Positions 1 to 64,000 of a DNA stretch of 64,000 nucleotides are shown here, piece after piece (positions within the stretch are counted from its first letter, which is position 1; each line of letters opens with the position of its first letter). This stretch comes from an uncultured Verrucomicrobiae bacterium (GTDB lineage Bacteria > Verrucomicrobiota > Verrucomicrobiia > Chthoniobacterales > Chthoniobacteraceae). Both the position numbers and the translations under genes were made by a program. The stretch covers positions 192,001 to 256,000 of the forward strand of contig CAVYKI010000002.1 in assembly GCA_963769025.1 (NCBI GenBank). The letters run 5' to 3'. The notes under the pieces were generated by a model. It saw nothing but the letters and a program-made list of their open reading frames with translations, ran no database searches and had not been told where the DNA came from.

Positions 1-34
1 CATTCTTTCCCTGAAATCGCTCCTGCTAGTCACT

Positions 35-607
35 TTGGCCGGAATCACTTTGTCGGTTTTTGCGCAAAGTCGGCGTGAAATCGATGGCGAGTGGGAGGCG
101 TCGAGGACGGTGCTTTGGGAGGCGCAGCGTGCAATGCGGCTTTTCGAGCGAGGGCGCCTCGAGGAGGCGAAGGTGGCATTCTCAAGGGTGCGTCTGGCGT
201 TCACACGCATTCTCGGGCCGCGCGATCCGGCGACGCTGAACTCGCGGAACAATGTCGCTGCGGTGCTCTACGCAATGGGCGATTACGCCGGAGCGGAGGC
301 TGCGAACCGTGCGGCGCTCGCGATGTGTGAGCGGTCGCTCGGGCGGTTGCACCCGGATTCGCTGGCTTCGCGGCGCAATCTCGCGGTGACGCTGATGAAT
401 GAGGGAAAACTGGAGGATGCGCTGGAGCATGCGCGGCGCGTCGAAGCGGGACGCCTGCGGATCTTCGGCGAGAACCACCCGCAATACGAGGATGCCGTGT
501 TGCTGAAGTCGTCCATCGAGGAAGCGATTCAGGACGGCAAGCGCGATGATGAGACTCCGCGCGGAGGACCGTCCGGTCTTGGGACAAGTTTGATCGGCGT
601 GTCGTAA
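35..607 (+). CDS. Tetratricopeptide-repeat protein (kinesin light chain-like repeats)
   Basis: ~42-aa repeats: LGPRDPATLNSRNNVA, LGRLHPDSLASRRNLA, FGENHP; TTG start is uncertain. Confidence 0.75.
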   Translation: MAGITLSVFAQSRREIDGEWEASRTVLWEAQRAMRLFERGRLEEAKVAFSRVRLAFTRILGPRDPATLNSRNNVAAVLYAMGDYAGAEAANRAALAMCERSLGRLHPDSLASRRNLAVTLMNEGKLEDALEHARRVEAGRLRIFGENHPQYEDAVLLKSSIEEAIQDGKRDDETPRGGPSGLGTSLIGVS

Positions 608-696
608 AATAGCGGAGGTTGCAGCGAACTCGGGAAAGCTGCTTGCGGGGGACCGCAGACGCGGCTAGGGTCGCGGCTCATTTTTCCAAGGCATCC

Positions 697-2543
697 ATGA
701 GCACATCCACGAATCCCGCGACACAAGCCCCTTCGAGCAAGGGCGAACTCGGCCCCACCATGACCGGAGCGGACATCCTGGTCGAGGCGCTGGAGCGCGA
801 AGGGGTGACGACGATTTTTGCGTATCCCGGCGGCGCGAGCATGGCGATGCACCAGGCGCTCACGCGCTCGAAAAAGATCCGCACGATTCTCCCGCGGCAT
901 GAGCAGGGCGGCGTGTTTGCGGCGGAAGGATACGCGCGTGCGACGGGCCGCGCGGGCGTGGTGATGGCGACTTCCGGTCCCGGTGCGACGAATCTCGTGA
1001 CGGGCATCGCGGATGCGTTTCTCGACTCGACGCCGCTGGTGGCGATCACCGGGCAGGTGCCGCAGCACATGATCGGCAAGGGCGCGTTTCAGGAGACGGA
1101 TGTGTTCGGCGTGACGGCGCCGATCGTGAAGCACAATTACCTCGTGACGGACATCCGCGATCTCGCCGCGCGTGGTGAAGGAGGCTTTCCACATCGCGCA
1201 GACGGGGCGCCCGGGGCCGGTGCTGATCGACATTCCGAAGAACATCCAGATGGGCACCTCGCAGCCGGTGTGGCCGACGGAGGTGAATCTCCGCGGCTAC
1301 AATCCCGACATCCGCGTGGGCGATGCGGAACTGAACGAACTCATCGGACTCATCTCGGCGGCGAAAAAGCCGATGCTCTACGTGGGCGGCGGAATCATCA
1401 GCGGCGAGGCGCACACGGAACTGCTGGAGTTTGCCGAGCGCACGCAGATCCCCGTGGCGACGACGCTCATGGGCGTGGGCTGCTTTCCGGAGACGCATCC
1501 GCTTTCGCTGAAGTGGCTCGGCATGCACGGCACGGTGTACGCGAACAACGCGGTGAACGAGGCGGACCTGCTGCTCGCGTTCGGCGTGCGTTTCGATGAC
1601 CGCGTGACGGGCAAGCTAGAGGCATTCTGCGCGCACGGCACGATCGTGCATCTCGAAATCGACAACGCCGAGATCAACAAGAACAAGGTGGTGAAGCTGC
1701 CGATGCTCGGCGGCGTGAAGGATGCGCTCACCCGCGCGAATGCGACTGCTCGCGAAGGCAGGCTATGAGCGGAAGAAGCCCGGCGACTACTCGCTCTACG
1801 CGCCGTGGCGCGCGCAGATCATGGAATGGAAGAAGGCGTTTCCTTTTTACTACGAGGACACGGAGGACGCGATCCAGCCGCAGTATGTGATCGAGCAACT
1901 CTACAAGCTGACGAAGGGCGAGGCGATCATCACGACCGGCGTGGGGCAGCACCAGATGTGGGCGGCGCAGTTTTACAATTTCGACAAGCCGCGCACGCTC
2001 ATCAGCAGCCTCGGCCTCGGCTCGATGGGCTACGGATACCCGAGCGCCATCGGCGCGAAAGTGGCGTGCCCGGACAAGGAAGTGATCGACATCGACGGCG
2101 ACGGCTCGTTCGTGATGAACATCCAGGAGCTCGCGTGCGCACGTGTCGAGGGCATCGCCGCAAAAGCGCTCGTGCTGAACAATCTTCACCTCGGCATGGT
2201 GGTGCAATGGGAGGATCGGTTCTTCAAATCGAACCGCGGGCACACGTTCCTCGGGACGTTTTCGGATGAAAAACGCGAGCAGCCGGACATGACGAAGATC
2301 TACCCGGATTTTCAGAAAATCTGCGAGGGCTTCGACATCCCGAGCAAGCGCGTTTCGCACAAGAAGGATCTCGCTGCTGCGATGGAGTGGTTCCTCGCGC
2401 AGAAGACGGCGTGTCTGCTGGAGGTGATGGTGCCGTATTCCGAACACGTGCTGCCGATGATCCCGGCCGGCGCGACGTACAAGGACATCATTTACAAGGA
2501 CAGCGAGCAGCGCCAGACACTGAAGCCCGGCAGCGGGCTGTAA
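697..2543 (+). CDS. ilvB: Acetolactate synthase large subunit; two apparent frameshifts (~1170, ~1740)
   Basis: [32 protein letters not shown] and the TPP motif GDGSF...LNN are spread over ORFs 619-1599, 1172-1768 and 1722-2543. Confidence 0.92.
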
Positions 2544-2563
2544 CAAATTCCCGCTAGTAAAAC

Positions 2564-2608
2564 CGGCAGCCACCGCTGGCATTTCGCTGGCGGTGGCTGC
2601 CGCATTTT
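2564..2608. terminator. Probable bidirectional intrinsic terminator
   Basis: Stem CGGCAGCCACCGC (2564-2576) / GCGGTGGCTGCCG (2590-2602), flanked by A and T runs, between convergent genes. Confidence 0.65.
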
Positions 2609-2622
2609 CGGGCGAAAATGGA

Positions 2623-3088
2623 TTAGGCGTGGGCGCTTTCACCGCGGGCTGCGCCGGCTTTTCCGGCGAGCATCGCGACGGCGATTACCGGCGGCACGAC
2701 CCAGAGGACGAAAGTGAGCGGCAACCAGGCGAGCGTGGGGAGGGCGGAGAAGCCGCCTTTTTTTCCAAACCATGCATCGAGCATCCCGAGCGCCCATGCT
2801 GCCGTGCCGATTCCGGCGGCGGCGAGCAGGCTCGTGCAGAACCCGAATGCAACGACGACAGCTTTCTTGAGCTCACCCCTGTGCACACGGGCCTTGAGGC
2901 GATCGAGTGTCACCCGCTTGAGTGCAAAATAGCCGCGCATCGGAAGTAACTCCAGACAGCACGGGCCACAGGAGCAGCGCGCAGACGACGAATGTGAGCG
3001 GACGCTCGGTGGCTGAGTGAAAACGGAAAATCAGCGTGAGGCAGACGAGCCAGGTGGCGGCGAAATGACCGGAGCAAAACCAGAACAT
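2623..3088 (-). CDS. Hypothetical membrane protein, probably one gene with a frameshift near 2950
   Basis: Two overlapping hydrophobic ORFs (2873-3088 and 2623-2940); no family recognised. Confidence 0.35.
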
Positions 3089-3195
3089 AAGAATGTAGGA
3101 TTGCGGTCAATCACAGCAACTATGGGGCCAGGGACGCGGCCGGAATCGCGGTGAGAAACGGCCCCCGCTCGGGCCGGAACGATACGGGCCGATCG

Positions 3196-3239
3196 GGGAA
3201 AATGAACGAGCCGACCCCTTTCGAGGTCGGCTCGTTCAT
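3196..3239 (-). terminator. Intrinsic terminator of the small Cys-rich gene
   Basis: Perfect 15-bp stem ATGAACGAGCCGACC (3202-3216) / GGTCGGCTCGTTCAT (3225-3239), followed by a T run on the minus strand ~30 nt after the stop at 3269. Confidence 0.75.
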
Positions 3240-3268
3240 GTCTTGGAATAACGGGCGAACCGGATCCC

Positions 3269-3442
3269 TTACTTAGGCTTGTTGCACTTCTCGCAGACCT
3301 TGCCGTCGGCTTTCGCCTTCACGCAGCACGGATGTGCGCAGTCCTTGCCGGCGGCCTTGGCCTTGTCGCAGCAGGACTCGGCACTGGCGTTGACGGTAGC
3401 GAGGGCGAAGATACCCGCGAGGAGGAGCTTGGTGATGTTCAT
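3269..3442 (-). CDS. 57-aa secreted Cys-rich peptide, metallothionein-like composition (not in the ORF track)
   Basis: Manual translation: MNITKLLLAGIFALATVNASA|ESCCDKAKAAGKDCAHPCCVKAKADGKVCEKCNKPK*; signal peptide with A-S-A site, mostly G/C third positions, own terminator. Confidence 0.85.
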   Translation of the reverse strand: MNITKLLLAGIFALATVNASAESCCDKAKAAGKDCAHPCCVKAKADGKVCEKCNKPK

Positions 3443-3574
3443 AGGACTTCACACGTAACGCCCGGTCATTTTGCGCGCAAGGATTTTTCCAGAAGCAGAA
3501 TTTTTTTCCCAAGGGCAAGGAACGGCTTGCAGTGTGGGGATTTCGACTGCGAAATGGCGGCTTTTTTAAGGGGC

Positions 3575-3592
3575 TTGTGAAATTTTTCACAA
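3575..3592. promoter_or_regulatory. Palindromic operator, Rex-type (also fits the CRP-family TGTGA-N6-TCACA motif)
   Basis: TTGTGAAATTTTTCACAA in the divergent intergenic region, ~110 bp upstream of actA. Confidence 0.7.
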
Positions 3593-3703
3593 AGTCCTTG
3601 CATCCATTTCGCGTTCTTCCCAATATTGCCGTCCTTCAACTGAAAACGTCTATCAGCCGACTCCCTTTGAAAACCGTCTGCATCCACTTCTGCGACTGAG
3701 GAT

Positions 3704-4379
3704 ATGCCACAGATTTTTCCTCGCGGCAGTAACTTTGTCCCTCTGAAAATCGCCATCGTCCTCGGGGCGTTGGCGACGGGGGCGTTCGGTGCGTTTTGGT
3801 ATTACTGGACGCCGAAGTACACGCGCGTCGGGTACCAGCCCGCGCAGCCGATTCCATTTTCCCACAAGATCCACGCAGGACAGCTCCAGATTGATTGCCG
3901 CTATTGCCACAGCTTTGTGGAGACGGCGTCGCATTCGAACATTCCCTCGGCGCAGGTCTGCATGAGCTGCCATTCGCAGGTGCAGAAGGACAACCCGAAG
4001 CTGGAGCCGCTCCGCAAGGCGTGGGAGACTGGCCAGCCGGTGAAGTGGGTGCAGATTCACAAGACGCCCGACTACGTGTATTTCAACCACGCGGTGCACA
4101 TCAACCGCGGCGTCTCGTGTGTGAGCTGCCACGGTCGCGTGGACCAGATGGACGAGGTTTACCATGCCGAATCGCACGCGATGAAATTCTGCCTCGACTG
4201 CCACCGCGCGCCGGAGAATGGGTTTGCGTCCTCTCGACAAGGTGACCGACTTGGGATGGACCGCGACGCCGAAGGGCAAGGAATCCAAGCAGCAGGCGCA
4301 GCTTGATCTGGGTAACGAACTTAAAAACCAGCGCGGAGTGAATCCCCCCGTCGCCAACTGTGCTGGGTGCCACCGATGA
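3704..4379 (+). CDS. actA: ACIII pentaheme cytochrome c subunit; frameshifted between ~4220 and 4340
   Basis: N-terminal TM, QPIPFSHKIH, CRYCH, CMSCH, CVSCH, CLDCH; fifth motif CAGCHR* at 4359-4379 in a shifted frame. Confidence 0.9.
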
Positions 4380-7300
4380 GCAAACGCATTCTCAATCACC
4401 CGCCCGAAACGCAGACCGGCCCGAAATACTGGCGCAGCCTCGGCCAGGTCGCGGACACACCGGAATTCAAGTCGTGGGTGAACCGCGAATTCCCCGAGGG
4501 AGCCTCGGAGGCGAACATCGAAACGAGCCGCCGCGGCTTCATGAAATACATGGCTGCGAGCGCCGCGCTCTCGGGCCTTTCGCTCAGCGCCTGTCGTCGG
4601 GAGGAAAAACAGCTCGTGCCGTTTTCGCGCGGCGTGGAGTGGAGTGTCCCGGGTAAGGCGCTTTTCTACGCGACATCGCGTCCTCACCGCCGTGGCGCAC
4701 AGCCGCTCGTCGTCGCGACGTACGACGGACGTCCGACGAAAGTGGAAGGCAATCCCTTTCACCCGGCGAGCAAGGGTGCGACGGACATTCACAGCCAGGC
4801 ATCGCTGCTTGATCTGTATGACCCGGATCGTTCGCGGCATTTCCGCCACGCTGGTGCCGAGGTGCAGGAAAAGGACTTTGTCGCCGCGCTGGAGGCGCTG
4901 GTAAAGGAGGCTGGGGATGGCAGTGGCGTTGCATTTCTCACCGAGCATTTCAATTCGCCGACCTTCCACCGCCTGAAGGATCAGGTCGCTGCGAAGTTGC
5001 CCAAGGCCCTCTGGGCTGACTACGAGCCGCTCGGCGGCGAGGAGGCCCGCAATGCACAGGAAGCGGCATTCGGACAGGGCATGCGTGCCGTGCCGAACCT
5101 CGAAAAGGCGGACGCGATTCTCGCGCTCGACTGCGATTTCCTCGGCTTTGATGAAGGCACGCTCGAAGGCATCCGCGCATTCTCGCAGCGGCGGTCGCCC
5201 GAGCAGAAGATGAACCGCCTTTACGTCGTCGAGAACCGCTACACGGTCACCGGCGGCATGGCGGATCACCGGCTGCGCGTGCAGGCGAGCGCGGTCGGCG
5301 CCGTTGCGCGGCAGCTTGCCGAGCACATCGCGAACAAGACCGGCGACGCATCGCTGAAGTCGGTGGTCGCGAAATTCCCGGCGGCTTCCCCTTTCACCGC
5401 GACGCAGGGGAAATGGATCACCGAGACGGCGGAGGATCTCATTGCAAAGAAGGGTGCGGCGCTCGTGCTGGTTGGCTACCGACAGCCGGCGGTCGTGCAG
5501 GCGCTCGTGCATGCGATGAATGCGGCGCTCGGCGCGCTGGGGAACACGGTTTCGGGGAGGAAGAGTTCGCGCAAGCCGGGTTCGAACATCGGTGATTTGT
5601 CGAAGGCCATCGCGGCCGGGAACGTCAAGACCCTCTTCATCCTCGGCGGAAATCCCGCGTTCAACGCACCGGCGAATCTGAAATTTGGCAGGCTCCTGCA
5701 GAACGTGAAGACCGTGATTCGCCACGGAATCTACGAGGATGAGACGAGCGTCTCGGTGGATGAGGACGGCAACTCGCGGTGGGTGAAGTGGCACGTCCCG
5801 GCGGCGCATTACCTCGAAGCATGGGGCGACGGACGCGCGACCGACGGCAGCCTCGTCTCGCAGCAGCCGATGATTCTCCCGCTCCACGGCGGATGGTCGG
5901 AGATTCAGTTGCTCAATTTCATCGCCACCGGGAAGCTGAGCGACGGGCTCGAACTCGTGCAGGCGACGTTTAAGGAAGTCGCGCGCGGGATCGACACGGA
6001 GTCGTGGGCGAAATTCCTGCATGACGGATTCCTCGCGGGCAGCCAGGCCGGGCGCGAGCCGCTCAGCTTCAATGCTGCACCGGTCGCGGAGCTTGCCGCG
6101 ACGTTCCATCCCGGCACGGGAATGGAAGTCGTCTTCGTGCCTTGCGCGAAGGTGGATGATGGCCGCTATGCGAACAACGGCTGGATCCAGGAATTGCCGG
6201 ACCCGGTCACGAAGGTCACATGGGACAACGTCGCGATGATCAGCCCCGCGACGGCGAGGGAACTCGGACTTGAGGCGAAGCAGGGGAATGGCGCATTTGT
6301 TTTCGACAACGGCGCATGGCTTGGCATCGACGTGAATGGGGGAACGCTGGAAATCCCGGCGCTCATCATTCCGGGTCACGCGGATAACAGCATCACGATC
6401 GCCGTCGGCTACGGCCGCACATTCGCGGGCCGCGTCGGCGGACGCGAGGGCAACTACATGTCGCACGGCGGGCTTTTCGCCGAGTACACGGGCGTCGGTT
6501 TCAACGCCTATAAGCTGCGGACCTCGGCTGCGCCCTACATCGCGACCGGCGCGAAGGTTCGCACGATCGACCGCAAGGCGTATCCCGTCGCCATCACTCA
6601 GGAACACGGCGCGCTCGAAGGCCGCGGTGCGGACGTCATTCGCGAGGCCACGGCGGAAACGCACAAGCACGAGCCGGGCTTCGCAAAGGACGAGCACTGG
6701 CTGCATGAGCGGGGCGCGCTGGATGCCCACGCGGAACGGCGGGACAAGAAGGGCTACCCGGTTCCTAACAGCGCCTACTCGCATCCCGAACTGACCGATA
6801 AGGATCATCAGTGGGGGATGGCAATGGACCTGAGCATCTGCACCGGCTGCTCGGCGTGCATGATCGCGTGCCAGAGCGAAAACAACATCCCGGTCGTCGG
6901 TAAGGAACAGGTCATCGAAGGCCGCGAAATGCACTGGATCCGCATGGACCGCTATTTCGTGAGCGACATGAACACGCGGGACAAGACGCTGGACATCGCC
7001 GAACCGCGCATGGTCATGCAGCCGATGCCCTGCCAGCACTGCGAAAACGCACCGTGCGAGACTGTCTGCCCGGTAAACGCAACCGCCCACAGCGACGACG
7101 GTCTGAACGTGATGGCCTACAACCGCTGCATCGGCACGCGGTATTGCGCGAACAACTGCCCCTTCAAGGTCCGCCGCTTCAACTTCTTCGACTTCAACGA
7201 GCGCCAGAAGGACAAATACTTCCGCTGGAATCTCATCAACGAGAAGGGCATGGCCGACACGCTCAAGCTCTCGAAGAATCCGAACGTCACCGTCCGCATG

Positions 7301-7645
7301 CGCGGCGTGATGGAAAAATGCACGTTCTGCGTGCAGCGTATCCAGGAGGCGAAGATCGCCGGCAAGGTGAAGGCGAAGGACACGAACAAGGTGCAGGTGC
7401 CCACCGACAGCTTCCAGACCGCGTGCCAGCAGGTGTGCCCGACGAACGCCATCGTCTTCGGCAACCTCAAGGATCCAAAGAGTGCCGTGAACAAGACGAA
7501 GGACAACCCGCGCGACTACCGCCTGTTCGACTACATCGGCGTGAATGCGCGCGTGAGCTACCTCGCCCGCGTGATGAACCCGAACCCGAAGATGCCCGAC
7601 GTCCCGAAGGACGGCGTGACCCATAAGGAAGGAGGGCACGCCTGA
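4376..7645 (+). CDS. actB: ACIII subunit B (molybdopterin-oxidoreductase-like domain plus Fe-S domain), Tat lipoprotein
   Basis: YWRSL...REF, SRRGFMK plus LSAC lipobox, [10 protein letters not shown], Cys motifs [41 protein letters not shown]. Confidence 0.95.
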
Positions 7646-9105
7646 TGTCCGACACCATCCATGAATCCGAAGACGGCGTGGTGCGCCTCTATTGCCCGCC
7701 GGAACTCCGCCGCGAACCGCTCGTCACCAACGATCGCAGCTTCAACTGGATCACCGAAAAGGTCTCCGTCATCTGCGAGGAAAAGACCCGCGCGTGGTGG
7801 TGGATTGCGTTCCTCATTTTCAGCCCCATCGCACTCCTCGTGCCGACGCTGCTCGGCTATCAGGTTTCCAACGGTGTCGGCGTCTGGGGTGAAAACCAGC
7901 CGTTTGGCTGGGCGTGGGACATCACGAACTTCGTCTTCTGGATCGGCATCGGCCACGCCGGAACGCTGATCTCGGCGATCCTTTTCCTCACGCGCCAGAA
8001 ATGGCGCACGTCCATCAACCGCGCCTCCGAGGCGATGACGCTCTTCGCCGTGATGTGCGCCGGTCTCTATCCCGGCTTCCACGTCGGTCGCGTGTGGAAG
8101 GCGTGGTACCTTTTCCCGATCCCGAACTGGAACGGGCTCTGGCAAAACTACCGTTCGCCGCTGCTGTGGGACGTGTTCGCAGTCTCGACGTATTTCACGG
8201 TGTCCGTGCTGTTCTGGTACGTCGGCCTCATCCCCGACCTCGCCACGCTCCGCGACCGTGCGAAATCGAAAATCAAACAGTGGGCCTACGGCATCGCAGC
8301 CGTCGGCTGGCGCGGCGGCAACCGCCACTGGCAGCACTACGAGATGGCCTACATGGTCCTCGCCGGCCTCTCGACGCCGCTGGTGCTCTCGGTTCACTCC
8401 ATCGTCTCCTTCGACTTCGCCACGTCGATCGTCCCCGGCTGGCACACGACGATTTTCCCGCCCTACTTCGTCGCGGGCGCAGTCTTCGGCGGCTTTGCAA
8501 TGGTGCTCACGCTCATGCTTCCCGCGCGGCTTTTGTATCCGCAGCTCGATGACATGGTGACGCGGAACCACGTGGACAAGATGGCGAAGATCATCCTGCT
8601 CACCGGTTCCATCGTCGGCTACGCCTACCTGATGGAGCTTTTCATCGCGCTCGTGTATTCCGGGCACTTCTACGAATACAACGCCTTCTACAACCGCGCG
8701 ACCGGCTGGTATGCCTGGCACTACTTCGCGATGATGTTCTGCAACGTCATCACGCCGCAGATTTTCTGGTTCAAGTCGATGCGTCGGAATTACATCGTCG
8801 TATTCATCGCCTGCCAGTTCGTGAATGCGGGCATGTGGTATGAGCGCTTCGTCATCATCGGCACCACGCTTGCGCAGGACTTCCTGCCATCGTCGTGGGG
8901 ACATTACACTCCGTCGTGGGTCGAGGTGTTCACGTTCATCGGCACGTTTGGATTCTTCATCACGGCGTTCCTGCTCTTCATGCGCTTCCTGCCGATGATT
9001 TGCGCCTTTGAGGTGAAGGCCGTGACGCCAGCCGCCGACCCGCACCATGATCCGAAGGGCGGACACGGGGGCCCAGAGCCGAAGGAGGCGGCGCTCACTC
9101 ACTAG
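7645..9105 (+). CDS. actC: ACIII NrfD-like quinol-oxidising membrane subunit
   Basis: [51 protein letters not shown]. Confidence 0.95.
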
Positions 9106-9107
9106 CC

Positions 9108-9674
9108 ATGACTGAATCCTTCAAGCGCCTTTTTGCCGTCGGGGCCGAGTTCGACAGCCCTCACGCGCTCTACCACGCGGCGGAAAAAGTCCGCGACGCC
9201 GGCTACACGGTCTGGGACTGCCATTCGCCCTTCCCGGTCCACGGATTGGACAAGGCCATGGGCCTGAAAAAATCCTGGCTTAGCGCATTCATCTTTGTGT
9301 GCGGCTTCACGGGTTTCGTCACCGGACTGGCGCTGGTGACGATTACCAGCTTCGGAATCTATCCGATCATCGTGAACGGCAAACCGACAGACTGGGCAAA
9401 CGGACTTCGCGCGCTGCAGTTCTTCTTCCCGGTGATGTATGAGCTGACGATTCTCTTCGCCGCCTTCGGTGCGACCTTCGGCATGATTTTGCGCAACGGC
9501 CTGCCGCGGCTGCATCATCCGCTCTTCAACTGGAGCCGGTTCTCGAAAGTCACCGACGACAAGTTCTTCATCATCATCGAGGCGCGCGACCCGTTGTTTT
9601 CCGACGCGAAGACGAAGGCGCTCCTGAGCGAAGTCGGCGGCAAACACGTAACGGAGGTCTTCGACCACGACTAG
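9108..9674 (+). CDS. actD: ACIII subunit D (DUF3341)
   Basis: SPFPVHGLD, YPIIVNGKP, PVMYELTILFAA, TDDKFFI; operon position. Confidence 0.92.
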   Translation: MTESFKRLFAVGAEFDSPHALYHAAEKVRDAGYTVWDCHSPFPVHGLDKAMGLKKSWLSAFIFVCGFTGFVTGLALVTITSFGIYPIIVNGKPTDWANGLRALQFFFPVMYELTILFAAFGATFGMILRNGLPRLHHPLFNWSRFSKVTDDKFFIIIEARDPLFSDAKTKALLSEVGGKHVTEVFDHD

Positions 9675-9677
9675 GCC

Positions 9678-10367
9678 ATGCTGAAAGTATCCTTTGGAAT
9701 CATCATCATCCTTGCAGTCATCGGCATCGGCCTGGCCGGCTTCCGTGGCGACAAGATGAGCCACACGCCGGTCGAGTGGTTCAACGACATGGCCCACCAG
9801 CCCAAGTACGAGGCGCAGCACCGCAGCGGATTTTTCAACGACACCCGCGCCGCCCGGTTGCCTGTCGCCGGCACCGTGCCGATGGGCTTCAATCTTCCCG
9901 GCCGCTATTTCCAGACCGAGGGGGACAATCTCGTGAACGGCTCGGGCGGCTTTTCGAACCGGCCGGACTATTACAACACCGGCCGCATGGGCGACGTGTA
10001 TGGCGACGGCATCCCGGACAAGCTCGCCGCACGCGGCGCGGAACTCCTCGCCCGCGGCCACCAGCGCTACGACATTTACTGCACGATTTGCCACGGCGCG
10101 GCGGGGCAGGGGAATGGCGTCATCAAGAGCTTCGGCCTCGTCACCGTGCGCCCGCTCATCGATGAGCTGCTTCGCGCACAGCCCGACGGGCAGATTTACA
10201 ACACCATCGTCCACGGGAAAAACACCATGGGCGCCTATGGCCCGGTCATTTCGGTCGAGGATCGCTGGGCGATCGTGGCCTACGTGCGCGCATTGCAGCA
10301 GGCTGCGGGCGGAAAACTCGCGGACCTCCCCGAGGCCGAGCGAAAGAAACTTCAGGAGCAGAAATGA
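9678..10367 (+). CDS. actE: ACIII monoheme cytochrome c subunit E
   Basis: DMAHQPKYEAQ, PVAGTV, CTICHG, NTMGAY, DRWAIVAYVRALQ. Confidence 0.92.
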   Translation: MLKVSFGIIIILAVIGIGLAGFRGDKMSHTPVEWFNDMAHQPKYEAQHRSGFFNDTRAARLPVAGTVPMGFNLPGRYFQTEGDNLVNGSGGFSNRPDYYNTGRMGDVYGDGIPDKLAARGAELLARGHQRYDIYCTICHGAAGQGNGVIKSFGLVTVRPLIDELLRAQPDGQIYNTIVHGKNTMGAYGPVISVEDRWAIVAYVRALQQAAGGKLADLPEAERKKLQEQK

Positions 10368-11550
10368 GCCATCCCATTCACATCCCGCAGGCCGAGCAGT
10401 TTGACGCAAAGAAGGGCGTCCAGCTCAAGAACGCCTTCCTTGGGGCGGCCGTGATCGGACTGACAGGCGCGGCGGTGACCTTTTTCGCCAACCGCGCGCT
10501 CTTCGCCCACGTGTGGCTGTTCGCCTTCATGTATTTCTTCACGGTGCTGTGCGGCTGTTTCTTCTGGAACTGCCTGCATCACGCGACCGACTCGGAGTGG
10601 TCGGTGGTGATCCGTCGCCAGATCGAGAACCTCTCGTCGCTCCTGCGCTACATCGCGATCTTCTTCATCCCGATCGCGCTGAGCGTGGCCATCCTTTACG
10701 CGTGGTTTCACCGCCGCCGCTGTGATGCCCGCCAGCAAGGCGCTCTACCTGAACAAGCCGTTCTTCTGGGCCCGGGCCGTCGCATTCTTCGCCCTGCTAT
10801 TCCTCCTGTCGCGCATCCTGCGCAACCGCAGCATGGCGCAGGACAAGGACGGCGCATCGGCACACACTTTCACGATGCGGAAGTTCGCGATCGCCGGCAT
10901 CCCGACGCTCGCGATCTGCCTGACGTTCTGCGGGCATCGACTGGCTCAAGGCCCTCAATTACCACTGGTTCTCGACGATGTGGGGCGTCTACCTCTTCGC
11001 GGGCGCGGCCGGCGCTTCGATGTCGCTCATCGTGCTCACCGTGTCGTGGCTGAAAAAACTCGGCTACCTGAAGGTCGTCACCGCCGAGCACTATCACGTG
11101 ATGGGCAAGTTCATGCTGACGTTCACCGTCTTCTGGGCCTACATCGGCTTCTCGCAATACATGCTCATCACCTACGCGAACCTGGATGAGGAGACGATTT
11201 ACTTCCGCGTCCGCAATACCGCCGGCTGGAATTACGTGAGCCATTTCCTCGTCTTCGGGCGTTTCTTCTTCATGTTCGTCCCGCTGCTCTTCCAAGGCAC
11301 GAAGAAGTCGAAGCTCATCAACTACTGCGCCGCGTGGATTCTTTTCATGCAGTTCGTGGACATCTACCTCATCGTGATTCCCGAGTGGAGCCCGGTCGGA
11401 TTCTCGTTTCGCGCATTGCTCGCCTCGATATTCCCGTGGCTCGGAATCGGCGGCTGCCTGGGACTGCTCTTCCTGAAGACCATCGGGCAAGGCTACCTTT
11501 TCCCGACGAAGGATCCCCGCCTCGCCGAGTCGCTGAAACTTACCAACTGA
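10364..11550 (+). CDS. actF: ACIII membrane subunit F; frameshifts near ~10715 and ~10930
   Basis: WSVVIRRQIE, KALYLNKPFF, HWFSTMWG, FWAYIGFSQYMLITYANLDEE, PTKDPRL across three frames. Confidence 0.88.
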
Positions 11551-11551
11551 C

Positions 11552-12391
11552 ATGTCATCGAAACCCAACGTAACCACACCCTGGCGGATTTTTCGTCGGC
11601 CTTGGCGGCGTCGTGTGCTTCAGCATCGTGGCGGCCGCCGTCTTTTGGTGGGTAAAATCATCGTCGGTGAACAACGAATTCCACGCGCAGCAGGTCGCGC
11701 TCGGCCTGCGTGCCGCTCCCACCGTAACCGGGCCGGAGCTGGAAAAGACGAACGCCGCGACCGGTAAGCTCTTGAACGAGGCAGGCACACCGTTACAACG
11801 CGGGCAAACAGCCCGACCTCAACAATCTCGAAGACCTGCGCGGAGTCATCCGCTACCGCGAGTCGGAGAAAGCGAAGACAGAAGCCGAAAAGGCGCTCAC
11901 CGCAGCCCCCGCGTGGAAGGACAAGGCAAAGGGCGAAGTGACCATGCCGATCGATCTCGCGATGAAGGTGGTCGCGGCCGGATTGAAGGACCGGAAGCCG
12001 AAGGCATCCGCGGTGAAGGTGGACATCTCCCCCGCACCGGACCCGAACGCGCCGCCGATGATGCCAAACGCCATGGGCGGCGGGGCCAGGACTGTCTTTT
12101 TCGCGGACCCGAATGCCGTCGCGGCACCCGCGCCCGAAACACCCGCAGCCACGCCCGCACCGGCGGCAACTCCTGCCGCTCCCTGCAGCTTCCCCTGCGA
12201 TTCCGGCACCGCGCGGCTGCACCGGTCACGCCGCCAGCCGCGCCGGCGCCCGTGCCCGCAACTCCGCCCGCCCGGCCGACCCGGCAAAAGGCGCATCGTC
12301 CGATGCTGCACCTTCCTCCGGCGCCGTCGCGGCGACTGTGCCTGCGCCCGCGCGCCCCACACTTTTGAACTGGCCTGAAACGAAAAAATGA
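11552..12391 (+). CDS. actG: ActG-like single-TM subunit with a long Pro/Ala-rich tail; several frameshifts
   Basis: TM (VVCFSIVAAAVFWWV), WKDKAKGEVTMPIDLAMKVV resembling the ActG W-x-D...PI(D/E)xAM motif; lies after actF. Confidence 0.6.
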
Positions 12392-13917
12392 ACGCCACAC
12401 CCGAGACAACAACCGCCACGAAGGGCGGGGTCACCCGGCGCGACATCGAAAATGTCGAGCGCGCGCTCATCGACCATTCCGCACGCGGCCCCGTGCTGAC
12501 GTTTTTTACGACGGCGATCTTCTGGCTGCTCGTGTCCGTGGTGCTCGGCTACATCGCCTCGAAAAAGCTGCACGCGCCGGATTTCGTGCTCGGTCCCGAA
12601 TGGCTCTACGAGCTGCTCCACATGATGCGCGCGACGACCTCCATCTTTGAGCATCTCACCTATGGCCGCGTGTGGCCGGCCTACACGACGGCGCTCATCT
12701 ACGGATGGTGTTCGCTCGGCCGGAATGGGCGTGGCGACATGGCTCATCGGCCGCCTCACGCGCGTCTCGATCAAGGCGCCCGCCGTTTTGCAATTCGGCG
12801 CGTGGTTTTGGAATGCGGGCGTAGCGGTCGCCGGTCATCACCATCCTCGTCGGCTACAACAGCGGGCTCGAGTTCTTCGAGATGCACCGCGTGGCGCGCA
12901 TGCTGATGTTCCTTGGCTATCTTTGCATCGGCATCTGGGGGCTCATCCTTTTCCGTTACCGCCGCCAGTCGGCGCCATACATCTCGGTCTGGTATCTGGC
13001 GGCCGCGTTCTTCCTGTTCCCGTGGTTTTTCGGGACGACGGACGCGCTGACCCACGATGCCGCTTCCGGGCGTGATGAAAAATATCGTCAATGCTTGGTA
13101 TCAGAATGGCCTGTTCAATCTCTGGCTCGGCTGCATCGGCATCGCCGCCGCCTACTATCTCATCCCGAAGGTCATCAACCGCCCGATCTACAGCTACAAC
13201 TTGGCGAGCATCGGATTCTGGTCATGGATTTTCCTCGGCGGACTCACGGCGATGACGCGACTGAGCGGCGGACCGGTGCCCGCGTATCTGGTGACGATCA
13301 GCATCGCGGCGAGCATCCTGATGATCATCCCGATCGCGACCCTCACGGTGAACTTCGTCCGCACGATGAAGGGACACACGGGGCTGATGGCATCCTCGCC
13401 CACGCTGCGTTTCACGTTTGTCGGAACGGTATTCTTCAGCATCGCCGCAGGGCTGAGCGTCCTTTCTTCGCTGCGCTCGGTGGACAGCTTCACGCACTTC
13501 ACGGAGTGGAGCCACGGGCAGATGCACATGGTCACGATGGGCTTCTTCAGCATGGTGATGTTTGGGGCGATTTACTACATCACACCGCGGCTCGTCGGCT
13601 GCGAGTGGCTCAGCCGCACATTCATCAAGCTGCATTTCTTCGGCACGGCATACGGCGCGGCGACGATCATCGGCCTGTTCCTCTTCGGCGGGCTCGCAAC
13701 GGGCTTCACGCTGAACGAGCCGACCGCGGACAAGATGGCATTTTACAACGTGAACGGCATCGGGAACGCCTACATGCCGGTGAAGACCTACATCGGATAC
13801 GTCCTGTTCGGCGTCGCGCAGATCATCTTCGCAATCCATTTCCTGCTCATGCGGCTGCGCATCGGCCAGCCCGCAGGCGAGCCGACGCTTCTCGCAACCC
13901 CGGGGGAGGGCCACTAA
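12388..13917 (+). CDS. CcoN-like (cbb3 subunit I fold) protein lacking most metal ligands; frameshifts near ~12720, ~12830 and ~13055
   Basis: LTYGRVWP, YISVWY, YYLIPKVINRPIYSYNL, THFTEW, FGAIYYITPRL, HFF landmarks follow the CcoN order. Confidence 0.85.
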
Positions 13918-14633
13918 ATGCAGAAACCCGCCACACTTTTCACGGGCATCTTCGGCGCGTTCGCACTTTCGTGCGGCGTGATGGTGCTCATCCCGCACAG
14001 CCAGCTCGCTTCGCTCCAGCCGCAGATCCAATGGGACGAGGGGCAGAATGCGCCGCCGATGTCTATCCGGTGCAGCGCCACCTCGCGGGCCGCGCCGTGT
14101 ATGTCTCCGAGGGCTGCATCTACTGCCATTCGCAGCAGGTGCGCGACCCGCAGTACGGGCCGGACATGGAGCGCGGCTGGGGTTCCCGCCGCACGGTTGC
14201 GCGCGACTACATTTTTGAAGACGTGCCGCTGCTCGGCAACAAGCGCCTCGGGCCGGACCTTTCGAATTTCGGCTGGACGGCGAAAGTGGCGCAGGCGGAC
14301 GGCAGTGAAAAATCCGTCGGCATGTGGCGCAACGAACCCGAGGACGACACGAAGCGGCCTGCCGCGCGCAACGCGCAGTGGATTTACCAGCACCTTTTCA
14401 ACCCGCGCGCCATCTTCAGCGATTCGAAGTGCCCGCCCTACCGATTCCTTTTTGAGCGCAAGGAAATCGGCGAGAAACCGTCGCCGAACGCGGTCGCGCA
14501 CGACTCGAAATTTGAATACTTGCCCACGCTGGAGGCCGAGCATCTCGCAGATTACCTCCTCTCGCTCGACCGGAGCCACGAGCTGAAGGAAGCGCCCACC
14601 GTCATCAAGCCCAAGGAGGCCGCAAAGAAATGA
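13918..14633 (+). CDS. CcoO-like monoheme cytochrome c; frameshift near ~14060
   Basis: GRAVYVSEGCIYCHSQQVR, LLGNKRLGPDLS, HLFNPR, LADYLLSL. Confidence 0.88.
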
Positions 14634-15858
14634 GCCACCCGAACGAAGGACAGGATCGCCTCGACTACCAGGAGACTGCGGACGTCACCGAAGTCCATGC
14701 CGCCATCGCGCGCGAACATGCGGAGCCGAGTGCGGACGTGACTCCGATTCCGACGTGGCTGAGCATCGTGTGCGCCGTCTCGCTGTGCTGGGCCGGCGCT
14801 TACATCGGCGTGTTTCAACGGCGGCTTCAGCGGGAAGGTTTACAACGAATACGAGAGCAGCCCGGCCGTCTTTTTCCCGCTGCCCGGCAACGCGCTAGCC
14901 GGAGGAGGCGGGGCAGCCGCGGAACTCACGATGCTCCAGCTCGGTGCGAAGGTTTACAAGGAGACGTGCATCAATTGCCACATGCCCAACGGCCTCGGCC
15001 AGCCCGGCGCGGTGCCGGCGCTTGCCGGTTCGGAATGGGTGGACGGCTCGGAGTACAACGAAAAGCGGCTGGTCGGAATGGTGATGAAGGGAATGAAGGG
15101 GCCAATCACCGTCAAGGGCGCGAACTTCAACAGCCAGATGCAGGCATGGGAGCCGCTCGGGCCCAAAAAGCTCGCGGCAGTTCTCTCGTACATCCGGCAG
15201 GAGTGGGGAAACAAGGGCGGCGAGATCACCGAGGCGCAGGTGGCCGCGGCGAAAAAGGAATTTGCCAGCCACAGCGACCAATGGACCGTGGAGCAGATCA
15301 AGGAAATCCCGCTCGATGCAAAGCTCGAAGGTGCGGCGGCTCCCGCAGTTCCCGGTGCAACCGACGCGAAGCCGAACCCCAAGCCCGCCGAAGCTGTCAA
15401 GCCCGCGGATGGCGGCAAGCCTGCCGCAGTCGGCAGCCGCGTTCGACCTGTCCGCTTCCGTCGCAGCCGGAAAGAGCATCTACATGGCGACCTGCTTTGC
15501 GTGCCATCAGGCCACCGGCATGGGGGTCCCCGGAGCTTTTCCGCCGCTTGTCGGCACGCACTATGTCCTGGAAGACGACCGCCGTCTCGTGGCCATCGTC
15601 CTCAAGGGAATCGTCGGCGCGATGACGGTGGATGGGAAAGTGTATGCCACCGGGATGCCGAACCCGATGATGACATTCCCGCAACTCAAGGACGACAAGA
15701 ACGTCGCCGACGTGCTGAACTATGTCCGCAACAGTTTCGGCAACAAGGTCGGGCGTCCCATCACGCCTGAATTCGTCGGCAAGGTGCGCGCCGAATTCGC
15801 AGGTCGCGACGCGCAGTGGACGGAGGCAGAACTGTTGAAATTTCCGCCAGCCAAGTAA
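14630..15858 (+). CDS. Membrane-anchored diheme cytochrome c (CcoP position); frameshifts near ~14818 and ~15430
   Basis: TM after PIPTWL; CINCH...SQMQAW and CFACH...GMPNP domains joined by a Pro/Ala/Lys linker. Confidence 0.8.
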
Positions 15859-15874
15859 CATTCCAATCCCGATC

Positions 15875-16354
15875 ATGAAAAAACTCACGCTCATCCTCGC
15901 CTTTACGCTCACCGCCACCGTCGCTTCCTTTGCCGAGGACGATCTGAAAGCCTCCGCAGACCGCGGCAAGGCGATCTACATGCAGACCTGCATGGCCTGC
16001 CACCAGCCGACCGGACTCGGCATCCCCGGCGCGTTCCCCCCGTTTGACGGCTCGGAGTGGGTGACGGGAGACACGAAGCGCCTCGTCGCACTTGTGCTCA
16101 AGGGCTACATGGGGCCGATCACCGTGAAGGGCGTAAACTACAACAATATCCTCATCGCGGTGGACACGCAGTTCCCGATCCTCAAGGAAAACGCCAAGCT
16201 GGCCGACGTGCTGAATTACATCCGCACCGCGTGGTCGAACAAGGCGGATGCCGCGATCACGCCCGATTTCATCCAGAAGGTCCGCGAAGAATTCAAGGAT
16301 CGCACCACGCCCTGGAACGCCGAGGATATCGCGAAGGCATTCCCGGCGAAGTAA
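15875..16354 (+). CDS. Periplasmic monoheme cytochrome c
   Basis: Signal peptide, CMACHQPTGLG, FPPFDGSEWV, LADVLNYIR; paralogous to the preceding domains. Confidence 0.9.
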   Translation: MKKLTLILAFTLTATVASFAEDDLKASADRGKAIYMQTCMACHQPTGLGIPGAFPPFDGSEWVTGDTKRLVALVLKGYMGPITVKGVNYNNILIAVDTQFPILKENAKLADVLNYIRTAWSNKADAAITPDFIQKVREEFKDRTTPWNAEDIAKAFPAK

Positions 16355-16366
16355 CCCAACACGACC

Positions 16367-18282
16367 ATGGCTCACGCCGCAGAAGCACACACGCAGGAAG
16401 GCCACGCCGACCACGGGCACCACGACCACCACGATCCCGGGTTCTGGCGCAAGTGGGTCTTCTCCACCGATCACAAGATGATCGGTATTCAGTACACCGT
16501 CACCGGGCTCGCATTCCTGTTTTTCGGATTCGGGCTGATGATGGTGATGCGCTGGTCCATCGCGCATGGTGCGGAAGCGCTGCCAGGCACGTGGGGTTCG
16601 ATGCTCCATGCCATTTTCGGCGATGCGGTATTCGACAAAGTCGTCGGACCGGATGGAAAAGCCATCGTCGGCTATTCGCTATCAACGCAGGGCTACAACG
16701 TTTTCGGAGCCATGCACGGCACCATCATGGTGTTCTTCGGCATTGTGCCGATCGCTTTCGCGGGCTTCGCGAATTTCGTGCTGCCGCTTCAGATCGGCGC
16801 CGTCGGACATGGCGTTTCCGCGCATCAACATGGCGAGCTTCTGGTGCTTCTTCATCAGTTGCGTCATCATGGTGTGGAGCTTTTTCGTGGAGGGCAGCGC
16901 GGCAAAATCCGGCTGGACGAACTACCCGCCACTCGCCGGCGTCGCCGACTCCGGACCGACCATTCATCACGTTTTCAACGGCGGCACGCTCTGGCTGATC
17001 GGCATGGTGTTCAACATCACCGCGTCGCTGCTCGGCTCGATCAATTTCATCGCCACCGTCGTCCAGCTCCGCGCGCCGGGCATGACGTGGGGCCGCCTGC
17101 CGTTCTTCGTCTGGGCACAGTTCATCACCGCCTATCTCCTCCTGCTCGCCTTCCCGCCGCTCGAGTCCGCGGCGATCATGAATCTCTTCGACCGCGTATT
17201 CGGTTCGAGCTTCTTCATGCCTACCGGCCTCGTCGTAAATGCGATGGGCTCCGACGGCCAGCCGTTGCTGTTCTCCGGCGGTGGCAGCCCGATGCTCTGG
17301 CAGCATCTTGTTCTGGTTCCTCGCGCATCCGGAGGTGTACGTGCTCATCCTGCCGGGCATCGGCATGGTCACCGAGATCATCGCGTGCAACAGCCGCAAG
17401 CCCATCTGGGGCTACAAGTCCATGGTCGGCGCGATTTTCGTGCTCGCGTTCCTCTCGCTTCATCGTCTGGGCGCACCACATGTACATGACGGGCATGGGC
17501 CCGAAGGTCTCCGCGTTCTTCCAGACGACCACGATCATGATCTCGATCCCGTCGGTGATTCTGCTGACGGCACTGCTGATCTCGCTGTGGGGAGGATCGA
17601 TCCGTTTCAATACGCCGATGCTCTTCGCCACGGCGTTTCTGCCGATGTTCGGCATCGGAGGGCTCACCGGCATCCCGCTCGCATTCAATGCCGTGGATCT
17701 CTACATGCACGATACCTACTACGTCATCGCGCATTTCCATTACATCGTCGCGCCGGGCACCATCTTCGCGATCTTCGCAGGCATCTATCACTGGTTTCCC
17801 GAAGGCAACGGGGCGCATGATGAACGAAACGCTCGGCAAGCTGCACTTCTGGGGCTCGCTGATTGCCATCAATCTGCCTCTTCGTCGCCGATGTTCCTGC
17901 AGGGCATGGCCGGTGTGCATCGCCGCTGGTGGGATGGCGGAAGCGCGGCTTATTCCGCGACCGTCCAGTCGGTGCTCCATTGGAATCAATTCTCATCCAA
18001 TGCCGCGTGGGCGCTTGGCCTGGTGCAGTTGATTTTCGTGTTCAATTTCTTCTGGAGCATCGTTCCGCGGGCGCAAGGTGCCGAATGACAATCCGTGGGA
18101 CGCGACCACCCTCGAGTGGGACACGCCGACGCCGCCTCCGCACGGCAACTTCATCAAGCCCATCACCGTCTATCGCGGCCCGTACGAATACAGCGTGCCC
18201 GGCGCGGACAAGGACTTCACGCCACAGTCCGAGCCGCCCGCCGGAACGCGCCGCACCAGCCGCGGCCCCTGCGCACGCGTAG
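16367..18282 (+). CDS. coxA: Cytochrome c oxidase subunit I, A-family; multiple frameshifts
   Basis: STDHKMIG, MHGTIMVFF, DMAFPRIN, HPEVY, WAHHMY, HDTYYVIAHFHY, NPWDATTLEW. Confidence 0.93.
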
Positions 18283-18303
18283 GCAGGAATACTTTCGCGA
18301 CTC

Positions 18304-19228
18304 ATGGAAATCCCATACACAGTTACGCCGCGTCCCGACACCGGCCTTACCAATCCGAAGCTCGGCATCTGGCTGTTCCTCGCCTCGGAAGTCATGCTCT
18401 TCGGCGGACTCTTCGCCGGCTACATCTTCATGCGCCTCGGCGCGGAACCGTGGATGTGGCCGCAAGGCTGGCTGAACGTTCCCGTCGGCACGTTCAACAC
18501 CTTCATCCTCATCGCATCGTCCGTGACCGTCATCCTGTCATGGGAGGCGCTGAAGATGCGGAATTACAAGGCGTTCAAGACATGGCTTGTTGATCACCTG
18601 GCTCTGCGGCATCGCGTTCCTTGCGGTGAAACTCAGCATCGAGTGGCCCGCCAAGTTCAGCCATTTCGGTGCCTACATCAAAAAGGAGGCCGCGGAGAAG
18701 TACGAACCTTACCTCGGTAACGATGACGGCAAGGACAGCGCCGGCAATTTCGAGAGCGGCTACCTCGCACGCAAAGGATATCCCCGTCTCTTCATCAGCG
18801 GCCACCCGGAAAATTGGGCGGATGTCTCGAACCCAAAGGTGGACAAAATCGTCCTCGAGGCCATCGACGAGGAGAACAGCACACCGAGATCCGCCGACCA
18901 CGATCGCGCCCGTTTCATCCCGCGCGACATGGTGCACCTGCACGAAGGCCATAAGGTCGTCCTGCACAAATCCGATTTGGTGAACGGCTACGGCCCCTTC
19001 TACCCGCGGCTGAACACATACCTCGCATGCTACTTCATGATCACCGGCCTGCACGGCCTGCACGTGCTCGGCGGCGTGCTCGTCTTCATGTATTTCTGGG
19101 GCCCAGGCTCGAAGCTCTTTAAGACCAACCCCGAGCAACTCAGCAACCGAATCGAAGTCGCCGGCCTCTTCTGGCATCTGGTGGACTTGGTCTGGATCTT
19201 CGTCTTCCCGATTTTCTATCTCCTTTGA
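18304..19228 (+). CDS. coxC: Cytochrome c oxidase subunit III with a large loop insertion; frameshift near ~18590
   Basis: KLGIWLFLASEVMLFGGLF, NTFILIASS, TGLHGLHV, GLFWHLVDLVWIF. Confidence 0.92.
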
Positions 19229-19230
19229 AA

Positions 19231-19665
19231 ATGGCCGACCATCATTCACCCGCTCCAGCTACGACACCGCAAGCCGCACACGCTGCGCCCGATGGGCATG
19301 CTTCCCCTGGCCACGGCGACTACTTGCATCACGTCCGTCCCTATCTGCTGGTCGGAGCTGCACTGTTTGTTTTCACCATCATCACCGTGGGGCTGTCCTA
19401 CGTGAGATTTGAGGACGCCGCGATTTTCCGCTGGGTGTTCGCGATCATCGGCATCCACGGCCACGGCATCAACATCACCATCGGCCTGATTGTCGCCGCA
19501 TTCAAAGTCTGCCTCGTCGGAGCGTGGTTCATGCACTTGAAATCGGAAAAGGGCGAAATCTGGCGCCCGCTGATCTTCACCTTTATCTTTTGCTTCGGAT
19601 TGTTCGCTTTGTTCCTGCTGGCCCATTCGGATCCGATTTACTCGACCATCTTCACGCAGCACTGA
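19231..19665 (+). CDS. coxD: Cytochrome c oxidase subunit IV family
   Basis: IAAFK-type KVCLVGAWFMHLKSE motif, three TMs, follows subunit III. Confidence 0.85.
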   Translation: MADHHSPAPATTPQAAHAAPDGHASPGHGDYLHHVRPYLLVGAALFVFTIITVGLSYVRFEDAAIFRWVFAIIGIHGHGINITIGLIVAAFKVCLVGAWFMHLKSEKGEIWRPLIFTFIFCFGLFALFLLAHSDPIYSTIFTQH

Positions 19666-19850
19666 TGTCGCTAAAAATCTTCCACATCTTTTTCATCCTC
19701 CTGAGCTCCGCCCTTTGCGGGGGCGTGGCGTGGTGGTGTTTTGACAATGGTGTGGCAAAACTTTACGGCTATCTCTTCGCGGCAGCCGCGGCGCTGCTTC
19801 CCGTGTATGGTGCCTGGTTCCTCTGGAAGACCCGAAAACTCATCCTATGA
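19665..19850 (+). CDS. 61-aa two-TM protein
   Basis: MSLKIFHIFFILLS...WFLWKTRKLIL; start and stop overlap both neighbours. Confidence 0.7.
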   Translation: MSLKIFHIFFILLSSALCGGVAWWCFDNGVAKLYGYLFAAAAALLPVYGAWFLWKTRKLIL

Positions 19851-20113
19851 GGCGTCCCTTCCCGATCCTGTTGGCTGTCACGTTCGCCACGATCCCCGCA
19901 AGAGCGTCCGCCTGCGCAGTCTGCATGGGCGATCCGAATTCGTACCTCGCCGATGCAACCAACAGCACCATCTGGATACTGCTCGGTCTCGTGGGGTTCA
20001 TCTTCGTGGCCACCGGGCTGACCGCCCTTTTTCTCTGGTATCATGCGCGAACGCCGCTCCCGCCGCATGTCCAGTTGGTAGAAAACCTCACAACCGAACC
20101 CGAGGAATGCTGA
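19847..20113 (+). CDS. 88-aa exported CxxC peptide with a C-terminal TM anchor
   Basis: Signal peptide ...ARASA|CAVCMGDP, then a hydrophobic helix; translationally coupled. Confidence 0.75.
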   Translation: MRRPFPILLAVTFATIPARASACAVCMGDPNSYLADATNSTIWILLGLVGFIFVATGLTALFLWYHARTPLPPHVQLVENLTTEPEEC

Positions 20114-20114
20114 A

Positions 20115-20999
20115 ATGACACTCGCTGCCCTGTCTGACTATTTCGATCTCAACAAGCTCATGGGCATGCTCCCGAACCACTCGGAGCATGGCAAGGAGAT
20201 CGATCACATGCTGAACTTCTGCCACTGGTTCATGCTGCTTCTCTTTGTGGGGTGGGGGAGTTTCTACCTCTACACGATCTGGCGCTTCCGCAAATCCCGG
20301 CACCCGCGTGCGGACTACCACGGCGTGCGCAGCCACCTCTCGACGCACTTGGAAGTTGGCGTCGTCATCATCGAGGCCGTCATCCTGCTCGGCTTCGCGC
20401 TGCCGCTTTGGGGCAAGCGTGTGAACGAGATTCCCGATGACGAAAAGGATGGCGCGCTGAAGGTCCGGGCAATGGGCTATCAGTTCGGATGGTATTTCCA
20501 CTACGCCGGTGTGGACGGCAAGTTCGGCCGCCAGCACATCCGCTTCATCCAGAGTCCGAACGTCCTCGGCCTCGATCCTACCGATCCGGACGGTGCGGAC
20601 GACATCGTCGTCGCGGACAACCAGCTCCATTTGATCAATCACAAGGCGACCGTCGTCCGCGTGAGTTCGCGCGACGTGATCCACGGCTTTGCACTTCATG
20701 AGATGCGCATCCAGCAGGATGCCATCCCCGGCACCGAGGCACCGCAATGGTTCCGCCCGGTTTCGACGGGCGAGTGGCAGATCATTTGCGCGCAGCTTTG
20801 CGGCGCGGGTCACTCGACCATGCAGGCAAAGTACATCGTCGAAGATCAAAAGACATTCGACGAGTGGTATGCGGGTCAGCACGACTTCACTCAGGGCTAC
20901 CTTAAGAGGCAGGCTGAGGAGGTCCGGAAAAAGGCCGCCGAGGAGCAGGCTGAAATCGCGAAGAAAGCCGCCGAACACGGCGAAAAGAAGGCGCATTGA
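20115..20999 (+). CDS. coxB: Cytochrome c oxidase subunit II (CuA)
   Basis: Two TMs, QFGWYFHY, DVIHGF, CAQLCGAGHSTM. Confidence 0.93.
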   Translation: MTLAALSDYFDLNKLMGMLPNHSEHGKEIDHMLNFCHWFMLLLFVGWGSFYLYTIWRFRKSRHPRADYHGVRSHLSTHLEVGVVIIEAVILLGFALPLWGKRVNEIPDDEKDGALKVRAMGYQFGWYFHYAGVDGKFGRQHIRFIQSPNVLGLDPTDPDGADDIVVADNQLHLINHKATVVRVSSRDVIHGFALHEMRIQQDAIPGTEAPQWFRPVSTGEWQIICAQLCGAGHSTMQAKYIVEDQKTFDEWYAGQHDFTQGYLKRQAEEVRKKAAEEQAEIAKKAAEHGEKKAH

Positions 21000-21147
21000 G
21001 CGCGTCTTCACGCGCATTTTTGCGAAGCGAGCGGCGCCCTTGTACCGTTCCATCGCGCACACGCCGCCTGCGACACGCCGTCAGGCGCGATAGCGCGCAA
21101 CTGCTCCCTTTCCGCACCCGGTTCCTCGGATAGACTCCGCCGTTCAT

Positions 21148-22296
21148 ATGGATCATCCGCCAACCAACCCGTGGATTTCACGACTCGCGAAGGTCTGCGT
21201 GTTGCTGACCTTTTTCCTCATCTTCCTCGGAGCCATCGTCACGACCAGCGGGGCAGGGATGGCCGCGCCAGCGGCACCTCATGTGGATGGCACTTTGCTC
21301 AACCCCACCAGCCCGGTGACGCAGACCGCGTGGTGGAAAGACCCGGCGCTGCTGAAGGAACATACGCACCGCCTGGTCGCGATGAGCCTCGGCCTCGGCA
21401 TCGGCGCGCTCGCTGCCGCGCTCTGGCGCAACTGGCTCGCATTTGCCGTCTCCCTCCTCTTCATGGGCGCTGCGGAAGGCCTCCGTTCCCTGAAGCTCGA
21501 CCCCGCGCTTATCGCCCAACTCCGCATCTGGCCCGCGATGATTCTCTTCATCACGCTGCTCATCTTCGGCGCACGACGGCGCGGTATAAGGCCAACCACG
21601 GAGCAGTGGATGGCGCTAATCGCGTACATCGCCGCATGCGCGCAGGCGCTGCTCGGCTCGCTTCGCGTGAATTTCGAAACGGCCGGAAGCATCGCCCTCG
21701 CGACGAACATCCGCACATTCCACGGAATCTTCGCGCAGGCGTTCCTCGCCATGCTTGTCATTCTGGCCGCGCGACTCTCGCCGTTTTGGGGCCGACTCTG
21801 CTCGCCGCTGCCGGTGGCGGCAAAAATCCGACGGCTGGCTGTGGCTGCGATGGTCCTCTACTTTGCTCAGATCACCTGCGCGGCATATCTCCGCCACCGG
21901 GGCCTCGGTCTCGCGATCGCCAGCTGGCCCGCGGCGCAGGCCGATCCGGGATGGAGCGTCAGCGGGAGCTGGCTGCCGGCTGTCTGGTCGCACGTCACCG
22001 GCATTCACTTTCTGCACACCCGCGTCCTTCCGGTGCTGCTGCTCGGGCATCTCGTCGGCATGGGCATCATCCTGATCAAGCGTGCACGGCCAGAACCGCT
22101 GCTCTCGCGTCTCGGGCTTCCGCTTGCGGCGATCACCGCCGTGCAGTTCCTCCTCGGTGTCCTGGTCGTCGTGCTCTACATCCACGGTGTCCCGCGCAAT
22201 CCGCACATCACCAATACCCACGTCCTCACCGGTGCGCTGCTCGTCGCGCTCATCGCGCTCATTTTCACCAGGGCAGGGCGGCTCCGCGCGGCATGA
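21148..22296 (+). CDS. ctaA: Heme A synthase (CtaA/Cox15 family)
   Basis: LGAIVTT, EHTHRL, QALLG, FHGIFAQ, HFLH, QFLLG, THVLTG. Confidence 0.85.
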   Translation: MDHPPTNPWISRLAKVCVLLTFFLIFLGAIVTTSGAGMAAPAAPHVDGTLLNPTSPVTQTAWWKDPALLKEHTHRLVAMSLGLGIGALAAALWRNWLAFAVSLLFMGAAEGLRSLKLDPALIAQLRIWPAMILFITLLIFGARRRGIRPTTEQWMALIAYIAACAQALLGSLRVNFETAGSIALATNIRTFHGIFAQAFLAMLVILAARLSPFWGRLCSPLPVAAKIRRLAVAAMVLYFAQITCAAYLRHRGLGLAIASWPAAQADPGWSVSGSWLPAVWSHVTGIHFLHTRVLPVLLLGHLVGMGIILIKRARPEPLLSRLGLPLAAITAVQFLLGVLVVVLYIHGVPRNPHITNTHVLTGALLVALIALIFTRAGRLRAA

Positions 22297-23192
22297 GCAC
22301 GCCAGCCGCCAGCGCCATCCCGCATGCGAACGCCGAGCCCGGCATACTCGCCGATCTCCTCGATCTCACCAAGGCGCGCCTCAACCTGCTGGTGCTCATC
22401 ACGACCTTCGTCGGTTATTGGATGGGATCCTCCGGCGCGATGAACTGGCAGCGTCTCATCTGCGCGATGCTCGGCACTGCGCTCACCGCCGCATCTGCCG
22501 CCGCGCTGAACCAGCTTTGGGAGCGCAAGGTGGACGCGCTCATGGCACGCACCGCGAGCCGGCCGCTTCCTGCCGGTCGCATGAAAGGCGGCATCGCGTT
22601 CGCGCTCGGCCTCGCGCTGGGCACCGCGGGCACCGCCCTGCTCTGGTTTGCCGTAAACTCGCTGAGCGCTCTGCTCGCACTGGGAACGCTCGTCATTTAC
22701 GTGCTGATTTACACGCCGATGAAGCGCCGCACCGCACTTTGCACACTCGTCGGCGCGGTGAGCGGAGCCATCCCGCCGGTCGTCGGATGGGCGGCCGCAA
22801 ATCCCGATCTCACGCTCGGGGCATGGGTGCTCTTCGCCGTGCTGTTCGCGTGGCAGATGCCGCACTTCCTCGCCATCGCATGGATGTATCGCGAGCAGTA
22901 CCGCGGCGCTGGTTTCGTCATGCTCAAGCGCGACGACGAGACCGGGTTCACGACGGCGGCGACGAGTTTCGTGTTTACGCTCCTGCTCACGGCCGCGACG
23001 TTGGTGCCGTTCGATGCCGGGACGGCGGGTGGCACGTATCTCGGCGGCGCGCTGCTCATCAACAGCGTCTTCTTTCTCGCAGCCCTTCATTTCTTTGCCG
23101 ACCGCTCACGCCCGGTCGCGCGCCGGTTGTTTTTCGCGAGCATCATCTACCTCCCGCTCATCCTCGGGCTCATGGTCTTCACCAAGGAATGA
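22293..23192 (+). CDS. ctaB: Heme O synthase
   Basis: LTKARL, DALMARTASRPLPAG, YTPMKR, GAIPPVVGW, WQMPHF. Confidence 0.95.
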   Translation: MSTPAASAIPHANAEPGILADLLDLTKARLNLLVLITTFVGYWMGSSGAMNWQRLICAMLGTALTAASAAALNQLWERKVDALMARTASRPLPAGRMKGGIAFALGLALGTAGTALLWFAVNSLSALLALGTLVIYVLIYTPMKRRTALCTLVGAVSGAIPPVVGWAAANPDLTLGAWVLFAVLFAWQMPHFLAIAWMYREQYRGAGFVMLKRDDETGFTTAATSFVFTLLLTAATLVPFDAGTAGGTYLGGALLINSVFFLAALHFFADRSRPVARRLFFASIIYLPLILGLMVFTKE

Positions 23193-23770
23193 ACGCACAC
23201 CGTTTCACGGCCATCGCCGCCGCAATTTTTCTCGCCGGCTGCACGGAGGCAAGGCCGCTGCCGAAACGCTTCGAGGTCCCAAAATTCACCCTTGCCGAGC
23301 GCAGCGGGCAACCGTTCGATTCCACGTCGCTGCTCGGCAAAGTCTGGGTCGCGGATTTCTTTTTTACCTCGTGCCCCGGCACCTGCCTCCTGCTGAGCAA
23401 CCGCATGAAGGAAATCCACGCGGCCACGGCGAAAGGCGGCGGCGTCCATTTCGTATCCATCAGCACCGATCCTGAAACAGATACGCCCGAGGTGCTCCGC
23501 AACTATGCCGCAAGCCTGGGGGCCGACGAGCGTTGGTCGTTTCTCACCGGACCGCGCCAGGCGATTTTCGAACTGAGCATTGGCGGATTCAAACTCGCGC
23601 TCGCGGATGCCGACGGCGTGGACGTGAAGGAAAAGATCATCCACAGCACGAAGCTTGTCCTTGTGGACCGGCGGGGCTGGATTCGCGACTACTACGACGG
23701 TGTCGGCGACAAGCCCGGTGAAAAGGAACGCCTGCTCGCTGACATCAAACGCCTTCTCCAAGAGCCATGA
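23189..23770 (+). CDS. SCO1/SenC copper chaperone, lipoprotein
   Basis: LAGC lipobox, FFFTSCPGTC, DPETDTP, IHS. Confidence 0.92.
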   Translation: MNAHRFTAIAAAIFLAGCTEARPLPKRFEVPKFTLAERSGQPFDSTSLLGKVWVADFFFTSCPGTCLLLSNRMKEIHAATAKGGGVHFVSISTDPETDTPEVLRNYAASLGADERWSFLTGPRQAIFELSIGGFKLALADADGVDVKEKIIHSTKLVLVDRRGWIRDYYDGVGDKPGEKERLLADIKRLLQEP

Positions 23771-24213
23771 CCGCACTCGAAAGTCTTCCAGCCATCAACG
23801 CCTCGCTCAACGCCACGTGCGGCATCCTTTTGGTGTTTGGCATCTGGCTGATCAAGACCGAGCGCAAGCAGGCGCACGGCATGGTCATGGGCGCGGCATT
23901 TGCCGTTTCGTGCATTTTTCTCGGGTTCTACATCTGGCACAAATTCGAGCTGCACGCCGCGACGGGACGCTGGAACACGACATTCCCCGGACCGCAGCCA
24001 TGGAGGACGATCTACCTCGTGATGCTTGCGACGCACGTCGTGCTCGCGATGGCCGTGCCGCCGCTGGCGATTGTCACCATGCGCCACGCGCTCGCCGGGC
24101 GTTACGAAGCGCATCGCAGGCTCTCAAAGGTGACGTTTCCCGTCTGGTTCTATGTGAGCGTCACCGGCGTGCTGGTGTATTTCTTTTTGTACCGCTGGTT
24201 TCCAGTCGAGTGA
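23767..24213 (+). CDS. DUF420 (CtaM-like) oxidase assembly membrane protein
   Basis: LPAINASLN, H...M, THVVLA, H...PVWFYVSVTGV. Confidence 0.9.
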   Translation: MTALESLPAINASLNATCGILLVFGIWLIKTERKQAHGMVMGAAFAVSCIFLGFYIWHKFELHAATGRWNTTFPGPQPWRTIYLVMLATHVVLAMAVPPLAIVTMRHALAGRYEAHRRLSKVTFPVWFYVSVTGVLVYFFLYRWFPVE

Positions 24214-24301
24214 CGGTCCACGCCCGAGGCAAAGGATCCGTTTGGAAAGTGGGAGGCCGTCACGATTGCCATCCTGGCCGCCATCCGCGCCGCGCTGGCG
24301 C

Positions 24302-25243
24302 TCAGCCGAAGGCTTTTCGCAGCATCGCAAGGCTTTTCGGGACGGCGGTATCCGCGTTCTCCTTGCCCTCCATCTCGAGCGAGACGTATCCGCTGTAGCC
24401 AGCCTCGGCGAGGATGCGCGCGATGCGCGGGTAATCCAGCTCCAGCGTGTACCACATGCCGCCGCCGAAGTAGGTCTTCGCCTGCACGAAGATCGTCCTT
24501 GGCGCGATCTGCTTCAATTTGTCGTACGGGTCCTCCAGAAAATTCCCGGTGTCCATCAGCGCGCCGATGAACGGCGAGTCGAACGCCGCCAGCAGCCGCA
24601 ACAGGCCCTCGGGCGCGCGTGTAAGTCCCCAGTGATTTTCCAGCGCGAGGACGACGCCGAGTTCCTCCGCGCGCTTCAGGCATTTGCCGAGGCCGTCGAT
24701 TGCCCACTCAAACGCATCGTCGTCGGTATGCCCGGCAAGCGGCGGCTCGAGCCCGCGCTTTTTCATGAACTCGTCGAAATCCTTCACGGTGTTCCAGCGC
24801 CCCGCGTTCACGCGGATCGACGCGGCACCGAGTGCATCCGCGACTTCGAGGCATCTCAGCGTGTGGTCCACATTCGACTGGCGCGACTTCGGGTCCGGCG
24901 AAACAAAACTTTGGTGCGTGCTCAGGCACGCCACGTCCACGCCGTTGCGGAATGCGGTCCGCCTGAGCTTCCGGCAGTAGGCGCGTCCGGCGGCATCGAG
25001 CGGCTTCCTCTCGTCGATTTCCATCTGGCGGTGCAGGACATCCACGCATTCCACGCCGAGCTCCCCCGCGCGCTCGAACACCGTCTCGATCGGGAACTTC
25101 TTCCCCTCGAAGTGCCAGTAGGAATACGTCGAGATGCCCAGCTTGATGCGCTTCTTGAAACGCGGCGTCGGGTCTGCGGCCGCGCTCTTCCCTGGCGCGA
25201 GGGCGGCGGCACTTGCTGCGAGGAGGAATTCGCGTCGTTTCAT
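24302..25243 (-). CDS. Tat-exported sugar phosphate isomerase/epimerase (AP-endonuclease-2 TIM barrel)
   Basis: MKRREFL, LALENHWG, DTGNF, GYVSLEMEG. Confidence 0.88.
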   Translation of the reverse strand: MKRREFLLAASAAALAPGKSAAADPTPRFKKRIKLGISTYSYWHFEGKKFPIETVFERAGELGVECVDVLHRQMEIDERKPLDAAGRAYCRKLRRTAFRNGVDVACLSTHQSFVSPDPKSRQSNVDHTLRCLEVADALGAASIRVNAGRWNTVKDFDEFMKKRGLEPPLAGHTDDDAFEWAIDGLGKCLKRAEELGVVLALENHWGLTRAPEGLLRLLAAFDSPFIGALMDTGNFLEDPYDKLKQIAPRTIFVQAKTYFGGGMWYTLELDYPRIARILAEAGYSGYVSLEMEGKENADTAVPKSLAMLRKAFG

Positions 25244-25292
25244 TCGGAACCTGCGCCACTATGCATGGCACCTGCCCCGCCCGCAACCGCCG

Positions 25293-25757
25293 TCAGGGCC
25301 GCGCCTCGCCGAGCCGCGCCGCAATGGCGAGCAGCAGCGCCTTTTCCGTGTCGCTCCAGTCGTGCGCCGCTGCCTTTGCCACGCCGAGGACTCCGCGGAG
25401 ATCGTCCGCCACGAGCATCGGCACCGCGAGCGAGCCTTCCATTCCGGTCGCCTTCGCCGCGGGCCGCGCCTGGCCGGAGGTGTCGGTCTGGAGATTGCAG
25501 AGCGACACCGGTTCGCGATTTTGCGCCGCAAGGCCGGCGATGCCTTTCCCAACTGGCACTGTCGCGGCGAGCTGGACGATTGCCTCGGGAATGTTGCGGT
25601 GCGCCGCGAGCTTGAGCATCCCGCTCTGCGGATCGAGCCAGTGAACTGTCCCAGCCTGGCAGTCGAGTGCGCGGATCGATGCGTCGAGGACTGCCTGCGG
25701 GTCGCGCGCCTGCAGTGCTTTGGCGACCGGCTCGGGGATGTTGCTGTGGGTGCTCAT
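25293..25757 (-). CDS. Stand-alone GAF-domain protein
   Basis: VPVGKGIAGLAAQNREPV, SLAVPM, GVLGVAK. Confidence 0.85.
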   Translation of the reverse strand: MSTHSNIPEPVAKALQARDPQAVLDASIRALDCQAGTVHWLDPQSGMLKLAAHRNIPEAIVQLAATVPVGKGIAGLAAQNREPVSLCNLQTDTSGQARPAAKATGMEGSLAVPMLVADDLRGVLGVAKAAAHDWSDTEKALLLAIAARLGEARP

Positions 25758-25852
25758 GGCCGCATTGTCGGGGGCGGCAAAGTGCGTGGCAACTCCGCGC
25801 TCGCGAACTTTCCACTCGTCACATGCGCCACTCCGCGAAATATGTCCCCGCA

Positions 25853-26659
25853 ATGATTCCCACGCGGCTCCAGCAAATCATCGAAGTGAAACAGGCGGAG
25901 GTGGCGAAGCTGCTCCCGCGGCTCGCCCACCTTCGCGAGGCCGCGTTGTTGCGGAATGATTTTCGCGGATTCGCCGCAGCACTGGAACGCGGACCGTCCA
26001 CGCTCGGCGTGATCGCGGAGGTGAAGAAGGCGAGCCCAAGCGCTGGTGTGATCGCCAGCGATTTCGACCCGGTGGCGATCGCGCAGGCCTATGAGGCTGC
26101 GGGGGCGGATTGCATCAGCGTGCTCACGGACGAGAAATTTTTTCAGGGCCACCTTTCGTACCTCACGCGGATCCGCGAGGCGGTCCACCTGCCCTGCCTG
26201 CGCAAGGACTTCATCATTCACGAGGCGCAAATTTTTGAGGCGAGCGTCGCCGGGGCCGACTGCATCCTGCTCATCGTCGCGGCGCTCGAGCAGGCGGAGC
26301 TTGAGCACCTGTTTCAGACAGGAGCGGATTTCCAGATGGATGTCCTCGTAGAGGTGCACACGCGCGAGGAACTCGACCGCGCGCTCGATCTCGGCGCGAA
26401 GCTGATCGGGATCAACAACCGTAACCTGCACACCTTCGAAGTGGACATCGCCACGACTGAGGAACTCAGCGGGGACGTGCCGGACGATGTGCTGCTCGTG
26501 AGCGAAAGCGGACTGAAGACTCGCGCCGACACTCAGCGGGTCCTCGATTGCGGAGGAAACGCGATCCTCGTCGGGGAATCGCTGATCCGCGCCGGAATCG
26601 CAGGAATTCCCGGGCAGATGCAGGAATTGCTTTCGGTCGAGCCGCGGCCTGCGGAGTAG
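25853..26659 (+). CDS. trpC: Indole-3-glycerol phosphate synthase
   Basis: IAEVKKASPS, SVLTD, LRKDF, GINNRNL, SESG. Confidence 0.96.
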   Translation: MIPTRLQQIIEVKQAEVAKLLPRLAHLREAALLRNDFRGFAAALERGPSTLGVIAEVKKASPSAGVIASDFDPVAIAQAYEAAGADCISVLTDEKFFQGHLSYLTRIREAVHLPCLRKDFIIHEAQIFEASVAGADCILLIVAALEQAELEHLFQTGADFQMDVLVEVHTREELDRALDLGAKLIGINNRNLHTFEVDIATTEELSGDVPDDVLLVSESGLKTRADTQRVLDCGGNAILVGESLIRAGIAGIPGQMQELLSVEPRPAE

Positions 26660-26684
26660 GCCGTTTGGGCGTCCGCCCGTCCGG

Positions 26685-27500
26685 TTACTCGGAGGCTTTC
26701 ACCTCGTCCCAGATCGCGTCCAGTTCCGCGAGGGTCATTTTCTCCAACGAGAGGTTTCGATGCCGCGCGATGGCTTCGATCTTGCGGAAGCGGGAGCTGA
26801 ATTTGTTCGTCGCACCTTGCAGTGCGACTTCGCCATCCACCTTCAGCTTGCGGGCAAGGTTGACGACTGCGAACAACAGGTCCCCGATTTCGCCCTCGAC
26901 CTTTTGCGGGTCAGAAAGGACTGCTTCGACCTCGGCGAGTTCCTCGCGGATCTTCGCGATGACGGGAGCCAACTCGTTCCAGTCGAAGCCGACTTTCGCC
27001 GCGCGCTTCTGAATTTTTTCGGCGCGGAGCAACCCAGGCAGCCCATCGCTGATTCCGTCGAGCACGGACTCGTGGCTCGCGCCCTTTTCCTCACGTTTGA
27101 TTTCCTCCCAGCGGGTGAGCACGGCGGCGGAGTCGGCGGCGTTTTCCGAACCGAAGACGTGCGGATGCCGGCGCACGAGCTTCTGCACGATGCCCGTCGC
27201 CACGGCATCGAAATCCCAGCCGCCCCGCTCGCTGGCCATCTGGGCGTGGAAGACAACCTGCAGCAGCAGGTCGCCCAGTTCCTCACGGAGGTTTGCATCG
27301 TCATCCGCGGAGATCGCCGCGGCCACCTCGTAGGCCTCCTCGATCACGGACACGCGCAATGTTGCGTGCGTCTGCTCGCGGTCCCACGGGCAGCCGTCCG
27401 GCGCACGCAGCCGGGCCATGATTCGCAGCAATTGATCGAGCGGCGAGAACCTCGGGTCGAGGGCATTGGCGGCGGTCTGCGGCAGTGGCGCGTCTGTCAT
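26685..27500 (-). CDS. mazG: Nucleoside triphosphate pyrophosphohydrolase
   Basis: GCPWDREQT, EELGDLL, RRHPHVF, GFDW, EIGDLLF. Confidence 0.95.
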   Translation of the reverse strand: MTDAPLPQTAANALDPRFSPLDQLLRIMARLRAPDGCPWDREQTHATLRVSVIEEAYEVAAAISADDDANLREELGDLLLQVVFHAQMASERGGWDFDAVATGIVQKLVRRHPHVFGSENAADSAAVLTRWEEIKREEKGASHESVLDGISDGLPGLLRAEKIQKRAAKVGFDWNELAPVIAKIREELAEVEAVLSDPQKVEGEIGDLLFAVVNLARKLKVDGEVALQGATNKFSSRFRKIEAIARHRNLSLEKMTLAELDAIWDEVKASE

Positions 27501-27537
27501 GGCGCGCCTTGTAGAGGCACCTTTGTGTTCCGCCACG

Positions 27538-28215
27538 TCAAATCTGCCACTTCCGCCGAGGGCCGAAATCGGTGAATTCGCCGGGCAGGCGGACAGCGGC
27601 CCAATAGGAGATGGCCACGACCGCGGTGAACGTGGAAAAGAAAAAGAACGCCACAAGCCAGCCGGGGATGGATGTCCCCACGCTCAGCGCCTGGTAAAAA
27701 GATCCCCATCCGTCAATCGCAGGTTCCGCATGGAGGAAAAGCTTCGTGAGCCACGCGACGAGAATGATGATGTAGATGAAAACGTAGTTGCGTTTCAACC
27801 GGCGGCCTAGCGCCTCCCACTTCGAGATTTTGAAGCCCGGCAGCAGCAAGTCCTCCGCGAGGAGCTTGCGCCAGTCGCCCTCGAGCGCGGACGCCTTTTG
27901 CATGACCACCGGGACTAGGAAATGGGCTTCGATCATGCGCACACGTGCGCGGAAGGCGTCGTAAAACCGGTAACGCCGCGCCTCGATCCAGAGCATGATG
28001 GTGACGATGGCGATGTTGAAGAGGAAGATGATGTGCGGGACGCGCACGATGGAAAACGCGACGGTGAAAATGGTCGAGGTGGCGGTGATGGCCCAGTTCG
28101 TCGTGTTGTCCAGACGCGCGCGCCATGCCATGATCCTGCCGACTTCGCCGCGGTAGAAATGCGACATCGCCGTCATGTAGTTTGAGTCGGCGCGCGGTGG
28201 CGGTTGGTCGCTCAT
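27538..28215 (-). CDS. DUF2270 membrane protein
   Basis: HFYRGEV, WRARLDNTTNWA, EARRYR. Confidence 0.88.
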   Translation of the reverse strand: MSDQPPPRADSNYMTAMSHFYRGEVGRIMAWRARLDNTTNWAITATSTIFTVAFSIVRVPHIIFLFNIAIVTIMLWIEARRYRFYDAFRARVRMIEAHFLVPVVMQKASALEGDWRKLLAEDLLLPGFKISKWEALGRRLKRNYVFIYIIILVAWLTKLFLHAEPAIDGWGSFYQALSVGTSIPGWLVAFFFFSTFTAVVAISYWAAVRLPGEFTDFGPRRKWQI

Positions 28216-28246
28216 ACCTCGGAATTGCGGGCATTGCCCAGTCGGT

Positions 28247-29092
28247 TCACTTTTGTTCCTTCCTCAACAGGTTTTCCCGCGCCTGTTCGAGCCGGGCGCG
28301 TTCGTCCGAAGAAAGGCTTGCCAGTCCCTTCCGTGCGATTTTTTCCAGCAATGCGTCCACCTCGCTGTCCAGTTCGTCCGGAGGCGCGTCATCGAATCCC
28401 TCGGATCGGCCCCGGGCGGGCTCGCGTGGGACGACCCGGAATGCGGGCTTGCGGCTCGCCCAGCGGAGTCTCGGAAATGCCCAGTGGCCTTGCTCGTAGC
28501 GCGTGTAGAGATGCGCTGCGGCGCAGGCGGACAGAAAGACGGTGAGCAGATCCCAGCGGTGGTCGGGGAAATACATCAGGGAATTCAGCACGATCCCCGC
28601 GAAGGCGAGCCACTTCATCGTGATCCAGTTCCAGAGCTCGGCATTCGGATAAAGCGTCGCGTAGGCGATGAAGAGGCCGATGGAAAGATTGCTCGCGCCG
28701 GCCAGCAAGATGCGATGCCCGCCCATCCACCACGCCGAAGCCGTGAGCACCGGCACGAGGCACAGCAGGAAGACGAGCCGCAGGAAAACCCGGCGCCCGA
28801 GATACGTCTCAACGCCGACGCCGAACCAATACGCGAACAGAATCCCGAACACGTAGAAGAAGCTCGGGTAGTCGATCAGCGGATGCGTGAAGAGCTGCCA
28901 GAGGTACGCCTTTTTCCAAAATGCCTGCGGCTCGAATGCGATGACGTTGATGTCGAATCGCGCCGACGTCAGCAGCACGGTGGCGATCATTCCGGCCACC
29001 AGCACCGCGACGAGGATGCTCGAGGCGTAAACCGGTACCCGGCCCAGCCACGTGAGCGGCGACGTGTCGGATTTGCCAGTGGAGTCAGACAT
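28247..29092 (-). CDS. Rhomboid-fold membrane protein with a C-terminal DUF6576-like domain
   Basis: WQLFTH, GVETYLG, LAGAS; C-terminal VDALLEKIARKGLASLS. Confidence 0.75.
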   Translation of the reverse strand: MSDSTGKSDTSPLTWLGRVPVYASSILVAVLVAGMIATVLLTSARFDINVIAFEPQAFWKKAYLWQLFTHPLIDYPSFFYVFGILFAYWFGVGVETYLGRRVFLRLVFLLCLVPVLTASAWWMGGHRILLAGASNLSIGLFIAYATLYPNAELWNWITMKWLAFAGIVLNSLMYFPDHRWDLLTVFLSACAAAHLYTRYEQGHWAFPRLRWASRKPAFRVVPREPARGRSEGFDDAPPDELDSEVDALLEKIARKGLASLSSDERARLEQARENLLRKEQK

Positions 29093-29222
29093 TGTGGATC
29101 TAGCTAACCGCATTTTGCGCCTTCGGCAAACCGTGAATCGTCTCTTGCCGCCAAATCGCGCGTAGCGTTTCGCAATCCGAGGGTTGCCCGGTGCCGGATC
29201 AATCGCCAATGTGCGTGCCGTC

Positions 29223-30995
29223 ATGGGCAAACAATCAGGGTCAAGTTCACAGGGTTTCAATGCGAGCGTCCGGGCATTCGTCGAGGATTACCGGGCGCTT
29301 TGCCATCCGGATGCCATTTTCTGGTGCGACGGATCGGAGGAGGAAAAGGAGCATCTCACCCGCGAGGCCGTCGCGCAGGGGGTGCTCACGCCGCTGAATC
29401 AGGAAAAGCTGCCGGGCTGCTACTACCATCGGTCAAACGCGAATGATGTCGCGCGAGTCGAGCAGCTCACTTTCATCTGCACTCAGAGCCGCGACAACGC
29501 GGGGCCGACGAACAACTGGGCCGATCCTCGCGAGATGCTGACAAAAATGCGGGGGATGCTCGATGGCGCGATGCGCGGGCGCACGATGTATGTCATCCCA
29601 TATCTGATGGGCCCGCCGGGATCGCCGCTCGCGAAGGTGGGCATCGAGCTCACGGACAGCATCTATGTCGTGCTGAACATGCGCATCATGGCCCGCATGG
29701 GCGAGATCGCGCTGCTGCAACTCGGGGAGTCGGACGACTTCAACCGCGGCATCCACAGCACGCTCGACGTCAATCCCGAGCGCCGCTTCATCTGCCACTT
29801 CCCGCGGGAGAACATGATCATCAGCGTCGGAAGCGGCTACGGCGGGAACGTGCTGCTCGGGAAAAAATGCCTCGCGCTGCGCATCGGCTCATGGCTCGGG
29901 CGTCAGCATGGCTGGCTCGCGGAGCACATGCTCATCCTCTGCGTCGAGTCGCCGGAAGGGGAGAAGACGTACGTCGCCGCGGCATTTCCCAGCGCGTGCG
30001 GGAAGACGAACTTCGCGATGCTGATCCCGCCCGCGCCATTCGAGGGATGGAAGGTCACGACCATCGGCGATGACATCGCGTGGATGTGGGCGGACAAGGA
30101 CGGCAAGCTGCGCGCGATCAATCCCGAGAACGGCTACTTCGGCGTAGCGCCCGGAACGAACTACGCGACAAACCCGAACGCGATGCGCTCGATCGAGCGC
30201 GACACGATTTACACGAACGTCGCGCTGCTTCCCGACGGCGACGTGTGGTGGGAGGGCAAGGACGGTCCGCCGCCCGCGGAGGCCACTGACTGGCAGGGCA
30301 ATCCGTGGACTCCCGCCTCGGCGGAAAAGGCCGCGCACCCGAATTCGCGCTTCACCGCGCCGATGGCGAACAACCCCGCGCTCGCGACCGAGGTGAACAA
30401 TCCCGACGGCGTTCCCATCAGCGCCATCATCTTCGGCGGCCGCCGCGCGACGACGATGCCGCTCGTGTTCCAGGCCTTCAACTGGATCCACGGCGTCTAT
30501 CTCGGCGCCACGATGGGCAGCGAGACCACCGCCGCGGCCGCGGGCGCCGTTGGCCAGGTGCGCCGCGACCCGATGGCGATGCTTCCGTTCTGCGGCTACC
30601 ACATGGCCGACTATTTCAACCACTGGCTGCAAATGCGCCGCCAGCTCAGCGACCCGCCGCGCATCTTCCACGTGAACTGGTTTCGCAAGGACACCGCGGG
30701 CAAGTTCCTCTGGCCCGGTTTCGGCGAGAATTTCCGCGTGCTGAAGTGGATCGTGGATCGCTGCCACGGCCGCGGCCGGGCGCGCGAAACGCAGGTGGGC
30801 TGGATGCCACGGTACGCGGAGTTCGACTGGCGCGGGCTCGACTATCCGCGTGAGCGCTGGGACGAGCTGATGAAATTCGACAACGCCGAGTGGCAGCGCG
30901 AGCTGCTCTGGCACAGCGAATTTTTCCTGAAGCTCCACGATCGCCTGCCCAAGGAATTCATCTTCCAGCGCGAACTCCTCATCTCGCGACTCTAG
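29223..30995 (+). CDS. pckG: GTP-dependent phosphoenolpyruvate carboxykinase
   Basis: [33 protein letters not shown]. Confidence 0.96.
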
Positions 30996-31041
30996 CACCC
31001 GGAGCGCGGCGGAGTTTCGCCCCGCGCCGGCGGGCGATCCG

Positions 31042-31578
31042 CTACGAGCCTACCTCGGCGCCGCCGGCGGTGTATTGGTGGAGACGGGACTCGAGTTTCG
31101 CGATGATGACTTCGGCGCTCTCCCGGGCGCGCCGCTCTTCGAGCAGCGCCGTTTCCAGTTCGCGGATCCGCTGCTGGAGATTCAGGCGGATGCTGCTCGG
31201 GCGCGTGGAAATGGAAACGTCCGGCGCAGGTGCGGGGTTCAGCAGGGAGGGCGGGAGGAGATCCCGCACGCGCATGCGTGAGGCGTCCTTGCAATTCGTC
31301 ACGATGTTTTCGGGTGTGATTTCGCCCGCAGCGATAAACTCGGCAATCGCCCCGATCGTGGTCGGGCCGTAGTATTGCTCCTCGCCGACCTCGACGAGGT
31401 AGTCCATCTGGAGTTCCGGCAGCATTGGCGCCTTGATCCAGTTCTTTTGATCCGTCGATACGCGGTCGAGCGGCGAGACTTGCGCATCGGCCGCCCATTG
31501 CTGGAGCTGTTTGAAGGAGAGGGGGCCAAAAAGAGACCCGTCGCTTGCTTTGCGGAGATACCAGGCACTGTCATCCAT
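31042..31578 (-). CDS. Protein with two GYF_2-like (GP) repeats and a C-terminal coiled coil
   Basis: WYLRK..DGSLFGPLS...W and EQYYGPTTI...GEI; LQQRIRELETALLEE. Confidence 0.65.
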   Translation of the reverse strand: MDDSAWYLRKASDGSLFGPLSFKQLQQWAADAQVSPLDRVSTDQKNWIKAPMLPELQMDYLVEVGEEQYYGPTTIGAIAEFIAAGEITPENIVTNCKDASRMRVRDLLPPSLLNPAPAPDVSISTRPSSIRLNLQQRIRELETALLEERRARESAEVIIAKLESRLHQYTAGGAEVGS

Positions 31579-31579
31579 G

Positions 31580-32047
31580 TTACTGTCCTTCTTTCTTGGG
31601 GGTTGGGGGAGGAAGCAGAAGCTGCTGTCCGATTTGAAGTTTTTTCGGGTCCGTGATGCGGTTGATTTTCTGCAGTTCTACAACCGTGGTGCCGTGCAAT
31701 TTCGCGATCTTCTCCAGCGACTCGCCTTTTACGACGATATGCACGTTGGGGGCTGTACGCGGGGCGACGGGCCGCGCGACTGGGATTGCAAATTCGGTGC
31801 TGTCGGGTGCTGTTGGCGCGGTGCGTCCCACGGTGGGCGATGCAGCCTCGGTCGTTCCTTCGATCCGCGCGCTCAGCCGTGCGATTTGCGCCGTCAGCGT
31901 CTCGATTTGTTTCGCCTGCTGGTCCACGAGCTGCTGCAGCGCCTTCACTTCACCGGCCAGCCCATCTTGTGCAAGCAGCGTGGAGGATGATGGGATTGCC
32001 ATGGCAAACATGGCGACTACGCGCAGGAGGCGGACGCGAAAACTCAT
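31580..32047 (-). CDS. Exported coiled-coil plus LysM protein
   Basis: HIVVKGESLEKIAK...NRITDPKKLQIGQQL; start uncertain. Confidence 0.85.
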   Translation of the reverse strand: MSFRVRLLRVVAMFAMAIPSSSTLLAQDGLAGEVKALQQLVDQQAKQIETLTAQIARLSARIEGTTEAASPTVGRTAPTAPDSTEFAIPVARPVAPRTAPNVHIVVKGESLEKIAKLHGTTVVELQKINRITDPKKLQIGQQLLLPPPTPKKEGQ

Positions 32048-32144
32048 TGTTCGACTCTCACTTGTCTTCCCCGACATGGCAAGGTTCACTTGCTGGGAAA
32101 ATGCGGCGGTTGCGAATTTCTTCATCGTCTGCGGCTTGCCGCCC

Positions 32145-32173
32145 TTGCAATCCGGAACCCTGCGTCGTATGGT
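32145..32173 (+). promoter_or_regulatory. Putative sigma70 promoter of ubact, probably leaderless
   Basis: TTGCAA-N17-TATGGT ending 5 nt before ATG 32179; no Shine-Dalgarno. Confidence 0.5.
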
Positions 32174-32178
32174 CTGCC

Positions 32179-32355
32179 ATGCCTGAGCGGACGCAACGAC
32201 CAACCGGCCCGGCGCCATGGGAGCGCAAGGAGGGAGACGGCGACGGACCCAAATCGCCCGATGTGAAAAAACCCGACACGAAGAGCATCCTCGAACGGAT
32301 GCGCCGCGTGGATCCGGATCAGGCGCGGCGTTACCGCCAGCGGACGGGGCAGTGA
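32179..32355 (+). CDS. ubact: UBact prokaryotic ubiquitin-like protein (58 aa)
   Basis: Disordered N-half, then ILERMRRVDPDQARRYRQRTGQ* with the R-[ST]-G-[EQ] terminus, directly upstream of 20S genes; hidden inside track ORF 31786-32355. Confidence 0.9.
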   Translation: MPERTQRPTGPAPWERKEGDGDGPKSPDVKKPDTKSILERMRRVDPDQARRYRQRTGQ

Positions 32356-32361
32356 ACGAAA

Positions 32362-32553
32362 TTGTGAATGGTGAATGGTGGGTGGTGAATGCAAGCAGTG
32401 CCGCCTGCCCATGGACCCGGCTTTTTCAATGAACACTCCTGCCACGCTCTCCGGCAATCCGCCCACCGATTTCCCCGGCATTCTCCGGTATCACGGTCTT
32501 GCGCCTCAGCCGCCGGATCACTCGCCGGTCACCGGTCATCATTCACCGGTCAC
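32362..32553. repeat. Inverted pair of 7-nt-period arrays around the prcB start
   Basis: TTGTGAA TGGTGAA TGGTGGG TGGTGAA (32362-32389) and ATCACTC GCCGGTC ACCGGTC ATCATTC ACCGGTC (32517-32551). Confidence 0.6.
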
Positions 32554-33235
32554 GCCCACGCAGGCGACGACGATCCTCGCCTTCAAATTTGCGGACGGCG
32601 TGCTCGTCGCCGGCGATCGTCGCGCGACCGCGGGCAACGTCATCATGTATGATCGCGCGGACAAGGTGCTGGAGATCGACCGCCACTCGCTCATGGCCAT
32701 TGCAGGCGTCCCCGCCACGGCGTGGGAAATGGCGCGCGTGCTCGAGCACAGCTTTCACTTTTTCCGCCGCACGCAGCTCGCCGAGATGAGCCTCGAAGGC
32801 AAGGTCCGCGCACTCTCGAAACTCCTGCGGGACAACCTCGGCTTCGTGTTGCAGGGTGTCGGCATCGTCGTGCCGATCTTTGCGACGTTCGACTTGGTCG
32901 CCGGGATTCCGCGCGTGTATTTTTACGATCCGATGGGGGCGCAATTCGAGGCCGCCGATTTCTCGGCCACCGGCAGCGGCAGCCCGGCCGTGCGTGCGGT
33001 GCTGCATCACGAAAACACCTACGCGCGCAAACCGCTCCGCAAACTCAAGGCCTCCGAAGCCGTGCTGCTCGCCCTGCGCGCGCTCGACACCGCCGCCGAG
33101 AGCGACTCCGCGACCGGCGGAGTGGACCGGCGTGCGCGTGTGTTTCCGATCGTGAAATTGATCACCAGTTCCGGCATCGCGACGCTCCCGGAGACGCGGC
33201 TCGCGAAACTCTACAAGGCGAACCTCGCCGACTGA
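32411..33235 (+). CDS. prcB: 20S proteasome beta subunit with propeptide (alternative start 32429)
   Basis: QA|TTILAF with Thr1 at 32567, Asp17 (GDRR) and Lys33 at exact spacing, TGSGS, DSATGG. Confidence 0.93.
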   Translation: MDPAFSMNTPATLSGNPPTDFPGILRYHGLAPQPPDHSPVTGHHSPVTPTQATTILAFKFADGVLVAGDRRATAGNVIMYDRADKVLEIDRHSLMAIAGVPATAWEMARVLEHSFHFFRRTQLAEMSLEGKVRALSKLLRDNLGFVLQGVGIVVPIFATFDLVAGIPRVYFYDPMGAQFEAADFSATGSGSPAVRAVLHHENTYARKPLRKLKASEAVLLALRALDTAAESDSATGGVDRRARVFPIVKLITSSGIATLPETRLAKLYKANLAD

Positions 33236-33243
33236 AAGGGACC

Positions 33244-34020
33244 ATGCACGAAGAACCATTCCGCTGGGTCGAGGCCATCGCGAACCGCCGCGAATACATC
33301 GAGGATCAACTCGCGCCTGGCAGTCCGATCGTGGCGCTCGGCTACCGGGGTGGCATCCTGCTTTTCACGCTCAGCCGCGAGCGGCAGAAGATATTTGAAA
33401 TCTACGACCGTATCGCTCTCGGCGGCATCGGGCACCCCGGCGACCTCGAGCGACTGCGGCTCACGGCCATCGAACTGGCGAGCACCGAGGGCTTCGCGCG
33501 CTCGGCGGATGATGTCGCGCTGCGCCGCCTCGCGAACTACTCGCTCTCGCCTGCGCTGAAGGCCGCGTTCGAGCAAATCTATGGCCCGCCATTTCTCGCG
33601 CGGCTGCTCTTTGCCGAACTCGGCCGCGGCGATGCGGCGAACCTTTTCCTGCGCCTCGATTACGACGGATCCATCCGCACGAACGGCGGGGGATTTGGCC
33701 GCGCGTTCGAGGATTTCGGCGTCATCGCCGGGAAACAGCACGCGACCGAGCGGATGGAGGCGGCGCTTCGGGATCACAGGCATTCCGAGCACGGTCTCGC
33801 GGACGCGCTTCGCCTTGCGTCACACACGTGGGCGATCGGTCATCTTGCACTTTCCAGCGAGACCGATGCCGCGGCGCCGGATGCCGCCCACATTTCCGGG
33901 CATCTCCGCGAGCAACTCGCGCATGCGAGCGTCGAGGCTGCCGTGCTGGAAAAAGGCGCGCCGTTGCCGGCGACCTACCGCGTCCTCCACGAGAAGGAAG
34001 TGCGCGCGAGCATCACCTGA
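33244..34020 (+). CDS. prcA: 20S proteasome alpha subunit
   Basis: EEPFRW...RREY, GSPIVAL, KIFEIYDRIAL, RLDYDG; follows beta. Confidence 0.9.
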   Translation: MHEEPFRWVEAIANRREYIEDQLAPGSPIVALGYRGGILLFTLSRERQKIFEIYDRIALGGIGHPGDLERLRLTAIELASTEGFARSADDVALRRLANYSLSPALKAAFEQIYGPPFLARLLFAELGRGDAANLFLRLDYDGSIRTNGGGFGRAFEDFGVIAGKQHATERMEAALRDHRHSEHGLADALRLASHTWAIGHLALSSETDAAAPDAAHISGHLREQLAHASVEAAVLEKGAPLPATYRVLHEKEVRASIT

Positions 34021-34050
34021 CGCCCGGCGTCGCCGAGGCCACTCCCGAGC

Positions 34051-34977
34051 TTGGAACCCTCATCCCCGAGACCGCGTCCCCGAAAGCGCACCCGGCAGGC
34101 CGGCGTCGGCGATCTGCCGTTGTCCGCGAGGCGCGCGACTTCCCCGGGGAAAGTCGCGCCGTGGAGAAATGCCGCCGCCGATGCGCCGGGCGGTCGCTGG
34201 CGGAGAGGAAGGAGAGGGCGGACGTGGTTCGTTTTTCTCATCCTCGCACTTCTGCTCACCGCTGCGGGCGTGATATTGTGGCGCGGTCCCGATGGCGGGC
34301 CGTTGCAGGTTTTGTTCGGCGGAAACGGGCTGCCGACTGTGATCGTGGATGCCGGTCATGGCGGGCAAGACGGCGGGGCGGCGGGCAACGGGCTCCGCGA
34401 AAAGGACCTCACGCTCGACACCGCACTGCGTCTTGAAAAGAAGCTCCGCGCGCTCGGGTTTCCTGTCGTGCTCACGCGGCGTGACGACCGGTTTCTGGAC
34501 CTGACCGAGAGGAGCGACATCGCCAACAGGCATCCGCGCGCGCTGTTTGTCAGCATCCATTTCAATGCCATCGCCAAGGCCGTCGGTGAGGGCGTGGAGA
34601 CATATTACGCGGGGGAAAAAGTGCCCGTCGCCCAGGAAGGCTGGAGCGTCGCGGGTCTCTTTCGCCCGACGCCGGAGCCGCCGCCCGCGGACAACGGCCT
34701 CGCGTTCGCCCAACTCGTCCAGGCAGCGATGGTCGGTGCGCTCGGCGCCACCGATCGCGGCGTGAAGCCCGCCCGCTACCTCGTCATCCGCCACACGCGT
34801 TGCCCCGCCGTGCTGGTCGAGGGCGGGTTCATCAACAACCCCGCGCAGGCCCGGCAAATCATGCAGCCCGAGTATCGCGAAAAACTCGCGACCGCCATCG
34901 CCGATGCGGTCGCCGCCTACCAGCACCGGCGGACGGAGGACGCAAAGAAGCCAGTGCTCGCCCAGGCCGGACGGTAG
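34051..34977 (+). CDS. N-acetylmuramoyl-L-alanine amidase (Amidase_3) with a TM anchor
   Basis: DAGHGG.DGG, EKDLTL, VSIHFN, AVLVEGGF; start uncertain. Confidence 0.9.
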   Translation: MEPSSPRPRPRKRTRQAGVGDLPLSARRATSPGKVAPWRNAAADAPGGRWRRGRRGRTWFVFLILALLLTAAGVILWRGPDGGPLQVLFGGNGLPTVIVDAGHGGQDGGAAGNGLREKDLTLDTALRLEKKLRALGFPVVLTRRDDRFLDLTERSDIANRHPRALFVSIHFNAIAKAVGEGVETYYAGEKVPVAQEGWSVAGLFRPTPEPPPADNGLAFAQLVQAAMVGALGATDRGVKPARYLVIRHTRCPAVLVEGGFINNPAQARQIMQPEYREKLATAIADAVAAYQHRRTEDAKKPVLAQAGR

Positions 34978-35026
34978 CTGCCGCGGGGCTGGCGGTCGGC
35001 GCGGGCTTTTGCCATCATCGGATTTC

Positions 35027-37519
35027 ATGTCGGAGGCAACCACCACCACACCGCCCGCGGTGCCGCACCATCAGATGGTCCGGCCCATCGGGCGCGGGAG
35101 CTACGGCGAGATCTGGCTCGCGCGTTCGCTCACGGGCGCGTGGCGCGCGGTGAAAATCGTGGACCGGCAGCGTTTCGACGATCAGCGCTCGTTCGAGCGG
35201 GAGTTCGAGGGCATGGCGCGCTTTGAGCCCGTGTCGCGGGAGCACGAGGGATTCGTGGACATTCTCCATGTGGGCCGCAGCGATGACGGCGGATTTTTCT
35301 ACTACGTCATGGAACTCGCCGACGACGCTGTGTCGCGCGGCACATTCGATCCCGCCGCGTATCAGCCGAAGACGCTGAAGAGCGAACTCACGCGCGTGGA
35401 GCGTCTGCCTGCGGATGAAGTCACCACGCTCGGCCTTTCGCTCACCGCGGCGCTAGCGGCGCTGCACCGGCACGGCCTAGTGCATCGCGACATCAAGCCC
35501 GCGAACATCATCTTCGTCGGCGGTGTGCCGAAGGTCGCCGACATCGGGCTCGTCTCCGCAATCGGGCAGGAATCCTTTGTCGGCACCGAAGGCTACGTGC
35601 CGCCGGAGGGCCACGGCACGGCGCAGGCGGACATCTACAGCCTCGGAAAAGTGCTGTACGAGATCGCGATGGGGAAGGACCGGCTGCAGTTTCCCGAGGT
35701 CAATACGCGCATGAGCGAACTGCCGGACAAGGAGCAGCTCATGCGTCTGAACGACGTGCTCCTTCACGCCTGCGCGCGTGATCCCGCCGAGCGGTATGCG
35801 AGCGCCGAGGCGATGTACTTGGATTTGGAGAATGTGCGCGACGGCCGTGCGCCCGGTGGCGTGCGCCGCCGCCGACGCTGGCTGCCGATCGCCGCGCTGC
35901 TGCTCGTCGCGGCGGTCGCGTTCGGGGCGTGGAAGGCGCGATCCCCCGGGCTGCTGGCGGGGGAGGGATCGGTGCTTGTCGAGACGGAGCCGGAGGGCGC
36001 GATGGTGATTCTCGATAGCCGGATGCGGCGGAGCCCGGCGCGTTTCACCGCGATGAGCGAGGGCGAATGGAGCGCGCGCGTGATGATGCCGGGCTACGAA
36101 CCGGTGGACTTGGCGTTCCGCATCTACGCCGGTGGCGAGGCGCGGCCGGCCAAGGTTTCGCTCCGGCGCAGCACCGGAGCGGTGCGTGTCGAGTCCGAGC
36201 CGCCGGGCTGCGATTTTGAAGTTCGTGATGCGAAGGAAACGATCCGGAGCGGAAAGACGCCCGCCGAGTTTTCGGATCTGCCGACGGGAACGTACGAGGT
36301 GGTCATGCGGTACGCGGCCATCGAGAAGCGAGCTCCCGCGGAAGTGAAAAGCGGCGAGACTTTCCCGGTTTCGTTCCGATTCGGCATGGGTAAATTTCTC
36401 ATCAGCAGTTCGCCGCCGGGTGCGGAGATTTTTGCGGATGGCAAGGTCGTGGGCATTGCGCCGTGCGAGGCGGTGCTGGCGGAGGGAGAGCATCAGCTCA
36501 CCGCGCGCTATCGCGGGTGGCCCGTGCAGGAGCGCGCCGTCCGCGCCGAGGCCGGGGCGGATGCGGGAGTCGCGTTTGCGTTTCCATTTGGCAGGGCAAA
36601 AATCACGAGCGCGCCCGCGGGCGCCGCGGTGTTTGCCGAGGGAAAGGAAATCGGGCGCACGCCGCTGCTGATCGAGGAACTCGAGCCCGGCGAGCGGAAC
36701 TACGAGCTGAAACTCGCCGGCTACCGGAATGCGAAGGTTGTCGCCGTGGTGAGGGCGGGCGAGCAGGCGTTCGTCGGTGCCCGTTTCGAGCGGCGGCCCG
36801 TTCCGCGCCGGGGCGAGCCGTGGGAAAATACGCTCGGGATGCGCTTCGTCCCGGTCGGCGAGGTGCTGGTCGCCGTGTGGCCGGTGCGCGTGAGGGACTT
36901 CAAGGCGTTCTGCGACGCGACCGGGCGGACGATGTTGCCCGTGGATTTTTCGCAGGATGAAATGCACCCCGTCGTGCGCGTGAACTCGGAGGATGCGCGT
37001 GCATTCTGCCAGTGGCTCACCGAGACGGAAGTGAAGGCGGAGCGGCTCGCCGAAGGGCAGGCATACCGGCTGCCGACCGATGCGGAGTGGAGCATCGCGG
37101 CGGGAATCATCGGCGAGAGCGGCGCGACGCCGGAGGAACGCGACGGGCGCGTGCGCGACTTTGCGTGGGGAAGGGCGTGGCCGCCGCCGGCGCGCTCGGG
37201 GAATTTCGGCGACGCGTCCGGCAAAAGGCCGCCGTTCATCGTGGGCTACAACGACGGCTTTCCGCAGACCTCGCCGGTCGGGAGCTTTCCCGCGAACAAG
37301 GCCGGGCTTTTCGACATGAGTGGCAACGTGTGGCAGTGGGTGGAGGACAGCTACCACGGCGGGCCGCAGCGGAAGGACTGGGGCGTGTTGCGTGGCGGTT
37401 CGTGGGGCACCAGCAAGCAGGAGGAATTGCGCCTCGGCTACCGCGATGTGGTGGACCGCAGCGAGCGCGATGTGATTTTTGGCTTCCGCTGCGTGCTCGC
37501 GCCCGGGGCGGAGCGGTAG
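35027..37519 (+). CDS. Ser/Thr kinase - TM - PEGA repeats - FGE/SUMF1 domain protein
   Basis: IGRGSYG, AVK, HRDIKPAN, DIG, four (S/T)xPxG(A/C) PEGA-like repeats, RLPTDAEW, DMSGNVWQW, FGFRCV. Confidence 0.92.
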   Translation: MSEATTTTPPAVPHHQMVRPIGRGSYGEIWLARSLTGAWRAVKIVDRQRFDDQRSFEREFEGMARFEPVSREHEGFVDILHVGRSDDGGFFYYVMELADDAVSRGTFDPAAYQPKTLKSELTRVERLPADEVTTLGLSLTAALAALHRHGLVHRDIKPANIIFVGGVPKVADIGLVSAIGQESFVGTEGYVPPEGHGTAQADIYSLGKVLYEIAMGKDRLQFPEVNTRMSELPDKEQLMRLNDVLLHACARDPAERYASAEAMYLDLENVRDGRAPGGVRRRRRWLPIAALLLVAAVAFGAWKARSPGLLAGEGSVLVETEPEGAMVILDSRMRRSPARFTAMSEGEWSARVMMPGYEPVDLAFRIYAGGEARPAKVSLRRSTGAVRVESEPPGCDFEVRDAKETIRSGKTPAEFSDLPTGTYEVVMRYAAIEKRAPAEVKSGETFPVSFRFGMGKFLISSSPPGAEIFADGKVVGIAPCEAVLAEGEHQLTARYRGWPVQERAVRAEAGADAGVAFAFPFGRAKITSAPAGAAVFAEGKEIGRTPLLIEELEPGERNYELKLAGYRNAKVVAVVRAGEQAFVGARFERRPVPRRGEPWENTLGMRFVPVGEVLVAVWPVRVRDFKAFCDATGRTMLPVDFSQDEMHPVVRVNSEDARAFCQWLTETEVKAERLAEGQAYRLPTDAEWSIAAGIIGESGATPEERDGRVRDFAWGRAWPPPARSGNFGDASGKRPPFIVGYNDGFPQTSPVGSFPANKAGLFDMSGNVWQWVEDSYHGGPQRKDWGVLRGGSWGTSKQEELRLGYRDVVDRSERDVIFGFRCVLAPGAER

Positions 37520-37526
37520 GTCCGGT

Positions 37527-39098
37527 TCACTCCTCGGCGCCGGCCTTCGGGATCGCACGGAATATCATCACTGCGAGAACCGCCGCCATCACGCCGCTCG
37601 CGACCGCCATGGCGGCGAGAATTTCCGCATCGCTGCTTCGCCTCCGGGAAATTTCCAGCAACACGACGGTGAAGGCGTTCAGCGCGGAGGCGAAGGCAAT
37701 GCCGGCGGGGAGGGCACCCCGCCGAAGCCGGAGCGAAAGGTATGCAATGAGGATCGGGAGCAGCAGCGCCTGGGTGCCGACGTACGAAAATCCCGCCAAG
37801 TCCTCGGAACTGATCGGGCCCCAGCCGGATCCGTCTGCCGCGCGATGCCGTACGAGCCACAGACCGACTTCGAAGAGCGCGATGCTCGGAATCACCACCG
37901 GAATCGAGCCGAGCAGCTTTTGCCGGATCATCCATCCGGTTGTCCGCGGGATCGTGACGAGGCTCCCGAACGTGAGGTGGCGTCGCTCTTCGCCAAAGAT
38001 CCGCGATGCGGCGAGGGCAAGTTCGAGCGCGAAGATCCCGATGGCGCAGACCATGGTCGCCTCCCCGACATCCCGCCAGAGCCGGCCCGACCCGGGATCA
38101 TACGCGTGCTCCACCCATCGCTCGAAGGAGTAGACGCCGAAGAACACCAGCCCGCAGAGGGCAAAGCGGATGTACAATCCGCGGAGACCGCCGGTGAGAA
38201 AATAGAAGTCCTTCCACGCGAGGGAACGCTTTGAGGAAGGCCGGGAGCGGACCCGCCACATGCTCCTGCTGCGTCCGCTGGTTCGTTTTCCTCGCGCGAC
38301 GATCTCCCCATCCGTCGCGCAGAACCGATCAAAGAGCAGCCACGCGAGCAAGAAGCACAGCAGGCCCGCGCCGAGGTTCAGGAACGCGTGTTTGGCGACG
38401 GGCGCGGCTGAGGGTTTCTCGAAGATCAGCAGGACTAGCGAGTAAACGGGATTGGCCTCCGTGATCCACGTGGCGATGTGCTCCCAGACGGACTGCGGAG
38501 CAAGGGCGCCTGGATTCATGCGGTGGAGCACGGTGGCGATGCCGATGATGGGCAGCACCGCGAAAATCACTCCGGCAACGCCTGCCGTCCAGAGCCCCGC
38601 GCGGATCGTCGTGCGGCACGTGACGGAACAGAGCAGCGCGAGATTGCAGAGGAAAAATGTCGTGGCTCCGAGCACGGCATAGGAGCCGAGCACCTGCGCA
38701 AGGCTGACGCCGCCGAGGGTCACCGCGAGCAAGGTGAAGGGAATCTGCACCGCGAGCAGCAGCAGCGCCCCGATGAGGCGCGTGGTGCTCTTTCCAAACA
38801 GGATGGCGAGCGGGCTGAGATTCGTCATCCGCAGCAGCGTGAGCGTCTGGTCTTCCTTTTCCTCGGTGATCGCGGAGGAAAAAATCCCGAGTGTCGCGAT
38901 GACGATCAGTCCGAGGTTCGCGAAGAGCGCCATGCCGAGGAACTCGCGACCGGGGGCCGGGCGGCGCGTGAAGTCACGTTCGTTGGCCCAGATGATGAGC
39001 AGGATGACGAGGACGAGCGTTGCGCGGAGGATGGGAGGGAGGCGGGCCCGGATGTCTTCCCTCAGGGAACGCTGGAAGAGGGCGAAGAGCGCGCGCAT
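37527..39098 (-). CDS. ABC-2-type permease-like protein C
   Basis: ITEEKEDQTLTLLRMT..GKS, TLGGV; many TMs. Confidence 0.82.
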   Translation of the reverse strand: MRALFALFQRSLREDIRARLPPILRATLVLVILLIIWANERDFTRRPAPGREFLGMALFANLGLIVIATLGIFSSAITEEKEDQTLTLLRMTNLSPLAILFGKSTTRLIGALLLLAVQIPFTLLAVTLGGVSLAQVLGSYAVLGATTFFLCNLALLCSVTCRTTIRAGLWTAGVAGVIFAVLPIIGIATVLHRMNPGALAPQSVWEHIATWITEANPVYSLVLLIFEKPSAAPVAKHAFLNLGAGLLCFLLAWLLFDRFCATDGEIVARGKRTSGRSRSMWRVRSRPSSKRSLAWKDFYFLTGGLRGLYIRFALCGLVFFGVYSFERWVEHAYDPGSGRLWRDVGEATMVCAIGIFALELALAASRIFGEERRHLTFGSLVTIPRTTGWMIRQKLLGSIPVVIPSIALFEVGLWLVRHRAADGSGWGPISSEDLAGFSYVGTQALLLPILIAYLSLRLRRGALPAGIAFASALNAFTVVLLEISRRRSSDAEILAAMAVASGVMAAVLAVMIFRAIPKAGAEE

Positions 39099-39105
39099 TG
39101 CCCGG

Positions 39106-40647
39106 TTAATCCGCCGCCGCCGCGACGCCGAGGCGGCCGGGGATCCTCGCTGCGATGGCGACGGTGCCGATTCCGAAAAACAGCGCCATGGTGAGCAGAT
39201 AGGCTTCCGTGTTGCCCGAGCCATAGCCCGGTTCGAACGAGAAGAGCGCCAGGTTGGCGGCGAAGGTGAGACCGAGTGCCGTCGCGACCGTGGCGCGCCG
39301 CATCCGCAGCGAGAGATACATCACGAGCACGGCAAAGAAGAGGTACTCGCTGCCGAAAAGGATGGATCGCGCGATGTCGGTGGAACTGGTGAGGCGCAGC
39401 TTCCGCCCCGCCATGATCCAGCCGATGGTGAGCATCGCCAGGGACGGGATGAACATTGGAAGGGCGCCAAGGATTTTCTCGCCGATGAGGCGCGCGGTGC
39501 TGAGCGGCAGGGTGTAGAGACCGCCCAGCGTGTGGAGCTTCCTCTCGATGCCAAACACCCGGCTGCTCACGAGGCCGAGTTCGACGGTGAAGGCCATCAG
39601 CCCGAATACCCAGAGCGTCACGCCGACAGCCTCGGCCTTGAGGGTCTGCCGGTTCACCGTGGCAAACCACCAGACGAGAAGTGCGACGATGGCGAGATAG
39701 GTGGTGGAGCGAATGATGACCCCGCGCTTTCCGCCGCCGAGGAAGTGGAAATCCTTCCACGCGACTGCGCGATGTCCGGGGCGTGATACCGCGAAGCGGC
39801 GTCGCGGTGCTGGACCGGCGGGCTTTTCCGGCCGTTTCACGGCGGCTTCCCCGCCGGAGTTGCAGCACGGGGCAAAGAGCAGCCACGCGAGCCCGAAGCA
39901 CACGCCGCCGCCGATGAGGCTGACCAGCATCGAATTCGTGGCGAATGGGAAGGTGCCCCGGGGGATGATCGTTCGGGTGAGGTCGAACAGCGGGTTGATC
40001 GCCATGCTCCACTGCGCGACGGTCGCGTACCACGCTGGCGCCGCATTTCCGCTGAAACGCGAAACCACGGAGAGCGGATACAAAAACATCGGCAGCAGGT
40101 AGAATCCGACACCGCAGAGGGTCGTCATGGACGTCGCGCGGCGCGTGCTGCGGCAGACGACCGACCACAGCAGCGCGAGGTTGCAGAGAAAAAACAGGAA
40201 TGCCGCGAGAATCCCGTAGCAGCGGAGCACCTGCGTCTGCGAGACGCCGCCGAGCGTGATGCAGAGCATGGTGAAGGGCAGTTGCACGGCGAGCAGCAGG
40301 AAGCCTTCGAAGAGGCGCGCCGTGCTTTTTCCGAGGAGGATCGAGAGGGGATTCAGGCGCGTCATCCGCAGCAGGCCCAGTGTGTCGTCCTCCTTTTCCT
40401 CGGTGATGGCCGAGGCAAACGTGCTGAGCCCGAAGACCGCGATGGCGAAGAAATTCACCATCGAGAGGATCATCAGGATGAATTGGCCGGGCGCTGCACG
40501 GTTCGTGAATTCGCGCTGGTTCATCGCGACGACAACCAGCAGCACGAGCGCGATGCCGCCGCGCGCCAGCGGGGTGAATTTCGTGCGCGACTGCTCGCGG
40601 AGCGAGCGGGCAAAAAGCGCAAACAGCGGGCGGAAGGTCGTGAACAC
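39106..40647 (-). CDS. ABC-2-type permease-like protein B
   Basis: ITEEKEDDTLGLLRMT..GKS; clear paralog of C. Confidence 0.82.
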   Translation of the reverse strand: MFTTFRPLFALFARSLREQSRTKFTPLARGGIALVLLVVVAMNQREFTNRAAPGQFILMILSMVNFFAIAVFGLSTFASAITEEKEDDTLGLLRMTRLNPLSILLGKSTARLFEGFLLLAVQLPFTMLCITLGGVSQTQVLRCYGILAAFLFFLCNLALLWSVVCRSTRRATSMTTLCGVGFYLLPMFLYPLSVVSRFSGNAAPAWYATVAQWSMAINPLFDLTRTIIPRGTFPFATNSMLVSLIGGGVCFGLAWLLFAPCCNSGGEAAVKRPEKPAGPAPRRRFAVSRPGHRAVAWKDFHFLGGGKRGVIIRSTTYLAIVALLVWWFATVNRQTLKAEAVGVTLWVFGLMAFTVELGLVSSRVFGIERKLHTLGGLYTLPLSTARLIGEKILGALPMFIPSLAMLTIGWIMAGRKLRLTSSTDIARSILFGSEYLFFAVLVMYLSLRMRRATVATALGLTFAANLALFSFEPGYGSGNTEAYLLTMALFFGIGTVAIAARIPGRLGVAAAAD

Positions 40648-40650
40648 AGG

Positions 40651-41604
40651 TCAGGTGCGCACGCCGGGCTCGGTGAGGTCCATGAAGGCCTGGTTCAGGT
40701 GCTTCACGTCCTCCCGGAACGCCAGGATGCTCGCGCCGGAGGCGAGCGCGGCCTGGAGGATCGCGTTGGGCGTGAGCGCCGCGGGATCGAACTCGACGGT
40801 GTAGCGCGCCACGCCGTCGGCGGCCTGCTGCACGCGCGTGATTCCCGGCAGGGCGCTCAGCGCGGCCACGAGCGGCGGGTGCTCCGCCGAGAGCGTGAGG
40901 GCGAAGGCGTCGCCCGCCTTTTCCCCGACGATGAGGCCGCGCATGGTTCCCGTGTATTTCACCGCGCCCCGGTCGAGGATGGTCACGGAGTCGCACAGCT
41001 CGGCGAGTTCGCTGAGGATGTGCGAGCTGATGAAGATCGTCTTCCCGAGCTTGCGCAGCTCCTGGAGGATTTCCATGAGCTCGATGCGCGCCCGCGGGTC
41101 GAGGCCGCTGGCCGGTTCGTCGAGAAGCAGGAGGTCGGGATCGTGCACGAGCACCCGTGCGAGCGAGACGCGCTGCTGCATCCCGCGGGAGAGGCCCTGG
41201 ATGAAATCATCCTTCCGCCCCGCCATGTCGGTGAGCGCGAGCACGTCGCCGATGGTCTTGTCCCGCTGCGACTGCGTGAGGCCGTAGGCCGCGCCGAAAA
41301 AATCGAGGTACTCGAACACGGTCATCTGCCGGTACATCGAGAAGTGATCCGGCATGTAGCCGATCCTCCGTCGCACGAGGCTGAGGTCGCGCATGATGTC
41401 CTTTCCGAAGACGAGCACGGTGCCGGTCTGCGGCGGGAGCAGCGTCGCGAGGACCTTCAGCGTCGTGGTCTTGCCGGCGCCGTTTGGGCCCACGAAGCCG
41501 TGGATGCTCCGCGCGTGAACGGTGAATGTGACATCATCGACGGCGACGTGATTCTTGTAGGCGTGCCGGAGTTTGCGGATGTCTATGACGGGTTCGTTGT
41601 CCAT
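40651..41604 (-). CDS. ABC transporter ATP-binding protein
   Basis: GPNGAGKTT, LSRGM, LLLDEP, SSH. Confidence 0.95.
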   Translation of the reverse strand: MDNEPVIDIRKLRHAYKNHVAVDDVTFTVHARSIHGFVGPNGAGKTTTLKVLATLLPPQTGTVLVFGKDIMRDLSLVRRRIGYMPDHFSMYRQMTVFEYLDFFGAAYGLTQSQRDKTIGDVLALTDMAGRKDDFIQGLSRGMQQRVSLARVLVHDPDLLLLDEPASGLDPRARIELMEILQELRKLGKTIFISSHILSELAELCDSVTILDRGAVKYTGTMRGLIVGEKAGDAFALTLSAEHPPLVAALSALPGITRVQQAADGVARYTVEFDPAALTPNAILQAALASGASILAFREDVKHLNQAFMDLTEPGVRT

Positions 41605-41617
41605 GCGGTGCGGAGGT

Positions 41618-43375
41618 TCACGGTTTGAAAATATCCATGACGTAGAGCACGAGGCTTTGCCCGCGCTGGAAGCGATCGTTCTTCAGCCCGAACTCGGGCG
41701 GCCCTTCGGCGAAGAGGAAAAGTCGCGCATGGTCGGCACCCCGTGGAGGGCTCGCGAGGTACCGGCGGAAGTAGGCGCCTTCGCCGTTTGCGAGGCAGAT
41801 GAAAAGCGGATGCAGGCTGCGAAGCGTGCGGATGATGGCGTCCTGGTCGCCGTAATCGCCGTAGTAGTGGCGGCCGTAATCGTAGTAGCGGTTTTGGCCG
41901 AAAAAATACTCGGAGGACTTCAGACTCGTATTCGCTGGAAGCTCGAAGCCGCCGGGTGTGAGCGTGAGTTCCGCATAGCGTCCGCCGCATTCGAGCACTG
42001 CGGTGAAGACGCGTTTGCGGAAATCCGGCGCTGCCGACACGCGAAGTGTCTTGAGCGAAAGCGCCCTGTCTTTCGCCGCAGGATCTTTTTCCGTCCATTC
42101 CTCCACTTTGAGATGCGGGGCGTCCGCCTTCATCACGCCGCGGTGCAGGAATGGCCGTGACGAAAAGAGCGGGATGTCCGCGGAAAAGTGCGCCTCCCGG
42201 CCGGTGACGATCTCACCGCGCACGTTTTCCTCGAAGGACGCCGTCCCGTAAAGGTGACCGCCACCGGCATGGCCGAAGCGATAGACGTCGCCGCTCGTGG
42301 CGAACGCGTGAACCCACTCGTGCACATCGAATCGCCCGTCGCCTAGCGGCCGGGCGATCGCGAGCGTGTGATAGATCTGCTTTTCGCCGTAGCCCCGCCG
42401 GCCGATGACCGTGAACACCCACGCGAACAACGCGACCGTGACAAGAAAGCCCGCGAGCAGCAACCGGTAGTTCCGCTTTCGCAGCACGTAAAAGACGGGG
42501 CCGATGAGGACGACGTAGAGCACCGTGAGCCAGTAGATGAGCGTCCAGTTGATGTTCGGGCGCGTGATCGCCCCGAGCTTGCTGAAGCTGAAGCTGTCGA
42601 TGTCGTTCACGTTTCCCTTGCCGTCCGCGCGGAGTTCCGGCGGTGGAAAGCCGTTCTCTTTCAGCCATTGCTCGGTGATTTCCGCGCGGCTGATGGTGTG
42701 CTTCACCACAAGCCCCGCGCCGACGCGCTGGCGCTCGCCGCTCGTGATGTTGAGCACGGCGAGGTCGTCGGTGAATTGCGGCAGTGCGCCATCCGCGCCC
42801 GGGAGCAAATGCACGGTCCCGCCGCGGCGCACCCAGTCGAGGAATGCCTCGCGGCGCGGCGCCTCCCAGTGCGGCTGGTGATCGAGCACCACCGCGGACA
42901 GTCCGTCGGTTGCGCTCACGGTCGTCGGGAAAAGGTTTTCCTGGAAGAGCCGCATGCGGACCGTCCGCATGCCCGGCGCGTTCGGGTCTGCGAGGATGAC
43001 AACCGCCGGCGGCCCGACACCCGGTTGCCCGAAATCCTCCACGCGCCGCTGGCCGTCATCCCAAGAGAGACGCCAGTTCGGGACGTAGTTCCCGATGTAC
43101 GGAAAAAACTGGACCCAGCGCGAGGAGCCGGGAGCGAGATAGACCTGCTGCTCTGAAGGCACGCCGCTGCCGGCGGAATCCAGGACGAGTTTGCCGTCGA
43201 ACGGTTGCGTGCCGCGGTTGCTGACCTCCACCGACACCACATTGAAACTCCAGTGTTGGACCTTGCCATCAAAGCCCCACAGCGCAGGGCCGACCTGAAG
43301 CGCCGCGTGCGACTCCCCCGCGAGCAGGAGCGAGACCAACAGGGCGAGGACGGTGAGGAATCCGGGACGGTTCAC
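41618..43375 (-). CDS. Membrane-anchored accessory protein 2 (beta-rich domain, GATase-like domain, TM hairpin)
   Basis: Signal peptide, VEVSN..FDGKL, SAVVL...LDWVRRGG, YVVLIGPVFY. Confidence 0.75.
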   Translation of the reverse strand: MNRPGFLTVLALLVSLLLAGESHAALQVGPALWGFDGKVQHWSFNVVSVEVSNRGTQPFDGKLVLDSAGSGVPSEQQVYLAPGSSRWVQFFPYIGNYVPNWRLSWDDGQRRVEDFGQPGVGPPAVVILADPNAPGMRTVRMRLFQENLFPTTVSATDGLSAVVLDHQPHWEAPRREAFLDWVRRGGTVHLLPGADGALPQFTDDLAVLNITSGERQRVGAGLVVKHTISRAEITEQWLKENGFPPPELRADGKGNVNDIDSFSFSKLGAITRPNINWTLIYWLTVLYVVLIGPVFYVLRKRNYRLLLAGFLVTVALFAWVFTVIGRRGYGEKQIYHTLAIARPLGDGRFDVHEWVHAFATSGDVYRFGHAGGGHLYGTASFEENVRGEIVTGREAHFSADIPLFSSRPFLHRGVMKADAPHLKVEEWTEKDPAAKDRALSLKTLRVSAAPDFRKRVFTAVLECGGRYAELTLTPGGFELPANTSLKSSEYFFGQNRYYDYGRHYYGDYGDQDAIIRTLRSLHPLFICLANGEGAYFRRYLASPPRGADHARLFLFAEGPPEFGLKNDRFQRGQSLVLYVMDIFKP

Positions 43376-43460
43376 GTGGCGCGGACGGTGGCAGGGATGC
43401 GTCAAAATGTGTAGCTGCAACTGAGCAGCCACGGTCGGAAGGAGGCGGGCTTGCCGCCCA

Positions 43461-45281
43461 TCATCCCGCACGTCGCAGCCAGCGCTCCGACATCCGGAGA
43501 CAAAGCCAGCGCACTCCGAGCAGCAGAAGCGCGTAACCTAAAAAATTCCAGACTATGAACGTCCACGGCCCGCTCGCGTAGTGCAGTGAGCGATCACCGC
43601 CGCGAAAATGGACGGAAGCATCATCGAACCGGCCGGCTTCATTCGCTTCCACAATCCCAAGCGGGCTGAGGAGCGAGAGCCAGAGTCGCGGTTCGGTATC
43701 CTGCCAGCCGCCCCAGACGAGCGAGAGGAGGATCCGTGGCCCGGCGATCCAGATCGCAAAAAGGATCAGCGCAGCCATGATCGCCCGCGGGCGCACCTGC
43801 AGCGAGAGGGCGAGGAGAAGCGACGTCCAGACGATCAGCGGCGGATACACTGCAAGGACGAGCGCGTAGCTCATCCAATATCGCCAGAGCGCGACCCATT
43901 TCGTGTCCGCGGAAACGTATTGGTATTCGGACCACCCCTCGACCGCGAACACGACCGCGAGCATCACGCCGAACAAGATCCAGTAACGGCGAAGTGCGTG
44001 CGCTTTCTGGCGGAGAATCTCCGGTGCACCAAGCGGTGTGGTCAGCAGGATTTGCAGCGTCTGGTTCGAGTGTTCTGCGAGCAGGGTGCCGGTGCTCTGC
44101 ACGGTCAGGATGACAAGCCCCGCCGCTGCGAGCACGACGGCGAGGTGGTGCAGCCGCTCGGGTCCGGCGGTTTGCGGATAGAGTCCGAGGAGAAAGAGGC
44201 TCGATGCCAGCGTCACCCCTCCGGCGACAACGGTGAAATAGTAATAACGCGCACGCCCTCCGAAAACGCTGCGCCCGCTCTCGCGCCACGCGACCGGATT
44301 GTCCCCGGGAAGGTCCGTGTGTTTCGGCCAGAGCGAGTGGAGCCATTTTTTGAACACTGCGGGGAGCAGCCGGGCTGCTCCGAAAAGGAGGCGTTCGTTT
44401 CCTCCGCTGGAAACGCGGAACGCGCGGCGCAGCATCACCAGCCGCGCGAGGAGCAGGCAGACCCCGGCTGCGATCAAGAGCGGTACGCAACGACGCCCGG
44501 TCTCTCCGAGCAGGCGGGCCCACAGTGCGGACGCATCCATTTCGCCGGTGCTGGCGACGCTCTCCTGAAACGCGAGCACATGGGCGAACACCTCAGGCGG
44601 CCAGAGCGACCAGAGCCATTCCGGGACATCGAGTCCGCGGAGGTCTGCGCCCCACAGGACGTAGCGCACGCCGACCGAGTACGCGATGGCCGCCGCGATG
44701 TGGATGAGTGCGGTGCCGAAATACGCGGCGAGCATCGCGCCGGTCGTCGTGCGGCACCACGACGAGCAGAGCAGTGCGAACGCGCCCGTCTGCAGCCACG
44801 TCACCACCACTACCATCGCTCCGGACGTGAGGAGCTGTGGCGACACGCCGCCATAGCCCATCGTGATCGCGCCGAGCGGCAGCGCGAGGAGCAGGAGCGT
44901 CATCATCGGGAGCAGGCCGGCGAGATACTTTTCGAGCAGCATCTTCGTCGGCGACATCCGCGTGAGCAGCAGCAGCGAGAGGGAGTCGCGCTCCTTCTCA
45001 TAGGTGAGCACTCCCGCCATGAGGGCCGGCTGGAAAAGCAGGACGCCCCAGCATTGGAATTCGACGAGCTGCTGGAAGAGGTGGCGCCCCAGCCCGAGCA
45101 CGCCGAGGCCGGTCGCGTCGCCCGCTGCATTTCCGATGAGCCGCCGCAGCGCGAAAACAAAAATCACGTAAAGCGCGAGCCCGTACACCACGCGCGCGGC
45201 ATACGTGCGCTTGCGCGCTGCGCGCTCAGTGAGCTCGCGCGCGAGCAGCGGAAAGGAAACGATGGAGCGCAGGGAAATCAC
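43461..45281 (-). CDS. ABC-2-type permease-like protein A
   Basis: PLLAREL, YEKERDSLSLLLLT, YGGV, NPVAWRE. Confidence 0.82.
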   Translation of the reverse strand: MISLRSIVSFPLLARELTERAARKRTYAARVVYGLALYVIFVFALRRLIGNAAGDATGLGVLGLGRHLFQQLVEFQCWGVLLFQPALMAGVLTYEKERDSLSLLLLTRMSPTKMLLEKYLAGLLPMMTLLLLALPLGAITMGYGGVSPQLLTSGAMVVVVTWLQTGAFALLCSSWCRTTTGAMLAAYFGTALIHIAAAIAYSVGVRYVLWGADLRGLDVPEWLWSLWPPEVFAHVLAFQESVASTGEMDASALWARLLGETGRRCVPLLIAAGVCLLLARLVMLRRAFRVSSGGNERLLFGAARLLPAVFKKWLHSLWPKHTDLPGDNPVAWRESGRSVFGGRARYYYFTVVAGGVTLASSLFLLGLYPQTAGPERLHHLAVVLAAAGLVILTVQSTGTLLAEHSNQTLQILLTTPLGAPEILRQKAHALRRYWILFGVMLAVVFAVEGWSEYQYVSADTKWVALWRYWMSYALVLAVYPPLIVWTSLLLALSLQVRPRAIMAALILFAIWIAGPRILLSLVWGGWQDTEPRLWLSLLSPLGIVEANEAGRFDDASVHFRGGDRSLHYASGPWTFIVWNFLGYALLLLGVRWLCLRMSERWLRRAG

Positions 45282-47236
45282 GGCTCGGGCGGCGCGCTGA
45301 ACCGGCGGTAGATGGTCGTGACGCTCCCCTCCTGCCGCCACGCGAGGAGGAACGGTGCGCCGCGCGCGTTGTCATCTTCCATCGTGCGCAGCAGCGTACC
45401 GGTCACGCTGGGAGCACGGCCCAACCAGGCCGTGGTGCGGAGCCGCGATCCTGGCATCTGTTCGGACAATCCGAATTGGCGGAGTGAGAACCGGTAGTCC
45501 AGCGCACCGGGCAGCGCGCCCCAGCCCGGCGATTTCGACCAGCACTGCATTCCCGCCGGCGTGGGAACGGGTTCCCGTTCCCGCACTTTCTCAAACTCCT
45601 CGTTGAACTCAAAGCGGCTGTTGCGTGCCTCCAATGCATCCCAAGGAGCGCCGGAGTCGTCCCGCGCAGCGGCGGGAAAAGAGGTCACGCGGACGAGCGC
45701 GGGCGTCCATTGCCGTAGCGAGCGTTTCATTCGGCCGCGTGATGAGGACTCCCACTCGAATGTCGCGTCGCCCGGCCGCCCGGCGGTTTCGGGACGGGCG
45801 ACGGCGGCGAAGGTGGTGGCAAGGTCACTCTCGACCCGCGGCATCGCAACGGCGGTGCCATCCTCCACGCGTACCTCCCATTCGCGGTCACGTGCGGGCA
45901 GCAGAAATTCGTAGCGCACCTCGCGGAGCACGCGCCCGTCACGGGCCACATCCACGAGGCGCACCGTCCCGCGCCGGTCGTCGGTGCCGATGCTGCGTTC
46001 TGCCGCGCGCCACATCCACGTCGCGCACAGCGCGCACAACACGGGGAAGAGCAGCCACGTCCAGCGCCGCCGTCGCAGCCAGCCGAGCAGGAGATAATCA
46101 CCGGGTCCGACGCACAGCAGCAGAACGGCCAGCATGCCGCCCACGAGCGCGAGCGGGATCAGGCGAGGAGCACCTGGGCGCAGCGTATCCATTCCCGCGG
46201 TGGCCAGCCAGAGCGCGCGGAGTTCGCCTTCGTCCTGCTCGTTTAGCCAGCGGCTTTGCCTTGCCCAGTCCTTGTCCCACACGCCCTTTGCCGCGACCTC
46301 ACGCACTTGATCGGGCGGCAGTTTCCAAAATGCCGCAACCGCCGCGCGCCACGGCTTTCCCTCAAACTCCTTCTCATCCGCTGAGCGCGTGACGACCACC
46401 GCCGTGCCCAGCCCCGGCCACAAGATGAACGGCTCACGTCCTGGAACGCTCAGCCGTCCGGCTTCGCCCAACGTGGACCGCTTTTTCGTTCCATGTCTCG
46501 TGCAGAGAGTGTCGATGAATGCGGCGTGTCGCTCTTGCACAGGCGCATCCGCGCACATCCAGAGACTCCCGCCGGACTCGACCCAGCGTGCGAGTGCGGC
46601 GAGCTGCTTTTCATTCGCGGATGCGAATGCCGGCCCGTCGAGAAACACAGCGTCGTAGGCGCACCAGCCGAGCGGATGCGCGGGCATGCTTTCGGCGGCG
46701 ATGGGTGCCGTCAGCGTCGTGAATGTGAGCCAGCCCGCGGCGTCCAGCTTTGGGCGCAGCGATTCGAGACCGAGGCTCGCTTCGCGCTTGTGGTCGAGAT
46801 CGGTCAGCCGGCGTCCGGATCGCACGATGCCGAGCACGATTTCATGTCCGCCGACTCCATAGATGCCGATCTGCTGTGCGCCGAGGTCGAGGGAGCCGTC
46901 TGGCCCGAGCCAGCGGAGTCGCGCTGCGAGGCCGTCTCCCTGATGCGCGCCCGGCGGCGGCGGGAGCAGCACCGGCACCGTGTGTGCGCCGGGCTGGAGG
47001 ACCAGCTCCGCGCCGCGATGCACGGCGGCCTTGCGGTCGCCGAGGAGCAGCGTGATTTCGAGCCGGCCTTCGAGCAGGCGCGGCGTGGGATTTTGAAAAC
47101 GGACCTCCAGCGGGATCGGACCTCCGCGGCGGAGCCGGAGATTTCCGGTTTCGAGCGTCGCGGTGAGTTCCGCCGCTTGCGCGCAATTCAATGAAGCGAG
47201 CACGGACAGCAGCAGAACTCGCCAGAGGAAAGTCAC
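45278..47236 (-). CDS. Membrane-anchored accessory protein 1 (same architecture as accessory protein 2)
   Basis: Signal peptide, YDAVFL...LARWVESGG, VGPGDYLLLG..RRRRWTW. Confidence 0.75.
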   Translation of the reverse strand: MTFLWRVLLLSVLASLNCAQAAELTATLETGNLRLRRGGPIPLEVRFQNPTPRLLEGRLEITLLLGDRKAAVHRGAELVLQPGAHTVPVLLPPPPGAHQGDGLAARLRWLGPDGSLDLGAQQIGIYGVGGHEIVLGIVRSGRRLTDLDHKREASLGLESLRPKLDAAGWLTFTTLTAPIAAESMPAHPLGWCAYDAVFLDGPAFASANEKQLAALARWVESGGSLWMCADAPVQERHAAFIDTLCTRHGTKKRSTLGEAGRLSVPGREPFILWPGLGTAVVVTRSADEKEFEGKPWRAAVAAFWKLPPDQVREVAAKGVWDKDWARQSRWLNEQDEGELRALWLATAGMDTLRPGAPRLIPLALVGGMLAVLLLCVGPGDYLLLGWLRRRRWTWLLFPVLCALCATWMWRAAERSIGTDDRRGTVRLVDVARDGRVLREVRYEFLLPARDREWEVRVEDGTAVAMPRVESDLATTFAAVARPETAGRPGDATFEWESSSRGRMKRSLRQWTPALVRVTSFPAAARDDSGAPWDALEARNSRFEFNEEFEKVREREPVPTPAGMQCWSKSPGWGALPGALDYRFSLRQFGLSEQMPGSRLRTTAWLGRAPSVTGTLLRTMEDDNARGAPFLLAWRQEGSVTTIYRRFSAPPEP

Positions 47237-48189
47237 GCCGTCTTTCCCTCCGTGAGCTTCATGAACGCCGTCTCCATGTCCACCGCGTCCGGCTGGAACA
47301 TCCGCACGCGCGCGCCGGTCGAGCGGATCGCGTCGAGCAAATCCTCGGGCGAAAGCTCGCCCTCGCGCAGCCGGATCACGAGCCGGTCCGGCTGCTCCTC
47401 GATGGACGCAACGCCCTTGATGGCGCGCATCTTTTCCAGGTGCGGCGCGGAGTCGCCTGCGAGCTGCACGTGGATGGCGCGGTCGAGCGCAAGCGTGCGG
47501 TAGATTTCCTTCAGCGGGCCGGATGCGACGACGCGGCCCTGTTCGAGGATGCCGATGTGCGAGCAGAATTGCGCGAGTTCGTGGAGGATGTGCGAGGAGA
47601 TGAGGATCGTCTTGCCCATGGTCTGCAATTCCTTGAGCAGCTCGCGCATCTCGATGCGTGCGCGCGGGTCGAGGCCGTTCGCCGGTTCGTCGAGCAGGAG
47701 GAATTCCGGGTCGTGCAGCAGCAGCCGCGCGATGCCGAGCCGCTGCTTCATGCCGCGCGACAGGCCCTCGACCGGCGCTTGCGCCTTCGCCGTGAGGTCC
47801 GTGAGCGCGAGCACGTCGGCGATGAGGGCGCGGCGATCCGCGCTCGGGATGTGATACGCGGCGGCGAAAAAGTGGAGGTATTCCTCCGCGGTGAGATCGT
47901 CGTACACGCCGAAGAAATCCGGCATGTAGCCGATCTTCCTGCGCACCTCCGAGGCGTGCGTCCGAACGTCATGGCCGCACACGTGCACCGTGCCGGAGCT
48001 GGGTCGGATCAACGTGGCGAGCACCTTGATGGTCGAAGTCTTGCCCGCGCCATTCGGGCCGATGAATCCGAAGATCGCCCCGCGCGGAATCTCGAGGGAG
48101 ATGCCATGCACCGCCTCCGTCTTTCCGTAGCGCACGGTCAGATTGGAGATCGAGACGAGGGGCGGCGCTTCCAGCATGGCCGCGACCAT
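47233..48189 (-). CDS. ABC transporter ATP-binding protein
   Basis: GPNGAGKTS, LSRGM, LLLDEP; paralog of 40651-41604. Confidence 0.95.
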   Translation of the reverse strand: MVAAMLEAPPLVSISNLTVRYGKTEAVHGISLEIPRGAIFGFIGPNGAGKTSTIKVLATLIRPSSGTVHVCGHDVRTHASEVRRKIGYMPDFFGVYDDLTAEEYLHFFAAAYHIPSADRRALIADVLALTDLTAKAQAPVEGLSRGMKQRLGIARLLLHDPEFLLLDEPANGLDPRARIEMRELLKELQTMGKTILISSHILHELAQFCSHIGILEQGRVVASGPLKEIYRTLALDRAIHVQLAGDSAPHLEKMRAIKGVASIEEQPDRLVIRLREGELSPEDLLDAIRSTGARVRMFQPDAVDMETAFMKLTEGKTA

Positions 48190-48310
48190 GACGGAATTCG
48201 CAGCGATGCCGCAAGCGTGCCTGCAGCGCAGTACCGAACAGTCGCGGGAGCCGTCCGCAGCCCAGACGGGCTTCCTCGGTCCCGGTGTGAGTTGTTGCGA
48301 TGCGGCGCGG

Positions 48311-49192
48311 TCAGGGCTTCAGCCAGCCCATGCTGCCCATCCATTCGCCCACGCGAACGAGCCAGTCGGCGGCCGGCAGGCCGGATTTCCTCATTCCGAA
48401 GCCGTGGCCGCCCTTCGCGTAGATGTGCAGCTCCGCGGGGAGGTTCAGCTTCTTGTATTCGAGATAGAGCAGCGCACTGCCGCTGGAGCTGGTCTGATTT
48501 TTGTCATCGCCGGCATGGACTAGGCACATGGGCGGCGACTTCTCCGTCACTTTGATTTCGGGCCTCAGTGTGAAGGTGTCCTCCTTCGTCACGAGATACG
48601 CGGGATAGACGGGGATGGAGAAATTCGGCGTCGCGTCGTCCACATCCAGCGCCGGATCGGCGGTGTAAGTGCGATCGTTCGCGTGCAGCGTCGCCATCAC
48701 CGTGAGATGTCCGCCCGCGGAGAAACCAAGGATGCCGATGCGGTCGGGCTTGATGCCCCATTCCGTCGCGCGATGGCGCAGAATGCCCATGGCGCGCTGC
48801 GCATCCTGCAGCGGTTCCTTGGAAGGGTCGGCCTTGTCGCGCGCGGGGACGCGATACTTCAGCAGCGCGCAGGTGACTCCGAGCGTGTTGAGATACTCAC
48901 ACACCTGCGAGCCTTCGTGCTCGCTCGCGAGGATGCTGTAGCCGCCGCCCGGAGCGACGATGACCGCCGTGCCGTTCGGCTTGTCCGCCTTATAGATTGT
49001 GATGGTCGGCTCGGACACATTCGTCACGCGCTTCACGTCGGCGTCGCTCTTCTTGGGGATTTCCTTTTCCGCCTCGATCTTGAATCCCGCCGGCTCCGGC
49101 GCGCCCTTCGGCCAGAGCTTGAGGGTGACGGGTTCGGCGGCGAGGAGCGACGACGTGAGAAACGTGATGGCGAGCGTGGTGTGGATTTTCAT
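48311..49192 (-). CDS. Secreted alpha/beta hydrolase (esterase)
   Basis: PGGGY, GFSAGG, GGHGFG. Confidence 0.9.
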   Translation of the reverse strand: MKIHTTLAITFLTSSLLAAEPVTLKLWPKGAPEPAGFKIEAEKEIPKKSDADVKRVTNVSEPTITIYKADKPNGTAVIVAPGGGYSILASEHEGSQVCEYLNTLGVTCALLKYRVPARDKADPSKEPLQDAQRAMGILRHRATEWGIKPDRIGILGFSAGGHLTVMATLHANDRTYTADPALDVDDATPNFSIPVYPAYLVTKEDTFTLRPEIKVTEKSPPMCLVHAGDDKNQTSSSGSALLYLEYKKLNLPAELHIYAKGGHGFGMRKSGLPAADWLVRVGEWMGSMGWLKP

Positions 49193-49261
49193 GGGGATGA
49201 GGCGGGGAGGTCTGGAATTGAGAATGGCGGGATTGAAAAATCGTTCGGGACCATCGCGATT

Positions 49262-50326
49262 TCATGCACCGAGGGCCATTTTCCAGACCTGCGGGGTCCA
49301 CGCGCCGGTCTCCCATCCGTCCTTGGTGGAGAACTCGCGCACGAGCACCTCGTCGCGCGTGACTTCGACGTTCAGGAACGCCTGCGCCTCGCTGTTGAAA
49401 TGTCCTGCGTTGTCGGTGTTCAGGAAAGGCACGCCATCAGCCGCGCGCTCGTCCTTCGTGCCGTTCCACCTCACGATCCTGCGCGCGTGTGTGTGTCCGC
49501 AGAGCGAAGCGGCGGTGCGGTAGGGCTTGATGGTTTCATAGAAGGCGTGCGCGTCGCCGTAGTCCCACTCGCTGCTGCGCACCTTTTCGTCCGGCTGCTC
49601 GGTGGAGTAGCGATGGACATCCACATGATGAACGAACACGACGGGCCGGCCGCTGTTGCCGACATGCTCGCGGAGATCGCGCTGGAGAAAAGGCAGGCTG
49701 CCGAGCGGCGCGTAGCGGCGAGGGCGCTTCACCGCGGGCGCGTCACCGACGACGATGCCGAGTGCGACGAAATGCACGCCGGCCCAGTCCCACGAATAGT
49801 GCAGGCCATTTTCCGAGACGTTCGTGAGCCCGGCGCGGCGTTTGTTGCGCGCGATGATTTCATTCACCATCGGCGTATCGCCGCGAGGGCCGTCGTGGTT
49901 CCCGTGAACCTCGCGGACCGGCCAGCGCAGCCGCCCGTCGCCGCCATTCAGTCCCCAGTCCGCGAGGAAGGCTGCCGTCTCCGTCTCCGCCATCGCCTGC
50001 TTCGCCTTGCCCTTGTCGCCATTGTCAATGACGTCGCCCGCGTGGATGACGCCGTGCGGAACCGGGACGCTGCCGCCTCCCGCCTCGGCGGAAAACGCGG
50101 TTCCCGGCAGCCGGTTCAGCCAGCCGATAAGGCGCGCATTATAGCGCGCGGAAACGGCGTCCATCGTTGAATGCTCATCATCCTCCGCGCAGTAATGCGT
50201 GTCGCCCACGAGGAAGAATGAAGCCTTCTCCGGTTTCGTCGCGGCTGCCCAGGAGTTGCCGGTCAGCACTGCGGCCCCGCTTCCGAGGGCGAGTTGTCGG
50301 ATGAATTGGCGGCGTGTGCGCTTCAT
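49262..50326 (-). CDS. Tat-exported metallophosphoesterase
   Basis: TRRQFI, DTH, GDVID, GNHD, GHTH. Confidence 0.9.
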   Translation of the reverse strand: MKRTRRQFIRQLALGSGAAVLTGNSWAAATKPEKASFFLVGDTHYCAEDDEHSTMDAVSARYNARLIGWLNRLPGTAFSAEAGGGSVPVPHGVIHAGDVIDNGDKGKAKQAMAETETAAFLADWGLNGGDGRLRWPVREVHGNHDGPRGDTPMVNEIIARNKRRAGLTNVSENGLHYSWDWAGVHFVALGIVVGDAPAVKRPRRYAPLGSLPFLQRDLREHVGNSGRPVVFVHHVDVHRYSTEQPDEKVRSSEWDYGDAHAFYETIKPYRTAASLCGHTHARRIVRWNGTKDERAADGVPFLNTDNAGHFNSEAQAFLNVEVTRDEVLVREFSTKDGWETGAWTPQVWKMALGA

Positions 50327-50552
50327 GGGGCAGGGGGGAGATTCACGGTGCGGGGTAAATGGGGATGAATTGGTGACGCTGACAGCCGGCGCGCGGTTTC
50401 GCGAGCGTCTTGTTGGAGTCGAAATCGATTCCCTCTGCCGAGAAGAGCGCGGCTCGCAGCGGACGTTCGCAGCGATCGCTGCGCGAACGGACTTTGCACG
50501 CCGGTTTCACGAATGCCTTCCCACGTCGCGACTCGGTGCTATTTTTCGCGGT

Positions 50553-51344
50553 ATGGATGAAAACAGCGAACCACCGCAGGGACTCGAAGTCCGAACCTAC
50601 TTTGTCCGCGAGCGCAACGCGCTCGTGGCGCGGGCGGACTTTGGCGAGCTGTTTGTGGACTACTACCTGCACCAGGGCCAGATGGGCCGGCAGAACCGCC
50701 CGGCCGAGGACACGATGATCAAGGAGGCGCTTGCTGCGCTGACGCTGCATTGCGCCTCGCGGCCGAGGAACGAGACGACCGCGTGGACGATCCATTTCAC
50801 GGACCCGCTTGTGAATCTCTTCGTCACTGGCGACAACAACCGCGGCACGGTGGTCGGGCAGCTCTTCACCGAGGATGTGAAGAACGACGGCCGCCATCTT
50901 TTCATGGGCGACACGGTGCGCGGCATCACGCCGGCCCGGCGCAGCGTCGTGGAACTGAAGGACGCGGACGTTTTCACCGGCGTGGAGCGCTATTACGACC
51001 AGAGCGAGCAGCGGCCCGCGCGGCTGTTCCGGCATGCCGAGGAGGATTTCGTGATGGTGAGCGCGCATCCGGATTGCGACATGGCGTGGTTCGAAGCGCT
51101 GGATGACGCGGCGGTCCGCAAATTGGATCAAACGGAGACGCTGACGCTACTGGAGAAGCGTTACTACCGCTGGGAATGCGGCTGCACCGAGCGGCGCATG
51201 ATGGACATTCTCAGTTCTACGATGAAGCAGGACGCCGATGCGCTGTTCGGCGAGGAGCCGCTCATCCGCATGAGCTGTCCACGCTGCGGCGCACGCTACA
51301 TGATCACGCGGGAGGCGATGGAGGCGCACGTCGCGGCGAAATGA
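50553..51344 (+). CDS. hslO: Hsp33-family redox chaperone
   Basis: YYDQSEQ, CGC...CPRC zinc motif. Confidence 0.85.
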   Translation: MDENSEPPQGLEVRTYFVRERNALVARADFGELFVDYYLHQGQMGRQNRPAEDTMIKEALAALTLHCASRPRNETTAWTIHFTDPLVNLFVTGDNNRGTVVGQLFTEDVKNDGRHLFMGDTVRGITPARRSVVELKDADVFTGVERYYDQSEQRPARLFRHAEEDFVMVSAHPDCDMAWFEALDDAAVRKLDQTETLTLLEKRYYRWECGCTERRMMDILSSTMKQDADALFGEEPLIRMSCPRCGARYMITREAMEAHVAAK

Positions 51345-52171
51345 CGGACGCGAATGCGATCCAGGAAGCGGCACTCGATGCGGATTACGTCGCGCGTTTC
51401 GGCGGCATCGGGCGGCTCTTCGGCAATGCCGCGATGGAACGCCTGCACTCGGCGCACGTGTGTGTCGTCGGCATCGGCGGCGTGGGCTCGTGGGTCGTCG
51501 AGGCGCTCGCGCGCACGGGCATCGGTGCGCTGACGATCGTGGATGCGGATGACGTGTGCGTGACGAACGTGAACCGCCAGCTTCCCGCGCTGACCGACAC
51601 CGTGGGCCGTCCGAAGGTCAGCGTGATGGCCGAGCGCGTGCGGCAGATCTCGCCGTCGTGTCGCGTGGAGGCGCGCGGCGAATTTTACACGAAGGCAAAC
51701 TCCGACGAACTGCTCGCGCAACCGTTCGACTTCGTCGTGGATTGCGTGGATCGCATGTCCATCAAGGCGCACCTCATCCACGAATCCCGCCGCCACGGCC
51801 GGCGCGTGCTCACGTGCGGCTCCGCGGGCGGGCGGCGCGATCCGTCGCGGGTGGAAGCAAGCGACCTCGGCATCGCGGGGAACGACGAACTGCTGCGCCA
51901 GGCCCGCCGGCAATTGCGCCGCGAATACGGCTGGCCGGTGGGCAGGGGAGGGCAGCCGCTGGCGATGGGCGTGCCGTGCGTCTTCACGGCGGAAAAGCCC
52001 GTCTATCCGCACCACGACGGCACGTGCCGCGCGGAGCCCGAGGAAGGCGGGAGCCTGCGGATGGACTGCGCGAGCGGATTCGGCGCGGCGACGTTCATCA
52101 CCGGCGTGTTCGGATTCGTCGCGGCGTCGGAGGTCGTGCGCCTGCTGCTGTCACCAGAAACGGAGAAGTAA
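51341..52171 (+). CDS. tcdA: tRNA threonylcarbamoyladenosine dehydratase (ThiF family)
   Basis: VVGIGGVGSW, DDVCVTNVNRQ, DCASGFG. Confidence 0.85.
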   Translation: MTDANAIQEAALDADYVARFGGIGRLFGNAAMERLHSAHVCVVGIGGVGSWVVEALARTGIGALTIVDADDVCVTNVNRQLPALTDTVGRPKVSVMAERVRQISPSCRVEARGEFYTKANSDELLAQPFDFVVDCVDRMSIKAHLIHESRRHGRRVLTCGSAGGRRDPSRVEASDLGIAGNDELLRQARRQLRREYGWPVGRGGQPLAMGVPCVFTAEKPVYPHHDGTCRAEPEEGGSLRMDCASGFGAATFITGVFGFVAASEVVRLLLSPETEK

Positions 52172-52260
52172 TCCGCAGATTGCGCAGATTAGCCCAGATG
52201 AAACTGACCTCGTTTCGTCCGATGCTTCTTCTGCGAAAATCTGCGCAACCTGCGGATGAA
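52171..52260. repeat. REP-like hairpin with 9-nt-period arms (copy 1)
   Basis: ATCCGCAGATTGCGCAGATT (52171-52190) / AATCTGCGCAACCTGCGGAT (52238-52257), between convergent genes. Confidence 0.8.
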
Positions 52261-52274
52261 ACTGCCTCGTGCGC

Positions 52275-53102
52275 CTACTCGACGGTGTTCCGCAGCGTGC
52301 CGATTGACGCAATCGTGATCGCGACCTCGTCGCCGTGTTGGAGCGTGAACTCGTTCGGCGGCACGAGGCCGGTGCCGGTCAGCAGCACGCAGCCTGCGGG
52401 GAATCCATTTTCGCGCATGAGCCAGCCGGCGAGTTCCTCGAAGGTGCGCTTCATCTGCGAAATGGAAGTCGCGCCGGAGAATACCTCCGCTCCGCCGCGT
52501 CGGATGCGCAGCTCGATGGCCGTCTCGCGCGGGAGCGGCTCGCGCACGACGATGCCGGGACCGAGCGCGCAGCAGCCGAGATAGACCTTTGCCTGCGGGA
52601 GATAGAGCGGATTTTCCCCCTCGATGTCGCGCGAACTCATGTCGTTGCCGACGGTGTAGCCGAAGATTTTGCCCGCGGTGTTGATCGCCAGCGCGACTTC
52701 CGGCTCGGGCACGTTCCACTTGGAATCTTCGCGGATGCGCACCGCCGCGCCGGGCGCGACCACGCGATGCGGCGTCGCCTTGAAGAACAGCTCCGGCCGG
52801 TCCGCCGCATACACGCGATCGTAAACATTGCCGCCGTCCTTGCTCTCCTCCATCCGCGCATCGCGCGAACGGAGATACGTGACGCCGGACGCCCACACTT
52901 CCTGCGACTGGACCGGCGCGAGGAGTTCCGGGGGCAGCTCGACGGGCTTCCCGTCGCTGAGCATCGGCTCGAGCAGGAAATGCGGATCCGCGTGCTGGAA
53001 CACGGCGTCCATCGTGAGGTCGGCGAGGAGGAAGCAATCCTCGCCGCGCTGTGCGACGAGTCCGGCGGCGGTGCGGTACAGGGTGATCGGGAGCAGAGAC
53101 AT
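52275..53102 (-). CDS. Fumarylacetoacetate-hydrolase-family protein (2-keto-3-deoxy-pentonate dehydratase-like)
   Basis: [47 protein letters not shown]. Confidence 0.9.
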
Positions 53103-53149
53103 CCTGCGGATGACATCCGTCCCGTGGGGCGATGGCAAGGCGATGCGCT

Positions 53150-54256
53150 TCAGCGTTTGCCAAAAAGGAACGTGAGCGCGGCACCGAGCCGCGCGCGCCA
53201 CGCCGTGAGCGTGTGCTCCGCGCCGTCGGCCACGTTCACGGTGAAGTCGCGTCCTTTCACGAGCTTCTTCTTCTCCAGCGCAGCGGTGGCGCGGTCCTGG
53301 TAGAGCGCCATGTTCGCGTCGCCGAGCAGCGTGCCGTGGTCGAAGTAGATCTTCGTCCCGAGGGCGATGTGCGCGTGTTCGAGGTGGCGGATGAGTTCGC
53401 ACTCGTGCGGCGGATCCGCACTCAGATCTTCGAAATATGTCGAGAGGCATGCGAAACGGCCGAACGTCCCGCCGTGCCGCGTCGCCATCCACAGCGCGAG
53501 CGCGCCGCCGAGGCCGAAGCCGAGCACGCCCGTGTTCGCCGGATCGGGAAGCGTGCGGTCGCGGCAAAATGTCCAGTCGATGAACGGCTTCAGGTCGTTC
53601 ACGAGGAAGTCGGCCATCTTCGGCCCGTCCCACTGCGGCGAGAGTTCCTCGTCGCGCTGGCCAAACTGATCGCGGTGAAATACGGCGACGAGGATGACAT
53701 CCGGGATCAACCCGTGCCGCGCGAGCCGGCGCACCCAGTCGTCGGCCGTGATGGATTCGTGCGCGCAGGTGTCGAGCGCCGCGAGCGTGTCCTGCCCGTC
53801 GAGCAGATAGAGCACCGGATGCCTTGAATCGTGGCTCCGCATGAACCCGGGGGGCAGCCAAACGACGGTGCGGCGGTGATGGCCGAATTGCGTGGCATTG
53901 AGCTCGCAGTCGATCGTCTTGCCGAAAATCGCGTCGTGTTCGAGCGGCGGGCAGTCCTTCCAATGGTGGACATCGATGGCGACGTCGATGTCGTGCAGCA
54001 TGAGATACTGGTAGTTCAGCACGACCGAGCCATCGAGGCGCGTCTCCTCCGTGTCCCACGAGCCGCGCGTGATTTTGAACTCCACGACTCCGCCCGGCAG
54101 ATCCGCCGCGCCGCGAAATTTCCCGTCGTCACCGCGTTCGAGCTCCAGTCCGCGCTCGGCCTGCCAGTTGCCGAGCGCCGGGTCGGTGCCGACGATCACC
54201 ACGCGCTGGCGCGTCGGGTCGGCGGGGATGGTGACTTCAAAGGTGAGGCGCGGCAT
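53150..54256 (-). CDS. CBM20-like domain plus esterase-fold protein
   Basis: [45 protein letters not shown]. Confidence 0.82.
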
Positions 54257-54293
54257 CGGGCTCGGAGACTACCGACATGCCGGCAGAAAAGGA

Positions 54294-54464
54294 ATCCGCA
54301 GATTGCGCCGATTTTCGCAGAATGACGTACCGTAGCCGCCGACGGCAGGAGGCGGGCCATTCATGACATGCGCCATTTTGATTGGCCCGCCTCCTGCCAT
54401 TGGCGGCTACGATGGGTAGCGCGCCATTTCGAATCTGCGTCCATCTGCGCAATCTGCGGATGAA
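54294..54464. repeat. 9-nt-period REP-like hairpin (copy 2) enclosing a GTAG-type REP doublet
   Basis: Outer arms 54294-54313 and 54432-54461; inner 29-bp inverted repeat 54331-54359 / 54383-54411. Confidence 0.8.
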
Positions 54465-54469
54465 CGCCG

Positions 54470-55573
54470 CTACCACAACGACATCTGCGCAGTCGGCACG
54501 CGGAAATGGTCCGCGCTCAATCCTCGCGCGCCGATGTCGAGCGCGGCGTCGTGCATGGCGAAGTCCGCGCGCCGCGATGCCACCTCGTAAAATTGCCGCA
54601 ACTGCTCCGCCGCCGGGCCGGTGCCGCTCATGCGCTTGCCGAACTCGGAGCGATACAGCGCGCCCTCGCGAAACTCCCGGATGCGTCCGAGGATCTTCTC
54701 CTTCTGCCCCGGCACGTGGCGCTCCAGCCATTCGGTGAAAATCGGCTCCACCGAGAGGGGCAGCCGCACGACCGTGTAATGCGCCGAGACCGCACCGGCT
54801 TCCTTCGCAGCAGCGAGCAGCGCGGGGATTTCGTGATCGTTCAGGCCGGGGATGATCGGCGCGGTGAGCACCGAGACTGGCACGCCCGCCGCAGTCAGTT
54901 CGCGGATCGCCGCAAGCCGTCGCGTGGGCGTGCTCGCGCGTGGCTCCAGCTTTTTTGCCAGGTCGCCGTCGAGCGTCGTGAGAGAGATCGCGACATTCAC
55001 CGCACGAAACTTGGCCAGATTGCCAAGCAAATCCGCATCCCGCGTGATGAGGTGGTTCTTCGTGATGAGCGCCACGGGATTCCGGAATTCCGCGAAGACC
55101 TCCAGGCAGCGCCGCGTGAGCTGCAGGCGCCGCTCCACGGGCTGATACACATCCGTGATGCCGCTCATCGCCACGGTCTCCGGCTTCCAGCTTTTCTTCG
55201 ACAGCTCCGCGCGCAGCAGCTCCGGCGCGCGTTCTTTCACGAGGATGCGGCTCTCAAATTCCAGCCCCGCATTGAACCCGAGATACTCGTGCGAGGGCCG
55301 CGCAAAGCAGTACGCGCAGCCATGCTCGCAGCCGCGATAAGGCGAGCAGCCGACGCGGAACGGGATGTCCGGCGAATCATTCCGCGTGAGGATGCTCTGC
55401 GCGTCATCGCGGAAAAACTGGGTTCGCAGAGGGAGCGGCTTTCCGTCATCGTCCAGCAGCGCATCCGGCTCGATTTCGATGCGCTGCGACTCGAACCGGT
55501 TCGGTGTGTTCAGCCCGGCTCCGCGGCCGGCCGGCGCGGGGGGCATTGGTGAACTGTGCGCATTGTCCTGCAT
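54470..55573 (-). CDS. Radical SAM protein, PA0069/SplB-like family
   Basis: GRGA..N.PNRF, PYRGCEHGCAYCFARP, TDVYQPVE. Confidence 0.9.
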   Translation of the reverse strand: MQDNAHSSPMPPAPAGRGAGLNTPNRFESQRIEIEPDALLDDDGKPLPLRTQFFRDDAQSILTRNDSPDIPFRVGCSPYRGCEHGCAYCFARPSHEYLGFNAGLEFESRILVKERAPELLRAELSKKSWKPETVAMSGITDVYQPVERRLQLTRRCLEVFAEFRNPVALITKNHLITRDADLLGNLAKFRAVNVAISLTTLDGDLAKKLEPRASTPTRRLAAIRELTAAGVPVSVLTAPIIPGLNDHEIPALLAAAKEAGAVSAHYTVVRLPLSVEPIFTEWLERHVPGQKEKILGRIREFREGALYRSEFGKRMSGTGPAAEQLRQFYEVASRRADFAMHDAALDIGARGLSADHFRVPTAQMSLW

Positions 55574-55580
55574 CGGGGCT

Positions 55581-55651
55581 GTGATTGGTGACTGGCAATC
55601 GGTTCTCGCGAGTCGTGCGGAAATAAGACCGGTCACTTTTTACCAGTCACC
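55581..55651. repeat. Inverted 7-nt-period arrays (same family as 32362-32553)
   Basis: GATTGGT GACTGGC AATCGGT ... ACCGGTC ACTTTTT ACCAGTC ACC; GGTGACTGG pairs with CCAGTCACC. Confidence 0.55.
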
Positions 55652-55895
55652 GTCTGCCCCGTGGCCACCGCCCGCCGTGCAAAGTCCGGCGCGCGCGTCC
55701 CGAGTGCGGGCATGGTGGACTGAATGAGCCATGCCCTCGACTGTGCGCCGGAACACCCTGCTGACGAGCGGAAAGTTTCTGCCAGGTCCTTGGTTTGGCG
55801 TTCCCCGCGTGCAGACAGTGATGCAGCCGTTTCATTGAAGCCCGCAGCGGTCCTTTTCGTGGACATTTGCACGTTCAGCGTTACGTTCCGCGCAC

Positions 55896-56909
55896 TTGAA
55901 ACCGGATCCGAGAACCGGCTCGGATCTGATCCTCGCCACCAAACCATTCGCCAAAGATTCCACTCTGGGTAGCTGGTGGCGCGTCCTCTCCACCGCGCTC
56001 CTTCTGCTCGCAGCACTGGCCGGGACGCATTGGAATGTGAACGCCGCGGGAGCGCTCGCGTGCAGCCTCCTCAGCGGATTGCTGCTGCTGCGGTTTTTCG
56101 TCATCTACCACGATCAGCAGCACCATGCCATCCTGCCGCGCTCGCGTGTCGCGGAGGTGTTCATGCGGGTATTCGGCATCCTCGCACTCAGCCCGAGCAG
56201 CGTCTGGCGCAGTTCGCACAATCATCATCACACGCACAACTCCCAGCTGCGCGGCTCACATATCGGATCGTTCCCGATCATGACAAAGGCCGCTTTCCTG
56301 AAGTCGTCCGCTTCCGTCCGCTTCCGCTATCTCTTCATGCGGCACCCGCTCACGATCCTCTTTGGCTACGTGTTCGTGTTCCTGTTCGGCATGTGCATCG
56401 CACCTTTCCTCAATGACCCGAAGCAGAACCGCGACAGCCTCGTGGCGCTGCTTGTCCACGTCGCGATCGGGGTGGCTCTCGCATGGACTTGGGGATGGCA
56501 GGCGCTGGTGCTCACGCAGACGATCCCGCACTTCATCGCCTGTGCCGTCGGCTCCTATCTTTTCTACGCTCAGCACAATTTCCCCGGCGTGCGCTTCGCA
56601 GACAAGGCCGGATGGACCTACAACACTGCCGCGCTCGAATCATCGAGCTACATGGAGACCGGCCCGATCATGGGATGGTTCACCGCTAACATCGGCTACC
56701 ATCACATCCACCACCTGAACGCCCGCATCCCATTTTACCGGCTCCCGGAAGTGCTGCGCGAAATCCCCGAACTGCGGACGCCGAAGCGCACCTCGCTGCA
56801 TCCCGCCGAAATCCTCCGCTGCCTCCGCCTGAAAGTGTGGGACGTGGACGCGCAGCGCATGGTCGGCGTGCGTGGTGCGTCACCGGCAATCGCCATCGCG
56901 GCGGGCTGA
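55896..56909 (+). CDS. Membrane fatty acid desaturase
   Basis: His boxes HDQQH, HNHHH, HHIHH. Confidence 0.92.
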   Translation: MKPDPRTGSDLILATKPFAKDSTLGSWWRVLSTALLLLAALAGTHWNVNAAGALACSLLSGLLLLRFFVIYHDQQHHAILPRSRVAEVFMRVFGILALSPSSVWRSSHNHHHTHNSQLRGSHIGSFPIMTKAAFLKSSASVRFRYLFMRHPLTILFGYVFVFLFGMCIAPFLNDPKQNRDSLVALLVHVAIGVALAWTWGWQALVLTQTIPHFIACAVGSYLFYAQHNFPGVRFADKAGWTYNTAALESSSYMETGPIMGWFTANIGYHHIHHLNARIPFYRLPEVLREIPELRTPKRTSLHPAEILRCLRLKVWDVDAQRMVGVRGASPAIAIAAG

Positions 56910-57048
56910 TATCAAACTGTCACCACGATGCCGTCCTATTCGTAATCCCGAGGCTGCCGTGACACCGTCCGTCCGTGGGACGCGTTGAGGAGCGAAAACT
57001 CATGAAGATGAGGATCACGGCCCGCATTTTCCCATATCACCCACCCCC

Positions 57049-58104
57049 ATGCCACACACCGCCGCAGAAATCGCAACCATCGTCCAAGGTGAAGTCCTGG
57101 GCGACGCAACCGCCATCCTCACCGGGCTCGCTGCCGCCGGGGCCGCAACTGCGGGCGATCTGACGTTCGCGGAAAAGGGACCGCAGTTCCTCGCCGCCGA
57201 CCTGGGCCAAGCAGCAGCCATCCTCGCGCTCGCTCCCTTCACCTCCGAACGCAAGACCGTCATCCGCGTGGCAAACCCGCGCGTCGCCTTCGCCAAAGTG
57301 CTCCCGCTTTTCCATCCCCTGCAGGAATTCATTCCCGGCATTGATTCCCGCGCGAGCATCGCCTCCACCGCACAGATCGATCCCACCGCGCACATCGGCC
57401 CGCACTGCGTCGTCGGAGAACATGTCACCGTCGGCCCGCGCTCCGTCCTCATGGGCGGCAACCACGTCCGCAGCGGCTCCCGCATCGGTGCGGATGCGCG
57501 CCTTTACCCGAACGTGGTCCTCTGCGAGCGCACCCAACTCGGCGACCGCGTGACCATCCACGCCGGCACCGTCATCGGCTCCGACGGCTACGGATACGTC
57601 TTCGATGCAGGCATCCACCGCAAAGTCCTGCAAGTCGGCAATGTCGTCATCCACGATGACGTCGAAATCGGCGCAAACGCCGCCATCGATCGAGCCGCGC
57701 TCGGCTCCACGGTGATTGGCGCCGGGACAAAAATAGACAACCTTGTCCACATCGCCCACAACGTCACCATTGGGCGCCACTGCCTCATCATGGGCCAGGT
57801 CGGATTCGCCGGCAGCACCGATCTCGGCGACTACTCCGTCGTCGCTTCACAGTCCGGCATCGCAGGTCACCTGAAGCTCGGCCCGCAAGCCACCATCGGC
57901 GCCAAGTCCGGTGTCATGCGCGACATTCCGCCGAAAGGCACCGTCCTCGGCATCCCCGCGCAGCCCGACAAGCAGATGAAGCGCCAGTGGATCGCCATGC
58001 AGCAGCTCCCCGAGACCGTCCGCCGCGTGCGCGAACTCGAAAAGCTTGTGGCCCAGCTCTCCGCAAAATTCGGCATTCCCGCCGAACCCAAACCCGGCAC
58101 CTAG
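57049..58104 (+). CDS. lpxD: UDP-3-O-acylglucosamine N-acyltransferase
   Basis: Hexapeptide repeats, GSDGYGY, IDRAALG, KIDNLVHIAHN. Confidence 0.95.
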   Translation: MPHTAAEIATIVQGEVLGDATAILTGLAAAGAATAGDLTFAEKGPQFLAADLGQAAAILALAPFTSERKTVIRVANPRVAFAKVLPLFHPLQEFIPGIDSRASIASTAQIDPTAHIGPHCVVGEHVTVGPRSVLMGGNHVRSGSRIGADARLYPNVVLCERTQLGDRVTIHAGTVIGSDGYGYVFDAGIHRKVLQVGNVVIHDDVEIGANAAIDRAALGSTVIGAGTKIDNLVHIAHNVTIGRHCLIMGQVGFAGSTDLGDYSVVASQSGIAGHLKLGPQATIGAKSGVMRDIPPKGTVLGIPAQPDKQMKRQWIAMQQLPETVRRVRELEKLVAQLSAKFGIPAEPKPGT

Positions 58105-58240
58105 CCGGATACTCCGGCAGCCCGCACGGTTCCGTCCGGCTCACCCGCTGACGCGATTGCGCCATCCACAGGTGTGGTTGGCGCGACCATGGAGCGTCTC
58201 CCGGAGCGATCGCAGCGGTTAGGGATCCGCACCGTCAGCC

Positions 58241-58783
58241 TCACGGCTTCCAAGCCTTGCTCCACAGCACGTAAATCTCATGGATTGCCCGGCGCTCCAG
58301 CGGTGTCCACTCGGCGGTGCGCTCGGCGAGCGTCTTGTATTCGCCGAACCGCGGGTCGCGCTCCACGGCGAGCTGGTAGTTTTCCAACGCCTCCTTCGTC
58401 CTGCCGGTGCCCCAGTAGCCGAGCACGAGCGAGTAATAGTCGTAGTGCGACTTGAAGCCGCTCATCTTCACCGCCACCTCGAATTCGCGCACCGCCTCGG
58501 CGTAATCGCCCAGATTGAAATACGCCCAGCCCGCACGGTTGTGCATCGGCCCGGTGTCCTTGAGCGCCACCGACTTCCGGATGTCCGCGCGCGCCTCCTC
58601 CTTCCGCCCGAGCAACGCCAGCGTGTAGCCGCGGTTCGAGTAAGCCTGCGAATCCTCGGCATTCGCCGCGATTTGCTTGTTCAGGTTTTCCAGCTTCGGG
58701 GTCACGTCTACCGGCTGCAAGTCCGCGGCGAAGGCGGACACGGCGAGACACACGGACAGCGCAAAAAGACGCGAGGGGTTCAT
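58241..58783 (-). CDS. Exported TPR protein
   Basis: Signal peptide, AYSNRG..LGRKEEA, NRAGWAYFNLGDY. Confidence 0.85.
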   Translation of the reverse strand: MNPSRLFALSVCLAVSAFAADLQPVDVTPKLENLNKQIAANAEDSQAYSNRGYTLALLGRKEEARADIRKSVALKDTGPMHNRAGWAYFNLGDYAEAVREFEVAVKMSGFKSHYDYYSLVLGYWGTGRTKEALENYQLAVERDPRFGEYKTLAERTAEWTPLERRAIHEIYVLWSKAWKP

Positions 58784-58867
58784 GCGGGGAATCTTTGTTG
58801 AGGATGGGCCGAGGGTAAAGCTTTCGTGCGGGAGGGATTCAGGCCGCTAGATCACGCCTGATGGGGT

Positions 58868-59794
58868 TCAGTCTGTTCCTTCTTCTCGTTCCTGCGCTCG
58901 AGAAGGAGGGATCACAATTGTCTGTGTTCCAGACGGCGATGAAACAGTGAGAGTGCCCGGTCCCGTGAATTTGATAGGTATGCTCACTGTTTCGTGGATT
59001 CGGTGTTTTTTGTTCAGCTCCCAAGAAAGGCCGTCCAAGTCTGGAAACAGTGTTGAGCGACTGATTCCGAACACAGCGAGGTCTTTCAGAATTTCTCCTT
59101 TGGCGAATCCTGCGGGGATGAAGAATTCAATCAGGTTTGTTCCAAATTCGTTATGCCGAGGGTTACAGGTCTGGAATTGCATACTTGGCGTGAGAGGTTC
59201 AACTGGGCGTGGGTGGAATGTGAACACGCCTTGTTGAGCATGAATTCGTCGATCCAAGGGATTCGGCTCATAAACCATTACATCGCGGGCCTCATCAAAT
59301 CGGTGATGAGTTATCAAGCCCGTCCCACCGCAATAAGCATAGACTGCCCCGTCGGTATCCGGATCATCACAGACAGAGAAAAACAGCGCGGCCAAAGGAT
59401 TTTTCGTCCAGTCGAGCAATCGGGTAGCTAGTCCATAATGCTGCGCAAGCGCGAGGCACTCCCAATCGTCTGTCGGAAGTTCGCGATAAGCTTTCGCGCG
59501 GTTTTTCCATTCGCTGAAGGCGACCATGTCTTGCGGAGAAATGTAGCCGTATCGGTCGATCTTTTCCCATTTGGTGGAGTCATCGCTTTTCACCGCATCA
59601 GCGCCAGTCGCAGACCTGAATCCAAAAAAGCCGCTTCTCCCTGCCTTTGGGAGGAGGGGCCATTCCTGCCGAGTTCTGGATTGACCGCGGAACAGCCACG
59701 TAAGGCCCCAATGTTCGCTTCCGTATAAGGGACGTGCAGCAGTCAGGAATTCATGCACCGACTTAATCTCAATCTGATTGCTCGGCTGGCTCAT
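58868..59794 (-). CDS. FRG-domain protein
   Basis: LFRGQ, AQHYGLATRLLDWT.NP..ALFF, RIHAQQGVF; visibly lower GC than the flanks. Confidence 0.92.
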   Translation of the reverse strand: MSQPSNQIEIKSVHEFLTAARPLYGSEHWGLTWLFRGQSRTRQEWPLLPKAGRSGFFGFRSATGADAVKSDDSTKWEKIDRYGYISPQDMVAFSEWKNRAKAYRELPTDDWECLALAQHYGLATRLLDWTKNPLAALFFSVCDDPDTDGAVYAYCGGTGLITHHRFDEARDVMVYEPNPLDRRIHAQQGVFTFHPRPVEPLTPSMQFQTCNPRHNEFGTNLIEFFIPAGFAKGEILKDLAVFGISRSTLFPDLDGLSWELNKKHRIHETVSIPIKFTGPGTLTVSSPSGTQTIVIPPSRAQEREEGTD

Positions 59795-59817
59795 GGATTC
59801 AAGGACTTAGACGGTGC

Positions 59818-60243
59818 TCATTTCGCCGGGCAGATGACGGGGATCAACTGCCTGCCGTGGCGGCGATAGACTTTGAAGTCGGCGTCGAGCGTCACGAGCG
59901 GGAGCTTCGGGTGCAGTTCGGAGAGGCGCACGAGGCAGGCGTCGGCGAGGGACATCGGCACGTTGACGTAGCGATCCATGAGCGCGCTGATCGCCGCAGC
60001 TTCGTCTTCAAGGTGGAAGGACAGGTCGAAGACTCCATCCGCCAGCATCGCGCGCAGCCGCGTGAGGTGCCGGGGCATGCGGCGCAGGAGGAACCACGCC
60101 TCGCTGATGACTGCCTCGCAGGTGGTGAGGGCGCCGTCGTGCTGCTGGAACTGCTCCACCGCCCATTCGTGGAACTGCTCATCCTCGGCGAGCCACGCGA
60201 CGAGCGGGCCGGTGTCGAGGAGGATGCCCCTGCTAGCGGCCAT
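59818..60243 (-). CDS. vapC: PIN-domain toxin
   Basis: ILLDTG, EAVISE, SLADA, TLDADF. Confidence 0.9.
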
Positions 60244-60484
60244 AGCCGGAGAGGTGCTTCGGATTCGAGGCGAGATCCTTCACGCCCGTCGCCCCCGCGC
60301 CCTGGTATTTCTGCAGCCGCTCGTGGAGGGACGGGCGCGTCTTTTTCCGCGGCGCTGGATGTGTGGGCATCGCCTGAAGCAGGAGGTCGCGAACGATGGC
60401 GGATTTCGTCTGCTTGCGGCTCTCCGCCGCCGCGTCGAGTGAGGCATTCAGGAAGTCGGGCAGCTTGATCGTGATCGTCTTCAT
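60233..60484 (-). CDS. vapB: Ribbon-helix-helix antitoxin (83 aa)
   Basis: MKTITIKLP...KSAIVRDLL...[14 protein letters not shown]; overlaps the toxin start; TTGCAA-N17-TACCTT 6 nt upstream of the ATG. Confidence 0.82.
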
Positions 60485-60537
60485 GCGGGAAAGGTAATAC
60501 CGACAGGCTAGCATTGCAATACGCGATTTGCCCGTGC

Positions 60538-62546
60538 TCACACCACCTCCACCGGGCACTTCGGCAGCGCGCGCAGGAAGGCGCTCCCGTAGTTCTTCGT
60601 GAGCACGCGCGGGTCGAGGATGACGACGATGCCCTTGTCCTGCTTGCGTGCGGATGAGGCGGCCGACGCCCTGGCGGAGTTCGAGGATGGCCTCGGGGAG
60701 CGAGTAGTCGCGGAAGGGGTCGCCGCCGTTGGCCTCGATTTGCTCGAGGCGCGCCTCGATGAGCGGCGTGTCGGGCACGGCGAAGGGGAGGCGGGTGATG
60801 ATGACATTCGAGAGCGCCTCGCCGGGCACGTCCACGCCGCTCCAGAAACTTTTCGTGCCGAAGAGCACGTGACGGTCGTCCTTTTTGAACTCGGCGATGA
60901 GGCGGTGGCGCGTGAGGCCTTCGCCCTGCACGAGGAGCGTCATGTCGTGATCCTCGTCGAGTTTTTCGCGGCAAAGGGACGCCACGTTTTGCATCGTCTT
61001 GTAGCTCGTGAAGAGGACGAATGCGCGCCCGTGCGTCATGGCGACGAAGTGCTCGATTTTCTCCGCGAGCGCCTGCTCGTAGGCGGCGGCCCCGTCGCTT
61101 TTGGGGTCGGGCATTTTCTTCATCACGTAGAGGCGCATCTGCCGCTCGTAGTCGAAGGGCGAGCCGACGCGCAGCGCGTGGCACGTCCTCGGCGCCGATG
61201 CGCCTGCGGAAGTAGTCGAGCGCGGCGTCGCCGGTGCCGAGCGTGGCGCTGGTCATGATGCACGTGTTGTCCTCGCGGAAAAGGAGCGCGTGCAGGTGCG
61301 CGGCGATGTCCACGGGCGCGGCGTGGAGATTGTGAAACTGCGTGGTCTTGCCGCTCTGCTCGACCCAATAGACGTGCTGCTCGGCGTCCTGCTTGAGGAA
61401 GGTCGCGAGGTTCGAGCGCGCGTCGCGGATGCGGCGGCCGAGGTCCTGCAGCTCGGCCTTCGTCGAGCTCGTCCTCGGTGGCTTTCACCGACTGCACGAC
61501 CTGCGCCTGCAAGCGCGTGAGGTCGGCGGAAAGGGTGTCCGGCACGAAGTCCGGCTGCCGCACGCGATACTCGCGCCCCTTTTTGAAATCCGCGCTCGTG
61601 CCGACTTTCGCGAAAAACTCCTCGGCCTTTTCGAGCGCATTGCTCGACCTCGCGCACGCCGTCGGGATTGCGCAGCACTTGGAAGAGGCCCTTCTTCGTC
61701 TTCGGATTGTAGAGCCGGTGCAGCGCGTAGCGCAGGCCGTATTGCGAGACGTTCATCCCGATCATCCGCGACGCGACCGACTCGACGGTGTGCGCCTCGT
61801 CGAAGATCACGAAGTCATTCGCAAAAAGGTAGCCGCTCTCGTCTTTGTCCTGCTCCGCGATGCCGCCGAGACTGAGGAAAAAAAGCGTGTGGTTCATCAC
61901 CACGAGGTCGGCGCTCGACGAGCTGCTTGCGCACGCGCTGGTAATGGCAGCGCGGGTTGTTGCCGCAGGTCTTCGGCGTGCAGATGTGCGGCTCGCTGCA
62001 CACGAGCGACCACACGTGCGAATCCGGCTCCACCGCGAGGTCGCTCAGCGAGCCGTCCTCGGTCGTCTGCGCCCATTCCCAGATGCGCTTCAGCTCCTCG
62101 GTCTCCGTCGAGGTGAAAAGCTCGCCCGCCTGCGACATCGCGCGCTCCAGCCGCGTCGGGCAGACGTAATTCGCGCGCCCTTTCCAGAGGATCGCGCTGA
62201 AGTCGCCCGCCGCTTCCGCGAGCACCTTCCGCACGATCGGGATGTCTTTGAAAATGAGCTGCTCCTGCAAATTGATCGTGTGCGTGGAGACGACCGCCTT
62301 CCGGTTTTGCTGCTTTGCCCAGAGGATGGCCGGGATGAGATACGCGAGCGATTTCCCCACGCCCGTGCCCGCCTCGACGACGAGATGTTTTTTCTCCGCC
62401 AGCGCCTCCGCGACCGCGACCGCCATCTCCTGCTGCTCCGGCCGATACTCAAAGCTCTTCGCCTCCGACAGCAACCCGTCCGGGGAAAAAATCTTCCGGA
62501 TGGTCTCGGCAAAATCAGACGGTGCGCCGGTGTCGGGTGAAATCAT
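60538..62546 (-). CDS. DinG/YoaA-family Fe-S helicase; several frameshifts
   Basis: [16 protein letters not shown], Cys cluster, [22 protein letters not shown] across frames. Confidence 0.9.
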
Positions 62547-62653
62547 GTGAGCCGTGCATCTTTCGCAACGCACGGCGCGGGCGCAACCACGCAGCACAGG
62601 CGCGGGTGTGTTTCGCTGGGAACGATGCGGAGGAATCGGTCGCTGAGGTTTTT

Positions 62654-62757
62654 AAACGCAGAGACGCAGAGGGGAAGAAGCAGCCAGGGACGACGTAATC
62701 CGAGGCCTTCCTTGAAAGGGCCTGCTGTTTTCTCTGCGTCTCCGCGTCTCTGCGTTT
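62654..62757. repeat. REP-like hairpin with 8-nt-period arms
   Basis: AAACGCAGAGACGCAGAG (62654-62671) / CTCTGCGT CTCCGCGT CTCTGCGTTT (62732-62757). Confidence 0.75.
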
Positions 62758-62821
62758 CTGCAATGACTTCGAGGAATCGTTTCGGCTAAGGACTCGGGGC
62801 CGAGACTGATTCATCCCAAAC

Positions 62822-64000
62822 ATGACCTTCCCTCCTGCCTTCGTTCGGGTGAGCGCGCTGCTGTTCGCGTTCACGCTGCCGTCCATTGCCGAGCCTGCGC
62901 CGGCGGCGGGTGCGATGTCGCCGGAGGATGCGGCGAAATCTTTCCAGGTCGCCGACGGGCTCAAGGTCGAACTGGTTGCCGCCGAGCCGCTCACCGCCTC
63001 GCCGTGTGCGATGGCCTTTGATGAACGTGGGCGGCTTTTCGTCGCGGAGAATCGCGGCTACCCGAATACGTCGGAGCCGCCGCAGGGAGTTGTCGCGATG
63101 CTGGAGGACACGGACGCCGATGGACGCATGGACAAGCGCGCGGTCTTCGCCGACGGGCTGACGTTTCCGAATGGCGTGATGCCGTGGAAAGGCGGGCTGA
63201 TCGTCACCTGCGCGCCGGATGTTTTTTTCCTGAAGGACAATGACGGCGACGGGCGTGCTGATGAGAAGCGCGTGCTGCTCACGGGCTTCGACGCCACGAA
63301 GAGCACGCAGCTCCGCGTGAACGGCCCGACGCTCGGGCCGGATGGATGGATCTACTTCGCGGCGGGACTCAGCGGTGGCGAAATCAAATCGCCAGATCAC
63401 CCAGAGCGGCCGGCGGTGAAGATGACGGGTGACTGCCGGTGGAATCCCGAAACCGGCGAGATCGAAAACGTGGACGGGCGCGGGCAGTACGCGCTTTCGT
63501 TCGATGATTTTGGCCGGCGGTTCATCTGCATGAACCGCATCCAGGTGCAGCATGTCGTGCTCTCGTCGTCGTGGCTGAAACGGAATCCGAAGCTCACATT
63601 CAGCGAGACGGTGCAGAACTGTCCCGAGCTGGTTCCGAATGCATTCATGCGCAGCACGGCGGGCGCGGCGCGGCTGTATCCGATCAGCGCAAACATCACG
63701 ACGGCGGATTCACACGCCGGGACGTTCACCGCGGCGTGCGGCGTGAATGTGTGGCGCGGTGGCGCGCTGCCGGAACTTTACAAGAGCGCCGTTTTTTCCT
63801 GCGACCCGACCGCCAACCTCGTGCACGTGGACAAACTGGTACCGCGCGGCGCGAGCTTTTCCGTCGAGCCGCTGCTGGAAAAGCGCGAGTTTCTCGCGTC
63901 CAAGGACGACTGGTTCCGGCCGGTGTTTACGACGAGCGGGCCGGATGGCGCGCTCTATGTGTGCGACATGTACCGGCGCATCATCGAGCATCCCGATTAC
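62822..64000 (+). CDS. PVC-type membrane-bound dehydrogenase (beta-propeller) protein, runs off the window end
   Basis: Manual translation: MTFPPAFV...SFQVADGLKVELVAAEP...EDTDADGRMDK...WFRPV...GPDGALYVCDMYRRIIEHP; absent from the track because there is no stop. Confidence 0.88.
   Translation, partial: MTFPPAFVRVSALLFAFTLPSIAEPAPAAGAMSPEDAAKSFQVADGLKVELVAAEPLTASPCAMAFDERGRLFVAENRGYPNTSEPPQGVVAMLEDTDADGRMDKRAVFADGLTFPNGVMPWKGGLIVTCAPDVFFLKDNDGDGRADEKRVLLTGFDATKSTQLRVNGPTLGPDGWIYFAAGLSGGEIKSPDHPERPAVKMTGDCRWNPETGEIENVDGRGQYALSFDDFGRRFICMNRIQVQHVVLSSSWLKRNPKLTFSETVQNCPELVPNAFMRSTAGAARLYPISANITTADSHAGTFTAACGVNVWRGGALPELYKSAVFSCDPTANLVHVDKLVPRGASFSVEPLLEKREFLASKDDWFRPVFTTSGPDGALYVCDMYRRIIEHPDY

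Follow-up and report, generated by a model that had tools for sequence, protein, structure and literature searches.

Gene content and organisation of the locus

The window, i.e. the whole stretch of 64,000 nucleotides that was analysed, carries 21 co-oriented genes on the + strand between positions 3704 and 24213, which fall into three modules: ACIII, a cbb3-like module, and an aa3 oxidase with biogenesis proteins. The genes follow the order actA-F, ActG-position gene, ccoN-like, ccoO-like, diheme c, monoheme c, coxA-C-D, two microproteins, coxB, ctaA, ctaB, sco and DUF420. The predicted features are listed below, with L009 denoting the locus of a relative used for comparison.

actA, 3704..4379, + strand: pentaheme cytochrome c with N-terminal membrane helix; Pfam Cytochrome_C7
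actB, 4367..7645, + strand: molybdopterin-like and Fe-S subunit, intact; Pfam Fer4_7, Fer4_11
actC, 7645..9105, + strand: NrfD-like quinol-binding membrane subunit, intact; Pfam NrfD E 2.7e-23; 93% identity to L009
actD, 9108..9674, + strand: intact; Pfam ActD E 8.5e-58
actE, 9678..10367, + strand: monoheme cytochrome c, intact; Pfam Cytochrome_CBB3, Cytochrom_C; one CXXCH in L009
actF, 10364..11550, + strand: by position the second NrfD-like membrane subunit; interrupted by bases inserted at 10706 and 10925
ActG-position gene, 11552..12391, + strand: one N-terminal membrane helix followed by a stretch of low complexity; bases inserted at 11582 and 11783
ccoN-like, 12388..13917, + strand: heme-copper-oxidase fold lacking the ligands of the hemes and CuB; bases inserted at 12718, 12831 and 13054
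ccoO-like, 13918..14633, + strand: membrane-anchored monoheme c, CIYCH, Cys in place of the axial Met (SKCPPY); one base lacking near 14055; Pfam FixO
diheme cytochrome c, 14630..15858, + strand: N-terminal membrane helix, occupying the ccoP place of ccoNOQP; one base inserted at 14817, the frame changing again near 15390-15407
monoheme cytochrome c, 15875..16354, + strand: periplasmic, c552-like, Leu at the axial Met position, intact
coxA, 16367..18282, + strand: A1-type subunit I; at least 8 window-only indels in 16804-18063; Pfam COX1
coxC, 18304..19228, + strand: subunit III of the five-helix type, with ~110 aa inserted; one additional base at 18590; Pfam COX3
coxD, 19225..19665, + strand: subunit IV; Pfam COX4_pro; TIGR02229 above cut-off
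microprotein of 61 aa, 19665..19850, + strand: two hydrophobic helices; 77% identity to an L009 ORF; present in most loci
microprotein of 88 aa, 19847..20113, + strand: signal-like N-terminus, CAVC motif, one further helix; conserved in most loci
coxB, 20115..20999, + strand: subunit II, CuA site, no fused cytochrome c; Pfam COX2
terminator-like hairpin, 21000-21015, + strand: directly 3' of the coxB stop; consensus match only
ctaA, 21148..22296, + strand: heme A synthase; Pfam COX15-CtaA
ctaB, 22293..23192, + strand: heme O synthase; Pfam UbiA E 1.7e-51
sco, 23189..23770, + strand: copper chaperone for CuA; Pfam SCO1-SenC
DUF420 membrane protein, 23767..24213, + strand; Pfam DUF420 E 1.8e-36

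The gene content and order given in the first-pass annotation were borne out by the Pfam search of the + frames of the window and by the intact proteins of L009, which are collinear with window positions 3704-23186 (mapping of proteins to the window; a tblastn HSP for actB). Pfam domains were detected in the ACIII part for cytochrome c7 (ActA), 4Fe-4S dicluster (ActB), NrfD (ActC), ActD and cytochrome c (ActE), in the cbb3-like part for pieces of COX1 (CcoN-like), FixO and three cytochrome c domains, and in the oxidase part for COX1 (CoxA), COX3, COX4_pro, COX2, COX15-CtaA, UbiA, SCO1-SenC and DUF420.

The same annotation had regarded the locus as one operon. All 21 genes have the same orientation, and at 12 junctions neighbouring genes overlap or abut by 0-4 bases. 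A single transcript is questioned by the hairpin in the 149-base gap between coxB and ctaA, and the region upstream of actA yielded no sigma-70-like promoter.

The ACIII module is complete, consisting of ActABCDEF and the ActG-position protein. The genes for ActB to ActE, like those for CoxD to DUF420, are intact in the window copy. ActB matches its L009 counterpart in a single tblastn HSP (1100 aa, 83% identity), while the L009 ortholog of ActA, which has five CXXCH motifs and no sixth heme, maps as the frame pieces 3704-4279 and 4221-4376, with one window-only inserted base near 4220. Three frame pieces of actF match a 398-aa protein of L009, and no Pfam or NCBIfam match was obtained for this gene. 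The ActG-position gene, pieces of which match a 277-aa L009 protein, also lacks a family match in Pfam and NCBIfam and is fast-diverging (70% identity in the close clade).

The aa3 oxidase

In CoxA all six His as well as E286, Y288 and D132 are retained in 62-63 of 63 orthologs. The K-channel Lys, the alteration of which had been noted at first pass, is indeed missing in all 63: the K362 position is occupied by Leu in 58, Ile in four and Ala in one, and the window itself has Leu (K-channel region in its own frame: ...SIPSVILLTALL...). The TIGR02891 score of CoxA is 555 bits against a cut-off of 671. Judged by its residues, the oxidase is otherwise canonical. The coxC gene matches NCBIfam CtaE and CyoC in two stretches. 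The CuA motif of CoxB (H...CxQxCGxxHxxM) is intact in 53/53 orthologs, and the protein contains no CXXCH motif. Neither microprotein matched a family in Pfam or NCBIfam; in the Atlas the 88-aa protein was found in unnamed clusters only, most commonly from Verrucomicrobiota and Acidobacteriota.

The CcoN-like protein

The CcoN-like protein is homologous to CcoN of P. stutzeri (3mk7_A; phmmer E 2e-23) and is predicted to keep its fold: the AF2 model (pLDDT 87.2, pTM 0.89) has 3mk7_A as its best PDB match, with TM scores of 0.81/0.89. In its own frames the window copy reads GRVWPAY, AWYQNG, LTAMTRLSGG and HGQMHM at the altered sites. Among 76 orthologs from different species the ligand His is kept at H60 in none, at H207 in five, at H257 in none, at H258 in three and at H345 in one, and the cross-link Tyr (Y251) is present in two. 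Only the position equivalent to H347 often retains its His (51/76). The mapping of the ligands was the same when rechecked profile against profile by hhalign with 33 canonical CcoN of Gemmataceae (probability 100, 482 columns).

With the ligand His lost at five of six positions, the module is incapable of canonical O2 reduction, which upholds the earlier view that it is not a second canonical oxidase. A profile search for the wider family gave 2587 matches at E<=1e-3; among the 150 best representatives, 135 had a length of at least 440 aa. Two or fewer of the six His are present in 128 of the 135, and four have the complete set together with the Tyr. The CcoN proteins of Gemmataceae planctomycetes, in which the six His and the Tyr are all present, are the nearest canonical relatives. 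Proteins of 861-2455 aa included no fusion of the CcoN-like protein with subunits of ACIII or Cox, which is a point, though weak as evidence, against the bridging role discussed below.

Cytochromes of the cbb3-like module

The CcoO-like protein (one CXXCH), the diheme cytochrome (two) and the monoheme cytochrome (one) add four c hemes between the ACIII and the oxidase genes. The closest PDB entries to these extra cytochromes are Thermus c552 and the c domain of a fused Cu nitrite reductase. The diheme protein is weakly CcoP-like (3mk7_C, E 4e-4), its domains being nearer to c552-type cytochromes than to CcoP. The monoheme protein possesses a signal peptide and lacks a membrane helix; in the window it carries CMACH and, at the Met site, NNILIAV.

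The first-pass annotation had also reported the loss of the axial Met in CcoO and in a cytochrome c. Both changes are real, being found in the window frames and in intact orthologs, but they are clade-specific rather than general. The axial position of the CcoO-like protein, mapped by alignment to 3mk7_B and 8smr_F, is Met in 49, Cys in 22 and His in five of 77 orthologs, and the Met position of the monoheme cytochrome holds Met in 25 and Leu in 16 of 41.

Conservation across relatives

The search for relatives found 116, from which 80 loci were retained, all labelled as Verrucomicrobiota MAGs. The gene order recurs in this survey: ActF lies upstream of the CcoN-like gene in 63/63 loci with at least 3 kb of upstream sequence, the CcoO-like gene downstream of it in 76/76 loci, and CoxA downstream in 58/59 loci with at least 5 kb of downstream sequence. 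Since the order is identical in 58/59 and 63/63 loci, the arrangement is far beyond chance expectation, and the superoperon is conserved across Chthoniobacterales (Verrucomicrobiota).

In the close clade dN/dS is 0.127 for the CcoN-like protein, 0.124 for CoxA, 0.131 for ActB, 0.173 for the CcoO-like protein and 0.119 for the monoheme cytochrome. The cbb3-like module is intact and under purifying selection in the relatives, and the value for the CcoN-like protein makes the former label "degenerate" misleading. The four altered residues noted earlier (CcoN His, CcoO Met, cytochrome c Met, CoxA Lys) were read in the window's own frames, and close orthologs do not have canonical ligands, as the closest relatives (~90% amino acid identity) carry all four substitutions. 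The ligand loss is a family trait and not a decay of the window copy. We are highly confident that the operon is functional and conserved and that its CcoN homolog is ligand-less.

Frameshifts in the window copy

Comparison with five close relatives over positions 3573-20981 detected 23 window-only indels with a length that is not a multiple of three, 17 of them single-base insertions, which sit in ActA, ActF, the ActG-position gene, the CcoN-like gene, the diheme cytochrome, CoxA and CoxC. Their spread is uneven, with none in 4221-10705 and about 19 in 10706-18590, which counts against a simple uniform error.

Housekeeping genes elsewhere in the window are also frameshifted: ilvB lies in three frame pieces and the YoaA/DinG helicase in four, and of Hsp33 the C-terminus alone is in frame. 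In the broken genes of the cluster in-frame stops are confined to one CoxA HSP that crosses a misframed stretch, and dN/dS between the window and L009 is similar for the broken ActF (0.146) and CcoN-like (0.148) genes and the intact ActB (0.154). Because housekeeping genes are affected, extra stops are lacking and dN/dS is not raised, the frameshifts are very probably sequencing or assembly errors.

Comparison with known respiratory systems

With the cbb3 oxidase CcoNOP (P. stutzeri 3MK7, P. aeruginosa 8SMR, R. capsulatus 6XKW) the module shares the CcoN fold and sequence homology, the membrane anchor, CXXCH and FixO domain of the CcoO-like protein, and a diheme cytochrome in the place of CcoP. 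In contrast to CcoNOP, it has neither the cross-link Tyr nor the residues that bind heme b, heme b3 and CuB, and in the window's clade Cys replaces the axial Met of CcoO. Its NCBIfam scores are far below the curated cut-offs (ccoN 122 against 583 bits, ccoO 55 against 201, ccoP, TIGR00782, 41 against 180), and the Pfam scans revealed no ccoQ, ccoH or ccoGHIS genes in the cluster.

In the ACIII-oxidase superoperons and supercomplexes (F. johnsoniae ACIII-aa3, R. marinus ACIII-caa3, acidobacterial ACIII-A2 caa3) the act genes are directly followed by those of an A-family oxidase, a succession that the window shares, except that four extra genes of a cbb3-derived module lie between the two complexes. 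In addition, ActA is without the sixth heme, CoxB without a fused cytochrome c and CoxA without the K-channel Lys. The five-helix subunit III of F. johnsoniae, as far as described (PMC8361435), resembles the window CoxC, and direct electron transfer without a soluble carrier is an idea that these systems, in the cited accounts (PMC5928083, PMC8407424), have in common with the present locus.

Within the same phylum, act genes adjoin cbb3-annotated genes in verrucomicrobial methanotrophs and Opitutaceae; the papers concerned take these genes to encode a working high-affinity oxidase, and the cited passages describe no A-family oxidase in those clusters (PMC8498564, PMC6688271). The altered heme-copper oxidases gNOR, nNOR, eNOR, sNOR, NOD and a putative N2O reductase (Murali et al. 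2024) belong to the same superfamily, no longer have the active-site Tyr and are not O2 reductases, but these families keep both hemes and a metal site (PMC11214002), while the CcoN-like family lost five of six ligand His. A literature search found no description of such a ligand-less cbb3-like module.

Possible role of the cbb3-like module

The module may link ACIII to the oxidase as a scaffold or electron wire, a tentative proposal whose chances we put a little short of even. The basis for such bridging is the strict synteny, the lack of a fused cytochrome c on ActA or CoxB and the four extra c hemes encoded between the complexes. Since CoxB has no cytochrome c and ActA no sixth heme, a dedicated link would be needed, which in F. 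johnsoniae is described to be made by the sixth ActA heme domain and in R. marinus by the cytochrome c fused to subunit II (PMC8552683, PMC5928083). The presumably cofactor-less CcoN-like protein would then serve as a membrane scaffold holding the c-type cytochromes, which would pass electrons from ActA or ActE to the CuA site of CoxB. The module would in this way supply the linking heme c that otherwise comes from an extra ActA domain or a subunit II-fused cytochrome c, and its ancestor would have been a functional cbb3 oxidase of the PVC group that was linked to ACIII. However, the CcoO-like heme in the window's clade would be His/Cys ligated. The potential of such hemes is usually very low, which fits poorly with a simple downhill wire, and the missing Met in 16/41 monoheme cytochromes counts against a plain electron carrier.

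Alternatively, the module could be an electron-exit accessory of ACIII alone, left over from an ancestral ACIII-cbb3 pairing and delivering electrons to soluble or loosely bound cytochromes, with the oxidase being separate and no three-part supercomplex being formed. One locus (L065) retains ACIII and the module but has lost coxA-coxB, so that the module can persist without adjacent oxidase genes, and the arrangement in the methanotrophs and Opitutaceae, the signal peptide and missing membrane helix of the monoheme cytochrome, and the hairpin and separate gene blocks are compatible with such modular use. Nevertheless, the truncated CtaA remnant in L065 makes its arrangement look like a secondary deletion. 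Taking furthermore into account that CoxA follows in nearly all loci and that an ActA without a sixth heme and a CoxB without its own cytochrome c need a dedicated link, this explanation seems rather unlikely.

The c hemes might instead have taken on a new catalytic, sensing or gating role, e.g. in the oxidation of sulfur or nitrogen compounds or in redox control, at the His/Cys CcoO-like heme and the Met-less monoheme cytochrome. His/Cys hemes are known from sulfur-oxidising and sensor cytochromes, and both variants are clade-conserved under purifying selection. Yet the ligand state differs between clades while the operon is constant, which fits tuning better than one conserved chemistry, and neither variant is coupled to the other: 11 loci combine Cys with Leu and 11 Cys with Met, and a non-Cys residue is accompanied by Leu in five and by Met in 14. 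As the Pfam and NCBIfam scans also revealed no substrate-handling gene in the cluster, we consider this improbable.

Based on its residues, the CcoN-like protein may bind one heme at the old low-spin site via Tyr and His: Tyr at the H60 position is paired with His at the H347 position in 49/76 orthologs, the window included, and the fold round the site is predicted with high confidence. It would then still be a redox protein with a b-type heme, perhaps one that relays electrons from the CcoO-like heme to the membrane interior. This appears very improbable, given that the pair is missing in 27/76 orthologs, that the wider family (the 135 of the best 150 representatives) has mostly Ala/Phe/Gln and Gln/Leu at these positions, with His in 12 and 17, and that no binuclear centre is available to take the electron.

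Finally, that the locus is merely a decaying or mis-sequenced cbb3/aa3 copy with odd residues due to damage, as the roughly 20 frameshifting indels in 3.7-18.6 kb might suggest, is hardly credible, since all four substitutions recur in intact orthologs from many species, dN/dS is 0.12-0.17 with no excess of replacement changes in the window pieces, and housekeeping genes outside the cluster are frameshifted too.

The explanation as a whole, combining a three-module superoperon, a scaffold or wire role of the cbb3-like module, its descent within the PVC group and frameshifts of technical origin, is in our estimate evenly poised between being right and wrong. The gene cluster hints at a new respiratory assembly.

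Organisation and conservation of the respiratory gene cluster

The respiratory genes of the window (G+C approximately 63%, no N) occupy the following region:
3704-24213 (+): actA to actF, the gene in the ActG position, ccoN-like, ccoO-like, diheme and monoheme cytochrome c genes, followed by cox, cta, sco and DUF420 genes

Frames between stops on the + strand of 3.5-24.5 kb were translated and the pieces scanned against Pfam. The matches appeared in the order cytochrome c7-type, 4Fe-4S dicluster protein (1092 aa), NrfD, ActD, cytochrome c, several COX1 pieces, FixO, three cytochrome c domains, a second COX1, COX3, COX4_pro, COX2, COX15-CtaA, UbiA, SCO1-SenC and DUF420, which recovers the list of 21 co-oriented genes proposed in the first-pass annotation. 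The alternative complex III (ACIII) is represented in order by the pentaheme ActA (five CXXCH motifs), the Fe-S protein ActB, the NrfD-like ActC, ActD, the monoheme ActE (one CXXCH motif) and ActF. Pfam matches cover ActA to ActE; ActF had no family match and was identified by its place upstream of the ccoN-like gene, which is kept in all 63 loci with at least 3 kb of upstream sequence.

Twelve gene junctions in the cluster overlap or abut. A terminator-like hairpin lies directly 3' of coxB and is followed by a 149-base gap up to ctaA. The assumption of a single operon is thus plausible for actA to coxB but less secure for the whole stretch. No sigma-70-like promoter was found upstream of the cluster, and Rfam and tRNA scans of the whole window gave no matches.

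Related loci were sought by searching a single genome for each species, and 80 of them were fetched. All belong to Verrucomicrobiota, mostly to Chthoniobacterales or “Spartobacteria” MAGs; the nearest relative shares approximately 92% protein and 81% DNA identity with the window, none being close enough for the same species. The ccoN-like gene was present in 80/80 loci, with the ccoO-like gene next downstream in 76/76 and coxA downstream in 58 of the 59 loci with at least 5 kb of downstream sequence. Going by gene order, the cbb3-derived module formed by the CcoN-like and CcoO-like proteins and the diheme and monoheme cytochromes c is therefore conserved and placed between the ACIII and the oxidase genes. 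The one exception, the verrucomicrobial locus L065, has lost coxA to coxB and the first part of ctaA (at 12894-13574) while ACIII and the ligand-less module are kept; this arrangement looks like a natural deletion variant.

Frameshifts in the window copy

In close relatives, for example the loci L009 and L001, each cluster gene is one intact ORF. Mapping of the relatives' proteins onto the window yielded two frame pieces for ActA, three for ActF, four for the CcoN-like protein, two for the CcoO-like protein, three for the diheme cytochrome, at least five for CoxA and two for CoxC. A six-way DNA alignment revealed 23 window-only indels with a length that is not a multiple of three in 3573-20981, of which 17 are single inserted bases; about half lie beside an identical base and none within a long homopolymer. 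The dN/dS values against L009 over the in-frame pieces of the broken genes (ActF 0.146, CcoN-like 0.148) resemble that of the intact ActB (0.154), and in-frame stops in broken genes were restricted to one CoxA HSP crossing a misframed stretch.

Three further genes of the window were found to be broken:
613-2540 (+): biosynthetic acetolactate synthase large subunit in three frames (TIGR00118 positions 1-151, 135-324 and 338-555), each shift being +1 as in the respiratory cluster
50196-51341 (+): Hsp33, approximately 68 C-terminal residues in frame (profile positions 221-288 of 297) and at least one further frameshift upstream
59895-62651 (-): YoaA/DinG-type helicase in four frame pieces (NF053712 positions 2-186, 186-292, 326-415 and 417-591)

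Programmed frameshifting or a truly pseudogenised operon appears unlikely, because insertions predominate, housekeeping genes are affected too and dN/dS is in the normal range. Taken together with the lack of any sign of relaxed selection, this makes sequencing or assembly errors the probable source of the frameshifts. The indels are clumped, with none in 4221-10705 (6.5 kb) and about 19 in 10706-18590 (7.9 kb), so that a uniform error rate is no explanation, and locally reduced coverage or polishing would account for the pattern. The sequence of the window copy is poor, and conclusions on the biology of the cluster are drawn from the intact relatives.

The window also contains the following genes outside the respiratory cluster:
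59821-60279: PIN-domain ORF at the 3' end of the helicase, accompanied by an RHH_1 match and possibly part of a toxin-antitoxin pair
32375-34020 (+): adjacent matches, their frames overlapping, to a proteasome beta-type domain (PF00227) and to the bacterial 20S alpha subunit (TIGR03691, E 2e-21); proteasomes are unusual for Verrucomicrobiota
34766-37516 (+): protein of 917 aa in which a Ser/Thr kinase domain is joined to three PEGA domains and an FGE-sulfatase domain

The CcoN-like protein

A first search retrieved 637 homologs of approximately 490-500 aa which are annotated at source as cbb3 subunit I. The homology to CcoN is supported by phmmer (one homolog against P. stutzeri CcoN, 3mk7_A, E 2e-23) and by an AlphaFold2 model built from 72 sequences (mean pLDDT 87.2, pTM 0.89), for which 3mk7_A was the best Foldseek match (E 3.8e-21, TM 0.81/0.89). 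The best solved matches were the CcoN chains of 3MK7, 9G83, 8SMR, 9G6B and 6XKW (TM 0.80-0.82 by query and 0.89-0.90 by target), and bc1-cbb3 supercomplexes containing cbb3 oxidases were among the PDB entries matched. Together these searches indicate the twelve-helix fold of heme-copper oxidases; a crude hydropathy count gave six strongly hydrophobic segments, and the AlphaFold2 model is preferred. The score against the NCBIfam model ccoN (TIGR00780) was 122 bits compared with a curated cut-off of 583.

The residues opposite the ligands of P. stutzeri CcoN are compiled below. From the 3MK7 literature we take H60 and H347 to be the ligands of the low-spin heme b, H345 that of the high-spin heme b3, H207, H257 and H258 those of CuB, and Y251 the cross-linked Tyr.

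Residues at the ligand positions of CcoN (numbering of 3MK7). Each line gives the position and its presumed role; the residue of one homolog in the phmmer alignment with 3mk7_A; the residue in the window frames; the occurrence among 76 orthologs.
H60, low-spin heme b; Y; Y; His 0/76 (Tyr 59, Phe 12, Tyr or Phe 71)
H207, CuB; G; N; His 5/76
Y251, cross-linked Tyr; S; G; Tyr 2/76
H257, CuB; T; T; His 0/76
H258, CuB; K; R; His 3/76 (Arg or Lys 73)
H345, heme b3; Q; Q; His 1/76 (Gln 51)
H347, low-spin heme b; H; H; His 51/76

Measured against a CcoN oxidase subunit, the family lacks the defining features, namely the low-spin heme b His pair, the heme b3 His, the CuB His trio and the cross-linked Tyr251. 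The replacement residues at the old ligand positions are fairly conserved in turn. An hhalign comparison with CcoN of Gemmataceae (Planctomycetes), represented by 33 canonical sequences with invariant ligand residues, returned the same residue pairs (probability 100, 482 columns, 36% identity), with the canonical H-A-H opposite Q-M-H of the CcoN-like family.

The altered His ligands noted in the first-pass annotation are thus present in the window frames as well as across the orthologs, where five of the six His occur in 0-5 of 76 sequences. Canonical ligands in close orthologs would have pointed to a decaying copy; the orthologs lack them, which argues against decay. The dN/dS values of the close clade are similar for the CcoN-like protein (0.127), CoxA (0.124) and ActB (0.131). 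A search for fused or longer CcoN-like forms (861-2455 aa) found none, which is weak evidence.

Lacking the ligands of heme b, heme b3 and CuB across 76 orthologs, the CcoN-like protein confirms the earlier view that the module is not a second canonical oxidase, and judged from these sequences it cannot be one. Binding of one heme at the old low-spin site is conceivable but unlikely; a Tyr/His pair remains there in 49/76 orthologs.

The cytochromes of the module

The CcoO-like protein has a CXXCH motif in 77/77 orthologs and one N-terminal hydrophobic helix. In the alignment with solved CcoO chains its SKCPPY stretch lies opposite SKMP.Y, the Met of which is presumably the axial heme ligand. 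According to the counts in this alignment column the axial position is occupied by Met in 49, Cys in 22 and His in 5 of 77 orthologs, with one gap. The Cys is found in the window and its clade, down to approximately 71% identity of the CcoN-like protein. The combination of membrane anchor, CXXCH and His/Met ligation expected of CcoO (FixO) is hence incomplete, and the score against TIGR00781 (CcoO) was 55 bits compared with a cut-off of 201. The His is carried by five related loci (L031, L033, L041, L047 and L051); it would give a bis-His heme and represents a third state.

In the monoheme cytochrome c the axial column contains Met in 25 and Leu in 16 of the 41 loci with a separate gene, a count that leaves out 35 loci whose best match fell inside the diheme ORF. 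The Leu occurs in the close relatives of the window and in five distant loci, and is located opposite the Met of SVMPPM in the c domain of a cytochrome-fused nitrite reductase. The substitutions of both Met ligands postulated earlier are therefore real in the window's clade, but they are no general trait, Met being retained in 49/77 and 25/41 sequences, respectively. The two variants are uncoupled (Cys with Leu in 11 loci, Cys with Met in 11, non-Cys with Leu in 5 and non-Cys with Met in 14).

The CcoO-like protein and the diheme cytochrome each have a membrane helix, and the monoheme cytochrome has a signal peptide. The nearest PDB relatives of the extra cytochromes are Thermus c552 and the c domain of the fused nitrite reductase.

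The wider ligand-poor family

A profile search of 1.84 billion representatives gave 2587 matches at E<=1e-3 and 551 at E<=1e-30. Among the best 150 of the 2587 matches, 135 have at least 440 aa; 128 of these 135 carry at most two of the six His, and all six His together with the Tyr were found in 4/135, with the limitation that the alignment was made in the fast mode of MAFFT and columns of distant members may be misplaced. In a FastTree phylogeny of these rows the four canonical sequences sit inside the ligand-poor rows. No order of events is drawn from this tree, because it lacks a root and contains numerous long branches.

The aa3-type oxidase and neighbouring small genes

As in A1-type oxidases, the six His, Tyr288, Asp132 and Glu286 of CoxA (numbering of R. 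sphaeroides) are kept in 62-63 of 63 orthologs. The K-channel Lys, the alteration of which had already been noticed in the window, is absent from all 63 orthologs: position K362 is occupied by Leu in 58, Ile in 4 and Ala in 1, and position T359 by Ser in 62/63. The odd row belongs to the locus L047, whose stretch looks misframed. The K-channel stretch of the window reads SIPSVILL. Mutation of the K-channel Lys nearly abolishes activity in the R. sphaeroides oxidase.

The neighbouring genes show the following features:
18587-19228 (+): coxC (15232-16131 in L009), encoding a five-helix type subunit III with an insertion of approximately 110 residues between the matched stretches 19-110 and 229-299; the ORFs of 49 orthologs range from 229 to 763 aa
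19665-20113 (+): two microproteins of 61 and 88 aa between coxD and coxB, the longer with a CAVC motif, present in most loci
20115-20999 (+): coxB, CuA site intact in 53/53 orthologs with the motif CxQLCG, in which Gln is invariant

Glu is usual in the CuA motif of subunit II where CoxB has Gln. Neither of the microproteins had a family match, and their look-alikes in the Atlas belong to unnamed clusters that are commonest in Verrucomicrobiota and Acidobacteriota.

Proposed electron path

Five heme motifs were identified in ActA, one in ActE and none in CoxB, and the cytochromes of the module are encoded between ActA/ActE and CoxB. Thermus c552, one of the nearest relatives of these cytochromes, donates electrons to CuA of the Thermus oxidases. 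Most likely as the simplest reading, menaquinol would be oxidised by ACIII, electrons would leave via ActA/ActE, pass over the c hemes carried by the CcoN-like scaffold and enter CuA of the aa3-type oxidase. We infer this electron path, the scaffold role and a possible physical supercomplex, synteny being the evidence that points to an association of ACIII with the oxidase. The first-pass annotation had interpreted the module as a scaffold or electron wire between the two; its premise that the module is not a canonical oxidase holds as a family trait, but the substitutions in the CcoO-like protein and the monoheme cytochrome, on which it also drew, are specific to clades and not general.

A heme with His/Cys ligation and a Met-less cytochrome fit a plain downhill wire poorly, and the c hemes of the module may therefore have a gating, sensing or catalytic role.

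A farther-reaching interpretation, which we regard as tentative and rather unlikely, would make the CcoN-like protein, as a pseudoenzyme of heme-copper fold without hemes or copper, the keystone of an obligate megacomplex uniting ACIII, a fossil cbb3 module and the aa3-type oxidase in one particle. The Met-less c552-like cytochrome, together with the module's three anchored c hemes, would then act as an adjustable wire or gate, in which the CcoO-like heme changes its axial ligand (Met, Cys or His) from lineage to lineage, and the loss of the K-channel Lys would be tolerated or compensated only inside the assembly. The family would be widespread beyond Chthoniobacterales, as judged from the 128/135 representative clusters with at most two of the six His, and many “cbb3” annotations in the PVC group would not refer to oxidases at all.

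Relation to known systems and implications

Superoperons and supercomplexes of ACIII and A-family oxidases are well known (PMC8407424, PMC8361435, PMC5928083), and ACIII beside cbb3-annotated genes has been described for verrucomicrobial methanotrophs and Opitutaceae (PMC8498564, PMC6688271). We class the present cluster as a putative ACIII-oxidase superoperon with a pseudoenzyme adaptor. In the two supercomplexes studied, the heme c that makes the link belongs to a sixth heme domain of ActA (F. johnsoniae) or to a subunit II with a fused cytochrome c (R. marinus; PMC8552683, PMC5928083). Both solutions are absent here. According to a 2024 superfamily survey, gNOR is the one heme-copper family in which conservation of the active-site histidines is not complete (PMC11214002), whereas the CcoN-like family has lost five of six His.

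In the literature passages searched, no ligand-less cbb3-derived module between ACIII and an A-family oxidase was found, and supplements (PMC5615132 Text S1, Fig. S6; PMC6688271 Table S10) may describe such clusters. These passages mentioned neither an A1-type oxidase naturally devoid of the K-channel Lys nor a K-less A-family oxidase in ACIII operons.

The CcoN-like genes are annotated at source as “cbb3-type cytochrome c oxidase subunit I”, and genome papers take such calls as high-affinity oxygen respiration (e.g. PMC6688271 and PMC8498564). For Chthoniobacterales this conclusion is probably wrong, because the CcoN-like protein lacks the catalytic ligands. The cluster can serve as nature's own test of how ACIII is connected to an oxidase without a cytochrome c of its own, and its oxidase is a natural example of the A1 type that lacks the K-channel Lys. 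Since the cluster is carried by Chthoniobacter flavus (locus L071), which is cultured, the question of the supercomplex is directly testable. With a large family under purifying selection that has lost five of the six His, the heme-copper superfamily would gain its first pseudoenzyme branch, and such a branch would show a use of the fold apart from catalysis.

Follow-up and report, generated by a model that had tools for sequence, protein, structure and literature searches.

A ligand-less CcoN homologue in the alternative complex III operon of Verrucomicrobiia, a putative non-catalytic scaffold

What might a cbb3 oxidase subunit I still do once nearly all of its metal ligands are gone? This question is raised by a CcoN homologue, here called CcoN*, that is encoded directly after the genes of alternative complex III (ACIII) in a 64,000-nucleotide stretch of DNA from an uncultured Verrucomicrobiae bacterium. 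The whole analysed stretch is referred to as the window. Genes of this type carry the annotation cbb3 subunit I and serve to infer microaerobic respiration. The operon was resolved into the following features:

3704 to 11550, plus strand: actA, actB, actC, actD, actE and actF (ACIII); actA and actF are split by frameshifts, and actA has five CxxCH motifs in whole orthologues
11552 to 12378, plus strand: single-membrane-helix protein with a Pro/Ala tail, between actF and ccoN*, presumably ActG-like
12388 to 13917, plus strand: CcoN*, a ligand-less CcoN homologue of about 508 aa (PF00115), in four frame pieces as assembled
13918 to 14633, plus strand: CcoO homologue that keeps its CxxCH (14115-14129), with Cys substituted for the axial Met (within 14421-14438)
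14630 to 15858, plus strand: membrane-anchored diheme cytochrome c (CcoP-like), frameshift-split; whole orthologues have two CxxCH, each with a downstream Met
15875 to 16354, plus strand: monoheme cytochrome c with a signal peptide; the usual distal Met is missing in the genus
16367 to 20999, plus strand: coxA, coxC, coxD, two small ORFs and coxB, an A-family (aa3) oxidase
21148 to 24213, plus strand: ctaA, ctaB, sco and DUF420 (oxidase assembly)

The window coxA has intact ligand motifs, although it is frameshifted as assembled, and coxB has a CuA motif and no heme c. A separate canonical cbb3 cluster was located elsewhere in the genome (C9:175571-182000), comprising a CcoNO fusion with all ligands, CcoP, and CcoG-like and CcoI-like proteins, so the source organism possesses two oxidases (aa3 and canonical CcoNO) besides the CcoN* locus. 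Three further observations were made on the neighbouring genes. The soluble monoheme cytochrome c (15875-16354) lacks the usual distal Met in 11 of 11 same-genus loci printed (L021-L031) and may be five-coordinate or otherwise ligated. In the CuA motif of CoxB (window 20115-20999), where Glu is the usual residue, Gln was found (C-x-Q-x-C-x3-H-x2-M) in 53 of 54 loci, among both intact and ligand-less cassettes. The small protein encoded between actF and ccoN* is fused to a cytochrome c domain in L038, L104, L108, L118, L119, L122 and L139.

The ligand positions of CcoN* were occupied as follows:

12682 to 12684, plus strand: Tyr at the position of heme b ligand H60, within RVWPAY (12667-12684)
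12867 to 12881, plus strand: E-x-x-E motif (E122/E125 equivalents), kept
13105 to 13107, plus strand: Asn at the position of CuB ligand H207, within WYQN (13096-13107)
13237 to 13260, plus strand: Gly at cross-link Y251 and Thr/Arg at CuB ligands H257/H258, within GGLTAMTRL (13237-13263)
13519 to 13527, plus strand: Gln at heme b3 ligand H345, with H347 kept, within SHGQMH (13510-13527)

An earlier sequence-only reading had named these motifs by eye, and each was found where that reading had placed it. Its proposed alignment with Pseudomonas stutzeri CcoN bore out the His and Tyr losses: a HMMER alignment of the C-terminal 286 aa of CcoN* to 3mk7_A, gap-free across the active-site helices and motifs, gave H207>N, Y251>G, H257>T, H258>R and H345>Q, with H347 retained. 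The remaining substitution, H60>Y, was taken from an alignment with the genome's own canonical CcoN (contig C9) and the intact subfamily. Five of the six His and the cross-link Tyr of P. stutzeri CcoN are missing, leaving H347 as the sole His; the low-spin heme b pair (H60, H347) is incomplete, the heme b3 His is replaced, and none of the three CuB His is present. With the heme b3-CuB ligands replaced, the earlier claim that no binuclear centre is possible held up, and the sequence supports the view that CcoN* would be unable to build the known heme b3-CuB oxygen-reducing centre. We considered a register shift by way of an extra His two residues before G344, and rejected it, since the residue at that place varies between His, Tyr and Gln among genus members. 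Misalignment or a frameshift as the cause of the missing His was ruled out by the gap-free alignment and by the same-genus orthologues; whole genes in the genus carry the ligand-less motifs, as expected if indels do not explain the substitutions.

The window copy itself is not one open reading frame. Three one-base insertions relative to 5 of 5 relatives, at about 12717, 12830 and 13050 and with shifts summing to +3, divide it into its four frame pieces, so that the gene's description as full length applies to its whole orthologues and fails for the copy as assembled. The three extra bases were missing from contigs of near relatives, rather than of the same strain, in four public runs. Eight of the 19 operon proteins are split by frameshifts in the window, as ccoN* is, and ccoO lacks one base near 14053. 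At 619-2543, a gene that by eye resembles the acetolactate synthase large subunit is likewise frameshift-split, which is consistent with assembly-wide indels. The extra and missing bases of the operon are probably assembly errors.

The gene was found in 26 of 29 same-genus genomes at E<=1e-135. Over the matched region, the frame is open for 451-630 aa in each of nineteen orthologue loci (L002-L020), all with ligand-less motifs and with the same or similar ligand replacements as the window copy. A dN/dS near 1 had been named in advance as the mark of a pseudogene; the median for ccoN* was 0.123 (range 0.04-0.23; Nei-Gojobori; 9 whole loci, 36 pairs and 496 codons, with the window copy omitted), compared to 0.137 for coxA and 0.155 for both actF and ccoO. 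These values support purifying selection on ccoN* as opposed to decay. The three frameshifts of the window copy and the long branches of the ligand-less proteins would be expected of a decaying pseudogene or a sequencing artefact, yet we regard this explanation as hardly credible, given whole frames with the same substitutions genus-wide, a dN/dS of 0.12, frameshifts that are operon-wide and missing from relatives' contigs, and transcription in Methylacidiphilum fumariolicum SolV, as tabulated in the accessible part of the source given below. An AF2 model of the whole orthologue P0001 (pLDDT 92.7) was predicted with the 12-helix fold of a heme-copper subunit I and was closest to CcoN, a structure check that the sequence-only reading had suggested: the best match was cbb3 subunit I (3mk7; Z 50.9, rmsd 2.2 A, 448 aligned), followed by NOR (Z 43.2) and the A-family (Z about 40). 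A promoter scan of the window gave no sigma-70 match, and its 25 terminator-like matches were uninformative, shuffled sequence giving 17.4 +/- 4.2.

We then assessed the form across the class. A search of 301 Verrucomicrobiia genomes gave matches in 166 at E<=1e-60, in two score groups, and 100 regions were fetched, mostly from the low-scoring group, so that locus ratios do not represent prevalence. The 129 distinct loci comprised 41 with all six His and the Tyr, 2 with H207R that were left out, and 86 that were ligand-less. Among these 86, ligand His were retained as none in 40, one in 34, two in 8 and three in 4; the cross-link Tyr (Y251) occurred in 0 of 86, and the residues at the lost positions were unrelated to one another. 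A similar distribution was seen in the 140 of 150 cluster representatives that cover the sites (0 His in 67, 1 in 46, 2 in 17, 3 in 2, 4 in 1 and 6 in 7). Among the loci with partial ligand sets, L061 and L063 keep every ligand except CuB H207, which is Arg and represents a possible first step of loss, and L043 (9173-10672) keeps both heme b His and none of the b3/CuB ligands, making it a candidate one-heme intermediate. In two genomes of family f50 (G170 and G211; L101/L163 and L110/L160), the ACIII operon contains the ligand-less form, and a paralogue with intact ligands lies elsewhere.

It was noted that 62 positions conserved at >=90% in the intact form stay at >=75% in the ligand-less form, mostly Gly, Pro, Trp, aromatics and E125, the last retained in 73 of 86 loci, while 43 such positions, clustered around the metal and channel sites, drop to <=35%, including all ligands and the equivalents of T215, S240 and Y251, which we take to be proton-channel residues. 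This pattern fits selection on the fold and its surfaces, and not on a metal site or proton channel. The earlier suggestion of an ion conduit appeared weak in this light: although the entire 12-helix fold and the Y223/Y224 equivalents are kept, a passive ion or proton path through the former K-channel or the vacated cofactor cavity would have to do without T215, S240 and Y251, and no new conserved polar chain was seen among the kept positions, which makes it very improbable. The other earlier suggestion, a single-heme wire, would have a Tyr/His-ligated heme b in the window genus (Tyr at H60, H347) move electrons across or into the membrane. Its appeal lies in the 115 close homologues, 98 with Tyr at 60 and 81 with His at 347, in the presence of H347 in every same-genus locus covered, and in the two heme b His of L043. 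However, H347 is replaced in sister genera (L037, L038, L041, L042) and survives class-wide in just 16 of the 86 ligand-less loci and in 19 of the 140 representatives, both heme b His occur in 1 of 86, Trp here takes the place of the Arg three positions ahead of H60, and an acceptor on the far side is absent. We therefore consider the wire improbable, even within the genus.

We sought to determine whether the ligands were lost once or repeatedly. A tree of ActC, ActF, ActD and ActE from 86 loci shows the intact and the ligand-less state intermixed, giving 19 maximal ligand-less clades, some on weak nodes. The CcoO tree required 10 changes of state, 6 of them forced by starred branches, and the CcoO data rejected a single ligand-less clade (p-AU 2e-38, 24 rows). 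The CcoN trees differed: FastTree (131 rows) and a quick IQ-TREE (48 rows) gave 2 changes each, and a careful mixture-model tree of 22 rows, picked after the ACIII tree was known, gave 5 changes, 3 of them forced, and rejected one ligand-less clade (p-AU 0.005). The ligand-less CcoN proteins have long branches, and we read the 2-change trees as branch-length artefacts. For 11 of 27 ligand-less proteins the best intact match came from their own family, against 2.0 expected, with kin not independent. A single ancient duplication into intact and dead paralogues, as the 2-change CcoN trees would favour, was rejected on the AU tests of the 22-row CcoN and CcoO data. These phylogenies point to repeated loss of the ligands from an intact ACIII-linked cbb3, at least three times and probably more.

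Among 87 ligand-less loci with wide flanks, actF was upstream in 84, a CcoO CxxCH was present in 87 and a CcoP-like CxxCH in 82, and coxA was downstream within the fetched stretch in 38. The sequence-only reading had described CcoN* as coupled to its neighbours, and an ACIII-ccoN-ccoO-ccoP-like cassette is indeed fixed in Verrucomicrobiia; it exists in two states, with all ligands intact or ligand-less. Within the cassette, the CcoO CxxCH was retained in 80 of 80 loci covered. The axial Met of CcoO, positioned by alignment to the Met of 8smr_F and 9g6b_B, was present in 43 of 43 intact-form loci versus 65 of 84 ligand-less loci. Of the 19 losses, 12 were to Cys, in three families including the window genus. 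Cys was observed in loci of the window genus and of family f17, as well as in a single f6 genome (L104, L108, L118, L119, L122, L139, L092), and sister genera have His or Gln at the position. The CcoP-like hemes that were inspected each have a downstream Met. Five CxxCH were counted in ActA in 72 of 73 loci, and a heme c CxxCH was found in CoxB in 0 of 42.

Other oxidases were then compared between the two states. Another PF00115 protein (E<=4e-111) was found in all 80 ligand-less genomes searched, of 96 in total, the 16 from the window genome's own family being left out, and another heme-copper oxidase was found in 39 of 44 intact-form genomes; these were classed by score and frame length only, and the two counts do not compare independent lineages. 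In G126, which is 100% complete, the intact ACIII-linked form is the only heme-copper O2 reductase. In four genomes of family f22, no other cbb3 was seen among the PF00115 matches. We found that the annotated cbb3 subunit I of cultured relatives keeps only H258, as seen in M. kamchatkense Kam1 (QDQ41613.1), M. fumariolicum (CCG92522.1), M. infernorum V4 (ACD84008.1) and Methylacidimicrobium. According to the accessible part of PMC10205796 (supplement 4), M. fumariolicum SolV has the same gene order (MFUM_v2_0377-0392), and mean TPM values in a methane reactor were 40-85 for act, 36, 49 and 58 for ccoN, ccoO and ccoP-like, and 264, 552 and 454 for coxA, coxC and coxB. By these values, ccoN is transcribed at the ACIII level and the aa3 genes at 5-15x the ccoN level, and a 1:1 complex with aa3 is not implied. 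CcoN* was found both co-encoded with the act genes (84 of 87 loci) and co-expressed with them (SolV TPM), as an ACIII partner would be.

We lean, with modest confidence, towards CcoN* being a cofactor-free membrane scaffold that holds the c-hemes through which ACIII electrons are relayed to a separate oxidase, here the downstream aa3. Of the roles that the sequence-only reading had suggested, a structural scaffold would fit best. An ACIII-bound cbb3 would have lost catalysis where another oxidase was present, and its retained membrane core would keep CcoO and the CcoP-like cytochrome c in place beside ACIII as an exit relay. The c-hemes of these subunits would then pass electrons to the separate oxidase (in the window, the aa3 encoded downstream). 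Since ActA is a pentaheme protein and CoxB lacks heme c, a separate relay module would be needed. His/Cys hemes have low potentials, so the Cys-ligated CcoO heme would be poorly suited to relay, and because of this Cys the route in the window genus would likely run via the CcoP-like diheme. We infer, for CcoN* itself, the lack of heme and copper, the binding to CcoO, CcoP and ACIII, and the electron path.

Several points call for caution on this scaffold and relay. The CcoO Met is kept in 65 of 84 loci, coxA is downstream in only 38 of 87, and aa3 expression is higher in SolV. Furthermore, a 12-helix CcoN* is a costly anchor for subunits already bearing membrane helices, and A-family oxidases are common in the class, kin again not being independent. 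Given the Cys-ligated CcoO, the loose coxA link and the stronger expression of aa3, CcoN* may instead act in assembly or sensing. A sensing module, in which the dead oxidase informs a regulator of the ACIII redox state or of gas bound at the Cys-ligated CcoO heme, would account for the Met>Cys change in 12 loci of three families and for the adjoining soluble cytochrome c without its usual Met, and cbb3 flux signalling operates in Rhodobacter. We nevertheless judge it to be a long shot, as the Met is kept in most ligand-less loci and no regulator was found among the cassette genes compared, which were scored only for similarity to operon genes. Less remote, though still unlikely, is that CcoN*OP is a structural or assembly subunit of ACIII, with its c-hemes a side branch or electron buffer instead of the route to aa3. 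Such a subunit would match the linkage of act genes in 84 of 87 loci compared to downstream coxA in 38, the missing CcoO Met in 19 of 84, and SolV expression at the act and not the cox level in the available part of that dataset. However, none of the 80 loci covered lacks the CcoO CxxCH, inspected CcoP-like hemes have their downstream Met, and the ACIII of Flavobacterium johnsoniae and Rhodothermus marinus feed an oxidase with no such subunit described in the accessible text of PMC8552683.

Beyond the single locus, we tentatively propose, at somewhat less than even confidence, that Verrucomicrobiota repeatedly made an ACIII-bound cbb3 into a cofactor-free adaptor wiring ACIII to other oxidases, in an ACIII-CcoN*OP(-aa3) assembly. 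If true, this would point to a connection between ACIII and terminal oxidases that has not been described, and much of the phylum's tally of 'cbb3 oxidases' would consist of proteins that do not reduce O2, including the only annotated one of Methylacidiphilum. The metal-binding His are treated as near-invariant in heme-copper oxidases, and a widespread, selected and repeatedly evolved form keeping 0-3 of 6 would, if true, be a pseudoenzyme in this superfamily. The earlier warning that automated annotation misleads on high-affinity respiration was partly right: databases do label CcoN* as cbb3 subunit I, and the conclusion is wrong for other genomes, but the window genome holds a canonical CcoNO with all ligands (C9). 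For M. kamchatkense, the available text of PMC6688271 ties the ACIII-adjacent cbb3 to high O2 affinity, yet only one His is left in the annotated protein. In strain IT6, the accessible portion of bioRxiv 10.1101/2024.01.15.574570 records cbb3 transcripts as unchanged in anoxia, with ba3 and aa3 rising. Cultured Methylacidiphilum strains make the role of CcoN* testable.

Compared to known systems, CcoN* appears to be a new, non-catalytic form of the known C-family. No description of a ligand-less CcoN was found in the literature searched, with key subscription papers and the datasets of PMC11214002 outside that search. With the CcoN of P. stutzeri (3MK7/5DJQ), P. aeruginosa (8SMR) and Rhodobacter capsulatus (6XKW), it shares the fold, PF00115, a CcoO partner with CxxCH and the E122/E125 motif. 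It differs at 22% identity in lacking five of six His, the cross-link Tyr, T215 and S240, and the window CcoO has Cys for the axial Met of those systems. The intact ACIII-linked cbb3 of Verrucomicrobiota (e.g. L056, L161), related to QVL33256.1 of Telmatocola sphagniphila, has the same operon position and partners at 36-43% identity and is the direct ancestor state of CcoN*; unlike CcoN*, it keeps six His and the Tyr (41 loci) and can be a genome's only heme-copper O2 reductase (G126). The adjacency of ACIII and cbb3 was noted in PMC8498564 and PMC6688271, which in their accessible sections present the cassette as a functional cbb3, with no mention of lost ligands.

Within the superfamily, the available text of PMC11214002 describes cNOR, qNOR, eNOR, sNOR, gNOR, nNOR, NOD and an N2O-reductase family that, like CcoN*, lack the cross-link Tyr, and cNOR also has a cytochrome c partner. 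In contrast to CcoN*, which keeps 0-3 of 6 without a shared replacement, these families keep their His ligands, and that 2024 survey, in the same portion, presents gNOR as the first family in which any active-site His is replaced. Under the definitions given there, the ligands of an NO reductase were likewise absent from CcoN*, with one His of six in the window and 0-3 in the 86 loci. The closest functional parallel concerns the route out of ACIII. In the accessible text of PMC8552683, an extra heme c bridges ACIII and an A-family oxidase, carried on ActA in F. johnsoniae and on caa3 in R. marinus. An ACIII feeding an A-family oxidase would be common to those systems and the window, where ActA is instead pentaheme and CoxB is without heme c.
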